The notes beneath the pieces were generated by a model. That model did not search any database and had not been told where the DNA came from. It saw only the letters and a program-made list of their open reading frames with translations. The position numbers were made by a program, and so were the translations under genes. From assembly GCA_011109175.1 (NCBI GenBank), contig RDEW01000003.1, forward strand, positions 1,546,429 to 1,610,428: a stretch of DNA of 64,000 bases. The letters are read 5' to 3'. Below, piece by piece: positions 1 to 64,000 of this stretch. Every line of letters begins with the position of its first letter. Position 1 is the first letter of the stretch. The DNA is from Dicyema japonicum (lineage: Eukaryota; Animalia; Dicyemida).

Positions 1-179
1 TAGATTCAAAGATTCCACTGTCTATGGTCCCATGGCGCCGGAAGTGTGGAATAAACAGTATTCCATCTGGGTAATTGTACAGCAGTTAAACTATTTATAT
101 CGCAGTGTTACTTATTGGTAATGTTTATATTTATTAATAAATTTTTTAATGAAAACAATTTATTGATGATGTTATAACA

Positions 180-1451
180 CAGTGGTTCTTTTACCGCCTT
201 CCATTTTGAGATATCTCCGCACATACGAAAATTTCGAATATCATTTCATAATTAATTTATTTCGCTCGCTTCTCAATAAATAATCAAGTGAGCTGTATCC
301 TTTTTCAACAAGATATAAAGTTGGAAAGTACAAGATTATCTGAGAGATCGAATACACAATTTTGGAAACTATTCTTTAATTCTTCCAAAACTGATAAATT
401 GAGGTATTTTGAAGGTTAATTTCATAACATGTATTATTTTTAAGGTCTATTAATTCCTCCATCAATCAGAGTTTAAAATTTTGGAATTGAACTGATCAAT
501 CATCCACTGAGGAATATCAAAATTAATCCTGAAAACGAAAAAGAAGTTCAGCTTTGAGTGATTATAAGTGTGATGTACAAATTTCCTGATTCATATTCTC
601 TGCAACTTTTGTCAAATTCAGTGAAAAATTTTATTTTCTAGGAAATATTAATAATATAGGTCGATTTTATCCATAAAAAATCTATTATTTTAGCATTCAT
701 TAATACTTGATCTCTTTGTAACATCAAAGATACCTAAAAGTAGTCTTAATCTCTACTAACCTCATTAAGTTATAAATAAAACCCAACTCAATATTTAGTC
801 AATTCTTCGACGGATGGAATCATTGCTGACTGGAATTTTTCATGATTTCCTGATACCCACAACATTCGATAATATCAATTTCAGTAATGGAACAATCACC
901 GACTCTCCAATCGTATGGCAACAGTCTGTTTTCGCGACCAATTCAGATATTTTATAGGTTTTCAATCCCTCTAAAGCAGAGGTTTTCAGAAAATAATTCT
1001 CGAGGCACACTAATCGTAAAAAAATCCACGGGACACATGAAAAATAAAAAATTAAATTTTTTCGGACACGTAAAAATGAGGACAAAATTGGTAATTTATT
1101 GGGCAAATTTTTATTAATATAAAACAACAACAATAAATTAGAGAATGCGGCAAGAATTGTTAATTAAATTATGCTTCACTAAAAACAAATATAAATTAGA
1201 AAAAACATCAATAATGTCGGCTTGGTCAACTTTGGATGGTTGGCTGTGTTAATTTAATTATTGATTGTATTTCATAAAAATATATTTCCAGATACAACAA
1301 ACGAGACAGTTCTCCCCTAGTTTTGACAAAGTATTATTGCATATTAGGCAATGAGCTAAAAATCACACCGCCCAAACTTAGAATTCCACCGCCCAAAAGT
1401 AAAAATCCCAACGCTTAATTTGGGCGATATCGCTCAGGTTGAGAACCACAG
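180..1451 (-). mobile_element. Internally deleted hAT (Buster/Charlie-type) DNA transposon
   Basis: Ends CAGTGGTTCT (180) and AGAACCACAG (1451) are near-perfect TIRs. Flanking 8-bp TSD is TTATAACA/TTATAAAA, matching the nnnTAnnn pattern. Minus-strand peptide YKISELVAKTDCCHTIGESVIVP...KIPVSNDSIRRRID resembles Buster/ZBED5 transposases. Confidence 0.85.
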
Positions 1452-1460
1452 TTATAAAAA

Positions 1461-1490
1461 GTCTCCATTATGGCCTGCAGGCACTCAGTA
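1461..1490 (-). repeat. Dispersed short repeat (GTGCCTGCAGGCCATAATGG motif), copy 1
   Basis: Related to copies at 2368-2430 (-), 29346-29390 (+) and 41595-41680 (+). Confidence 0.65.
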
Positions 1491-1610
1491 ATAAATTTCC
1501 ATGAGAACCAATAAACAATTAATAGTATTAATAGCCACGGAAAGAGCTAATTGTTTTTGCTTTGAAAAATAGTCAAATAAATTTAAGTGTCACTCAAAAC
1601 ATTCATATCA

Positions 1611-1907
1611 TGGTGGCCCAGTGTAACGGGTGCCGGGAAAGAGGCCCGAAGGTCCCTATTTCGAATCCCGATGCTGTACATTTCGGTAGAAGGTTCCACG
1701 CATCTCGATCTCTGGCTTGACGAGTGACTCCTTCATCAGTGAACAGATCAGTACGGAACCGAATCGTCTATGTAGGACATACACCCAACAAAAAAAACAA
1801 AGTGAAGAGCATTCCTTGGTTCTCCTTCATCGATTAGTTATAATAACTGTTCTTTACTTAAAATGTGTTCTGCCTGAGCGGAGGTATAGCTAATATGGCA
1901 TCTTTAT
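1611..1907 (+). mobile_element. tRNA-derived SINE, full-length copy
   Basis: A-box TGGCCCAGTG, B-box-like TTCGAATCCC, and shared core GAAGGTTCCACGCATC...TTGACGAGTGAC..CGTCATCAGTG. Decayed 13-bp TSD AACATTCATATCA (1598-1610) / AACATTTATATGA (1908-1920). Confidence 0.8.
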
Positions 1908-1989
1908 AACATTTATATGACAGGTTTGACAAATGATTGACTGGTTAATCTTGCTTGTGATTTTATGAGTGTTGACTTTTCATTTTGTG

Positions 1990-2160
1990 ACATTGTTGTG
2001 CGAGTCCTTTTGTAGACGCTCCGGTTCTGCAGTGAGATATTCACTGATGACGGACTCACTCGTCAAGGCAAAGCATCGAGATGCGTGGAACCTTCAGCCG
2101 GAATGTACAGCAGCGAGCCATCAGGCTTTTTCTCAACACTAGTTACACTGCACCACCAGG
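1990..2160 (-). mobile_element. tRNA-derived SINE, short form (head plus core)
   Basis: Reverse-complement match to the head and core of the 1611 copy; diverges after the A-rich tract. Confidence 0.8.
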
Positions 2161-2367
2161 CCAGGATTATCTGTAAATTTTAAACAAAAATCAATTGACT
2201 TTTTTTCGCAAATTAAATTAAGCTTTTGTTCTCACCTTAAAAGTGAAAAATAAAACTATGAAAAATAATCAAGGGCATGAAAATAAACAAAATAAGCCAA
2301 TAAAATTTATAATTCACTCAATATTCACTAAAATGGTAAATAGGTTCAATAAACAATAAATAGTCAA

Positions 2368-2430
2368 AGGACTCCATTATGACTTACAGGGACTGAGTAG
2401 CGAATGAAAGTTACCTCTCATGATCCCAAG
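2368..2430 (-). repeat. Dispersed short repeat, copy 2
   Basis: Reverse complement ATCATGAGAGGTAACT...CAGTCCCTGTAAGTCATAATGG aligns with 41595-41650. Confidence 0.6.
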
Positions 2431-2636
2431 CCCAATGTGTTGGAGCTATCGTGTCATTGAAAGCTCTCCTTTCCACATTGCTGCAAGGCGCCCGATTACC
2501 CTGATAAACTCAGACGTTCTGGGGGAAGCAAGTCAGAATTAAAATAATCCTAATCTCAAATTACCTAAAATTACCACAAAACTTAGTTTAATTAAATCAA
2601 AAGCAAATTTTAATCTATACAAGAAAAAACTTAAGA

Positions 2637-5600
2637 TTAGACATCATCAGCAACCACGGGGGCATACATACTAGAACGAGCACGCACTACAGAAGCAACA
2701 GACAGTTTCTCAATACACTCACTTCTACTCAGTTTTGTGACATCCTCTCCATCAATCTGAATAACTTCATCTCCAACCTAAAAAAGGACATGACTGACAA
2801 CCTTAATTTGTGAATGACTGGCCACACTCCCCTGGACAAGATATCTTATTATGTGAGGTGCAGTATTACGACCTCCCTGAAGGACAATACCACAGTGGCC
2901 TTCGTCACCGTCAAAGTTGACATCATATATTCCACTCCCCTTTACTGAATTGAAGGTTTTTAAAGTGGACACAGGGAGAGATAAAGAGAAGGTTCTATTC
3001 TTCATCTTCCTCACAAGTAAATATAACTTATTTGACTCATTTCCCCTCAGTTTAAGAGCAATGTCATGTCTTGTCAGTAATTTACAGTCAACACCATCAA
3101 TAGCAAGCACTTCCACTCCATAGGGGACTCCTGCACGGGAAGCGGGGGAGAATTTCCCAACATTAACTATAATTAGACACCATTAGTACCAATTGTAGGA
3201 TATGAGTATCCACCTCCTATTATTGACAAACCAAAGGGGACTGTCAGTTTATCTCTCTCAACAAAATAAGCATAACAATCCTCATGCTTTAAATCATGAA
3301 TTTCTAGATTTTATAAGAATCATTACTGAATTCGTGTCTCAGAACTGATAGTGTTAAGGGAGAACTGGGGACTGTGGGAATACCCTCGACGGGACACTCA
3401 TTGACGGCGACAACGTAGAACAGAAAGTTGCGGAGAAAGGAGTTATAGAGGTGACAATGTTCCCTTCCACGAAGACTGTATAATTACAAACCATGTAATA
3501 CCAATAGCAGGATAATTTGTAATAGTAGGGGCAACCATGTGGATTCCAATGTCCCTGAATGTGAGTCCTGGCCTAAAATCAGCTCCAATCAGTTCAAATT
3601 GAGTATCAAAAACCAGATCAGATGAAAACGAGCATCTCTGCAAAGTATCTACATATAATAATGAGGATGACTTTTAAAGGCGATGGTCATCACCAATGAC
3701 AGATCAGGGATGGTTTCGAGTATGGATCGGATGATTCCTTCTGAAAGTCCACCAAGGCCAATCCCGTTAATACCGACAACAATCAGCCCCAATCTAACAA
3801 ACGGAGATTGGGCTGATGGGGAGTCATTCTCCAAACGAGCTGTGGTCAGTTACGTGACATACTTATGACTGGATGACATTTATCGAAGGTAAAAGAGAGG
3901 CCGATCCCAAAGGGAACCTTCTTGCTGAGTCTCCTGATTGTACAAACTCTCTTAGGTCCGTCGTACTCTAATTATGATAGTCAATGGAATACGAATTGGG
4001 TTTCTAATAAGATAGGATAGCCCACGTGCAATTTGTAGTTTCGTGCAACACATCGGCTTAAGTGCTCTAATAGTTTTGAGAGAATCCTCGAAATTCATAT
4101 TATGAAGACTGCGTCCCCCAATCGCCACAATAAGATCTCCAGGCTTAATATCCGCAGCCACTTCGGCGACACACTCGTGGACGAGGAGCAAAGAATGAAG
4201 AGATTTTACTCCATCGCAGGCAGATACACGAATTCCTATTCCATCTGATCCCTTGGTCACAATTCTGTCGAGCACAGTGAACTGGTTGGGGGGCACAGAA
4301 ATTCCTCTAGTAGACTGAAAATGGTCGATGACTTGATCTATCGAAATACAAACAAGCACAGACCACATGTCACGACCTCTTCAACTTCTTTACCCAAAGT
4401 GGAACTAGGATATGAACAGAAACCCACCTTTTGGATGACCTCCATGAGAACATAGTACGAGTCATTGTACTGCTAGAATATTTGGGGGAGATTGTGGAGG
4501 ATTCAACTTCAGATTCTGCAATGAATTCAATGAATGTACTGATTTTGATTAAGAAATGAATCTCAAGTTTTTTAAAGTCCCTCATATAAGCAGAGATCAG
4601 ACCAGTCGATAAATAAGGGAGAAATATTCCATTCATAGATATTATTTTGGCATTGTTGGGGTGATCAGGGTCGGAAGAGATCAGTTTGGGCAACTTCCCA
4701 TAGCTGGATGTTTCGATTTTTACCGCAAAGGGCTGATCAATTGACGTCCTATGAATGACACAATCCGTGAAGGCGAGATAAGACTTTAAAGATTCTACAA
4801 TGGGACAAAAAAGAACTTGGCAACTCTCTTCTTATTAGATGAGCCAGACCACGTGCAAAGTTAAAGACGATCGAAGTGTCGGCCATTAGACGAACGAAAC
4901 GTAGGATTTTCTGAGTATCGTCAACCTCCATAGTCGACCTCCCTCCAATTCCGACCAGAACATCCCCTAAAAAGTAACAATAGAGTCAAACCAATTTCTA
5001 CATCACAGCTGGAGTACACATCATCAACAATCCAGAGGGGATTTGGTATTTCGTCCAGTTTTGTGAAAGAGAAAGGCAATTTAGAGGTCACTAATTTTAA
5101 TGACTTTATCTCATAATCAAAGTTAATAGTCGTCCCACGTGTCCTCAAAAGGTATTCATTTACGTCATCTAAGGTTATTTTCTCCTATACTTTTCGTAGG
5201 AGTAACGAACTGGGGCCTCCTCTTCGTCTTAACTGAGAACACAGTACTAAACATTAAGGACACATCAACTCTTCATATAGTGCACGTGCATCACATCTCC
5301 AACCAACAGGTAAGTACATCCCATCTACAATCATCCCCGAGATAACCAGAAGCAAAGCTGACGAGAGTGAATCCCCTTACAATGAGAAGGGAGAGAGAGG
5401 GGAGCCTTTTATATTCAGTAAACAGACTATGGAGCTTACTGTCCTTCAGCCAAAGCATTGAGTTGCCGTTCATAGAGACAATAATATCGTCTAAATGACT
5501 GACATGGGATACTCAGCTGCAGGGGATCAGAAGGTTTTTCTACTACGATTATGGAGCACTTCCCGATCCCATACAGTCCAAAGATTCCAAGTTGAAAACT

Positions 5601-6630
5601 CGACCTTTCGATGTCATTCAGTTTAAGAATCTCAAACTCCTCAGCCCCCACCACGAGGGAGTGACACCACCAAAAGTAGTCGCAGACCTCTCGTTTCGTC
5701 ACTAAATGACTCGGCAAATGATCAAAGCTTGATGTCGACACTGATTGAACAAAAAAGATAAACTTTCTGTGACCTCGCTGGCTAATGATTCATTAAAATG
5801 TTCCCGCCACGTGGTTGGATTTTGCAAAGCTGTAATTTTATAAGGTCAAAAACCTGAAGGACGACTCCACTGAGTTGTCCGTGGTTGTAATATCTCCACT
5901 TTTACCGTTCATTTTGAAGAAGCAGCGACCTTTGGGAGGAATTGGGGTCCCATAGTAGACTCCTATCACATAACCCCGAAGGACAACCATTATAAAGTCC
6001 CCACTCCAATAAGACTTCGTTATTTAGTAGCTTTAAAAACTTCTTTTTGGAGACAAAATGAAAATCATCGTGATTTCGCTCGTGAGGTTTCCGTTTTCTG
6101 GTTGTGTCTAAGAGTTATAGGAGTCAGTACAGGGGGTGGTCCTGTAGTACAGATTGGACCTGACAATAGTCTGCAGATAGCACAAATAGGACGTGGACTT
6201 GAAATCCTGCTTCAAAAACCATGAAATCCCAGAGAGATTGCTAGCTAGGAGTCATTACAAACATTACAATCCTTGATGAGAACGATATTGGTTTCCTCTG
6301 AGGAGGACAAAATGAAGTCCGCATCATCCCATGTACAACCAGCTATTGAGTGACCGTTGATATTAGTAACAATCTCTCCACATACCAAAGGACCTTCACT
6401 TTTCGAGATCCTGATAAAATCCCCCGAGTCAGAGCCACCGCCAAGAGTAACCAGACTGCGAGATACATTAAAATTCCTTATCATTGAGTTTTTGTCTGGA
6501 GATAATCACCGATATTACCTTCAGTCGGACACATCGAGTCTGACGAACCCCCGGTTTCGCAGGATTCAGGTGCGGCCTTATTGGTAGATTCGAGTAAAGA
6601 AAATCCGTTGCACATAAAAGCTTCCATTAC
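2637..6630 (-). CDS. MAGI: MAGI-like inverted MAGUK (PDZ0, guanylate-kinase domain, multiple PDZ); multi-exon, start approximate
   Basis: N-terminal PDZ (VTLGGGSDSGDF...VTNING), GuK segment TTRKRKPHERNHDDFHFVSKKKFLKLLNNEVLLEWGLYNGVYYGTP, and several PDZ domains (GIGIRVS...DIKPGDLIVAIGG; GIVLQGG...VGDEVIQIDG). Stop at 2637-2639. Confidence 0.85.
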
Positions 6631-6947
6631 TAAAGTAATCGATTAATTCATTGCATGCTAATAAATATGGTAATGTTTTTATCGCTTAAGGGTTTAATTA
6701 GCAAAATTAGATTCGCGGTGAAAAAAACAATAACCGATAATTTATGAAAGATAAACGAATATTGACTAATTGAAAAAGCAATAATCGAGAAATAATATAT
6801 TAAAATCCGGGTTAACCAACGAAAAAGTAATGAAAGTGTATTTTTTTAGTAATTATTTATAAATATTTAAAATTTAAAACTGTCTAATTTTAAATTTTAA
6901 ATATTAATTAAAACTTTAAATAAAAACCAAGTAACAAAAATCGTCGA

Positions 6948-9611
6948 ATGTCGAAAAATCAGGAAATTGAAGCAAAAAACTTACAAACAAAAAGTCTGAT
7001 TAAATTTTATCCTCAGAACGACGGAGAAGGACTGCTAGCAAAGTGAATATCTACGCTGGCAAAATATTAGGGATTAATGTTCACAAATGTGAGCGTCTTC
7101 AAATTGACGTAAATATCAGACGTCCATTTGTCCGTGTTTCCGTTGTTGATCAAATCACGGGAAAATACTTGGAGAAGACAAACTGGTAGGCGTTTCTGTG
7201 TATTTGAGTAAAATCCCCGCCACGAGTTATTATGAAGAATATCGGCGGAAATGTTACCGCTATTCTGCCAGTAATTACTCCCCCTTTCGATTTGGAGCAA
7301 CGGAGGTAGTTGTAAATGTTTATCCTGATCACTTATTCCCACATGGGAGGACACAATACTGATTAATCAGACGGTCGACCATTTTATAAGAGAGAATTCC
7401 CAAGTCATCCTATTTTTCGAGGTTTTTCTTTCTCTCATTTTAGATTCTCGACACACTCAATTCAGCACGTGCGCAACCAAACCGTGGGAGAATTTACAGG
7501 GTGGCCTGGGCTTTTTTGAAGGTTAGAATTATCTCTAATCTAAGCTTCGAGGGAAAAACGATAGCATCAACATAAACTCCAAGTTCCGACTCCAGTTGAA
7601 CTACTATCCCCAAAATATTTACGTTCCGGAGACACAATTGGAGGTTTTGCTATTTTTCCTAAAAGATCTTCCACATTTTTAATCATCCAAAGAGAATAGC
7701 TTATCCATCAACGTTGTACGTGTCTGTGAAATCTCTCGACACCCCAGAAGACATGGAGACTGCGCTTCGATCAACAAATCCCTTCCAACGGGAGACAACG
7801 AAAAACAATTTTATTACGATGATGGCCAACCTGAAGACCAAATACAAGCAGGAGAGAGAGTTTACTCGGATTTTTAGTTTAGTAAAATTGAGAGTATGAA
7901 AACCGAGTTTTCTCCGTGGAGGAGATGTCCAAAAGAAACGTGCAAAGTCCCAAACTCTATCCACCAGATTTTGTCCCCGGACTTGTGGGATGTTCAGTCG
8001 CCAAGTTCTCTCCGGATGGGAGGTTTCGATTCCTTAATATTGTGAAGACGAATTGCATGTTCTTGTATAGTCTCATCCGACAAGACCTCTTCCATAAAAA
8101 TATATGATGTCCCCTCTTTTAAACTTCTTTTGGATTTTATAGTCCACTTTAATCTGATTCATGACCTATGCTGGTCCCCTTCTGGGCATTTTTTGTGTTC
8201 GGCATCTTCAGATTGCTCGTCAAAGTTGATTTTCTCTCTTACACGAAGAATTTGGATTGCTGACTCGGGGACTGAGGTTTGTTCCTTTTCCCATGCCACA
8301 TTTGTGTACTCAATCGTCTTCATAGCCCACGCCTCTGAGAAATATGTGGTCACTGGGGATTCGATCGATTCCTCTACCTTTGGGATATTGAAAACGGAAA
8401 TGTTGGATTCTATCAATAATTTCTAGCAACTCGCCTCCCTGGCCAGACATAACGGATATATCAACTCAATTTGCCAGAGTAACACAAACGGAGAAATATA
8501 TTTATATTCCGGGGACAGTTCTGGGGGACTAATTGAGTGGAGATTTCGGCCAAGTGAAAGAAAAAAGTTGATATTCTCCCGTTTCATTATAAACGAGGAG
8601 TTGCACTCTAATACTATAAATTCTCTCTCAATATTAGACGGAAATGCCTTGAACGGTAAAATAATAGTTCACACATGTGATGACTTTATTAGAATGGTTG
8701 ACCTTAGAAAGTATGTGATCGTTTCTAGTAAAGTAACTCTGTAGTACAGAAATTCATCGGGAATATAAACTCCAATGAAAAACTCAACAGTATAATCTCT
8801 CCATGTGGAAATCTTCTTTTGGCGGGCTCAGAGAATGGGACCGTATCAGTGTGGAATATTAAAACAGGTAAGTCCTCTACTCAACTAAGGCGAAATGATG
8901 TGCACTATAAGATCTGCCAGTATTGGGAGATCAGCTGTGAACATTGACTATCATCCTCAGGACAACATGATGTCCATTTGCTGCAGAAGTGAGGAGTGTC
9001 CCTTACAAATTCTGGTCTTCAAAAGACAGATCGAGCAGGAAATTCCCGAAAGACCATCGAGGGACCTGACAGAAAACACGTCTCAAACAACAGAGTTACC
9101 CCGTCCTTCCATAGAACACAACTACAATCACCAAGCACGACAGCTAAGGCGACTCAAAGAAATTGATGGAAAGTTAGCTTCGGTGACCGAAGTGAGTCCC
9201 TAATAATGCCTTAGAATCAGCAAATAGTCCAAGAGACTAAAGCCGAACCTCACACAATGTCCCCCATCGACTCACTATTAACGATCTACTCTTAGAGTCC
9301 ACCAAACTAAAACGATTGACTAAAGCTGAAAGCACAGGTAAAATAGCACCAAACACCTTAGGGTCCATCACAACTGTGCTGAAAATCAACAAAGAGGGGT
9401 CAACATCAAAGTACACGATAGAAACAAAGGGGGACCCGGCCTCAAGACAGCAGTAGCAATATGCGACTACGTTGGACAGAGATCTGACGAAATAAGCTTC
9501 GAGAAGGGGCAGACTATAGCAGTCTTACACAAGGACACATGTGTATGGTGGTTGGGGAGACTGGAGGATGGATCAGAGGGATACTTTCCATCATACTACA
9601 TAACAGAATAA
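6948..9611 (+). CDS. AHI1: Jouberin / AHI1 (ciliary transition zone; WD40 plus C-terminal SH3); multi-exon
   Basis: YPSTLYVSVKSL, WRRCPKETCKVPN, HFNLIHDLCWSPSGHFLCSASSD, and SH3 AICDYVGQRSDEISFEKGQTIAVLHKDTCVWWLG..EGYFP ending at TAA 9609-9611. Confidence 0.9.
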
Positions 9612-9668
9612 ATAGCACAATATTATTAGTCATAAGACAATATATAAAGCATCATTTGTGTTGTATAT

Positions 9669-10393
9669 TTAATAATTACGGTCGTCCCCCTCCTGTGAAT
9701 CTCCTTTATAATTACATAATGATTCGATTGGAGGATTAGGTAATCCTACTGAATCATCCATAACAGGTGGAAAGTCGCTCAACTGAGGAGAATTCTCACT
9801 CGTGCAGAGAGCATCTAGCACCGCGTGAGTTGGGTCATAGGTAGTTTCTTGGTGTCCAGGGTAGCTGTGTGACATAGCCTTTGGGGGAATGGAGAAAGAG
9901 TATCGGGGTCTCATAGTAGGTTCACTCACGTGACTGATATTATCGGGTATTGTGGGCCTGGATAAATATTGCATGTTGGGCTCCATTCCTGGATTTATGG
10001 GAGTTCTAAAATGTTCCTGACTTGGGGGACGGGGAGTGTATGCATAATAACGCTTTTGGGGTATTGGGGGTGAACTAGTCTCTGTAGGGTATAATTCTGA
10101 ACGTCAAACTGATGTGCCTGCATTGGCTGAGCGTAGTTATGCCGTGGGCAACTGGGATACCGGTGGACTAATCGAGGCTGGGCGTATTGGAGACGGGAAA
10201 AGTAAATGGTATTTTGGTGGAACGTCCGACTTTGATTGATAACATTATAATCAAAGCACGTGTCATCAACGTATATACACCGTAGTCCAGTTTGTAGAAG
10301 GGAGTTTGGAATGTTGATAAGTTTGTTGGTGTCGATTTTCGGAGCAACAAAGTTAATATTTGCTGGAAAGGGTGGATGATCGTGTTTTCTCAT
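9669..10393 (-). CDS. Unidentified Pro/Gln/His-rich protein, probably spliced
   Basis: Two adjacent ORFs (132 and 105 aa) with gene-like composition; no family recognised. Confidence 0.45.
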
Positions 10394-10559
10394 GAGTCAT
10401 TTGTAAAACATAAAACTATCGTTAATAACACCACCTCACCTTTTTTTGAATAATCACTATTAAGGTAATAATCATAATTTTATTGCTAATTTATTTTAGT
10501 GATATTATATTCCTTTTTCTTTATAAGTAAATAAATTCATTTCACCTTAGTCTTCTTAA

Positions 10560-11920
10560 TTAGTTAACGGTTCCTCCAATAGTAAATCATCTCTTCAATC
10601 CTTCTTCATAACAAAAACCTGCCATAATTCGACTGATATTCATCTCCCCTTATTTCCGTAATCCAAAATGATGGTTATCGATTCTGCAAGGAACAGTTTT
10701 AGCAATTAGAGACAGAGGTCCCAGTTCCCTAATGGTCTCTTCGGCGTCATGAGCTAAGAGGACTGCGACACGCTTCAGAAGGAAGCAGAAAAAATGAGGT
10801 CACTTATTATTCATCTGCAGTCCTCTAGATAAAAGAATAAAAGTACCTTAATCTGACTGAAATCAATATGTCTCGAAATTATTGGAATTCATATTCCCAA
10901 TCATCCTTAAATCCTTCTAATTAAGCGACCATGTCTCCGAGGAACCCCATTCCTGAAAAAGTATCCATCGATTTCTTCTCAAACACAAGGAGAAACATTC
11001 GACGAACAAGTAAAAATGTTGCAAAAGTGAAAAGGCCTGATGGGAGTCGATTAATCAGTTGATTAAGCTTTCCTCCAATTTCTGATTCCATAGCAATTTA
11101 TCCCCCAATCATCCATCTGTGATACTCTCCCAATGTCATATAACTCAAGTCTTCATCATGTCACTACAATAATAACCCAAAGTTTGACTGAAATCGATAA
11201 TAGTTTGATCGTCAAATAACTGAAATCGATGAGTTGTCTTGATTACCCTCCATCTCGTAGTTCCAGTAAATCACATGCATCAGATAAGGTCACATCGTTT
11301 AATACTACAACGATAAGCACAGTGACCAAGAATGACTCAAGGTAAGCCATATCCCTCCAAATTCCGTCATCCACCACAAATAAAGCGCAAAACGACGAAA
11401 ACACTACCACTTTTATTGAAAAGCGACGAATTGATGTTTTATTCAATAATCGTATAGCTGCGTAAAATGCGCTAACCATGTCAATAAATCGTTATAATTT
11501 CAGTGTGGTTAGGCAGATTATGCTACTTTTCAGCCATCACAGGGGAATGGTTCGGGAGGCAATACAGGGGGTGTGAGATCGCGACTTTACGATATTGAAC
11601 GAATGTCTAAATTTGATTTTAGGCTACACGCGAAGAAATCGGAAATCCAAGATTCTCCAGGAAATGTAAGTGAACTTTTATAGGAAATCCAAAGTGATTA
11701 TATTCTTATACAAATATTATTATTGGCATTTACACTACGTCATAGCTCGTGACAAAGCACGTGCAACATCGAAATTCAATTTAATAGGTAGCTTCTCCCA
11801 TTTTTGGCGACTCTTTGCCATGACCTCCCCGTCCCTAGGGCATATCCCTATTTCTTTAAGATCTTCATGGTTGGTAGTGTTGTCATGCGGAGCGTCCATA
11901 ACAAAGTAGTCCTCCATGGC
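10560..11920 (-). CDS. Unidentified multi-exon protein-coding gene
   Basis: Series of open segments broken by short GT-AG introns (MEDYFVMDAPH..., AFYAAIRLLNK..., KRVAVLLAHDAEETIRELG...). Family not recognised; boundaries approximate. Confidence 0.5.
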
Positions 11921-12349
11921 TACGTTCGCAGGGGGACCAAGGTCCAGATGAAGTAAATGTCCAAACAACCTTCATCTTGCCTCCATGATCTCCCTGACAT
12001 TTAACTTCTAAGAGAACTAGCCGTGAATTCCGCGTTTACCAGACATAGTTTCAAGAGCCACGTTACCTACTCAACCGACTTTAAAATTTTAAAAAATTTA
12101 ATGTGCTGTTATGTACTGATTTTATGTTAAAGATCATAATTTAAAAGATCGATTAAAGTAATGTTAATGTTATAGCAGATTAGACAGCCGGTAGTTAAAC
12201 CACAACATGTGAGAATCTATGTCCTCAGTGAACCTTAAGAGTTCCTAACAAGGCAATTGAGAGGGCCATAACGACTAGTAACTTTGACAAAATAAGTACC
12301 GTGAGGCTATATTAACGGATTTTACAGTGTAGAGTATGAAATTTTCTGT

Positions 12350-12780
12350 GATATGAGTAGATTGACGAACGGATGGGAGTCGAGGAAGATTAAAACTGGG
12401 TGTTCCTCGCATCAAAATCGTGAGCTGTCGAAGGTGAAGGAAATATTGAATGACCATATACTTGAGAATGCCAAAGTAGCCCTTGAAAATCGTAGAATGA
12501 TGGGAAAGGCGCCTTATTCTACCTGCATTAACGGGATTATTGATCAAACTTTGAAATCTGAGGCCCGTATAATATGAATCGGATCTCCCTTATTCTTTAT
12601 AGCGACCAGGAAGTGACCTTTAAAACAAGCCAGGTGGCAAACGAACATTATGGCCAAGTTGGAGGTCCGTAACTCTAAGCTCAAAGCCCCAGTAGAGCAC
12701 ATTTTAAATGTGAGACGTGGGGTCAAAGGGAAAGCATCGGCTTTGGTAAGTCGGGTGAATCGATTAGCCTCAACTAACTC
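12350..12780 (+). mobile_element. Possible decayed REL-type (R2/NeSL-like) retrotransposon C-terminal fragment
   Basis: VEHILNVRRGVKG resembles the post-zinc-knuckle region; heavily degraded. Confidence 0.25.
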
Positions 12781-13129
12781 AGTAGAGTGAAGTCTAAGGT
12801 AGATTGTTTAACCAGGACCACCATTAACTGCTTTTTAAAAAAGATAAGTGGTTTGACGGAAATCATTTTATATTCATTGGTGATATAGCGTCGTGTCACA
12901 GCCAGGTGAGCTTGTTTACATGGGTCACTAAGCAGTTCATAAAAGAACTATGCCAGATTTGTTACTAATCATCCAGTATGTGGTGATTTACTACCATTGT
13001 TGTGGGAATACTATGTATATATTCACCTTTCTATCTGCAACCGACAGTGCAAGATTAACCCAACCTAACAAACTTTTGGTTATTAACTAGGACGCGGACC
13101 CGTAGATCGACGTGGCAGATGAGTTTCGT

Positions 13130-13560
13130 ATAAGTTCTGGACATTCGCAAATGTGAATTCGCTGTCAACTCGGAGAGCTTGCAAAATAACAGAGGAAATC
13201 TAATTTATATTTGTATGCTGGTAAAGAGGAGTGGTGCCTACAGCTTAGACGATCCAGGTTTATTCCGATGCCTCTCTGAAGAGATGATTCTGATTGGCCG
13301 AGTGGAGAAGAATCATGCAAAGGAATGAACTTGTAGATAAGGGTAAGCACATCGCCGACAATGGGAACAATTAAGTAGTTATTGAACTTAGGAAGGATGG
13401 ATTTTGAAGAGATTGTTTTTATAAGAGGGGGATATCAATTTTGGGTAGCAAGAAAAGCAATAAATTCAATGTATCAACTAAGGCCTTTTATGTTAAATTG
13501 AGAGATGTTCAGGAATTTTTTAGGTAAGATGTCCCCTGCGAGGGTTAGGAGGTACCAATA
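13130..13560 (-). mobile_element. Decayed LINE APE endonuclease fragment
   Basis: LNISQFNIKGL... resembles the N-terminal WNxxGL motif of APE; contains stops. Confidence 0.45.
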
Positions 13561-13883
13561 GAATTTTGGGAGCTAAAGCTTATACCACCATTATTCAGTT
13601 TGACTTTTTTCAGGCTGGGGTACCAGTTATAAGGAAATATTTATGATTCTTTTAGTTTGTAGAGTAAATATAGCATAAGATTTTTTGCCATTTAAAAGTA
13701 ACGAGATTGACATTTGAAAATAATATTATTATTATTGTTGACGATAATTGTAAAGAGTTAACCAAAATCTTCGATAAGGCATGAATAAAGTGGAAGTGAC
13801 GGGACATGAAATAAATAATAGTTATAACAATTTCCGGGTTTTTATTTTAAAAATTTAAAATAAAACTAATAATTAAAATTTAA

Positions 13884-14274
13884 ATGACAATGGGTTCTCG
13901 TGAGGATTTTACAAAGTACAAATTTAAATTTATGGACAAGATATAATCAAAAATTTATTGAAACTTTCTTTGAGAGTGATTTATCGGCTGATTATGCTAA
14001 TGTGCTCGCTGTTTTAATTGGGATGTCTTCACTCTTCATTAAGGTAAATATTTTAAAAATATTTATTTACTAATAGAATAAATTTTTTAATATGGATTGG
14101 CTTAATCAGTGCAATGATCTCATTTTTTAATCGCAAAATGACAGATGAGTGGACTAAATGCTTGAGTAGCTTTATGTACTTGTTCTGATTATTTATAGGC
14201 TATGTATGGGAGCTGCGGCAATGTGCTATGGAAGAGATCCTAGTCCGGCGACAATTCCCTTCCTTTCTTATTGA
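13884..14274 (+). CDS. WDR83OS: Asterix / PAT complex subunit (UPF0139), 4 exons
   Basis: Spliced product ...SADYANVLAVLIGMSSLFIK-NKFLIWIGLISAMISFFNRK...CLSSFMLCMGAAAMCYGRDPSP matches Asterix topology. Needs removal of one T from the T6 run at 14083-14088. Confidence 0.8.
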
Positions 14275-14326
14275 TATTCTTATTTTAATAACTTACACGT
14301 GCTTTTTTGTGTTCTGGTAGTTTTGG

Positions 14327-15091
14327 TCATAGTTGTGGTTTATTGGACTGATCGATCAAAATACTGATGAAACCGGAGCCGTTGTTTTTGATTGAGGCGT
14401 GGTCAAGCATTGGGTGGGAAAGATCGGCAGGTAGATTTTTTAGACGTGCAAGTTGTTTCCTGAGACCCTTTGTCATAACGTTCTTCACATGTTGAAAAAA
14501 TGTCATCAAAGGGTCGAAAGTCACTCCCAGAATAGTTTGATGAATCTGTAAAGGTAAAGAGTCTCCATATATGCTCAAATCCATATTTTCTTTTTTGTCT
14601 GTGGTGAAAATAGTATACGTGATCTATCCCTGGATATGGAGAGACGATTCAACTTCAACCAGGCTCCCAGGTTGTCAATATGTGACTGAAGCTCTGATTT
14701 TGCTGCACCCACGTATTTGTTCCTGCTAGCGATGATTAGGTCGTCAGCATAAGTGAGAAGCATTGAATCTGGTTCTCCAGGGAAGGGTAAATCGTTGAGG
14801 AATAAGTTGAATAACGCCGGAGAGAAAGGCGATCCTTGAGGGACGCCATTTGGTAGGAGACGGAACCACGATTTTTCGTGGCCTATACAGACAAGTCCTC
14901 TTCTTCCGGAGAGAAAATTGGCTATCCATCTTTTCAAATCCGGCTGAATGGTGTGTCAAAAACCTTTTTCGTGAGAAATGTTCTCGAGACAGAATCGAAC
15001 GCCTTCTTGATATCCAGGGAAATAAAGATATCGAGCCATCAATTCCCTCTTTATAACAAATATTTTTTAAGAATTCCAGAAAATTAGTCAT
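14327..15091 (-). mobile_element. Jockey/I-like LINE reverse transcriptase fragment
   Basis: NGVPQGSPFSPALFNLF, TYADDL, ILGVTFD motifs. Confidence 0.9.
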
Positions 15092-15099
15092 TGATGTCC

Positions 15100-15520
15100 A
15101 ATATTAGTCATTGATAATTGAATGCTTACAAGATCATAACTCGAAAAATGAATATTCCATTACACGTGCTACAACATGGATTGGTATAATTTATGGAGAA
15201 CAGTAATTTAAAACTCTGATTTGATCCTATAAATGTCGTGTATACTTGATTTTATAAGTAAATCTTCTGCTTGTGCTTACCAAATCAATCCCCCACTAGT
15301 CCGTAACAGCTTTCGAAAAGAGGTGAAATATGTCCGCCTTTTCCATTTCCATTTAGCCCATACTTTCGCGAACAACACTTAATTCATAGGTGAAGAGTTT
15401 TCATAACAGTAATATCCACCAGTGGAGTTGGACGGGGACAAAAGTAGGAAGATCCCTTTCAAAAACTGTTGTGCAACAAAGGACTCTTTGCCTCACTGGA
15501 GGGACCTGTTTGACGAGAAA
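15100..15520 (-). mobile_element. Possible decayed Ty3/Gypsy integrase remnant
   Basis: WGIDLV segment with downstream spacing compatible with the rve core; many stops. Confidence 0.3.
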
Positions 15521-16267
15521 TTCTTAGCTTTCATGATAGTCACTCTTAGCTCTAGTATCCAGGCCTATCCAGGAACTTGTAAATTAGGTCAATATGATAT
15601 TATTATAATTTAATAAAACTAGACAGACTGAAATATCCATTAAAATAAAGAGTTCTGTTTAAGTAATTCTCGAATCTCCAAAGCAGTCAAGGATCCAATC
15701 AAAACAGTTCCAACTGAAAGTGAAACCTAAAAATAAAAAATTAAATTACTGCGCCAATAATATCCATAGGTGTTTTTGATGATACTGCAGACAGAATAAA
15801 TACTATGGATATGGCAGTATCACATATGAGAAATATCAAAAATACAGTTGTTTTCTAGAGTTATATTATTAAAACTATTATCGATATTATTTTTGTTTGA
15901 ATTTCATCAAACTCGACCATGTGAATAATCTCCAAGTCAATTAAAATCAAAAACTGAATAACTGTAAAAACTGAAGAAAATGAAGCATGCAAGACAACGA
16001 TAAAACATGACAAAGGAATTATATAAATAATCTAAAATTAAAAAATATAGTACAATGGTTGCTATCATGAGAATGCCCCGAGGTGAGTTTAATTTAGTCT
16101 CATTTATTTCCATGTTAATCAGGAAGAATGCTAATTAGAATAATTTTATTAATTTTATATAATTTAATAATATTTAAATTATATTAAAAAAAAATATTTT
16201 TATAAAATATTAAATTAATTTTGTTTTAATCTTTATTTTTTAATATCTAAAAACACTATAAATTTCG

Positions 16268-16425
16268 GGGTTGCCCGCGTACTACGCTACCGGGGGTGCT
16301 GGATGAGGATCTCAAGGCAACTAACCAAAGGCTCGTAAGTGGAGAGGATCTGGATGCTATAAGAAGTTTGGCGTGTAACAGGAGAGGCTGGACAAGATTG
16401 GTCCGACAAATTGCTTTAAAATATA
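16268..16425 (+). mobile_element. RTE-like LINE 3' fragment
   Basis: TTLPGVLDEDLK...EDLDAIRSLACNRRGWTRLV, similar to the C-terminus of the 43680 copy. Confidence 0.7.
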
Positions 16426-16899
16426 AAAATTATGTTTCTACGATAGTTGCTTATAATAATAAAAACATTAAACTATGGCCAAAAAAATTAAGAAAATCGT
16501 GTAATTTGGAATTAATTTCGTTTGTTTGAAGAAAAATTGGATCGTGAAGTTTTCCACTTTTTCGTTTAAGAAAACTGTATTTACTGTACATTTTAAACAC
16601 TTAGGATCTCAGCTGAGGCTCGTGTTTTCAGATTTATATAATTTTCTTATAAATTCCCACACACTTTCAGATATCACCAACCAAATGAAGCCTAACTAAA
16701 TCCCAACTAAAATAATATCAATTCGCCTAGATTTCAGATTATCTGGAAGAACTCATTGATTACGCCAATTCTGAAGACAAGAAAACTGAGGGATAATTCA
16801 TCTTTCTATCGCCATGTCTTAACAATTTACAACATATCGAAAGTGTTGAAATTCTTTCCTGATTGTAATCTCCTCTGTTCTGCAAAGCTTGCGTTCCTT

Positions 16900-17450
16900 T
16901 AGAATATTTTAAATCTTTTATTGTGATTATTTTGTCACGATTTGACTCCCCCGTCTGGTTTATTCAATATAATTTTTTTTGCTCCCGACTTCGGACACAT
17001 TATCTTCCGATAACAATTCCAAAAAAAGGATTTCCCATATCAATTTTGTGCAGTTTCAACCTTCCATATACGGTCAGTTTCATATACTGAGTTGGTTTAG
17101 GCATTAAATTCCGATGGTGACAAGAGTGAGATTTCAAGAAGTCCTTGTGACTTATAGATGCGTAATATTAGGTTGTTAGCTTGTACAGTATTTGGAGCAG
17201 AAAAAGATTAAGTTGTTCTCTCAGATGGACTATTGGAGCTTGCTTGCAGCAGGAATTAGCGAAGGAAGATGACGTTGCTGTTAGTTTTCCGAATTGATGA
17301 ACATGGTAATAGCAAAAGTGAACTAAGTTGTTTCCTTTGTTCTCTGAGAAATTATGAATTATTTGTCCCGATTAGCTGTAGGTTCGATTTCGACACAGCT
17401 ACCTGGTTGAAGATTCCGTTCTGCTCTCTATCTTTTTCAAAACCTTAGAA
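16900..17450 (-). mobile_element. Possible LINE ORF1 (gag-like) remnant
   Basis: Degenerate zinc-knuckle spacing NCTKL..WNCYRKIMCPKSG. Confidence 0.3.
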
Positions 17451-17454
17451 GCGT

Positions 17455-17610
17455 CGATTGATCCACCTGTCTCTGGAGATCCTCAATGTCTGGCTTCACT
17501 TCCAAAAGAGGATTTCACTTCCCTACACCACTGGAGGGGTTGCCACGAAGGCGGATATGGATGAACGTGATGTTTGGATTAGATATACCTTAATTAGCTC
17601 TTAACCTCTT
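17455..17610 (+). repeat. RTE-like 5' leader, divergent copy
   Basis: TGATCCACCTGTCT...CCACTGGAGGGGTTGCCAC...TTAATTAG aligns with 43035 and 54733. Confidence 0.6.
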
Positions 17611-18009
17611 TCCTGCATATCCAGGGTTATTAAATAGATTGTGGCACCAATTATTTTGTATCTATTCGAGATCTTATTGGTTGCCCTGGACCATCTGGAC
17701 TCGACATCAAAGTGAAGAATCTTGGGGGTGACCTGATCTGGAGACGTGGTTCCTAATAATCGTTACCTTTTGTGTGTTAGCGAAGCTAGGGATAATAATT
17801 TAATTAGTTTATCGGAACCCACGTGAGCGACGATGGTTTTGACAAGTCCATGAAAATGTCATGTGACAAATCAATTCATCTCTGTAATTTAATATTTTAG
17901 CCAAAAAATTAAAGTCAATGAGTTAGTGTTTAACCACCAGGAACATACAATAAAACTCCTCAAGCTGACTTTGGAAAAGGATGACTTCATTAAGAAGATT
18001 TCAATGCCA

Positions 18010-18120
18010 ATTAATTAAGTGATCCCAGCTTCTAATAATTCCCACATTCTCCTCGAGAAGACCGCCAGCGATTCCAACGTCTTTTTAAAATGTCATCTCG
18101 AATTTCCGCAAAGTAACTAG
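18010..18120 (-). mobile_element. LINE 3' end remnant (GIT-stop family)
   Basis: RMWELLEAGIT* with GGGATCACTTAA at 18015-18026. Confidence 0.6.
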
Positions 18121-18169
18121 ATCGGGGTGTTTTTCTTCAGGACCACATCAATAAACCCTTTCCCCAAAT

Positions 18170-20330
18170 TAAAATTAATTCCAAAGACCACTGTTAAACC
18201 GAAAAAAACTAAGTGATCCCGACGAAATGAATCATGGCTCTCATCTTTACTCGGTGTTTATCCCTTGAGCCTACACAAGTTCGCTGCGGCAAGCACTTCC
18301 TTGGCATTGGTGTCCTTTTTTGTTTTTTTCAATAAGTGTCTCCAAAAGCGTCGGTGATTTGATATTTTTCCCTGTATACCATCTTTCGGTTAGTTTGAAA
18401 GCCCTTTTCTGGGTTGCGGAGATTTTCTGGATGTTCGTATAAGAAGCCAGTGGTCCCCATGAAGTATACGCATTTGAAATGCATGGTTCGATGTACTGTG
18501 AGTAGAGCGTTTTAAGTATAGGGTGATGTACAATTTTCCATAGACCTGTTAGGCATTTCAGAAGGTAGATTTTTTTCTCACATTTGTTAAGCACGTTAGT
18601 GACGTGTCTCGAAAAGTTCATGTGTGTATCGAAAGTCAGACCCAATATTTTTTGCCATTTGCTGAACGGCAGTCCTCTTCCCTCCGCAGAAACTTCTATT
18701 GTCCTGTTCGACAATCTTTTGTCCGATGAATAGAGAGTGTAACAGTGTTGATTGACATCCGATTTTTGTTAAACCACTCGAGTAGTCGATCGAAGTGTTG
18801 TTGTATTATACCCGTCGCTGTTTGGATGTTCTGATCCCGTGAGGCCAAGACGATATCGTCTGCGTAAGCCAGAAGCAGGTCGTCTCCTCCATTCGGCGTT
18901 GGAATGTCAGCCGTAAATAAGTTGAATAGTAATGGTGATAGCGGCGAACCTGGGGTACTCCATTTCGGAATAAACGGGAGACAGATTAAATGTTTCCAAT
19001 GCACACTCTTCCTCTATGTCCGTTAAGGAATTTAGTCAGCCAGCGTTTGAGGTTTTCAGGGATATCTGATTGGTAGATTTTCCATGTTAGATTTTTTCTC
19101 GGCACAGAGTCAAAAGCTTTGTGGATGTCCAGTGAACATAACACAGTTTTCTGGTGTCTTGGCTTGCACAGAAATCCAGAGCGAATAAAGTTAGACAGGG
19201 AGTTGTTGAAGCTTGTTGTGGACCATCCTTTTTGAAATCATGCTGGAACGGTTTATGGTGAGTCCTTTCAGTGATTTTTGCGAGGATGAGCTTTTCCAGA
19301 ATTTTTGACATGGAGCACAAAAGAGAAATTGGCCTGAAGGAAACTGGGTCTACTTTCGGTTTTCCTGGCTTCAATACTGAGCGAATGTTTGCAAGTTTCC
19401 ACATCGTTGGGATTGAGTTATAGTTAATAGACCAGTTGTAAATTTTGGTCAGAGTACCGATTCCATCATTGCCTAGGTTTTTCATGAGAATTCCTTCTGG
19501 ACCATGTGAATGTGTTACTTTTATTTGGCTTAGGGATGCCATTACCTCCTTTTCAGTGAAATAAGTTAATTGATCTTTTTTCGGTTTTCTTAGCGGCGGT
19601 TTGGGTGGGTCAGTCCTCATGGTTTTTGTGAGAGATTTTCGCGTAGTATTTTATTAGGTGTTTAGGTCCATTTGACTGAATTCGTCATTTCCGGATGTCC
19701 TCTCATCCACCTTCGAGATATTTCGAATAGTTTTCCAGACTTTAGATGTTGACCGGTTACGATTTAATGACGTAAGGACCATCTTCCATATTGCTCTCTG
19801 TATTTTGAATTCATTGGCTTTTATTTTTTCGTTCAGCAATTTTAGACGGATCCGTGCTTTGGAGGAACGGATCCTTGCTTTTTTGAGACAGTTTCATTCC
19901 TTGACCAGAGCCTTCCTTCAGTACTCAATCGTGTAAACGGCATATCGTTTAGAGACAGCCATAGATCTTACTTCCAGAATGACCTTGTTAACGTAAGCAA
20001 CCGCCATATAAAGAAAGGTAAAGTTTTCCAGCTGTATATTAGCCAAATGTTGATCCGTAACTGATCGGAATAATTGCCAATTTTCAAGATTGTATATGCA
20101 GGTTTCTTCTTTCCACTGGTAACTTCTCTTGATTTTTAGCAGAATAGAGTTATGATCACTTCTGGTGTCGTAGATGACGGACCAATTAATTGTTGTTGAA
20201 AGCTGTGGTGAACAGAGTGTGATATCTGGGGAGGTTGGATAGTCAGAGTTCCTTTGAGGTGTTCTTGTGTTTTTTGATGGGTCTGATGATTGTCAGATTG
20301 CCAGAATGCGGCTCTCAGAAAACCTCGGTC
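18170..20330 (-). mobile_element. Jockey/I-like LINE ORF2 remnant (APE, RT, C-terminus; internal deletions)
   Basis: SDHNS (APE), FRPISLLCSMSKILEK, GSPLSPLLFNLF, AYADDI, ILGLTFD, ending FVGIT*. Confidence 0.9.
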
Positions 20331-20449
20331 ATTGTTTCTAAAGGTACAAATAAAATCAAATAAACAATAATATGAAAATAAATTATTTTTCTCAAGAAAA
20401 TAATAAATTAGATTTAATTTAAAATTTGAATCAGAAAGTTCAACTTCTA

Positions 20450-23376
20450 ATGTCTCGTTCAAATGTAGTTGTAATTAACAATTATTAAGGGCAACAATTC
20501 ATTAAATGACAGTAATAGTGAAGCCGAGGACCCTTTCTACGATGCATTGGATGCCCCAATAGATGAGGAAGAAGATGAGGAAGGGGAAGCCCTTTTCGGA
20601 GACAATTTTGAGAGGTTTACTATCGTAGTTATCAAAGGGACTACCGATACATTCCTGCTTTGGATCAGTTCGACCCAGATTACATCGATGACAGCGCTTA
20701 TGAGGCTTTGTCCCCAAGATCACGGGCTGAGGTCGACAGAATGCTCTATGAAAGGGACAAAACTGAGCCCTCTGACAGAGGGGCGGCCATTCCCTCCAAT
20801 CTTTTATATGGTTTTGAATCACCATGAAAATTTAGATCCAATGGATGTTGAGAGTCCGCGCCCAAGGAGAGGTCGAGAAGGAATCGATACTACTCAACGA
20901 ATTGAGAGCATAGAGAACTTGGAAGACATGAAAGGGTACTCTATCCGGGAATGGGTGTCTCTGATTGGGCCAAAGACTGAAATAAAGAACAGATTCACCA
21001 ATTTCTTGAGAACCTACACAGACGAGAACAACCACTCTGTGTTTAAGGAGCGAATACGACACATGGTTGAATGTACTGTATTCTGTTTATCTGAGGTAAT
21101 AAACGGTCCCTTGTCGTTAATTTCAACTGGTTAGCAGACAAGGAACATGTAATTGCGTATTTTCTGCCGGAGGCCCCGAAGGAGATGTTGAGTCACTTTA
21201 GTGCTGTATATTTTTTCTGATTACCTTTCCCTCAATTTTATTTTATCGGGTTTTTATTTCAAATTTAGGCGACCACTGACCTTGTGTTTGCCTTGTACCC
21301 AAATTATGTGAGGATTGCTGAGAGAATTTTTGTGAGAATTGAAGAACTCCCTTTAATAGAAGAGATCAGGTCCCTGAGGTGGTTGTGCTTTAATGTACTA
21401 GGAAAATTCATTTAAATCAGTTAATTCGAACGAGAGGAGTGGTGACTACAATATCTCAGGTGCTCCCCCAACTCCACATAGTGAAATACACATGTGTTAA
21501 GTGTAAATTCCTGATTGGGCCATTTTACCAAAAGCAGAATGAAGAAGTCAAGGTGGGAGCCTGTCCAGAGTGCCAGTCCTCAGGCCATTTGAAGTAAATA
21601 TGAGTGAGGTACTTCTCTCTAGTATATTAGACCATCTACAAAAACTACCAACGTCTTACCATTCAAGAGAGTCCAGGCACTGTGCCGGCTGGAAGACTTC
21701 CCCGTTCCAAGGATGTAGTCCTTGTGGACGACCTGGTGGACTGCTGCAAACCGGGGGATGAGATTGTCGTCCATTTTTTACATAGTAGGACTTGGTTGGG
21801 GGTGTACAACCACAACTACGACGGATCCCTCAAAACCAACGCTAAGGGATTCACAGTGTTTAACACGGTCATTGAGGCCAACTACGTTTTCAAGAAGGAT
21901 GACCAGTCAGTGCTGGACGCACTCACGGACGATGACATTAAAGAGATACAGGCCCTCTCCAAACTGCCAAACATAGTCGAAAGAGTAAGGGGTCACAATT
22001 ATTTTAGATTTACTCCACTATTGCTCCCTCAATTTACGGGCACAATAACATAAAACAGGCCATTGCACTAGCAATGTTCGGAGGGGAGGAAAAGAACATT
22101 GGTTATCCCCCGTGTTATTGCAGGGAGTGGGAAACATAGAATCAGAGGGGATATTAACGTCCTCCTGTGTGGAGATCCTGGGACGGCAAAGTCACAGTTT
22201 TTGAAGTACGTTGAGAAGGCAGCCCCACGTGCTATATACACGACGGGGAAGGGGGCCTCGGCTGTGGGACTAACTGCGTATGTGCAGCGTAACCCAGTGA
22301 CGAAACAGTGGACGTTGGAGGCGGGGGCATTAGTGTTGGCAGACAGGGGATATGTCTGATTGATGAATTTGACAAGATGACTGACAAGGACAGGACCTCC
22401 ATCCACGAGGCCATGGAACAACAAGGGATCTCAATCTCTAAAGCTGGGTTGGTGACCACTCTCCAGGCGAGGTGTAGTGTAATTGCCGCAGCTAACCCCA
22501 TAACCGGGAGATACGACTCTTCTCTTACGTTTATGCAGAATGTTTTATTTGGTGGTTATTTAAGGTGGACTTATCTGAGCCAATTATGTCTCGTTTTGAC
22601 ATTCTTTGTGTTGTGAGGGATGCTGTTGACTTGGTAGAGGATGAACGGACTGCCAGGTTTGTGGTGGAAAGTCATGTACGTAACCACCCAAGTTATGTCC
22701 CCCAAAGTGATGAGTGTCCCATACAGCAGAATCCACTTGCAATTGACCAGCAACTGTTTAGAAAATACATTGTTTTTGCCCGCCAAAAGTGCAAACCAAA
22801 ATAGGGCAGGTGGACTCGGACAGAATTTCTCGCCTTTACTCGGAATTACGTCATCAGTCAGCCTCTACTGGAAGTATTCCGATAACGGTTCGGCACGTGG
22901 AGAGTATCATAAGGATATCAGAGGCGTCTGCCAGAATGTGTTTGCGGGACAATGTGAACGTGAATGACGTCAACACTGCCATTTCTGTTGTCATTGAGTC
23001 ATTCGTGTCTGCCCAAAAGTTTAGTGTGATGAAGTCTATGAAGAGAGTACTCGTTTGTGTAACTAGACATTTGCCTCATACCTGAACTTTAGGAGGGATA
23101 ATAATGAGCTGCTTCTGTTTGTCCTCAAGCAGTTGGTAAACGATCAGCTTGTGTTTCAGAGGGCCAGAAGAGTTGGAGTGGCGCAGACGCAGGAGGAGGA
23201 GACATCTGTGGAGATTGATGAAGTGGACTTTGTGGATAAGGTCAGTGTTTGGTGTATGGTAGGCTAGACAAATTAATATTGAATCTAATCTCTTGGAGTT
23301 TTATGACTCTGAATTGTTTAGAGTGAATAGGTTTGCCTATGATAGAAGGAGACGGGTTTTGGTACATACATTGTAG
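20450..23376 (+). CDS. MCM2: DNA replication licensing factor MCM2; multi-exon
   Basis: [23 protein letters not shown] zinc finger, [44 protein letters not shown]. Three apparent 1-bp homopolymer deletions. Confidence 0.97.
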
Positions 23377-23444
23377 ATAATGGACTTTTGTAAACTTTCT
23401 TATTTTGGCTTTCATTCTTGTAATTTATTGTTAATTAAATTAAT

Positions 23445-24640
23445 ATTTATTGAATCAGAAAAAAACACCGTCATAGCAAGAAAGAAAAAATTCAGGTGAT
23501 CCAGGCATCCCTCAGCAGTTTTTTCGTGCTCGGATTTGAAGGAAGTGTTATTGTAATTATTGTTATCGAATTTGCTCTAAAGTAACTTTATATTTAGGTT
23601 TTTTATCTTGGGGATTTAACATCTCTACTTTACTCCGGGATTTTACTACTCTATTTTCCTTGGGAATTTAACTTATCTATTTTGTTTCTCTTGAAGCATA
23701 ACTTAGTTGTTGTTAATGTTTTCAAGAGATAAATTTGTCTTATCAACCCTGACAGTATCAACGACCCGGGTTCTTATGACATGCGACAATTACTGTGTGC
23801 TAAATTTTTATGTTTAAAAAAATTACTGTGAATATAAACGACCATCAACAAGTAGGACTTTCTATTTAGAATTGTGGAAAGGGGATAGATTTGATATAAG
23901 GTAATCTCTAAAAGACGTCTTCGATTAAAGATTACCCAACCGGATAATGTTTTTCGTAGCAGTAAATGTTGTGGTTGGAATATTTGAGATTTCTGAGAGT
24001 AGTCTGTAAGTTGATATTTTAATATTTTTAGGCGTTCTTCTTGATGATATCTTTGACTTCTTTCAGATTCCTCAATTCCACCAGAAAAGTCGGATCCAGG
24101 AATTTCGAGTTTCGACCTCGATCCTTTCTGGTGATCAATTTTAAAGCGTCAAGACGATCTTGGAATCCCAAGTGGGATAACCCTCTCGGATACGAGCTTG
24201 ACCAAGACGAACCAAGAAAGTTTTGAAATTATAAATTAATCTCCAGAAGAAAAAATGGTTTCTCCTTAAATTTTGTGCAGGATTCCAGATGTGATCTGAC
24301 TTCCATTAGAGAATGTTTTGGAAAATTTGAGGTCTTGAAGATATCCCTAGGATTTCTGGATGCATTGGTCTTTAGATGGAATGGTTATATTATCTGCGTA
24401 TATCGAATCATGGTGTTTCCGCAGAATTTTGTTACGGACTTAGTAGTCTGTAATATGACTTCCTCTGCGTCCACTGAGGAAGTTCGCAATCTATTTCTTG
24501 ATTTTAATTGTATATTTGAGTCAAAGATCTTCTTCGTAAGTATCTTCCATATTTGCACACCTCATGTAAACGAACATGCTAAGGAATCTGTGCCCCTGTT
24601 TAAATTGTAGGCCTCATTAATGGATTTTGCTATCGGACGA
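23445..24640 (-). mobile_element. Decayed Jockey/I-like LINE (GIT-stop family)
   Basis: Ends EKLLRDAWIT* with a 3' UTR like the 41751 copy; YQIYPLSTIL resembles RT domain 2. Confidence 0.55.
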
Positions 24641-25164
24641 TTTTTTATTTGCTTACAAGTTGCAGATGGTTAGATAAACTCGGATAAAGAAAATTGTTTT
24701 ATTTTTAACTACACAAAATTTTAACAACTAGAAGTTCCTTACAGCCAAGGCTGGACTCTCGGAATTGAAAACCTAATTCCCATGACCAGGGCTTAGCCAT
24801 TCGCTTAGCCATTTACTTTCTCTAATATGTTTCCATAATTTAACTCAAATTTATTTTTATACAATTTAACTAATTAATTAATAACGACTCATGAAAAATG
24901 GCATTTTATGGCAAAACATTTTATGACTCATATCTGACTTGATAAGAGAAAGAGTAAATGAAGAATGCGATATTTTCTGTTCGAGACTCTCTAATGAAAT
25001 ATTTCAAAAACGAATATAAAAACATCGTGTACGGCTATTTATTACCACCTGAAGGAATTCAACCAAACTTTAAGTAAATTAAAATATTACATGAACAAAA
25101 AATATCCGTAGATGTTGAAAATCAAGAGTTTGATGCTACACCTGAATCGTCTACACCTAAACCA

Positions 25165-25640
25165 AGGTATTTTTTGTCGACGAGGTTAAATTTAATAAGT
25201 TCATAGCTGGATTTAACGTTTCAATGAGAAAAAACTATGAACGAGCTTTAAAGGAAAAAATAATACTTTAGTTTCTAAATCTCTATTTAAAAGTTAAAAA
25301 CATCAGTATTTGCTGGGCAGTGAATAAAATAGGAATAACTGTATAAAATTTTATAATTCTGAGCTTTTATGGGATAAGTGACGCTATTGATTATTTCAAT
25401 TAGTCTGAGTCATAATTTAGTCATGTGACAACGCAGCAATTCACAAAACAAATAAAATTGCTGAAAGATTCTCATTTAATGGAAATCAACTGAAATTCCT
25501 CCCGCCATATTCGCCCATGCTGAACCCGATAGAAAACATATTTTCAAAATGGAAAAAAGTAAAAAATCTAAGAATATCCCATGGGGAAGAAATTGTGAAT
25601 CTTTTGGTCATGGTGTACAACATCTCGCCTCGGGGAGATG
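25165..25640 (+). mobile_element. Decayed IS630/Tc1-mariner (DDE_3) transposase
   Basis: FVDE..AGFNVSMR, DNAAIHK and PPYSPMLNPIENIFSKWK catalytic motifs. Confidence 0.75.
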
Positions 25641-25829
25641 ATTCAAATGTGGGAGATGGCATTACTTTAGTTTTTTTTGTTGGACATGGTTTTTCGTGAT
25701 CATGGCATAGCGAAAGAGCGTTTAATAAGACCATAAAGAACAAGGATGTTAGAACTAATTGTGTCTCTTTTAGTTTGCAGTTTCTATCGCTGATCTGTTA
25801 TTATTATAACCCCAGAGACACAAGACCTT

Positions 25830-26330
25830 CTAATTAAGTGATCCCTGCCTCTCCTCATATTATGTTCGTTAGAGTCTTTCATAAGCCTACAGAAATGGGA
25901 AGGTTTCTTTTTCAATTCCATACAAGCAAGAATATCTTCTTTGAGTAGGCTGACCTTGCATTTTCCAATGAAACTAATCATGAGACAACTTAATAATTAG
26001 TTTCTTCGCATTGGCTAACAGCTGAGGAAAATGTCTAGAAAGCATGAGATCCAAGAAGATGCAGACAACTGTGTCCTTTCCTGCACATGGGGGCTATAAG
26101 TATTATGTATCTCGTAAAGTTGTCCTTTGAAGGTTGAACTGATAAAGCAGCTCTGATTTACTGTGGTATAGCTTGATACTACTGCACTATGACATGACTG
26201 GTATCTAGGACCTCTGCTATTGGTTGTTTCTTTTCTGTTAACCACCGATTTCCTTTGATTGAAGGGACGGGGGTTAAATAAATACCTTCAATACACTTAA
26301 TGTCTTCCATCCTAATGGTTGATATAATCT
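25830..26330 (-). mobile_element. LINE 3' remnant (GIT-stop family)
   Basis: Ends EAGIT* (GGGATCACTTAA at 25834-25845); degraded thumb-region similarity. Confidence 0.55.
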
Positions 26331-26432
26331 TTTGCCTCATCTTAGTAGACTTGGGGGGTGTATTCTGGGTTATTAAAATAAAGAATTAAATAAAGCTTAT
26401 TATAATATCACACAACAAACTTTATTTGACTT

Positions 26433-26620
26433 TCTTGGCTGAACGTCTAGTGACATTGGATCTCACTGTCGTGGGTTCGAATCCGATAGATAAACCTTTC
26501 AGCGAAGGTAAATTATTGTAAACCAGATCCCACACATGAGGTGATGAGTCCTTCTGACACGACAAGGTTGCTCAAAGAGATTTTCCTAGCTTCTCATTGA
26601 CCAATTCCACTGTAAAGATT
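26433..26620 (+). mobile_element. Second tRNA-headed SINE-like element
   Basis: A-box-like TGGCTGAACG, B-box GGTTCGAATCC (26474-26484); body unlike the main SINE. Confidence 0.5.
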
Positions 26621-27528
26621 ATCATTATGAAAGCTCAGAGTGCGTCGTTAGGACGTGTGATGAAAAGAAAAGAAGGTGGACCTACTTCTCCATCTCTTCA
26701 GAAGCAGAAGCCTTTAATGAACTATTAGAGGATGGATTTGGTTGAGAAAATTTAGTTTAATCACATTTAAAGCTTCTGTTGATTTCAGAGGCTGCTAAAT
26801 ATATGGAACGAGTCGAGAAACATTTTTACACGTGGACTACAGATTAAACTTTAATTACCTTCGACCGAAATGGACAGCTACGAGATTCTAATCCGGAACC
26901 ATCTGGATTTGGTTTGGCACATTTTTGATATGTGATTTTATAAAATAAAATTTCTGGTGCAAGGCCGATATGGTCGGTTATTGTTAACAACATACGTGGA
27001 TTTTCTGATAAATGATCTTTCAGTTCTTTCAATTTTGCGATGAAACCAGGATCTTGCGATGGAGCCACTTTTTTTGTTCAGAATTTCGAGTTGCCGAAGT
27101 TTCACGAGCCCCTTACCAAGTCTATGTTTACAGGAAGAAGACATGGACTTTCATCCACCATGAGGGTAAGTAGACAATCTGTGTAATAGATGTACTTAAC
27201 AATCTGACTCATTAACCACGTGGCTAGCTGATTGGCCATTATAATTATAGAAATTGAAAGAATGTTGTTGTAAGGGATATTAACCTTGAGTTAGCATGTG
27301 ATTAAAGTCATGAGAGGTAATCAACCATGAATTAGAATAGCTCAACAGTACTTTAGCATAATTTCTAGAATCTAACAAATTATTCTTTCTCACTATTTTC
27401 TCAGAGATGTGTCCAGATTGGAATTAAACTCAAAATCTTGTATGTTGGTTTTTAATTAGTTCAGACGTGCTAGAATGACAAGTTATCTTTAACAAGGCAA
27501 TACTCGTAAATCATAATTAACCACAATT

Positions 27529-27999
27529 GACTAATAACTACAGCAAATGTATGTGGATAATATTTGCCAAATTAACTAAAATTGGAACAAATGGCATCAA
27601 ATATGTGCATCAAATATGCATATTGACCTATTAACTAAGCCCAATGAGGGTAACACAATATCCAATACTCTATTCCTTTTTTAACATAATCACTAATTTA
27701 TATAACCATGGTGGTATTTTATGTGAAAATAACCAGTACTTTTCGCGAGAGCCATAATACATAGGTATTATGGACTAATAACTACAGCAAATGTATGTGG
27801 ATAATATTTGCCAAATTAACTAAAATTGGAACAAATGGTATCAAATATGTGCATCAAATATGCACATTGACCTATTAACTAAGCCCAATGAAGGTAACCA
27901 ATATCCAATACTCTATTACTTTTTTTAACATAATCACTGATTTGTATAACCATGGTGGTATTTTATGTGAAAAAACCAGCACTTTTCGCGATAACCATA
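27529..27999. repeat. Tandem duplication, period 244 bp
   Basis: GACTAATAACTACAGCAAATG begins at 27529 and 27773; units differ by few substitutions or indels. Confidence 0.95.
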
Positions 28000-28019
28000 A
28001 TGGCTATAGCTCACAGACA

Positions 28020-28065
28020 GGTTTATGACGGGGTCACTCGTTAATCCAGAAGCATCGTGATTTGA
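28020..28065 (-). mobile_element. Fragment of the main SINE core
   Basis: ATGACGGGGTCACTCGTTAATCCAGAAGCATCGTGAT matches the antisense core. Confidence 0.55.
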
Positions 28066-28170
28066 CAAGTTTACTTAAAAATTACCAAATTTTAAAAAGA
28101 AAACCACAAAAATTACATTTCGTGGGCAATGTCATTTAAAACAAAAAATTGTCATTAATTTAATAAATTT

Positions 28171-29148
28171 ATGGACGTAAAGAAAGATTTAGTCTGTTAT
28201 GATTTGAGCTAATGCATAGATAACATTGAAAATAACCACGACGGAGCAAATTTGTGCGAAAGCATCCTGAAGTTCGCCTCTATTTTATTGATGATTTTAA
28301 CATTCCCATTTTCTCTCATTTTTGCAATAAAGGTAATAATTTAGACCTACTCAGGTCGTTATGGAATATGAACGGGTTATCATATTTAGACTTGGAAGAG
28401 TTCTCAACCAAAGACCAAGTGGACCAGGTTTGTCTTTATTGGGAGTGTCTTAGGACTGTTCTTTATAATCCCTTGCATTGACAATGTTAATGTCGTCGAT
28501 ACGAGGACGCAATCCTTTGATATTCCCCCACAAGAAGTAAATTTGTGATTCATTAGAGGTTTTAACAAAAGATTCCGTGACAGCGAATATCGATGCTGTT
28601 GTCTTCTTTCATATTAGTGATCCTCAACTTTCTGTTTTAAAGGTGGCGGACGCTCTAAAATCGACTAAACTTTTGGCAAGTTCAATTCTGAGAAATGTCT
28701 CGGAATGTACAGTTTAACAGAAATACTCCGTGATAAAGAATCCATAAGCCGGGAAATTTCGGTAATGTGCATTCAATAACATTAAGAATCAACTTGACGA
28801 AATCACAGATCGGTGGGGGGTAAAACTGGAGAACTTGGAAATGTGATGATATTTTTATTTTGTAGGAAAGATATACTAATTCCAAATGATATGAGGAGAT
28901 CTATGGCGGCAGAGGCAGAAGCTATTAGAAATGCTAATGCAAAGGTCATTCTCTTATTAATATAGATAATTGCTGCTAAGGGAGAAAAGGATGCTTCGGC
29001 CTCATTGCGAGATGCCTCTGAAATTATATCAGAGTCTCCTTTGGCAATACAACTTCGATATTTACAATCATTGACTACAGTTGCTGCTGAAAATAATTCG
29101 ACTATAATCTTCCCAATTCCATTAGAATTTTCAAAAATATTTAAGTAG
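28171..29148 (+). CDS. STOM: Stomatin / band-7 (SPFH) protein; multi-exon
   Basis: VVMEYERVIIFRLGR, GPGLFFIIPCID, FDIPPQEVLTKDSVT, AIQLRYLQSL, STIIFPIP. 22-nt introns at 28333-28354 and 28537-28558. Confidence 0.92.
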
Positions 29149-29269
29149 AAATAATTATTTTATTCACTAATTTATTTAAAAATAGACATTTTATTAACAG
29201 ACAAATATGGGGGTTATATAGACTGCCGGTTATTTCCTCTAAGGCTGCATAATAAAATATGATTTTGGC

Positions 29270-29390
29270 CACGTGGCGCCATGTGGTGCTTCGTGGCTAA
29301 TTGGTTGAAGTTTCTGTTCCTCCTCTCTCTTCCTCTGCGTGCACAATGCCTGCAGGCCATAATGAAAACTTGTCATAGCAACTTTACTTT
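29270..29390 (+). repeat. Chimeric mini-repeat: RTE leader start plus GCCTGCAGGCCATAATG motif
   Basis: CTGTTCCTCCTCTCTCTTCCT is shared with 42999 and 54697 and is followed closely by the motif seen at 41632. Confidence 0.55.
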
Positions 29391-29474
29391 ATTTAACAAT
29401 ATTTAATATTTAAATTAAAATTAATATTTATTAAGTTATAATTCTTTATCTCAAACCCATTTCATTAATAATGT

Positions 29475-29540
29475 ATCGGGATCACGTGATAATTAGTTTG
29501 GTTCTACCGTGTTCATAGGTCGTTAAATAAAATAAATTGA
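29475..29540 (+). mobile_element. Ultra-short 5'-truncated LINE tail (GIT-stop family)
   Basis: ATCGGGATCACGTGATAATTAG...CCGTG...TTAAATAAA closely resembles 47418-47478. Confidence 0.7.
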
Positions 29541-29959
29541 CATAGCAATTGAGATCAAATGGAGGAACCACTATGTTTCGTGAAATCATGGTTTCTAAGT
29601 GTGGCCAGAGGTCCCAGGTTCCTGAGATAAGACTTGCTACTTATCATCCCAATTGCTTGACAGCAATCGTGCGGATTTAAAATTATTCTACCATATCTAG
29701 GCTGTTTTATCGACCTCCATGAATGATCTCTAAAAAAGTCTTAACAAAAAAGCATGTTTTGTATAATATTTGTTTTTTTACATGATTGATTTTTAGAGAT
29801 TTTAGTATAAAAATTGAGGCAGCGCATAGTTGCAAGTAGCGCCGCAACATAATATCCCCCAGCCTTCAAACATTTTTGTCTCGTGAATTAATTTTAAATA
29901 TTTCTGTATGACACCTTAATGTTAGGGTACCTCATCTTGAATACAAGGACAATCTATGA

Positions 29960-31266
29960 ATTGTGATACCAGGGAACGGACATACTTTCTTGGGACTTTC
30001 TTGGGTGCCCACTGACGAAAAGGAACTGCGGAGCCATCTACAAACAAAAGAGGATGAACTCTCCAGAGTCACGGAGAAACTCTCCTTACTCGATGGTCAT
30101 ACAGCGTTCTTCCTTTTGAAGAATAGCATCGGCTTGCCCAAACTCCTATATGCTCTCCTATGTTCTCCCTGCTTCAAACATCGTGACATCTTCCTGTCAC
30201 TGGATAGGACATTGAGAAAATCAGCTGAATTGCTTCTAAACATCCACTTTGATGTGCCGAGTTGGAACCAATGCAAGCTTCTTACACGCCTCGGAGGAAC
30301 GGGTCTCAGGTCGGCGCTGGAATTCGCCTATCCAGCATATGTGTCATCGCTCTCAAGTGGAAGCCTTTTGGTCCAAGAAATCCTACGTATTACAACCGGA
30401 CTTTCATGGAAAGAGTCTTCGATGAAGCTCGTCGCGAATAGTGTGAAACTGGTTTGGATATGCCGAACGATCCTTCGAGGCAACGTGACTGGGATGATAT
30501 CTACTCCAAGAATATCTTCGAAGTGCTAAAGTCTGAGGCCAACCAGCATCGTCTTGCATGCCTCGTGTCAGCCGCCAACCATGGGAGCGGAGCGTGGCTT
30601 GATGCACTCCCGTCTTCCTCCCTGGGGACCCTATTGGACGATGACTGTATTCGGATTGGAATCGCACAACGCCTGGGAGCTGATGTTTGCGTCGAACACC
30701 AATGTCGCTGTGGAGGGATCGTCGATGCCAAAGGGCTGCACCCGCTCTCGTGCAAAAGGAGTGCGGGCAGAGCACCCCGCCATGCTGCTATGAACAACAT
30801 TGTCTTGCGAGCTCTTGAAGCGGCAGGCTTCCCGGCAGTACTGGAGCCTGTGGGATTGGACCGCGGAGATGGGAAAAGACCGGATGGGTTAACTATCTTT
30901 CCGTTCACTGAGGGAAAATCGCTCGTATGGGACTGCACTGTTGTGGATTCTTTCTCGAACTCGATGATACTCAGCTCGGCGCAGTCTGCTGGATCGGCAG
31001 CCGATCTGGCCGAGAAAATCAAGATTAAAAAATATGGCGAAATTGGAGACCGCTACCGTTTTGTACCGGTAGCAATCGAGACGTCTGGTGCGGCCGGAAG
31101 TATTACAGCCTCTTTCCTAAAGGAAATCGGGGGGAAATTGGCCCACCGCAAGAAAGACGTGCGGGAAGCGGTCTGGCTGAGGCAAAGAATTGGTATCGCA
31201 GTTGTCCGCGGAAACGCTTACTCCGTGATGTCAGCAGCCGCTCTCCTCTCTATAGTTAATAAATAA
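29960..31266 (+). mobile_element. CRE-clade non-LTR retrotransposon, 5'-truncated (post-RT, zinc knuckle, REL endonuclease)
   Basis: GSGAWLDALPSSSLG, CRCG..HPLSC, RH..N, KRPDG, WD, EKIKIKKY, VAIETSG, VVRGNA. Confidence 0.92.
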
Positions 31267-31487
31267 TTTTTTATTGTTAATAAATTTTTATTTACCAAAA
31301 AAAATCTATGAATTTGTCCAAAAGAAGATACTTTGACAATACAATCTTAAGTTTTTGAATTCTTCATAACTTTGTTAAAATAATTATTTTATGATTAAAA
31401 AATTAATTTTATTTATTATTTTTTTAAATTTTTCAAACAATTGAATATCTCTATTGGAGTATAGCCATGATCTAGAAGAAACATTTT

Positions 31488-33114
31488 TCTCTAAAAATAA
31501 CGATAAAAATTCGATACTCTGTCGAAATCAATTAATTTAATATAAACAGATTCTCCAAAAGAATTGAAATGGACAATTACTCTATTTTCCATTATATGAA
31601 CAGCCAAACAGGGATTTAGATGACGAAAAAATTGTTTGGAAAATTTATCACTATTCGACTGAGGGAAACCTTGTAATATGAGTTTGTATGGTTTTATTAT
31701 ATTCAATAACCCCCATTTCATCAATATAAAGACTTTAGTGAGACAAAAATACACCTTATTTTATTTATGTTTGATTCTTTTTTTGTGGAATATATTGTGA
31801 TCCCCGAAGAATCTGTATAAGATCCTAAAAGCGCATTGGGGCTGTCAAAGTCGTCATAAAACAAAACTAAATGATTCATTTCATTTATTTTAGAATTAAT
31901 TACAGCAACATTGCCTGATTCGTAACTGTAAATATTATAAATGTCATACAATACTGAATAATCTGATTTATTAAAACCCTCAATAAATTTAGCTCCATTC
32001 GAATAAAATTTAACAAAATAAGAAAGAAAATCGTTTTCAACATCTTTTGACTGTTTCCTCTTATTATTTTCTAAGTGAAAGAGTAATATACTTTCAATAT
32101 TTGTTGTGCATTCAAGATTTGATTCCTCCAATAAACTCAATTCAATGTCCTCTAGTGTCCAACCGTCCTTAATAAATCGCCTCGCTGATAATTTATAGGA
32201 AATTATGTTTGAATCGACACTGAAACCTAAATTATAAATTATTATACTTTGTTCTTTAATTTTTCGAATATTTATATTACTTACGATCCGTCTTTTTATT
32301 GTTCTTAAAATAAAAATAACATAAAACTCATTTTTTTGAATTTTATATTTATATTTTCCAACAGCTAAAGCGGGCTTGGGACGACTTATTTTGGTGTCAA
32401 ACTTGGTTTTTAAGTTAAATTTCAAAAGTTGATTTAATATATCCGAATCGTTGTTGTCTTCTTTTTTAAAATTAAATTTAGGACAAAAAGAACTTTTCTC
32501 TCTAAAATATTTTCCAGGAATCTATAATATTTAATATGCAAACAGAAAAATTATGAGATTGGTCGTCGTCTGAATCATCAATATTTAGTGGTGGTTTTGA
32601 TTCCCATTTAGTTCGTGTGTTTTCTAGGACAATTTCATTCGCGGAATTGTTAATTTCCCCGTGATATCTCAACAATTCGGGCAAATGAATTTTTTCAAGA
32701 CGCAGTTGATTGACAGTTCCATTTTTATCCCAATCATATAAAAAGTACTACTTGATTACCTGATATTGAACTAATTACACTGGACACGTCATGTTCATTT
32801 TCTTCCGTATTTTCTGGTGATTGTGAAGAAACTGAGGATGATTGTTGCCCGTTTATATAACTAACATCCTCGCAACTCGAAAATGAACTTTCTTTAATTT
32901 CTTGCTTATCGAATTCTGATAGTATAATAGAATTTGCATCTATTAAGTCTGGTTCGAGTTCTGTTGGCATTTCAACGTCAACACTATTCTGATCTAATGC
33001 TGTTTGAGTACCAAATGAAATAATCGTTTGATCGGGGACCCATTTTCCATCAATCTCATTAACTATGTTGCTTGTTATATCTGATGATTCTTCCATTATT
33101 AATATAAATGTCAT
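31488..33114 (-). CDS. Unidentified AT-rich multi-exon gene, possible C-terminal RRM-like segment
   Basis: Four consecutive minus-strand ORFs (126, 60, 234, 87 aa) with short gaps; LILQGFPQS...VIVHF is weakly RRM-like. Confidence 0.55.
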
Positions 33115-33315
33115 AGAAACATCATAAAATTTATAAAAGTTAAATAAATATTTTATAATTATTTTGGTTTTTTCAAAAATTTATTTCTTTGCCATGTGTT
33201 CCAGTTTTTGATGGTGCACAATACTAATTTGGAGAACTGGAAAATAACAACAACAAAATTTGATAGCATAATAGCATTTTTTCTTTTTACATCAAAAACT
33301 AAAAAATAGTTAAAA

Positions 33316-33605
33316 ATTGGCGCAGTGTAAAGAGTGCCTGCAAAAAGGCCCCTAGCTAGAATTCGGCTTCAGTACACTCCGGTTGAAGGTTCCACGTATC
33401 TACGATGCTTTGGCTTGAGGACTGACGCTGTCATAGTAAACATCTCACTGCGAATCTCCATAAAAAACATACACGCAACAAAAAATAAGTAAAGCATTTT
33501 TTGATTCCCTCTACGATTAGTTATAATGACTGTTCTTTACTTAAACAAAGTGTGTACCCTACCACACTTTAAGCTAACATGGCTCTGCGTAAAAGTGCAG
33601 TTTTT
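33316..33605 (+). mobile_element. tRNA-derived SINE, full-length copy
   Basis: TGGCGCAGTG head, core and tail ...AAAGTGCAGTTTTT shared with the 1611 and 36709 copies. Confidence 0.8.
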
Positions 33606-34948
33606 ATATATAAAATTAACTTATAAAACTATTTACTATATTATGAAATCAAATAGTCATTAATACTTTGTTTTTTAAATTATGATCTTTAGTGAAAATT
33701 TTGGATATTCGTGAAATAGCTACTTATTCAACCGAGGCAGAATTTGCAGTAAACTTCGAAGATTTCCACATACAGGAGAATTTTTAATATTGGAATTAAA
33801 TTTTGAAACAATCAGACCTAGTTTAGGAAGATTCAGAAAGAAATATTTTGTTGCGGTTAACCAACTACCTCATCCTGCGACAACAACGTAAAATGGTTTT
33901 ATAATTTTAGATAAAATCTTTTCTTTCCAAACGGACTTGTTTGTTGTGATTAAGGATGAAGGCAAGCTATCGTTTCCGAATTTCTTTGATCAGATGTGAC
34001 GTTGATCCGTAACCAAAAGCAATCAAACTACCCCGATAACCTGCAAAACCGCGTATTCAAAAAGACTGTACTCTAAAGACATTCCCCAGCTGCCTTCCAA
34101 ATTTTTGATGCTGCTGTACTGTTTTTTACCGATTTCCTTATCGTCACAGAAAATAGTACATCCCCCCATGGATTCATCGCATCATGGTCTTATTTCCCTC
34201 CTGAGATCAACTTCACACACAAACACAAGACTAAAAAAAACTTTGTTGCCACACTCAAAAACCCCAGATTTTTTGGAAAACTCTTAAAATGATTTATTCG
34301 TGACAAGCTTACTCTCATGTTTCCCGTAACACTGGAATATCTATAAAATTGTGAAATCTATCCTCGGTCATGCTAACTCACTCATAGGCTATAAGACCAG
34401 AATCAGTCATCATCATACTACAATGAGTTTCCGTTGTTGAGGACCTCGTCCTCAGAAATTGCAGAACTAATCAGTGTTTTTTGCCCACGTGTCAAAATTT
34501 ATCACATAATTTCAGAATTCAAGTGCAAGAGAACCGAATAGTCTAGTCATTCACTGTATATAATCTGGGTCCGAATGGCATTCTCACATTAACAAATCTC
34601 ATCGAACGATCTATTTACCATCTTATTTGAACCCCAACCGCGATCTTTCCGTTCTGATTTCCTCGTGTCAGTTGTTTCATGAAACAGGATATATATGGAC
34701 TCATGAATGAACTCTTTAGATACGAAATTTATAAACTTTTAGAAAATATCGCTCGGGTTATGAGTGATGGCGTCAAGAGAACTGTCCCAATAAAACTGGG
34801 TATTCTAATTCCTATACAAAAGTCCCACAAGCCAAATAAAAAAAATTAAGACCAATTTGATAACTAACGAACAGAGGATAAATTGATATAAAATTTATAT
34901 TTAAATATTAAAAATTATTTAAAATAATTAGATATTATTTTAAACTAC

Positions 34949-35640
34949 ATGAGGAATGTCTTTTGCCTAGTGAATCATTCATCTTCTATGAATATTTTAG
35001 GAAATAATTTCAATTCAACGTATTTACGAAATGGATTACATACCATCATTAATGGAGAGAAAATTAATATGAAAAACAAAGATATTAAAGGCTATTTGAA
35101 GAAAAAGAGTTCTATTTTCTACAAAATTCGAAAATTTTTCAGACTCCATGGTAGTTTGTTGTATAATTAGATTTTGTTGAAATTGAATTACCTGTATTAC
35201 GCTCAAAATCTTCCATTAATGTACTTTAAAAATTATACCTAAGAGACCAATGATCGTTAAAAATAATAAAAATTTCTATATTTTATCGGGTGATCGTCAT
35301 TTGGTTGGTGATGGTAGTTTTATAATTAGTTTACCAATACTCTCATCTCTAGTGGATTTGATAGATACTACCACGTTGTTCGTGATATAGTAAATGACCC
35401 AAGAACAATTAATAGTCACATAGAGAGAACGCGTGTTGAATTTGAAATGAGAACCAATTCATTGGATGATTTGATTGAAATGTCAAAAAAATTATTGGAA
35501 ACAATTTGTCACCCAAGGAATGTTAACTTTATCGTTGGTTCATATGACGAATTCCTAAATACACATTTCGATCCAGCACCTTGTTTTTTTGTCAATGATT
35601 TAAAGGTAGAGTTTAGATTAACGTAGATCTTCGACGTTAC
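34949..35640 (+). CDS. Possible divergent gene (weak sulfotransferase-like motif)
   Basis: Open segments with candidate mini-introns; IVNDPRTINSH resembles the RDPR motif. Weak. Confidence 0.2.
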
Positions 35641-35885
35641 TAGTATTTTGTTAATTAATAATTTCTTTTGTAACTTTGATGGTGAACGTGAGAACATTAC
35701 AACATTTGCACTTAAAATTCCCGCCAAATATGTATTTTTTGGTTTGAATAAAAGAATCTGTCAACTGAAATAATAAAAGATATTCAAATAAAAATAAAAT
35801 ATAAATATTCATTTTTTGTATTTTTCATTATTTAATATAGGTCTTTTATTTTAATTGTAAAAATAATCAAAATGGGGAACTTAAG

Positions 35886-36699
35886 ATGACTGATGAACAA
35901 TATTTAAAATTCAAGAATGGTGCAGACGATGTACTAATCAATGTAACGGAGATGGAAGATAATGATACATGTTTTCTTATTACAGGGAAATCTACATATT
36001 CGGTTGAGTTTATTCATAACATTTAGAAAATAATTTGTGGGTATCTTAGGAGATTGGTTGTTAATGAAATATACGAACAATATTTAAAGTGTGATAGTAA
36101 AGTTGCTAAAATTTATATTTTTAGATTTTAAATTTCACTATCACATCATATGCCCTATTTTAAATATTCAGTATTTAAATATGTTATCTTAGAATTCAAA
36201 TTATCCTGTGACAACTCATTACACCACAAAAATTGATGGAAAGATTGATAAAAATGAAAATCATTTGATAGAAAATGTTACAGTTATTATAAATTTATAG
36301 ATGAAGGGGAGTCATTTTATGATTTCTCTGAATGGATCACAAGTAGGTTGGGGGGCACTTCGAGAAACAGATAAATCAGTAATTGACTATTTATTAGGAC
36401 TGTCAAAAGATAAAAATTTAAATGAAATAGAATATTATAACTGCCAACCTCATGGTGGATTTACTTTATTTGCTGATCAACTAGTGAATGCTCTTGCAAC
36501 CAGAAAAACAAAATCCTCATTTCATCTCTTGATATTTGAATATATTTGACAACGTTTCAATAAAACTTTTTTAATGCATTTTTTTAGTTGAAGAAAACAA
36601 GTAAAGTCTTTTAGTAAAGAGGTTAAATTACAGTTACCAGGAAAAATTGAATATGCTTGGCCTTTTTATAAAAGTAAATTTGATTATGCAAGTACATAA
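35886..36699 (+). CDS. Unidentified multi-exon gene
   Basis: Open segments separated by 22-25 nt GT-AG introns, ending ...PFYKSKFDYAST* at 36697-36699. Confidence 0.5.
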
Positions 36700-36708
36700 G
36701 GCGAAAAC

Positions 36709-36990
36709 GAATGCCGGACAAAAGTTCTGATGATTCTCTAGTTCTAATCTAGCTGCTGTGCTTTTCGGCTGAAGTTTCCGCGCATCTATGATGCTTTGGG
36801 TTGACGAGTGACGCCGTCATCAGTGAACATTTCAACGGAACTGGATCGTCTATAAAGACCTCACACCTAACAAAAAAAAATAAGTGAAGAGCATTCCTTG
36901 GTTATTATCATAACTGTTTTTTAATAAAATGTGTGTCCCGCCTGGAAGGAACTATAGGTCTATGGATCTTTTTAAAGTGCAGTATTTTTT
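36709..36990 (+). mobile_element. tRNA-derived SINE with perfect 14-bp TSD
   Basis: CATAAGGCGAAAAC at 36695-36708 and 36991-37004; core and tail match the family. Confidence 0.9.
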
Positions 36991-37129
36991 CATAAGGCGA
37001 AAACTATTTCATATCAACTTTTTTCATTTGTTTTGAATTTTTATTAAACGTGTTTAAGTGAGCAATTATATACTGATAATTTAGCATAACAACGATAAAT
37101 ATGCTGTTCCTCCATGTGGTTTTTGATTA

Positions 37130-37740
37130 TCGATAACGCACCTCAGTTCAAAAATAGTCTATGTCAGAAATTCCAAGTTTCTTCTGAATGTCAAATGCCT
37201 GGACTTCTCGAAGGTGTTCGGATACTGGTGCAGTATAGTACTCCTATAATTACCTAGGGGAAACTATACTGCACCAGTAGCGGCGTCAACATGTAAGTCA
37301 TGAAGTTTTACTCTCCTAATTATCCCAGATAGGGGTCTCGTTAGAGTTTGATTAAAAATCCCTGTATGGGAGGAACGTTGTTGTGAGACATGGACGCTAC
37401 TTTAACCCAGTAGAGTTGTAGAGGGGAGTCTCGCAAGGATATATTCTCAGCTCTCTACTATTCAACATTCTCATGTAAAGTTTTTTTCTAAATACCCAGG
37501 TACAAGACTATTATTATATGTCGTCGATGTTCTTATATTCGATATGTTAAAATAAAGTTGCTCACGGAAAAAAAAACTATACATGAAAGAAATCAGGAGT
37601 TGGTGAGGAAGGCTCAAACTCTTCGACGAAAAAAACAAATGCCATGCAAGACCTCCAGTATACCCTCTTTACATTTTATGGTATTAAGCTCCTGTGGGTA
37701 AGAGACACTAGGCATCACCGTCGACGATGGTCATACTCAG
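37130..37740 (+). mobile_element. Heavily decayed LINE RT fragment
   Basis: LDFSKVF, GVSQGYILSSLLFNIL and LYVVDVL correspond to RT motifs. Confidence 0.6.
37225..37277. mobile_element. 53-bp mini-MITE with 15-bp perfect TIRs and TA TSD
   Basis: TA-CTGGTGCAGTATAGT...ACTATACTGCACCAG-TA, interrupting the RT motif. Confidence 0.7.
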
Positions 37741-38199
37741 GCGCTGTGAAAACTATTTCTGTGCGCGAGGGTCTCTCTTAATCAGCTGCAATCAGCTTTC
37801 CGATTTCGTTTGACAACTCCTTTACTAATTTTCCAAATCGACCCAGAGGTTTCGATGACGATTGAAAAGAAATGGAAACGATCTCCAAAAAACCGAATAC
37901 TTTTTTAGTTTTCAAACGTTCGCCAGAGTCGGAATTTTGGTCAATAAAATACGTGAAACAGTGAATGAGTCGATGGACGTCACATCTCAGATGAGAGATC
38001 TTCCACTGAAAAATAGAAAATAGTCATTTTATGAAATCTCTTCACGTTATATCCTCAACTCCAGATCACGTTTACGGATCTTATTTAGGGGAGGGGATAT
38101 TTTGAAAACTTCCCAGCGCTCCATCTGCAGGAAAGAGGATAAATCCCTTTCCAATCAACCTTCATTCCACAATGACGCGTATGAGGTTTGCAGACGCAA

Positions 38200-39850
38200 A
38201 CAAAAAATTCTATCCTTCGAGAATGGTAAGCTTTTGACCCCACATCTATGTCCTCAATCACCTCGAACAGAGACGCAGTGATAATTGAAGTTACGATTTT
38301 TGATACAGTTGATCTTCATATACATTGAAATCGAGTCCATCACACAGATCTCTCATAAATATATAGCAGAAGACTCAAGATTGAGCCTTGTGGCACTCCC
38401 CTCTTCATAACAATCTCTTCAGAAATAAATCCTTCACATATGACAAATGATCTTCTCCCTGTCAGAAGATTTCTTAAACAATCAAGTAAAAGTTTTGAGA
38501 TTTCAGCTGCGACTACCTGACAAAACAGTGCATCATGCCAGACATTATCGAATGCCTTCGATATACGACACTTAGCTGATATTTGAAGTTCCTGGCTTTT
38601 CAATCTCAGAGTTTAAGATGAAAAAAACAATCTTCACATGATCTCCCTGGACGAATGCCCCATTGTTCCTTGTTGAGAAAATTCCGTGATTCGATATGGC
38701 GTGTAATTATTTTATAAATCACCCTCTCCGTAAATTTTGAAATTGTTTATTAGACAATAGCCCAAGAAATCCATCCTCGATTTTCCTGGTTTTGGGATCA
38801 TCCGAATAATGGAATCCTTCCAAGCTTGAGGTACATATCCCATATTGAGACTTGCTCCAAATAGGTAACAGAAAACCTCGAAAAGGCAATCCGGACCCTC
38901 CTTGAATAATTTAAGGCGTATCCCGTCCATTCCAGGAGCTTTATCTCGGCACTCCATAATAGTTTGTTTAACCTCTTTAATAATTATCTCCATGCGCCAT
39001 GTCCCAAAATGTTCTTTTAGAATTTTCATACTTGAAAGAGATCAAGCAAACTCAGAAAGAGATTCTTCGGGCACTAGATCCTTTGGATCAATCCTTGAAT
39101 ACTCTCGAGAAGCTCCCGAAAGCCATTAAAAACATCCGTCTCGGTGACAACAGTGCCATGGATCTCTTCAAATTATTAACATCTGATCCAGGAGTTACAA
39201 GCCTCCGATAAGACTACCAGAATGTTGGGTTATTGGGGTCCAACCTCCTGCTTCAGTGCATCCATTTCTTATTGACTTTTTTTTAAATAAAAATCTTTTG
39301 AGTAACTCGTATTCTTCTCTATAAATTCTTGGTCCAATAATCCAGATACCGTCTTAACTTTGTCCGAAGCGATTTAGTTTAAATTTCAGTTTGATTGGTC
39401 AGGGACAGCAACTTAGGAGAAAACAGGTTTCGCAAACAATGTAAATACTCTTCCATAGCACTCACAATGTTTGCGCTAACATAGTCCACTTCACCGGGCA
39501 ACAACATAAAGTCGATAAAAAAGTAGTTTATCCGTCATGAAAGTCCTGTAATGACTCCATATGACATTATTAGTATCAAATTTCATAAAACCCAGAAATA
39601 CATGGCCGACTTTAAATTAACACATAACTTTAAATTTTTGAAAAATATCAGCCTCGTTTGGGTTCGATGAATCCATTGTGAACTGTGAATATCAGTAGAA
39701 ATAGAGGGTAACGAGGACTCCACAAGGTAAAACCTAGAATTGAAGCTTGATGACGGACGAGAGAGTTTAACGACGCCTGGGGTATTCCGAGAACCAAAGG
39801 AAAGAGCAGTTTTTGCCAATAAATTCAAATTAGGTATGCTAAATCAATAA
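38200..39850 (-). mobile_element. Jockey-like LINE remnant (APE plus RT)
   Basis: FGSRNTPG (APE), DKAPGMDGI, WKDSIIRMIPKPGK, ISKAFDNVWH, GVPQGSILS. Confidence 0.85.
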
Positions 39851-40079
39851 TCCTACAGAGAGATAGGAAATGTTTATTGATGGCTTTGTACAGATTACCA
39901 GAATTGTCCTTCTTAATTTATCGATCCCCTTTTTTACCAATTGACCGTGCGGGATTGATCCCCACGTTAAAAGAAGTCGGAAAATCATTTATTTAAAATG
40001 AAGTATTAGGGGCTAAAATCTGGATTGGGGACTGGTTCCTAACTTAAAAGACGTCAAAAACTTTATGAAATGAGGTACA

Positions 40080-40240
40080 ATGATATTATCATCACTGTCA
40101 GGGATAAAGACTACCAATCAACCGTTGGGGTCATACAAGAAATGCCGGCTTCGACCTCTCCATTGTCGTCTGGGATCACTTAGTAAGATAGGGCATTCTT
40201 TAACCCAGTGGTGCTGGGCAATGATAATGACATTTTGGGA
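40080..40240 (+). mobile_element. LINE 3' remnant (GIT-stop family)
   Basis: SSGIT* with GGGATCACTTAG at 40172-40183 and downstream AGTGG. Confidence 0.5.
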
Positions 40241-40374
40241 TCAAATTAGGGTTTTAAACTTGTTTCCCATAAGAAATCATTATCTGAGTTCTAATCTTAT
40301 CCGTGAAAAATTATAATAGAAATTGTAAATTGTGTCAAAATAATTATAGGATTTAAAAAAGAGCGAGTGTATAT

Positions 40375-40500
40375 GCCGAGCCAGTTATAGCATTGTAATT
40401 TGTTCCGGACCAAAATCAGGAGGTCCCAGGTTTGATTCTCGCTGTTGTCTATTCAGGATGAAAGTTGACGAGAAACGCCGTCATCAGTGTTTCCAGGAGT
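40375..40500 (+). mobile_element. Divergent SINE sharing part of the core
   Basis: GGTTTGATTCTC B-box-like sequence and TTGACGAGAAACGCCGTCATCAGTG. Confidence 0.55.
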
Positions 40501-40588
40501 CTATTGTTTAAGCGAATGCACATAAATTTGTAATAGGAAGCTGCTGTTACTACTAATATGTTTATAAATTAAAATCATTTTTATTGAG

Positions 40589-41275
40589 TCATAAATTGAA
40601 TTTACATTTTTTTCTTGATGACTGTACACAATTTTTATTTTCCTGTTTAATCGTAAACTGGATTATCTTAGATTCTTTATTTTCTTCATTGTAATAAAGC
40701 TGAATAGAAATATCAAATAGCGTTTTAATATTTTTTTGAGTCAAGGCAGAGCATTCGACATATGCCTTTGCTCCAATTTTTTTAGCCAATTTTCTCCCCT
40801 CTTTTTCTTTAATTATTTTGGATTTCATTTGTACATCTGATATTAAATCACATTGAGTGCCAACGAGAACAATTGATTTTTTATCTGAATTGGGCAGTTG
40901 GTTAATCCAAAAGGACGTAATCCTTTCAAAACTTAATCGATCAATTAAACTGAAACACAAAAGTATAACATTTGAAGAGTCCACAATGTTAGAACTCACA
41001 CGATAATTTTCAAACTAAAAATTTACAATTTATTTTTACATTGCCAGAAGTATCATATATATTCAACGTCATTGGGTTTCCTCTATAATCAACTGACACT
41101 AGAGAGTCAGAGTTAACAATACTTGAATAGCTTTTTGAGTTGTTGGGGTATAATCTTGCGAAAAAGTGTTTTTTGCATAACTTAGTAAAAGACAAGATTT
41201 TCCAATATTACAATCACCAACAATAACAATTTTTATTTGATTAATTTTTTTTATTACACAGGAATTGTAATCCAT
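40589..41275 (-). CDS. Divergent Rho-family small GTPase, 3 exons
   Basis: KIVIVGDCNIGKSCLLLSY, YDTSG, LLCFSL, VLVGTQCDL, YVECSALTQKNIK. Confidence 0.9.
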
Positions 41276-41594
41276 AACTAGAATGGTAGCGATGCGTATC
41301 TAAGCAACAAAATTAACTAGGAGTACAACTGCCTAACCAGAATATCTTAAGGCGACAATTTACTTTTAATATCTATTATGTATTGTTTTTCTTTCGCTCG
41401 ATAAATAAAACAATAAACCGCATTCATCGAATTTCAACAATGACGACACATCATTGAATTTTTAATCAATAAACTCTTATCGTTAAAACAATATAATTTC
41501 ATGAATTTTCCGAACAATTCGAAACTACCTTTTTCATCCTTGTCCAGTGATAGTCCACAGGGGATACACTCCCAGCTCTCTGCTCTGAGGTCGA

Positions 41595-41680
41595 GGATTA
41601 TCATGAGAGGCAACTCACATTGTGTGTTCAATGCCTGCAGGCCATAATGGATACCTTGTCATAACAACTAAATCGACCGT
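41595..41680 (+). repeat. Dispersed short repeat, longer copy
   Basis: ATCATGAGAGGCAACTC...GCCTGCAGGCCATAATGGATACCTTGTCATAACAACT. Confidence 0.65.
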
Positions 41681-41699
41681 TAATAAAATTGTTCTATTT

Positions 41700-42800
41700 A
41701 TTATTTATTATTTAAGCCAAAGAAACACCGTCTTAACCAATAACTAATATTCAGGTGATCCCGGCATCTCTCAATAATCGGGCCATTTTTTCTCGATGCT
41801 CCGACTGTGATCCCACGCATTTTCTATACGGACGGGGGTCTTTTTCCTTTTCTCTTCTGAAATTGCCTCCAGTTGCCTCTATGATAGACTCGAGTGTTCT
41901 GGGGGCAATTTCTTTATCTGTATATTTTTCTAGTAACTTTTTTGCTCTTGACTGGATATCTTGAATTTTTGTTAGGTTCGTTGCCGACAGGTTAGATCCC
42001 CATGCAGTACATGCATAGCCTATTGTTGGCTCGATATACTGCTTGTAGAGGGTCCCGATACCTGGCGGATAAATTTCCTCCACAGTTCCAAAGGAAGGCT
42101 TTTACAAAATTGATCTTCTTCACACAGGTTGATATGATGGATTCCACATGGGCTGAGAAGCAAAGGAAAGTATCAAAAGTTACTCCAGTATCTTCTGCGA
42201 TTTCTTTCGTGCTATAGGTACTCAATTTAACGTGACATCAATTGTTTGCGTTCCCATCTTTCTATTCTTAGTAAATAGAGTGATTGCTGACTTTTCGGAA
42301 CATGCATTTAATCGATTCTTGCACAACCATTTATATATGTTATTTAGTATTCCTTGTAGTCTTTCTTTAGCATGTTCGACATTTTTGTCCCTAGATGCGA
42401 CAACTATGTCATCGGCATAGGAAAGTAGCATGTCATTATTATTTATAGGTACGGGAGATCACTCAAAAACAAATTAAAAAGGATTGGTGACAGAGGAGAT
42501 CCTTGGGGTACACCATTGGGTAATAATCCCGATCTGGAACTCTTGTTTCCGACGGATACTTTCCCTCGGCGTCCACTTACGAAATTTGCTAACCATAACT
42601 TTAATGGTGCATCAATTTTTGTCAAAAATATTTTTCGTATGAGGATCTTCCTTGGGACAGAGTCGAAAGCTTTTTGAATATCGATCGTACATATGACCGA
42701 TTTTTCCTGTTTTGGCTTGTTCTTGTGTCCTTCAGTTATGAACTTCATTAATGTTGTTAGGAAGGAGGTTGTTGATAATCCTTCCTTGAAGCCATGTTGT
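41700..42800 (-). mobile_element. Jockey/I-like LINE RT to C-terminus (GIT-stop family)
   Basis: IDIQKAFDSV, GVPQGSPLSPILFNLF, SYADDI, LYKQYIEP, ending LLRDAGIT*. Confidence 0.92.
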
Positions 42801-42929
42801 AATTAAAAAATTAAAATTAACCTGTTAAATAAAAATTTTTAAAATGATATTTTAAAGTGAGAAAATATGAGATATTTTCGATGATTATTTAACTAAATAA
42901 TCTATTTATTGCCTATTAATTATCTGAAC

Positions 42930-43620
42930 ATTGCTGCGTGGTGCCAACGTTAGTGTTGTGCTATGTGGCTACTTGTTGAAGAATTTTGTTTGTTTCGTCT
43001 GTTCCTCCTTTCTTCTTTTCAACTAGAGTGGTGTCATGTGATCCACTGTCTTAGGTGCCGCCCAGTGCCAGGTTGACATGAAAAGGGATCATTTGCTCTC
43101 CAACACATCACTGGAGGGTTTCCACAACTTCGAGGAATGGACGTCTTTTACCTTTGATGCTGGTTCTGGATGGACTTGACGTGAAGGATTTTGTTTCTTG
43201 GACAGTGGAAACTGGATACAGTTAATTAGTGGGAACTGAATACACACGGAAGTCACCAGGGCTATAGTAAAACTGAAAAATGGTCGTTCCCCCGGACTTC
43301 ATCTAAAGAAATAGATAAGTTCTCAGTTATTTAAAATGGCTTCTGAAATTAGAAATGGTACCTAACGATGAATGTTTCCAAAATGAAAGTAGTGGATATC
43401 AGAAAAATAGAAAGAAGACCGGATGAGCCACGGAAGACCAATTAGCTTGGGTCCTTACTTAGAGACAGTGAAGTCGCCCTTGCTAAAGCTGCAATAAATA
43501 ATGTTAGAAAGAACTGGATTGACAGAAAACGAAGTATATCATTAATTCGTCAATGTGGGCGATGTCCATGGCTGAAACACTTGGAAATGACTCGTTTCAT
43601 CAAAGGCAACTCAAAAAATT
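42930..43620 (+). mobile_element. RTE-like element: 5' leader fused to degraded RT pieces
   Basis: Leader shared with 54675; followed by KLKNGRSPG and LGPYL fragments. Confidence 0.6.
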
Positions 43621-43679
43621 ACATTATTATTATTATTAAAAAGCACTACCGAGAAAACATAAATTAGTTAAGTTTCCCT

Positions 43680-44840
43680 TGTGCCTTATTCCTAATCATC
43701 CTCACCGTCAATCTCTACCATGATCCTCTGTTGCGAGCTAGTTCTCTTAGGTAGTCCAGGTCGTCCGCCGAAGTTAGTCTCATACCAACCGCCGATCGGT
43801 TTTCGTTCAAGATAGTCGGAAGTATTGTTCTTTGCTTTCCGCGGAATCCGGTAGTTGTCCATTGCGATATTTGCGAGGACCTGGTCATTCAGACGTAACA
43901 CGTGGCCAAAGAGGCTCCATCTTGATTTGAAAATATCATCTGACAGCACATCGAATTTGAATTTATTATAAAGGTTTGCATTAGAGATCTTCATAGATAG
44001 ACCAGTTGATCTTGATTACCGATTTGAGCTGAGCTCTGTGAAAAGAGCCAAGACGAGTAATCATTGCGTGTATTTCGTTTTGTTGGGATTTACGGATAAG
44101 TACCATTTCGAAAATATGTGTGGGAGAACGCTGAGCATGTGCTGAAATGTTTGAGTATCCTCAGATACAAAATCCAGATCGTCTACAAAATTATTTCGTC
44201 AGTTTTTTTCCAATGAGGGCTTTGAACTCTCTAATTGCAGCTTAAAGGTAAACAACGAAGAGGACCGGGGATAGCGAGTCACCCTGTGGAACTCCACGTA
44301 AAGTTGGAAAAAAGTTGGAGGTGCATTTTCCAAATTTGACAGAAAAATTAACAAGTTCCATATAATGTTTGCTCCATTGATCCTTTGAGTCTCGAGATCG
44401 CTGATTTGAGATGGAGGCTCTTCAAATATATTGTGAATGGAAAGGGATATCTTCGCTACAATTGCGATGGAGGAGTACTTCTTGAAACTAGGCCATGTTT
44501 CTGTGGACACCCAAGAGTCACACTTCCTGAATACTTGCTCTAAAGTGGTGATGGAAAGCGCCCCGATGGAATCACTGTCTTCTACTTCTCTCGGGATGGG
44601 GCATGCACAGATACCTTTTCTAGTGAAGATTTTCAGACTCCACGTTGAAAGTTGGGGAGGCAGCACAAGTATTCGAGAACTCCAAAATAAGAAATACCAC
44701 AGCCTCTTTTCCACGTACAGCTCGTTGTCGTCAAGACAAGTGAAGTCTTCGGGCTCAAGACGGTCTCTTTTCTAAGATCAAAAAAACTGAGTGGCTGTTT
44801 CAATAAATTTATCTGGCAGTTGTCAAGAGAAACAGGCACT
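43680..44840 (-). mobile_element. RTE-like LINE remnant (RT to C-terminus)
   Basis: GVPQGDSLSPVLFVVYL, RWSLFGHVLRL, DYLRELARNRGSW. Confidence 0.8.
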
Positions 44841-45189
44841 CAATTCTTTATGCTCTATCATTTTGATTGTTTTGTAAAATTAAAATTTCTCATTTTCCCT
44901 TCAAAAATTTATTTTTAAATTGATTCAGCGAAGGTTCAGTCACTCGACCGATTTCAACGTTCAATCAAAAAAGTCACTGAAAAAGTTAAGACTGCTACTA
45001 AAAATATCCTGGCAAATTTTTCATAAACTCACAAATTTTCCAACAACAGCTTTTTATTGAATCTTTTGTCTAATAAACTTTAAGAGCTAATTTTTATTAC
45101 TATTTCACAGCTGTCACTTTAAAAATATTTGATTTTCTCATTTTATCGACCGACTCTAGGATCAATGAGGTCACTAATGCTTACTCAAA

Positions 45190-47480
45190 CATAATTCTTT
45201 TTTCCATTAGTTGAACATTCAAGTTTGAGGACATTGGATATCGATTTCCTTCTATCCAAAAGTGTAGAAAATTTATCTGGATACGAGGCAATCAAGATGG
45301 ACCGTAAAAAGAGAAGAGGGGGTGGACTACTTACTCTATTCAAAAAGAATCTGAAATGCAGAGACATTACTTCGGAAGTGAGGGAACTTGTTGGAAATGA
45401 CGAGGTTACTGAAGCAATTGGAATCTCGCTTGGGACAACGAAAGGAAGTATGTGCCTCGTGAATATCTACTTGCCTCCTCCCGGCTCCTGTTCAAGGACT
45501 ATGTTATTCCAAACCTATCAAGATTGGCTATCTACGATGAGATAATCATATGTGGAAATTTAAACGCAAAGCATCCATTATGGTTGTCAGGCCGACACGA
45601 GAGGGAAGCTATTGTTATTAAAATCGGACTCCCTAACGATACTGAACGATCCAGCGAAAAATACAAGGAATCCACTCAGAGAGACGGATCAGCTTAACTC
45701 ACCGGATGTAACACTCTGCTCATCGTCGCTTTCATCAAAAATTGATTGGTCTACGAAACAAGAAGCGACCATGAAGTCATGAGAGAAGTCAGAATGAGGA
45801 GAACACCTGCTAGTTATAACTACAAAGCTGCTAATTGGGAATTGTATTGCGCAATCTCTGATGATAGACTGAAGAATTGTTACTTGGACAGCTTCAAATC
45901 GCTAGAAAAAGCGATCAAATACTTTACTTGCACAATCCTAGAAGCAAAATCATTGGATATTCCCAAGCATCGTCTAAACTCCTCTAATGATCGAGGGAAG
46001 TCAGCATTGATCAAAGAAAGAAATCACCTTAAAAAATCTAATCGGATCACATTAGAAACGAAACTCCGGATCAGAGCTCTAAACAACGAAATAAAGGCCA
46101 GAGAGTTCAAGGCCCAGAAATTGAAGTGGAATCGGATTCTTACAAAGGTAAATCGCAACCGTAGTACCGGAGAAGTGTGGAAAGCCATCCGAAATGTTGC
46201 AAAGGGAGAAGAAACTTCCCCGAGGATGACTATACTCAACGAGACGTTAACAATTTGATAAAATTCTACACAAAAATTTCGTACAAAGAACACAGGAAGT
46301 CGAAAGTGCTTCTCTCTTCATGGAGAAAACTGAAGAAGAATTCTAACCCAGTTTACTTCTCGGATGAAGACGTGAAGAATGCGCTGCGTTTTAAAAGAAC
46401 AACGTACTCTGCCGGTCCCGACAACATTACAGTAGTGTTATTGAAGAACCTTGGAGATATGGAGTCGGTTTTCTAACGTCGGTGTATAACTATTCAATTA
46501 ATTGTAATACCGTTGTTATGGAAGCAAGCCAACATCCAGACCTATACTGAAACCAGGAAAACTTAAGGAAGATCAGGCATCATTTAAACCTGTGTCATTA
46601 TTATGGACGGAGGGGACGTGTTTGCCTCGGAGGACTGAAATCAGTCTCACGTCTTCTCCCAAACGGTGTCCCCAAGGATCTCCTTTATCCTCCGCTTTAT
46701 TCAATTTATATCTGGCCGACCTCCCGACACCGGAATCCAATAACGATGTTCTACTTTCATATGCGGACGACATTGTTTTGGCCTCGCGTGATCGGGGTAT
46801 AAAAATGCTACAGAAAAATTACAAATTAACCTGGAACGAATCAACGCCTGGGTAATGAAGAACCGACTCACGATAAATTCCAGAAAGTCGGTCACGTCTA
46901 TGTTTACTTCGGACAAAAGGTTGGGGAAAATGACTGTCAAGTTAAAATTGGACAACATTGAAATCCCCTTCACCAAATGTCAGAAGATCCTGGGCGTGAC
47001 ACTGGATACGCATTTATATTTGTCACCACACGTGGCAAACATTGTTCTGAAGTGCGAGAAGAGGATCAATGTATTAAAATGTTCATCTGAAATATAGAGG
47101 CCGGTACCCACCCGGTCTTGATGAACATTTACAAGCAATACATTGAACCATGCTTCTCGTACGCGTGTGCTTCGTGGGGACCTTCATTATCATGGACTAA
47201 CACTAATAAAATCGAGGACGTTCAAAAGAAGGTTTTCAGAATGACGGAGCGGTGGACTTGTGGGAGACATAGAACCGGACCGACTACTCTGGAGGCCCTC
47301 ATTAAACAAAACTCCGGCATGCGGGAAGGTGACCCTGCAAATTCAGTCAGCCCTGTACGAGCTTGTATGGGTACGAGGGAGGAGCACCGGGAAAGAAAGA
47401 GGATTTTGGCGGAGCGCATCGGGATCACGTGATAGTTAGTTTTGGTTTTACCGTGGTCTTGAATGTTAAATAAATAAAAT
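45190..47480 (+). mobile_element. Jockey/I-like LINE ORF2 remnant with internal deletions (GIT-stop family)
   Basis: RRGGGLLTL, VNIYLPP, CGNLNAKHPLW, SDHE, PQGSPLSSALFNLY, SYADDI, ending RIGIT*. Confidence 0.92.
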
Positions 47481-47579
47481 GACACGAAAAACTTATTTTA
47501 TTTTTAACCTGAAGACGTTTTGAAATACGTTATTCTAAATTATTATAGGTAAATAAAAGAGTAAATAATCATATAGTGG

Positions 47580-48105
47580 CTGCACTGGCTGCGTGGCTAT
47601 TTCCTCTCAGGATAGCGAGCGAGATTCGCTAAAATAACCAGCAGCGCTCACCAGGGTCTCCTGTTAGTGTATCGATCCGATTCCCTAGACGACTCAAGAA
47701 TTCCACCGTCGCAGGTGCAAGGGAACCAGACGTCTCAGCGGCGAGTAAAGCAAACAAAAAATCCTTGGGTAGGACCGCGTACTTTTTCCATTTCAACTTC
47801 TCAGCCTTCTTAGCTGCAGAACAGGCACCAGAGGCACTCTGGAGTAGGTCGCAAGAGGTAAACGTGTCGGTGCAGGTGATTTCCCAGACAAGAGGTTTAC
47901 CAGCTTCAAAAGGGAAGATTGTCATCCTACGTGGTCGTTTCTTTCCCCGCCTGCAAAGACCGACTGGTTCGAGCATGGAGGGGTGTTTTTCGGCGTCCAA
48001 AGCTCTCCTAACGACTTCGTTCAAGGCTATGTGTTTGGGAAATCTGCCTGCACTCTTCCTGCAGGAGAGAGGGTGTAATCCAAAACAGTCGATCTGTAGT
48101 AATCC
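47580..48105 (-). mobile_element. CRE element 3' segment (REL domain)
   Basis: GLHPLSCRKSAGRFPKH, KRP, WEITCTDTF, EKLKWKKY, AAETSG. Confidence 0.88.
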
Positions 48106-49490
48106 ATTAAAATGAACCGGATCCTGTCTGGGGTTTTTCCCAAGTTATCCGCCATGTCCTGTTCTCCGCCAATTTGATAGCTTTCAATAAGAAGGACGGC
48201 GGAGTACGACTGGTTGCGGTCGGGTTTGTCTTCAGAAGACTGGCTGCTAAAATTGCCTCCAGACATTCTATTCCACTCGTCACAAAATTCTTGAATCCCC
48301 CTCAAGTAGGCGTCGGTATTCACTTGGGATGCGAGGCTGCTGTTCAATCAGTGAGGACATTCATAACCCGCGATATAGAAGATTCCCGGGAACATGTCCT
48401 GGTCAAACTAGACATCAAGAACGCCTTCAATAGTCTAAGGAGGGACAATATCTTGGAGGCGTGTGTTGAGAGATGCTCTAATATTTTCGAATTTGTGAGT
48501 CAGTCATACAACCTACCTTCATCCATACTTTTCGGAGACGATCTAATCCATTCCTATTCTAAAGTGCAACAGGGAGATCCCCTTGGACCCCTATTGTTTT
48601 GTCTTGCACTGGAGAAAATCACCAAACTTCCGCGCTCGCCTCTCAACCTATGGTATCTGGATGATGCGGTCCTCGGAGGAGCCGCGAATACTTTTTTCCG
48701 GGATTTTGATTGATAATTCCAGCACTTTTGGAAGCTGGACTGGAAGTAAATTACACTAAATGCGAAATCTACAATTGTGGACTTTCAGAAGAGAAGTATT
48801 CAAAAGCTTTGTCATGTTTCGGAAATTTACTGACTGGAAGTATTTCCACACATGATGAAGACCTTGTATTCTTCGGATCCCCAATCACTATAAATGCAAT
48901 GGGAAGAGCTATGTGTGAAAAACGACGCTACTCGGAGAGACTCTGAACCGCTTGTGTCTACTTGATATGCATACAGCATTATTCCTTTTGAAAAACAGTC
49001 TCAACGTACAGAGGCTTGCACATGTCCTGAGGACTGCTGTTTATTTCACCCTGTATGAGCAACTCGCACAGATTAACGAGATTTTTCGTACGACAGCGGA
49101 ACGTATCTTCAACTTCCGGTTCGAGGATTACTCATGGAAGCAAGCCACGCTGCCAGTGAGACTTGGAGGACTTGGAATTTGGAACCCTGTGGACCTTTCT
49201 TTCCCTTCATACCTATTATCGCTAGTGGGCTGTAGCTCCCATGTCGAAAGGATTCTACACTCCATACCAGAATTCTCAATTGACCAAGACATAACCCACG
49301 CACGAGAAGCCAATGGTACGATGACACGTATATAGGAAAGAGATTTGGGCCCTAGAATCCCCGAAATTTCGTTGCGACGGGATTGAAAATAAACTATCAT
49401 AAAACCACGTATTTATTTATCCAAGGTTCCTTCGAGTGAAAGAAACAGACGGCTAACAAGAACGTCACAGCTAAGAGCGGATGCTCACAG
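48105..49490 (+). mobile_element. CRE element RT segment, inverted relative to 47580-48105
   Basis: KKDGGVRLVAVG, KLDIKNAFNS, VQQGDPLGPLLFCL, WYLDD, QATLPVRLGGLG. Confidence 0.9.
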
Positions 49491-49719
49491 AGATCCAACA
49501 GGTGTATTTGATTCTGTGCAGAACACGTAGATGGACCAAGACAATAGGTGACCCGTATAGACGTAAATTAAAAAAACATTTTAATTTCATAACATAATAG
49601 TTTTACATATAAATTAATTAAATTTATTAATATATAATTAAAAAAGACACATTTAAATATATCTTGAATATTGTGCGCACTTTGTGGTAATTTTTATAAA
49701 GATTTATTTGTCAAAATAT

Positions 49720-51744
49720 TATGCCTACTTTGGGGTATTAAAACTTTTTTTATTATCTTTTACTACTTAGATCGGATAGCAAATCTTTTATCAAAATAAA
49801 GATGTACCGATTAATGTTTTATCACGGAATAAAAAGAAGGTTGACCTTAAGGTTTCACTTTTAAAATTATTAGAAATTTGATTTTCCTGTTAATTGTGCT
49901 ATTTTTAACTGTTTTAATGATTTATTCTATTAATAACAAATACAGAATGCACAAAGACATTCCAAGTATTTTTAATATTTGATAAAGCTATTAACTCGCT
50001 TTTATTAAATGAGATTAACAAATATAACGAAAAAATATCAACTGGGGGTGTTTACTATTTTTTTGAATTAGAAAATGCTCAATATGCTACTTTTTTTGGT
50101 TGAGCTTATTTATTTATAAACAGGGAATGGACACATTGGAGTTTATTTTAATGATATTGACTCTCGTTTATATTATTCTAATGACCAACATAATGCCATG
50201 AAATTAGCTGAAATCAATCCTCTTTTCAGACCCACAGAGTCCCCTGGTTTGAGATTCCATGTTAGTTGACTAGTTTTGTATTTTATGGATTTTGAAGATG
50301 GGTGTATGAATATGTTTTACTCATTCCCGAAAATTGTATTCCACTACTTTAACTTTAGAGTGGATTTGTTCTTAGAGAAACCCTTGCTGTCCATCGGGGA
50401 AAAAAATCAGTCATACTACAGCAATTTCAACTCGAAAATGACTCAGTTTGAGTATAATAATTGTAGAATGATAAGGTGGAGATAGAATTGAATCTTCCGT
50501 TTATTGAATCACATAATGGAGATCATTTCGATTTGCAAGATTTTATTGCATTTAAATATCCAATCCTATGAATTGTCTGTTTATACGCTCTAAAAAGAAA
50601 AAAGTCAGCGTTCCTCCTAAAAGGTTCTCAGTTTAATAATAAAACAGTAATAATTCTTTTATTTTTCTGACATTTTTCGTTTGCAGTGAGAATGGAATCG
50701 CGTTTTCTCAGCCTGATGCTCAGGCTCTGATAAATCAGGTTATTGGCTCGGAGGTTAACGATTCTTTCAAGTCAATTTACAATACACATTTTAAAATATG
50801 GAAACACGTATGTTTTATATATTATTAATAGGCAAGATCAATCAACATAATTCTAAGTCATTCGAAAGCGCCAAAAGCTGTCAATTCTCAGTTGGTCAAG
50901 GCTACGTCTTACTATATCCTTAGTAATACTAAAATAAAAAACAGTGCATTCTTTGATTATCCTGAATTTGATGATTTAAATGGTTGTTACTCCGGAAATC
51001 CTACTTTGTATAAATTTTATTGTTATTTTAAAGATTTGTCGCCTCGTTGTGGTCATATGATCTAACAAAAATAGAAAACATTTTTAGCATGACTCATATA
51101 TGGTTTATCACCCTTAGCAATGGGGGTTGTTTGAATACTTTAAAATCCGTCAATGGAATTATTACTGCATTCTTTCTTAGCATCGGCTCTTTTAAATTTA
51201 CTCATCAACATTTTGAAATTAATATGTCACCTGCTGATATGCATAGGGAAATTATATTTCTCAATTTTAAATATAGACCAACTTTTTTAACGTAAAAATT
51301 TCACTTGCTTCTAACAATAAACCTTATCTCTCCATATCTCTCGATCACGAAGATGTCCCAATGTATGCGTGTGGAGGTGCTTGCTTTAGTCCTGCTACAA
51401 AAATTAGGTTTATTATTTATTAATTTTGTAGTACTTATCCAAAATCATTGGTAGTAAAACAAACTGTCCCCCAATCTCCAATTTTATACCTGTCTACTGA
51501 TATTAATCACATTAACTTGCTTAAATATGCAATTCATGTTGATTCTGTTAATGATGGTATCTGTAATTTCAAACGTTTAGCTCCCCCCCACGGAAGTTCA
51601 ATTATTACAATACACAGACATGGAAGCATTTTTGCAGATCTACCTATGGTCTTTTGGATCATTGTTATCATCGTCGTCGTTTTCCCTCACATTGCTCTTG
51701 GAATTTGTCTTTACAAGGAATTAATTAAAAATGGATCAAAGTGA
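49720..51744 (+). CDS. KIAA2013: KIAA2013-like (DUF2152) membrane protein; multi-exon, start approximate
   Basis: WFITLSNGGC..., MYACGGAC, SPILYLSTDINH and LPMVFW..HIAL..LYKEL match the KIAA2013 C-terminal pattern. Confidence 0.75.
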
Positions 51745-51826
51745 TTTTTTAATTTCTTGTTTTGTCTCAACTAAGCAAAAATAAACAAAAATCAAGTAGA
51801 AAGTAAACAAAATCAAATTGAAGGAA

Positions 51827-52732
51827 TCACATAGAACATCCAACTAAGCAGCTATCGATCACAACTTGATCGGTAGAGTCAGATTTATCCAAAATTCCAC
51901 GAAAAACATTCAAAGCACGTATACCGCCAATAGATGATAGTGCCTCCACTGCCTCATGACGTACCATAGGGGCCTCAGTTTCGCATTCAGAGCAGTCTTT
52001 AAGTGCATCAAATGAAAGATCATTTTGTAATTGACCAAGAACATAAGCTACTTCATGTCTGAACAAAGAAGAACCACATTTCAACCCAAGATTGAGAATT
52101 TTTACAGATTCATTTGAGTTAATATTTCTTAAAGAAAAAATAGCCCTGTATCTTCTATACAAGGTTTCATTATCGTCCAACAAAATATTTTTAAGTTCTT
52201 CAAGCGAAAGTGATTTGTCAAATGGATATGCGGGATCAATAGAAAGATAATTGGAATCAGAGGGTCCGTTTGACCCTCCATTCTCAATAAAATCCAATTT
52301 CTCCAAGCGAGAGTGCACGTTTCTGATAACTAAAATTATATTAACACAAACTTCAATAAAATTTGAAGCTGAATGCTTTTTTAAGGCAGATATAACCTCT
52401 GGTGAAGAAACACCAATAGCACCTAATGCTTCTCCTAAAGCAATATTAATACAATGAAAACCACACTCATGTCTAGTTATGACATCTTGCTTTTCGTCAT
52501 TTAGATTCTGGAGGAGAATAGGAATAGCTGCAGGATTCTGTGTCTGTCCCAAAACATAGGCACATTCGTGTTTAAGTAAAGTTGATTTATCACAAAATAG
52601 TTTTGATATTTCTTTTATTGTATCGTCCCCGGGAAAAGATAAAAGTTTTAAAAGAGAATTAAATCTTTCTGATATTGGACGATTTATATCATTTACAATT
52701 TTTGATAGAGAAAAGACAGAATCAACAACCAT
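51827..52732 (-). CDS. DOHH: Deoxyhypusine hydroxylase (HEAT repeats)
   Basis: LLKHECAYVLGQ, RHECGEALGAIG, SIDPAYP, RYRAIFSLRN, LFRHEVAYVLGQ, MVRHEAVEAL. Introns at 52330-52351 and 52435-52461. Confidence 0.95.
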   Translation of the reverse strand: MVVDSVFSLSKIVNDINRPISERFNSLLKLLSFPGDDTIKEISKLFCDKSTLLKHECAYVLGQTQNPAAIPILLQNLNDEKQDVITRHECGFHCINIALGEALGAIGVSSPEVISALKKHSASNFIEVCVNIILVIRNVHSRLEKLDFIENGGSNGPSDSNYLSIDPAYPFDKSLSLEELKNILLDDNETLYRRYRAIFSLRNINSNESVKILNLGLKCGSSLFRHEVAYVLGQLQNDLSFDALKDCSECETEAPMVRHEAVEALSSIGGIRALNVFRGILDKSDSTDQVVIDSCLVGCSM

Positions 52733-52823
52733 GAGTCACGTTATTTTAAAATATTTCATTTATTTAAAAATTAATTAACACCCCACTTTATTTAACAAAC
52801 AATAAAAAAGTTAATATATTTAA

Positions 52824-54490
52824 TCAACAACCTTCCTCGCCTGCCTGTTCGCCAGCCTCCTCAGGCAGGTTCGATTCTGGTTGCTGAAACAACTCCGAGA
52901 GCGCCTTGTCTAATTGAACCCTCTGCCCATATGGCATCTCAGGGCTCTGCCTCCTATACTCCAGTGTCAGGCTCTCTAGGGTCCGCTTTAACACAGTGGA
53001 CTGTAGATAGGCCTGGAGCTTCCTATCTACCCCCAGCTGCTTCAGATAACCCTTGTGGTACTTTGTTGCAATTCCTTCCCACGTCATTACTATAGGAATA
53101 ACGAGGACCTTGCAACCAAGCATCTGCCCCATCTCGTTTGCAAGAAAGTCATACTTCCTTTTTTTCTCCACCTCCACAGTCTGCAAACGGTCTTGAGACG
53201 TGATGCCAACCTCTATGATAAGGACTTGGCCAGACTCCTTATCGTGTACCACAATGTCCGGTTTATTGTGCTTGACTAGCACCGAGGTACGGATAACACT
53301 GTCTACCTTAATTTGGACCCTGGTGTTCTCTACTACAGATTGCACCTTATGAGTCCGCAACTTTCTGGTGTGGCGAATACCATACTTATTGCATAGTAGA
53401 AGATGAAGACTCCTTACTACCTCGTTGTGCCTCCACACATAGTCGTGGCAGAGCATGGATCCACATCGAGTGGCTAAATGATCAACCGACATGCTCCTTG
53501 ACTTACAGTGGGGACATGTATTTGTTGATCGACCCCAAAAAATATTGCGGTCTTGCATATACGTGTACAACGCCTCCGATCGAGGTGAGTTGTCACCGTA
53601 TTTTAGCCATATTGTCGACGACTTAAGGTTGACATGTGGGTTGTCCAATGCTCTGAAGAGGACCTTATGAAGGCTTTTTAATTTGATCTTTTCCATCAAA
53701 TTATTATATTGTAATTCGATCAACGCCTTCACAATTACTAGCCCACCATCATCAACACTATAATTAGAAGACAAAAAAGGTCTGATAGTGCCTAGGTGGG
53801 TTGCCCGTGTTTTCTCGGTCGTTATTATGGCGTGCTTCCTAGCAGACACACTTGACCCAGCTATCAGGGTGTCGTGCATTCGCATTAGGATACGCTCACT
53901 TAGTTGGACTACTCCACACAGTCCACGGCCGAATTTATCACGGGGTAAATCAGGCATTATAAGGGACTTTGGAGATTCGGTAACACCCAGATACTTATAT
54001 CCTTCGTGTTCCTCTAGGACTCTTACTAACTCGCTACATACTTGGTGTTAGTCGCAGACTTTGAATAATTCAAATCTAGTCCTATACTCTCAAAGAATTC
54101 CCTGGCACAGACCCCCATGGAGTAGAGCTCCTCGGCTGTTCGAGCATACATCTTCAAGTCGTCGATAAAAAGAAGGTAATTTGTACTTAAACAAACCCCC
54201 TCACAATAACTGGTATTTGCTCAAATCGGTCATTGAGGCGGGGACTCAATGGCTCAAAACAAAGAACAAAGAGTAGCGGAGACATGCTATCCCCCTGAAG
54301 GATCCCCTCTTGAGTTTTACCTCGCCTATCCGGTGCCTATTATAGTTCAGATGAATACTCCACCTATTCATCACAGCCACTACAAAGCTGATGAACCACA
54401 CAGGCATACACAGACTGTGTAGGCACTCGACAAGGTAAGAATGATCAACTGAATCGTAAGCCTTCTTCACATCCACCCACATAGACAAAA
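52824..54490 (-). mobile_element. R4/Dong-like REL non-LTR retrotransposon, 5'-truncated
   Basis: WVDVKKAYDSVDH, GDSMSPLLF, GYKYLG, CPHC..DHLATRC, RHNEVV, KPDIVV, IIEVGIT, EKKRKYD. Confidence 0.92.
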
Positions 54491-54674
54491 CAATCTGCGA
54501 TTAAACTCAAACAGATTATTTTCTCTCTTTCTCTTACACCGACTTTCATTAAAAATTAATAAAAATATTAATATAATTTCTTATATTGGATTTTATTCTT
54601 TTGAACTGTGAAAGAAACTGAACAAAAATTTTATCGGGAAGTTTTCTGAAAAAATTTAATGGGAATTCAATTGG

Positions 54675-56230
54675 TTGTATTTTTCTGCTTGCTTGTCTGT
54701 TCCTCCTCTCTCTTCCTATTAGAGTGGCGTTATGTGATCCACCTGTCTAGGTGACGCCCAGTGCCAGGCCGGCACAAAAAAGGATCATTTGCTCTCCCCC
54801 CACTCCATCGGAGGGGTTTCCACAACTGCATGTAATGGACGTCTTACCTTTTATGCTGATTCTGGATGGACTCTGTTTCTGTAGAAGTGGAAACTGGATG
54901 CACTTAATTAGTTGTTTACTTTAACTTTTTTCTCGGTGTTTCCTGGGTTAATAAAAAATAAATAAATCGGGAATATTGAAGATTTCAACAAAACCAGAGG
55001 ACCGCTTGAAAATTTGCGAAATTCATTACGCAAAGTCTTAGCAAACATTGTGCTTGAACGAATAAAAGGACCTGCTTACAAATACCTACAAGATAGTCGA
55101 AGTGGTTTTCGAGAAAGGAGATCCACAGCTGATGCGGTCTGGAGTCACAGATGGAAGTGTGCAACATATCAAAGATACCATAACGCCACCAATATTCTAG
55201 GAATGACAAGTTAATGGAAGTACTGAGCGGATTTCTGGATGAGTCGAGTCTAAGAATGACCCGAATTCTACTTTTTAACACTGAGCTCCCTGTGAGAATC
55301 GGAAAGACCTATTCAAGAAAATTTGAAACAAACACGGGCACTCCACAAGGAGACTCCCCTTCTCCTCTACTATTCACAATTTATTTGGAAGCCGCTATGA
55401 GGCAACTTAGACCGTTATACCAAGGAAAGACGGAAGAAGTGATCTACGCGGACGATGTAGACCTAATTTCTGAAGACAAAGATGTCCTGGAACACCTATT
55501 AGAAAAAGCACCAGATGTACGAGGGAAATGGTTTCTTACTGTGAACAGAGAAAACAGAACTCACAGAGATAAGAAGGATGAGTAACGTCCTAGAAGAGAA
55601 GTTGCGACAAGTAAAGAAACTCGGTTCACTTATAAGAGATAGCGAAGATATCTTACGTAGGAAAACTCTAGCCAATGCTGCGTTATATAAACTGAAGAAT
55701 CTATAGCTCAATTAAAGAGGTATCAACACGAAAATAAGAATCCTATTATACGACTCATTCATAAAACCCGTACTTTTATATAACGCTGGAACTTGGGGGA
55801 CCTCATCAGCGGATATGGAAAGACTAGACTAGTTTCGCAGAAGTCAGCTGAGAAAAATAACAGGAACTACTTAACCTACGAGAATATCGAGAAATGCTTT
55901 ATATCAAAGATGCAGCACTAGACCTATCAGCTAAAAGTACTGGAATCCCGATGGAAGCTCTTCGGAAAGTTATAACATAGATAACTTTCACATCAATCTG
56001 AACTCCATCCAAATCTTCTGAGAGTTCCTTAATATACGACCGATCCTTAACCAGGGCGGTCAAGAGAGAGAAATCAGGATTTGTAGTGTAAGCAAGCTTC
56101 AAAACAAAATTCCGCGCTTTCTTAAGAATTGAACCCTTAAATCGTATTATCCCCAAAACCGAATATAGGGAAAATCACGGAGTTGAACGCACAAAAAAAT
56201 CTCTGGCTCCAGTTTAAATTTTCCAGCAAA
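54675..56230 (+). mobile_element. RTE-like element: 5' leader joined almost directly to RT
   Basis: Conserved leader, then SGFRERRSTAD, GTPQGDSPSPLLFTIYLE, IYADDVD and LLYNAGTW. Confidence 0.85.
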
Positions 56231-56299
56231 ATCCTCGTGGCTTTCTTCTTATTTGCTTCAATTACCTCCCTCGTCGATATGGAAGGTATTTCATAGTCT

Positions 56300-57975
56300 T
56301 CTTCTTAGGTATGTCTTGCAACGAGCTCTGTAGATTAGCCTTCCAGTTACCTTTAACAGACTAGACTTCTCATGTGCAATAGAAATAAAGTAGTATATCA
56401 TACTTTTGTAGTACATCGTTACGCTCTGTTAAACATGATGCTCTCCATAATTCGGGAGATTGTCAGTCAATAGCATTGTCTTTAGTGCATTTTACTGCAT
56501 CTTAAACTTCTTTGGAATTTATAAGGCTATGACTTTCTGACTCTCCTCTTAGAAAACAAAGGGCCATATGAGACAGGCGCTTGTCAGGGTTAACCAGCTG
56601 TATTTTTGAAAGTTCATCCCAAAATAGGTTAGGAATCTCCTCTAAGAAAACAGTAGACCCATCCTGTTTTTGCAACAATGGAAATTCTTGGATTTACTCC
56701 CAGTCACTCTGTTATAGACTTTCCACTCGGTTTTTCAAGTGTTATTTCTACTTCAAGTGTTATTCCAGTTCAAAAGGAACACAACATTTTTGGGGTTAAA
56801 AGAGATTTCTTTTTAACCGAATAAACTTTAGTCACATGTGTTTCGAGAATAATTAGAGAGTTGTTTGATCCCTCAAGATTCAAATAAAAGACCTCGTTAA
56901 ATAATGCGAACAATGCTTTTTCGATAGTGGTCCTAGTTTATAACTGATATATTGTAGCCTAAAGGGAGGCTTGACCTCTACTGAGATGAGGTTGAGTTTA
57001 TACAAGATAGGTAGATGATCGCTAACGATGTCATTAAGCGAGATAGGTTGTCCCAAGAGTTGAAGAACAGATAAAGACACCAGTGGCATGCTGAAATGAT
57101 CCCAGCCATTAGAGGAATAGTAATTCGTGGTCGAGGACTTCACATCAGTAAATCCAGAAGACACGGATAGAACGAGGCCCTACACAACCAAACGAGGCAG
57201 CTTTCGAGTTTAAATCACCTAGGAGGATCGAGAACGACGAATTTTTATCATATAAAAAAATTCTTGAAAAGATACGAATATGAGCATGAAATTTTCGAAT
57301 ATATCCCTCTGATTTTCATCCAAATTTTTCAACTTGAACGTCCAGAGAAACAAACTCGAGATATAATCTTAGGTTTCGAATTCTTAGGTTAAGTTTAGAG
57401 CAAAGATGTTCCCAGCAACCGAACCAGTCCTCTATTTAATGTCAAGAGAACAATATCCTCAGGTCGAAAACTATCATCACTCTTTAACTTTGTTTCATTA
57501 ACAATTAGTATCAGCATGGTTAGTGGATAGCATATTCACAATGTCTGACACCTTCTTTTAAAGATCTAGCGTTCGCCTTAATAATAATAAGATTAGACTT
57601 CACGCCTATAAAACCCCACCTCTCCAAAAAAAAGGTTTGACAGATTCCATACGTTGAGTCTTTTTACAATATCAACAACAGAGGTTCTGTTAGTTTTTTT
57701 ACGACGGACATTTTCACGTGAGATTTCGAGTCCAAACACTTAACAGCCAAAGAGAAACTAGGTTTTGGAGTTTCCATTAGGTCCAAGTCATCACCTGAGA
57801 CCCAAGAAGGAATCTCTTTCATAACAACAGTGGACGGATCTAGGTTGGACGTAGAAAGAACATCAATACCGAATGGGACTTTCAAACCAAAGTCATCAAC
57901 AAGAATGTCCATGCACTTTTTTGAAGCAAATTCAAATATGAATACCACCGTTTTCCTCATCATAATTCGTGCCAT
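56300..57975 (-). mobile_element. Decayed LINE (ORF1-like plus APE fragments)
   Basis: VVMKEIPSWVSGDDL (ORF1-like), GGV and VSDHLPI (APE). Confidence 0.5.
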
Positions 57976-58014
57976 ATTGGCAGTCGCTTAGCTGAAACTC
58001 CTATATACTTAATG

Positions 58015-58110
58015 CATTGAGCCAGGGGTACAGATGAGGTGGTTGCTGAGAGTGGCAGGGATCACCTAATGGCCGAATTTTTTTTTTCCTAATTTAATGA
58101 TGATTCTTGG
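58015..58110 (+). mobile_element. LINE 3' remnant (GIT-stop family)
   Basis: QMRWLLRVAGIT* with GGGATCACCTAA at 58058-58069. Confidence 0.6.
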
Positions 58111-58619
58111 TTTTTAAATAAATTCTTGGGTCATTTCAAAACTTTGAGAAAAATAGTGATGAGAGAAATGAACCGGCTCCTTACATATTATCATGGGAGA
58201 TGAATTTTCAATTCTGAGAGCAGCTATGACTGAAAAAACTGTTTGTATTTAATACAATGATTTAGTCTAAGAAAATAATTTTTTACACATGAAAACTTAA
58301 GTCGTTTAATCTTATTTTCTTAATCGTTCTTAATCGGATCCATGAGCCAGTGATCAAAAATCAAAGAAAGAGTGGTTTTAGAAGCAGGAGATCAACGGGT
58401 GATATGACGCGATGTTATAAATTGCGTTATTCAAGGATGATTTGAAATTCTACGACTATCTTAATAACACTGTGGATCACGGAAAATGGAGTCCCTATTG
58501 TTATATATCTGAAATTAGTTTTGCGTTACCCTAGAAAGTTCTACAGTGTTAAGTTATGGAAATTACTCTAATTGTGTTGACTTTGTCTTAGTTGACAAGG
58601 AGTGCTTCAGTATCTACTT

Positions 58620-59200
58620 GAGGTGTATTGGACCAACTAGGCGAGCGGTTTTTGTTTATGAACACTTCGAACACCATTCTGATGACGTCAAATGATGGAG
58701 TATGTACAAAAGAAAGAAAGACCAAAAAACTTTCCTTCTGTAGAGATTCTGAAGATATAACGAGGAGAAATTACACCCAAAATAACAATGACTAAACTAG
58801 TTAACAAATTGAAGATGTCCTGTTGTTTTTCCCTTCTTTGTAGACCGAAGAAGTCTTTGTAAAGCTCACTTATACATAGGAAATATAAAGTTCGAAAAGA
58901 AAATGTTAGGCTCACAACATAGAGTACAGTCCCTTTTAGGACTACAATGACCAATCCTAATAAAAAAAGCATTATTCCAAAAAAATGCTAAATTACAGTG
59001 GAATCTACTTTAAGAATGAGATGGAAGAATACTTTGAAATATTTAGTAAAATTTTCGTGGATGTTCACTTATAACGCCTTCGGAAGTTCTCTATGGGAAT
59101 CTGAGACTTGTGAAAATAACACGAAGTGACCACAAAGAACACAGTTATATGAAAAGTCTGGTTTCAAAAAGGTGGAACCGGCTAGCAAATAAGATCATCC
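58620..59200 (+). mobile_element. Possible decayed CR1-like LINE 3' half
   Basis: SDDVK (YADD-like), IEYSP and KRWNRLANKII resemble CR1 C-terminal motifs. Confidence 0.35.
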
Positions 59201-59214
59201 TATATGAAAGCTAT

Positions 59215-59450
59215 AAAAGTCTAATGATCGCTGGTTTGAATCTCGTTCTCTGTACATTCCGGCTGAAGGTTCCACGCATCTACGATGCTTTGGATTGACG
59301 AGTGATGCCGTCATCAGTGAGTATCTCACGGCAGAATCGGATCGTCTATAAAGGACATACTTGCAACAAAAAAGTAAAGAGCATTCCTTGGTTCTCCCTA
59401 TACGATTAGTTATCATTACTGATCTCTACTTAATTAAGCGTGTGCCCTAT
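59215..59450 (+). mobile_element. tRNA-derived SINE
   Basis: B-box-like GGTTTGAATCTC, core and tail match the family. Confidence 0.8.
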
Positions 59451-59579
59451 AGGTGATATGACTCTCGTGAAAGAGAGGCTTTTTGATAACTTTACTAAAT
59501 GATTCAAACTTTATAATGTTTTTGATATTTTTGGTAAAAGGAATTTTATTGAAGAAAGAAAATAGAGTAAACGGTTATA

Positions 59580-59790
59580 TAGAGGCTGCCCAGGCTGGGG
59601 CTTTTTTCCCTCTCAAATAGCGAGCGAGATTAACTCAAATAACCATCAGCGCTCACGAGGGTCTCCTGTTTGTGTAGCGATCCGATTCCCTAGACGACTC
59701 AAGAATTCCAGCGTCGCAGGCGCAAGGGAATCAGACGTCTCAACGGTGAGTGAAACAAACAAAAAATCCTTGGGTAGGACGCGTACTTTT
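59580..59790 (-). mobile_element. CRE 3' fragment, close paralogue of 47585-47790
   Basis: Long near-identical runs such as GATCCGATTCCCTAGACGACTCAAGAATTCCA. Confidence 0.85.
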
Positions 59791-59980
59791 CTCGTTTTTT
59801 CTTCTTTGGTAAATAATAAAGTGAATGCATGATCATTATAATTTTACTGCATCGAATAATGTTTGTTTTTTAAGTTGTCGCATAGTGATCTCATGTAGTG
59901 ATCTAAACCTAGTGAAACTAGGTTTGGTGTTAGGAACGTGAAAATAACAAAACTTAAAAAACACTTGTTTTCTTTTTCTT

Positions 59981-60137
59981 GGGTCCTTTATAGACGATCC
60001 GGATCCGCAGTGAAGTTCACTGATGACGGCGTCACTTGTCAAGCCAAAGCATATTGATGCGTGGAACCTTCAACCTGAATGTGCAGTATCGGAATTTGAA
60101 CTCTTACCCGGCAAACGTCACACTGCGCCACCCGGCC
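59981..60137 (-). mobile_element. tRNA-derived SINE, short form
   Basis: Reverse-complement head GTGGCGCAGTG and core; lacks the long tail. Confidence 0.8.
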
Positions 60138-60289
60138 TTTTTATTATTAACAAAATAATTAAAAAATAAAATTATTTTATAGTAAATAATAATTAATGGT
60201 TACCCTAATATTTAATAAAAATTAATAATTAAGATCTTTTTAATCCCAATTCGCAAAAAATTTTGGTTGGATTTATAATTTTTGTACAA

Positions 60290-61907
60290 ATGGGATGCGG
60301 AGAATCAAAAGTTTCGTCAGATAAAAATAAATCCAAAAGCATAAAACAAAGTATCAATAATTTCCCGAATAAATAAATTTGTAGATACAATAAACCAATC
60401 AAAAAATGAAACACGAATTGTTGTAGCGAAATTTCCTTACAATGCAATCCAACAAGGAGATCTTTCATTTAACGTTGGAGATCAGATGATAGTGGAAAAC
60501 GTTCTGTAAAAATTTAATCAAAATCAAAGTGATGATAAACTTTGGATGTTAGCAACCAATAGAATAACCAAAATGAGAGGATTTATTCCAGCAAATTACG
60601 TAGAACCATTAAACAAGTATAATCCAGTCGGAGAGTGATATTCAATGATGATTTAATAGTTGTTATCTCAACATAAGCAGAATGGAGGCAGAATTACAGC
60701 TTTTGTTTGCAGAAGAAACTAAACTTGGGACATTTATCGTTCGTCCATCTGCTGGTTGTGTATGTATAATTATTAGATGGTCAATTTGCACTATCAGTAA
60801 TGTCTCATAATAAAGCGATTAAACACTACAAAATAACGGTAACGAGCTCAAAAGGAAAATCAGACTATTACATACATTCAACAAAAGTAATGAATTCTCT
60901 AGATGAATTGATTGCTTATTACCAAAGTATTTCTACAATTATTTTCAGAAAACAACGAATTATGTTGTGGACTTAGTAATCCACTTAAAAGATCAGCACC
61001 TGCTATTGTTTCGAGGAAACTAGTAATTCCTTATGATGAGTTCACAATAATCGGGGAATTGGGACAAGGAAATTTTGGAAAAGTTTATAAAGGTTTTTTG
61101 ATTAAAACAATTTCAGCAAAATGGAAGCAGATAGAAGTAGCTTTAAAAACATTAAAAGACGAACAATCAAGTAAAGCAGAATTCCTCGATGAAGCAAAAA
61201 TAATGCACAGTCTGGACAATGAATATTTAGTAAAATGGCTCGGAGTCTCATCAAATAATAACCAATCAATATTGTGTATGGAGTATATGCCTAAAGGACA
61301 TCTCCATGGCGTTTTAAAATCAGATAAAGGGAAATTGTTCAATTTGGATATGCTGGGGAGAATGGCTTGTCAAGTATATTTAATATTTCATGCATAGATC
61401 GGCTCTGGAATGAGTTATTTAGGGGATCAAGGACTCATACACAGGGATTTAAGAACTGAAAATGTTTTGGTTAATAATTTATATGTCTGTAAAATTGCTG
61501 ACTTTGGGCTTGCTAAAAAGACAGAAAAATTTCAAGCTTCTCATGGTCTTTGCATTATGTATTGATTAGATACTAAATTTCCCATAAAATGGACAGCAAT
61601 TGAATCTGCAACTCAGGGAAAGTTTACTTTAAAATCAGATGTTTGGTCATTTGGAGTTCTTCTCTGGGAATTAGTTACGTTTGGGGAAATGCCATATAGA
61701 GGTATGAGTGGAGGGGATGTCCTAAAACACTTAAAGGCAGGATATCGATTAAAAATTCCAAAGGATGTCCCTCATAAAATTCCTGACAAATGGTACGACC
61801 AGATGTTGTTATGTTGGGATGAGGATCCACAGAATAGGCCAAGTTTTCACGCGTTAAAAGATTTCTTTGAAAATTGCTATTTGGGAACATCAGATTATAT
61901 TGAATAA
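60290..61907 (+). CDS. Src-family non-receptor tyrosine kinase (SH3-SH2-kinase); multi-exon
   Basis: MGCGESK acylation motif, SH3, SH2 (GTFIVRPS), GQGNFGKV, HRDLRTEN, DFG, KFPIKW, SDVWSFG and C-terminal DY. Confidence 0.93.
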
Positions 61908-62049
61908 CTTTATAAAAACTGATTTAATTTCTTTAAAAATAAAAAATATTATTTTATTAACCAAATACACGATTTTTGTCTGAACCATCCCAAGACTAGA
62001 TTATAATAAAATACCCGCCCATCCTCCAATCGACCAATCTGAACATCCG

Positions 62050-63560
62050 GGTAAACCTGGCTCGTCTAGGATGTGGGCACTACCCATCTGTACCGCTTGA
62101 TGATGTAAAAGATGTCCTCTGTTCCTTTTGCAATTTCTTCTAGTTGACAGTAAATTACTTCTCTGAATGTCCTGAATTAGTACACTGTTCGTCTACAATG
62201 CCAAGACTAATCGATCTATGGGAGCGACTGCCGTTTGCTGCGTCCTACTTAATAGCCGCTGGTTTTTTAAAAGTTAGTGAGGTCGGGATTATTAACTTCA
62301 TCAGGTGGTGCCTATCCAGTCGGACAATTTAAATGTGTTTGGACATAATCTGAGGGCAATTGGACGTATCTATACCTTTATGCAATTATAAGATCATCAG
62401 CATATTGTGACATTGGAATACGAATGATAAGATCGGATATTTTTATCAAGTGCCCACCATGGAAGCGCCAGAATCTGTTCGACTGATTTGGACACCATTG
62501 ATGAATCTTTAATTTCTGAGGTTTTGATTTTGGACTGAGATGAAAGGTACATTCAGCAAATTTTTAAGCGCTTCTTTTCGCGAATGAGGTGAAGGATTTC
62601 ACTTTTAAAGTAGTGTTTACTTGGTTAGTTAAAGCACATCCGCGTTACCAGTAAACATTGTTTATGGTTTCGCTTGTGCCATGCTTCTAGATTATCCTTT
62701 CCGTTAGTCTTCTCCATCCCTTTCGCTGTTGTGCTCGTCTCAGTGGGGTTTTTAGTTCCTTTGGGATTAATTTTTCGTCAGTCGGAATTAAAGAAGGCCC
62801 TGCTTTATCTGGGGAGATAAAGCTATCCACAGAGAAGTCTTTCAAGGATTTTTCTATTTCTGCCTCAAAATTATCTCATTTCGTTTTCCTGTAGTTTGCT
62901 GTAATATCAATGATGATCGATTGTGATCAGAGGGTAGGTCATATCTGACATTCCAGTTAATTAATGATTGATGGAAGGTAAGCACAGCGAGAGGACAGGG
63001 GACGTTTTTGGATCTCCCGGACGAGTCCCATGTCTTGTGTGCTGATTGTGGTTGTTTAGTATGACAAAATGTTCAAGTTCTAAGATAAATTGTTCTCCCT
63101 AGCGTCTGGTGACCATAGTGGGTCCTCACATTAAGGTCATTGAAAATTATAACGTTATTGAAGCTGATAGGAAATACAGGTTGGGAAGACAGTCATTTTG
63201 ACAGCGAGACGAGGGAGAATGTACATATTAATGAGAGTGTAGGGAGTGAACATGACGTAACTCCAATGTGGTTATCTGAGGCTGGCATGGATGTGTGCCA
63301 AGAAGTGTCTGTGGAAGGAGGGAAGAATTTATGAGGGTGACCAGGTTACCACCATGGGACCCAATTGCCCATTCAAAGCGAAGTACAGAGTAGCCTGTAA
63401 TTCTCGTATCAGTGAGATGGTGGGACAGTCCCGACTCTTGTAGAAAAGCAATATCAATTTTGTGTTTCCCCAGGTAGTTTGAAGATTCGGCGTGGTTTGG
63501 TGTAATTCCATTGATATTCAGTTATATTATTTTGATTTTGTCCGGCCTGGGGTTGTGCTC
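62050..63560 (-). mobile_element. Heavily decayed LINE remnant
   Basis: SQYADDLI near 62390 and an APE-like LNINGI near 63520. Confidence 0.45.
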
Positions 63561-63803
63561 AAGTCTCCAGAGGTTAGGAGGATCTCATTCGAAAAAAACC
63601 TTTTAAGAACGGACAGGGAAGGTATGTGGTTCTTTTTTGAAGTTCTTTAAAAGACACAAACACATTCAACTTACACGCGAGGTGAACCACAGCGTCATAA
63701 ACACCGTAGTCTATAAAAATTGTTTATTTAATTAAGTCTTAAAAAATAGTATATTTAAATTAATATTAATCTTTCCTATTGTTGTGTGTAGGTTTTTGCT
63801 ATT

Positions 63804-64000
63804 ATGTCTCTGATTCATATTGTGAACGTTAAAATTTTAAATCATATTTCAATGCTAACAGATCCATTTGAATTTGAGATACTATTTGAGTGCTACGAAG
63901 ACTTAGAAGTGGATTTAGAATGGAAGGTTACATATGTTGGATGTTCACATTCAAATGAATATGATCAAATTCTTGATTCAAGTGTAGCAGGCCCAATTCC
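63804..64000 (+). CDS. ASF1: Histone chaperone ASF1, 5' part running off the window
   Basis: MSLIHIVNVKILN...DPFEFEILFEC..DLEWKVTYVG...EYDQILDS..AGPIP; not in the ORF track because no stop falls within the window. Confidence 0.93.
   Translation, partial: MSLIHIVNVKILNHISMLTDPFEFEILFECYEDLEVDLEWKVTYVGCSHSNEYDQILDSSVAGPI

Follow-up and report, generated by a model that had tools for sequence, protein, structure and literature searches.

A covarying RNA hairpin formed from the last ORF2 codons of an abundant LINE family in Dicyema japonicum, and its candidate role in recognition by the element's reverse transcriptase

The window that we analyzed, a 64-kb stretch of contig RDEW01000003.1 from Dicyema japonicum, contains many 3' ends of a LINE family. 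A sequence-only reading had placed such ends at nine sites, and we found all nine: 18015, 18209, 23492, 25834, and 41751, with their sense strand on the minus strand, and 29478, 40172, 47421, and 58058, on the plus strand. The 12-mer GGGATCACNTRA matches the window exactly six times, versus 0.03 matches expected (100 shuffles). Our covariance model (R1) added two copies that the reading did not include, at 54888–54961 (+) and 43626–43685 (–). Rfam gave no matches in the 64-kb window at the gathering score. The copies, and the decayed element bodies that are attached to some of them, are:

17921–18034, minus strand: short decayed copy (site 18015) that adjoins the 18209 element, with a degenerate 3' arm (AGTCATCCT) that contains GTC (R1, 27.8 bits, and sequence)
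18168–18228, minus strand: 3' module of the U-A type (site 18209), with a TAG stop codon and 3' arm AGTGGTCTT (R1, 42.9 bits)
18229–20283, minus strand: decayed LINE body of the 18209 copy (end of the endonuclease, reverse transcriptase [RT], and C-terminal domain; tblastn)
23440–23511, minus strand: 3' module of the C-G type (site 23492), with 3' arm GGTGTTTTT and a mutated 5' arm that begins with TGG (Trp) (R1, 48.5 bits)
25797–25853, minus strand: 3' module with a partial stem (site 25834); most of the loop is deleted (R1, 37 bits, and sequence)
29470–29537, plus strand: hairpin and tail only (site 29478), an extreme 5' truncation of the G-C type whose 3' arm has decayed (R1, 49.3 bits)
40164–40234, plus strand: 3' module of the U-A type (site 40172), with a TAG stop codon and 3' arm AGTGGTGCT (R1, 34 bits; the fold yields the stem)
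41701–41770, minus strand: 3' module of the C-G type (site 41751), with 3' arm GGTGTTTCT and a (TAA)n-like tail (R1, 47.3 bits)
41754–42802, minus strand: decayed RT and C-terminal body of the 41751 copy (tblastn)
43626–43685, minus strand: weak decayed copy of the module (R1, 20.1 bits, E = 0.004, and sequence)
45252–47432, plus strand: decayed LINE body (end of the endonuclease, RT, and C-terminal domain; tblastn with pieces of the L007 element)
47413–47480, plus strand: 3' module of the G-C type (site 47421) (R1, 64.6 bits)
54888–54961, plus strand: family iii copy whose ORF ends with GGA TGC ACT TAA (G-C-T-stop), with 3' arm GGTGTTTCC, where the majority of family iii has GGTGTATC (R1, 40.3 bits)
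58050–58124, plus strand: 3' module of the C-G type (site 58058), with a decayed 3' arm (GATGATTCT) that carries ATG where GTG is expected (R1, 45 bits)

The copy at 47421 illustrates the arrangement. Its 5' arm (47421–47429) is GGG ATC ACG, a TGA stop codon opens the 22-nt loop, and the 3' arm (47452–47460, CGTGGTCTT) is followed by a TAAA-type tail. The body at 45252–47432 terminates in this hairpin, and its in-frame translation ends with ...ILAERIGIT-stop. Similarly, the translation of the body at 41754–42802 ends with ...ARLLRDAGIT-stop. The copy at 29478 had been described as minimal, which our comparison bears out: the family homology begins only about 8 nt 5' of the hairpin. Three of the nine copies are decayed (25834, 58058, and 18015). 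Six copies were claimed to covary at the top pair of the stem, and we see the same states, namely G..C at 29478 and 47421, U..A at 18209 and 40172, and C..G at 23492 and 41751; the loops of these six are 20–26 nt long.

Intact copies fold into the stem with z scores of –1.4 to –3.0 (–2.4 for the minimum-free-energy fold of the 47421 copy and –1.95 for the 18209 copy), while decayed copies in the window have single-sequence z scores near zero. In the copy at 41751, the minimum-free-energy fold is an alternative register that pairs with the upstream GAGAUGCCG; this family has a competing 9-bp register with the upstream coding sequence.

Across the genome (67.5 Mb), GGGATCACNTRA occurs 2750 times, versus 18 times for the reversed control. 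The motif pinpoints the 3' end of a dominant class of repeats, which has about one copy per 22 kb of this genome. The element is about 3.2 kb long and has a single ORF that encodes a 2A peptide, an endonuclease, a reverse transcriptase, and a short C-terminal domain with the motif L-x-x-x-G-I-T. In the L007 copy, which is broken by frameshifts, GDVETNPGP lies directly 5' of the match to Exo_endo_phos and RVT_1 follows, with PF03372/PF14529 and then PF00078 in order on one strand. The closest named homologue is annotated as X-element/jockey-like.

The 3' arm of the stem is followed by GG(G) and then by an A/T-rich short repeat of variable length (units of TAAA, TAA, AAATAA, and others, depending on the subfamily). 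In 86 of 110 copies, the A/T-only tail begins 3–5 nt past the 3' arm, and target-site duplications of 7–11 bp directly abut the tail. Upstream of the hairpin, the homology spans anywhere from 30 to over 1200 nt, which indicates random 5' truncation, and the 30 best copies have scattered 5' ends, as is typical of truncated LINEs. Whole-genome scoring with the covariance model covered the best 150 of about 51,652 rough candidates, so this sample of the genome is not unbiased. We also considered that the two hairpins in L012, which are 294 nt apart, might delimit a short element, but they reflect a tandem duplication that includes flanking DNA. The best reading is that these copies belong to an abundant superfamily of compact APE-type LINEs whose 3'-terminal module is the hairpin.

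The consensus stem has 9 bp: GGGAUCAC-N, a loop that opens with the stop codon, and then N'-GUG[AGU]U-YYY. This stem is common to over 20 subfamilies whose loops are unrelated. In an alignment of 80 copies from these subfamilies, pairing holds in 92.5% of the cells of the 9-bp helix, versus 37–57% if the partner columns are slid; for most of the sampled copies, the 5' arm was fixed by the search pattern itself. Opposite a G, nearly all of the variation is between C and U. Pair 5 is a U-U mismatch in about a third of these copies, three G-U pairs have become fixed in the stems of the largest families, and two Y-G pairs can lengthen the stem. If G-U is scored as Watson-Crick, the background in this T-rich DNA is high, and perfect 8/8 stems are the only ones that rise above it (42 observed versus 2.9 expected). 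RNAalifold, which the sequence-only reading had suggested as a check, recovered exactly this stem de novo from one representative of each of 16 subfamilies (–10.8 kcal/mol), but with all 80 aligned copies, decayed ones and gappy loops among them, it predicted no pairs.

Among 110 copies, the top pair is C-G in 58, G-C in 24, U-A in 9, U-G in 10, G-U in 1, and mismatched in 8. This gives 102 paired copies versus 61 expected, and none of 10,000 shuffles reached as high. The sequence-only reading took the three base-pair types as a signature of selection, which a single ancestral split would undercut. In a tree of the 110 copies, U-A arose at least three times, with U-G intermediates present; G-C traces to a single split, which comes close to the objection. 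That weakness is offset by compensatory changes at other positions of the stem in families ii and iii (see below). There are three contrasts of U-A against C on supported branches (six on all branches) and one of G against C, and because these independent contrasts are so few, a phylogenetic sign test on the 110 copies could not attain significance. Also, the top pair is dispensable, as one clade of 5–6 copies has U-U or U-C there. The covariation is real, though it rests on few events. Within the stem, G-U cells outnumber A-C cells by 209 to 11, an indication that the stem acts in the sense RNA.

Families ii and iii, which we characterized from pattern counts and listed matches, show changes on both arms. 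The arms of family ii are [A/U]GGAUC[A/G]AGG and CCUUG[A/G]UY, with pair 8 switched from C-G to A-U and Thr-stop replaced by Lys/Glu-Glu. An exact complementary arm is present in 127 of its 283 copies and in none of the controls. The ORF of family ii continues through the whole hairpin and stops about 15 codons further downstream, inside the tail, so the hairpin does not depend on the stop codon. Family iii has 62 copies in the genome, with arms GAUGCAC and GUGUAUC: a G and a U were inserted as a pair, one on each arm, and Ile became Cys. Of the 43 copies that are anchored on GGTG, 34 have the complementary arm (GTGTATC).

Six distant relatives from environmental contigs, with 31–36% identity in the RT region, also end in a hairpin and a microsatellite tail. 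The hairpin takes in the last codons and the stop codon in five of the six; in the other (L096), it lies immediately 3' of the stop codon. The relatives' arm sequences are quite different, yet the hairpin still forms. By BLASTP, their extreme C-termini do not align with the element, and the only homology at the end of the ORF is a short FLxxAG-like motif (FLxxAG[IV]x). A conserved and covarying stem in the sense RNA, with the last codons of ORF2 as its 5' arm, is well supported.

We propose that the hairpin is probably a 3' recognition module of the stringent type, a candidate binding site for the reverse transcriptase that the element encodes. The last three ORF codons of the sense RNA (GGG AUC ACN) pair with N'GUG[AGU]UYYY 20–38 nt downstream, so the loop in families i and iii starts with the stop codon. 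GG(G) and, within 3–5 nt, the A/U-rich tandem repeat form the 3' end of the element. The reverse transcriptase would recognize the hairpin, as in stringent-type LINEs, and target-primed reverse transcription would start in the repeat tail at the nicked target. The outcome would be copies truncated at the 5' end, each of which retains the hairpin and the tail and is flanked by target duplications of 7–11 bp. Our proposal fits the position of the hairpin: 3–5 nt before a tail that abuts the duplication is where the RT-recognition hairpins of known LINEs lie. A further idea is that building the hairpin from the last codons is a device for cis preference, and that the layout at the ORF end in five of the six relatives is an ancestral, selected trait and not a by-product of compaction. 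A terminating ribosome would melt the stem, which would re-form as the finished RT is released a few nucleotides away, so that each protein would load onto the RNA that encoded it. We consider this unlikely.

It is somewhat less unlikely, though still improbable, that the RNA hairpin is real and serves another step instead of being the RT's site: termination or ribosome release, protection or processing of the 3' end, or packaging. Two features would suit this: the stop codon sits at the loop's 5' edge in families i and iii, as well as in five of the six relatives, and UUAG is over-represented at the start of the loop (74 of 110 copies versus 12 expected). However, family ii has kept its hairpin with the stop codon in the tail, and in L096 the hairpin is just beyond the stop codon. 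Because these cases separate the two, a link to termination is not obligatory. The constant gap of 3–5 nt to the priming tail also suits a signal for target-primed reverse transcription better.

Since inverted repeats can in principle form on either strand, and second-strand priming in LINEs is poorly understood, we also considered that the repeat might work as DNA or minus-strand cDNA (as a cruciform or a fold-back primer for the second strand) and not as sense RNA. This seems very unlikely, because the G-U cells would be C-A mismatches on the complementary strand and three G-U pairs are fixed in the largest families. AT-biased mutation explains the asymmetry in part, but not its fixation in active lineages. 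Finally, if no structure were selected, then GGGATCAC would be kept as the code for Gly-Ile-Thr, and GTGRTYYY would be an inherited 3' UTR motif that is complementary by chance. Some protein constraint does exist, as L-x-x-x-G-I-T resembles the FLxxAG[IV]x of the relatives, and the G-C state is one inherited split. But joint changes of both arms in families ii and iii while the amino acids changed, repeated origins of U-A beside U-G relatives, the nearly exclusive C/U variation at sites that face G, and the hairpins of relatives with very different arms make a lack of structure extremely unlikely.

The RT-recognition module that we prefer would be a clear new example of the known "3' tail" of LINEs, with an unusual overlap with coding sequence. 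We searched the literature for papers on LINE hairpins with the ORF2 stop codon inside them and found none, which is not proof of novelty. A look through the sequencing runs of this organism turned up none registered as RNA. Experiments have established how a LINE enzyme chooses its own RNA in only a few cases. In the Dicyema family, the candidate signal is very small and sharply delimited: a 9-bp stem, free loops, and a repeat tail. Its natural copies number in the thousands and come from over 20 subfamilies, and the three stem variants are ready-made compensatory mutants. Because the 5' arm serves both the protein and the RNA, it is a compact case for the study of dual coding, and the system can be used to test for coupling of translation termination with cis loading of the enzyme.

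In LINEs of the stringent type, a 3' stem-loop is needed for retrotransposition and is bound specifically by ORF2p (PMC4176376). The Dicyema hairpin is like those of UnaL2/UnaSINE1, ZfL2-1, and ZfL2-2 (L2 clade) in its position near the 3' end of the RNA, its size, and its pattern of a variable loop on a constant stem. In the UnaL2/ZfL2 type, the stem-loop is followed by short tandem repeats, as in the Dicyema element, and is located within the 3' UTR. In contrast, the last three codons make up the 5' arm in Dicyema and the loop begins with the stop codon (or, in family ii, the ORF runs through the hairpin). In a search that covered about 0.5% of the genome, we found no partner SINE comparable to UnaSINE1: the window, L012, and L060 lack tRNA-like heads.

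RTE elements, as described by Malik and Eickbush in 1998, are said to be about 3.2 kb long, with one ORF for endonuclease and RT, and with AT-rich tri- to pentanucleotide repeats that dominate a very short 3' UTR. The Dicyema element shares their size, single ORF, and short AT-repeat 3' UTR, but a 2A peptide is not known as a feature of RTE. We do not assign the element to RTE, as its nearest named homologue is X-element/jockey-like and its endonuclease matches PF14529.

CR1 elements have a 3' hairpin and an 8-bp microsatellite, which are hypothesized to be the RT recognition site (PMC8665684). As in CR1, the Dicyema copies are 3'-anchored and 5'-truncated, but their tails are A/T-only and depend on the subfamily, and the hairpin overlaps the end of the ORF. 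Single-ORF APE-type LINEs with an N-terminal 2A are known from the Rex1, L2, L2A, Crack, CR1, and Ingi clades (PMC3708506). The Dicyema element has this architecture, with DVETNPGP directly before the endonuclease and a single long ORF without an ORF1; that paper contains no description of a hairpin that spans the stop codon at the 3' end. In R2 and SART1, recognition by the cognate RT depends on 3' RNA structure (cited in PMC4176376). Those elements are site-specific and have long UTR structures with multiple helices, whereas the Dicyema element is dispersed and has one short hairpin.

We found that all nine LINE 3' ends reported by the sequence-only reading are real: by translation, each sense-strand open frame ends in Gly/Trp-Ile-Thr-stop (9/9). 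The window holds six matches to the pattern GGGATCACNTRA, where shuffled sequence would give 0.03, and the remaining three sites are one base off. In the 67.5-Mb assembly of 377 contigs, where the window is C223:1546429-1610428, the 12-mer occurs 2750 times, versus 18 for the reversed control, or about one copy per 25 kb. From 60 loci around matches on contig C1 and 30 around the best matches to our model, we obtained 134 distinct copies, which belong to over 20 subfamilies. This sample covers about 0.5% of the genome, and most copies were ascertained by an exact 5' arm. The 3' arm was clearly placed in 110 of the 134.

Searches with pieces of the element showed that three hairpins in the window have a decayed reverse transcriptase (RT) body upstream; the other hairpins in the window are short 3' fragments. 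Domain matches revealed a nearly full-length copy in a locus fetched from the genome (L007).

RT bodies and the nearly full-length copy
Window 18229-20283, minus strand: decayed RT body upstream of hairpin
Window 41754-42802, minus strand: decayed RT body upstream of hairpin
Window 45252-47432, plus strand: decayed RT body upstream of hairpin
L007, about 3805-7000, minus strand: nearly full-length copy

The L007 copy, which carries frameshifts, encodes a short leader with the 2A-type peptide GDVETNPGP at its end, an Exo_endo_phos endonuclease directly after it, then RVT_1, about 200 more residues, and ...ARTGIT-stop. No ORF1 or RNase H match was seen in this element. The element is built like the single-ORF APE LINEs with a 2A peptide that have been reported in the Rex1, L2, L2A, Crack, CR1, and Ingi clades (PMC3708506). 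Its best protein matches in a large collection are environmental sequences (33–55% identical), and the sole informative name is 'X-element'-like. A search for sequencing runs of RNA from this organism gave none.

The window also contains decayed endonuclease/RT fragments of related LINEs at 14456-14991 (minus strand), 16577-16851 (plus), 38757-38873 (minus), and 62919-63563 (minus), with no recognisable hairpin module attached to these. An unlike repeat, which starts ...GGCGTCACCTAGACAGG TGGATCACAT[A/G]ACGCCAC, lies at 54726-54790 and 43030-43100 in the window and at 2540-2600 in genomic locus L008 (all minus strand); its match to the 12-mer is only loose, and it lacks a 3' hairpin of the module type. 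Two adjoining intact ORFs are on the minus strand: one of 301 amino acids with PBS-lyase/HEAT repeats (PF13646, PF03130; 51827-52732), and one of 377 amino acids with no Pfam match (52824-53957).

Neither the loops nor the last 20 coding bases can be aligned between subfamilies, yet a single plan is common to all. The module consists of two pyrimidines, GGGAUCAC-N, a stop codon, the loop, N'-GUG-[A/G/U]-U-Y-Y-Y, usually GG(G), and an A/T-only tail. Among the 110 copies, the stop codon is UAA in 70, UGA in 36, and UAG in 4; the median loop is 29 nt (mostly 19–38); and the tail begins 3–5 nt past the 3' arm in 86. The tail is made of short repeats (TAAA, TAA, AAATAA, AATTT, and others), whose unit varies between subfamilies and whose length varies between copies within one subfamily. 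UUAG is found at the start of the loop in 74 of the 110 copies, versus 12 expected from shuffled loops, a count that takes no account of the copies' relatedness. Most subfamilies open the loop with U-R-A-UUAG-UU (columns 18-31 of A1, our 80-copy hairpin alignment), so that a stretch of about 10 nt holds stop codons in more than one frame; this sequence may serve for recognition or as a safeguard that halts frameshifted ribosomes. In the 41751 subfamily (window 41711-41770, minus strand), the 3' arm has an alternative partner in GAGAUGCCG, which lies eight bases before the canonical 5' arm and can form 9 bp with it just as well; minimum-free-energy folding selects this second register.

In A1, 92.5% of the cells of the 9-bp helix are paired, versus 37–57% if the 3' partners are slid by 1–3 columns. 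The partners of G1-G3 are nearly always C or U; the partner of U5 is G, A, or U, with a U-U mismatch in a third of copies. RNAalifold predicted no pairs from the full alignment, which includes decayed copies and gappy loop columns. With 16 sequences as input, one per subfamily, it recovered the exact 9-bp stem de novo (−10.8 kcal/mol, covariation term −1.0). Well-kept copies that adopt the stem have fold z-scores of −1.4 to −3.0, and decayed window copies are near zero. Stem cells of A1 hold 209 G-U pairs and only 11 A-C. As the 209 G-U would be mismatches on the complementary strand, the structure belongs to the sense strand, that is, to the transcript. Part of the asymmetry comes from AT-biased mutation, but the largest families nonetheless have three G-U pairs fixed in the stem.

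The sequence-only reading had taken three pair types at the loop-adjacent pair (the third base of the Thr codon and its partner) as a signature of selection. The excess of pairing holds up: the 110 copies have C-G 58, G-C 24, U-A 9, U-G 10, G-U 1, and mismatches 8, so 102 are pairable, versus 61 expected, and none of 10,000 shuffles was as high. But independent origins are few. We masked the two covarying bases and built a tree of these copies from their flanks and loops; the G-C state falls in one clade and gives just one contrast. For U versus C there are three contrasts on supported branches and six on all; the partner became A in about half and remains G (a wobble) in the others, and it never changed in the wrong direction. 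On the drawn tree, U-A appears in at least 5 places (L041_7374, W_18220, the W_40172 group, L043/W_18026, and L005/L066), several of which adjoin U-G relatives, as in the classical pathway of C-G to U-G to U-A. One clade carries U-U or U-C, so this pair is not indispensable. The single-position argument was thus weaker than it looked, and the missing support comes from other stem positions.

Two variant families surfaced as model matches with differing 5' arms. The stem of family ii is [A/U]GGAUC[A/G]AGG ... CCUUG[A/G]UY. Its 5' half finds 283 genome copies, 127 of them with the exactly complementary 3' half, and controls gave 0 in both searches. The loop of family ii is clearly homologous to the G-C clade's. 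Compared with that clade, family ii has A-U in place of C-G at pair 8, and the former stop codon's U has turned into a G, pairing with a C that was already there. The frame homologous to Gly-Ile-Thr is open through the entire hairpin and stops at a UAA in the tail, giving C-termini ...ERVRIEELVSLVTLGFWN-stop and ...MIKELVKLVLPLIFGII-stop. Upstream, this frame is shared by two local copies, and in the family's majority sequence only the other two frames contain stops. What is conserved is the hairpin and not the stop codon; the ORF simply extends 3' as far as possible. Family iii (62 copies) has the stem GAUGCAC ... GUGUAUC, with the GUGUAUC arm present in 34 of 43 copies anchored on GGTG. Compared to the main family, each arm gained one base (G and U), or, equivalently, three positions changed on both; the peptide went from Gly-Ile-Thr to Gly-Cys-Thr with pairing retained.

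In 30 copies from the commonest families, 30 to >1200 nt are kept upstream of the hairpin. These scattered end points imply random 5' truncation, not a fixed-length SINE. No tRNA-like heads were found in the window, L012, or L060. Direct duplications of 7–11 bp flank 5 of 10 insertions inspected, and the 3' duplication starts right after the repeat tail. At L060:98-230 (minus strand; C1 of assembly G000, about 2104614-2104746), there is a tandem pair of complete modules separated by 50 nt; the first lacks a repeat tail, and its 3' arm continues directly into the second GGGATCACC. This may be a trace of template jumping or re-initiation in reverse transcription. Loci L073 and L075 (G000:C322:203045-206118 and C312:1749968-1753041) have one insertion in common; its flanks and target duplication are identical at both, and 95% identity extends over 1.5 kb. 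An identical-flank insertion also occurs twice, 8 kb apart on C1 (L024:151 and L024:8112); both pairs are segmental duplications later than the insertions. A tandem duplication at L012:2103-2694 has a unit of 294–299 nt, comprising a U-A-type module and flanking DNA.

Six contigs from environmental samples (marine, groundwater, and other metagenomes) were considered as well; their RT regions are 31–36% identical to that of L007. In three (L093, L094, and L095), the last codons form a tight hairpin whose loop contains or adjoins the stop; a G-run and an (AAAGTA)n-type or ACGT-rich repeat tail come next. The hairpin of L093 is CGGGCAUCU-UGUA-GGGUGCUCG (z = −1.6); L094 has the 5' arm CGCUUCCUC, the loop UAAAUAU, and a 3' arm starting GGGGAGG (z = −3.2); and L095 has z = −2.2. 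Two others are weak cases, with insignificant z-scores: a UTR of about 100 nt, with a closing stem that includes the stop codon, then (CAA)n. The sixth has a 5-bp hairpin just past the stop, then (CAAC)n. The relatives' arm sequences are wholly unlike GGGAUCAC. BLASTP alignments to L007 stop short of the extreme C-termini, where the relatives' FLxxAG[IV]x-stop resembles LxxxxGIT-stop. This suggests that a terminal hairpin over the ORF end may be an old trait of this LINE lineage.

We propose that the hairpin is probably a stringent-type 3' recognition module for the element's own reverse transcriptase. A different role for the RNA, in termination control, stability, or packaging, seems unlikely. 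A role at the level of DNA or of the minus strand would be much less probable again, because of the G-U excess in the stem. Coding constraint plus coincidence is the least plausible explanation, because both arms changed together as the peptide changed.

In stringent-type LINEs, retrotransposition depends on a stem-loop in the 3' tail, to which the cognate ORF2 protein binds (PMC4176376), and CR1 has a 3' hairpin plus microsatellite (PMC8665684). Our search of the literature found no description of a LINE hairpin with coding overlap and the stop codon in the loop, which is not proof of novelty. The putative recognition module of D. japonicum is like both the stringent-type tail and the CR1 hairpin in position, size, polarity, and tail. 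This kind of element is already known; the twist is that the hairpin overlaps the coding sequence and holds the stop codon in its loop.
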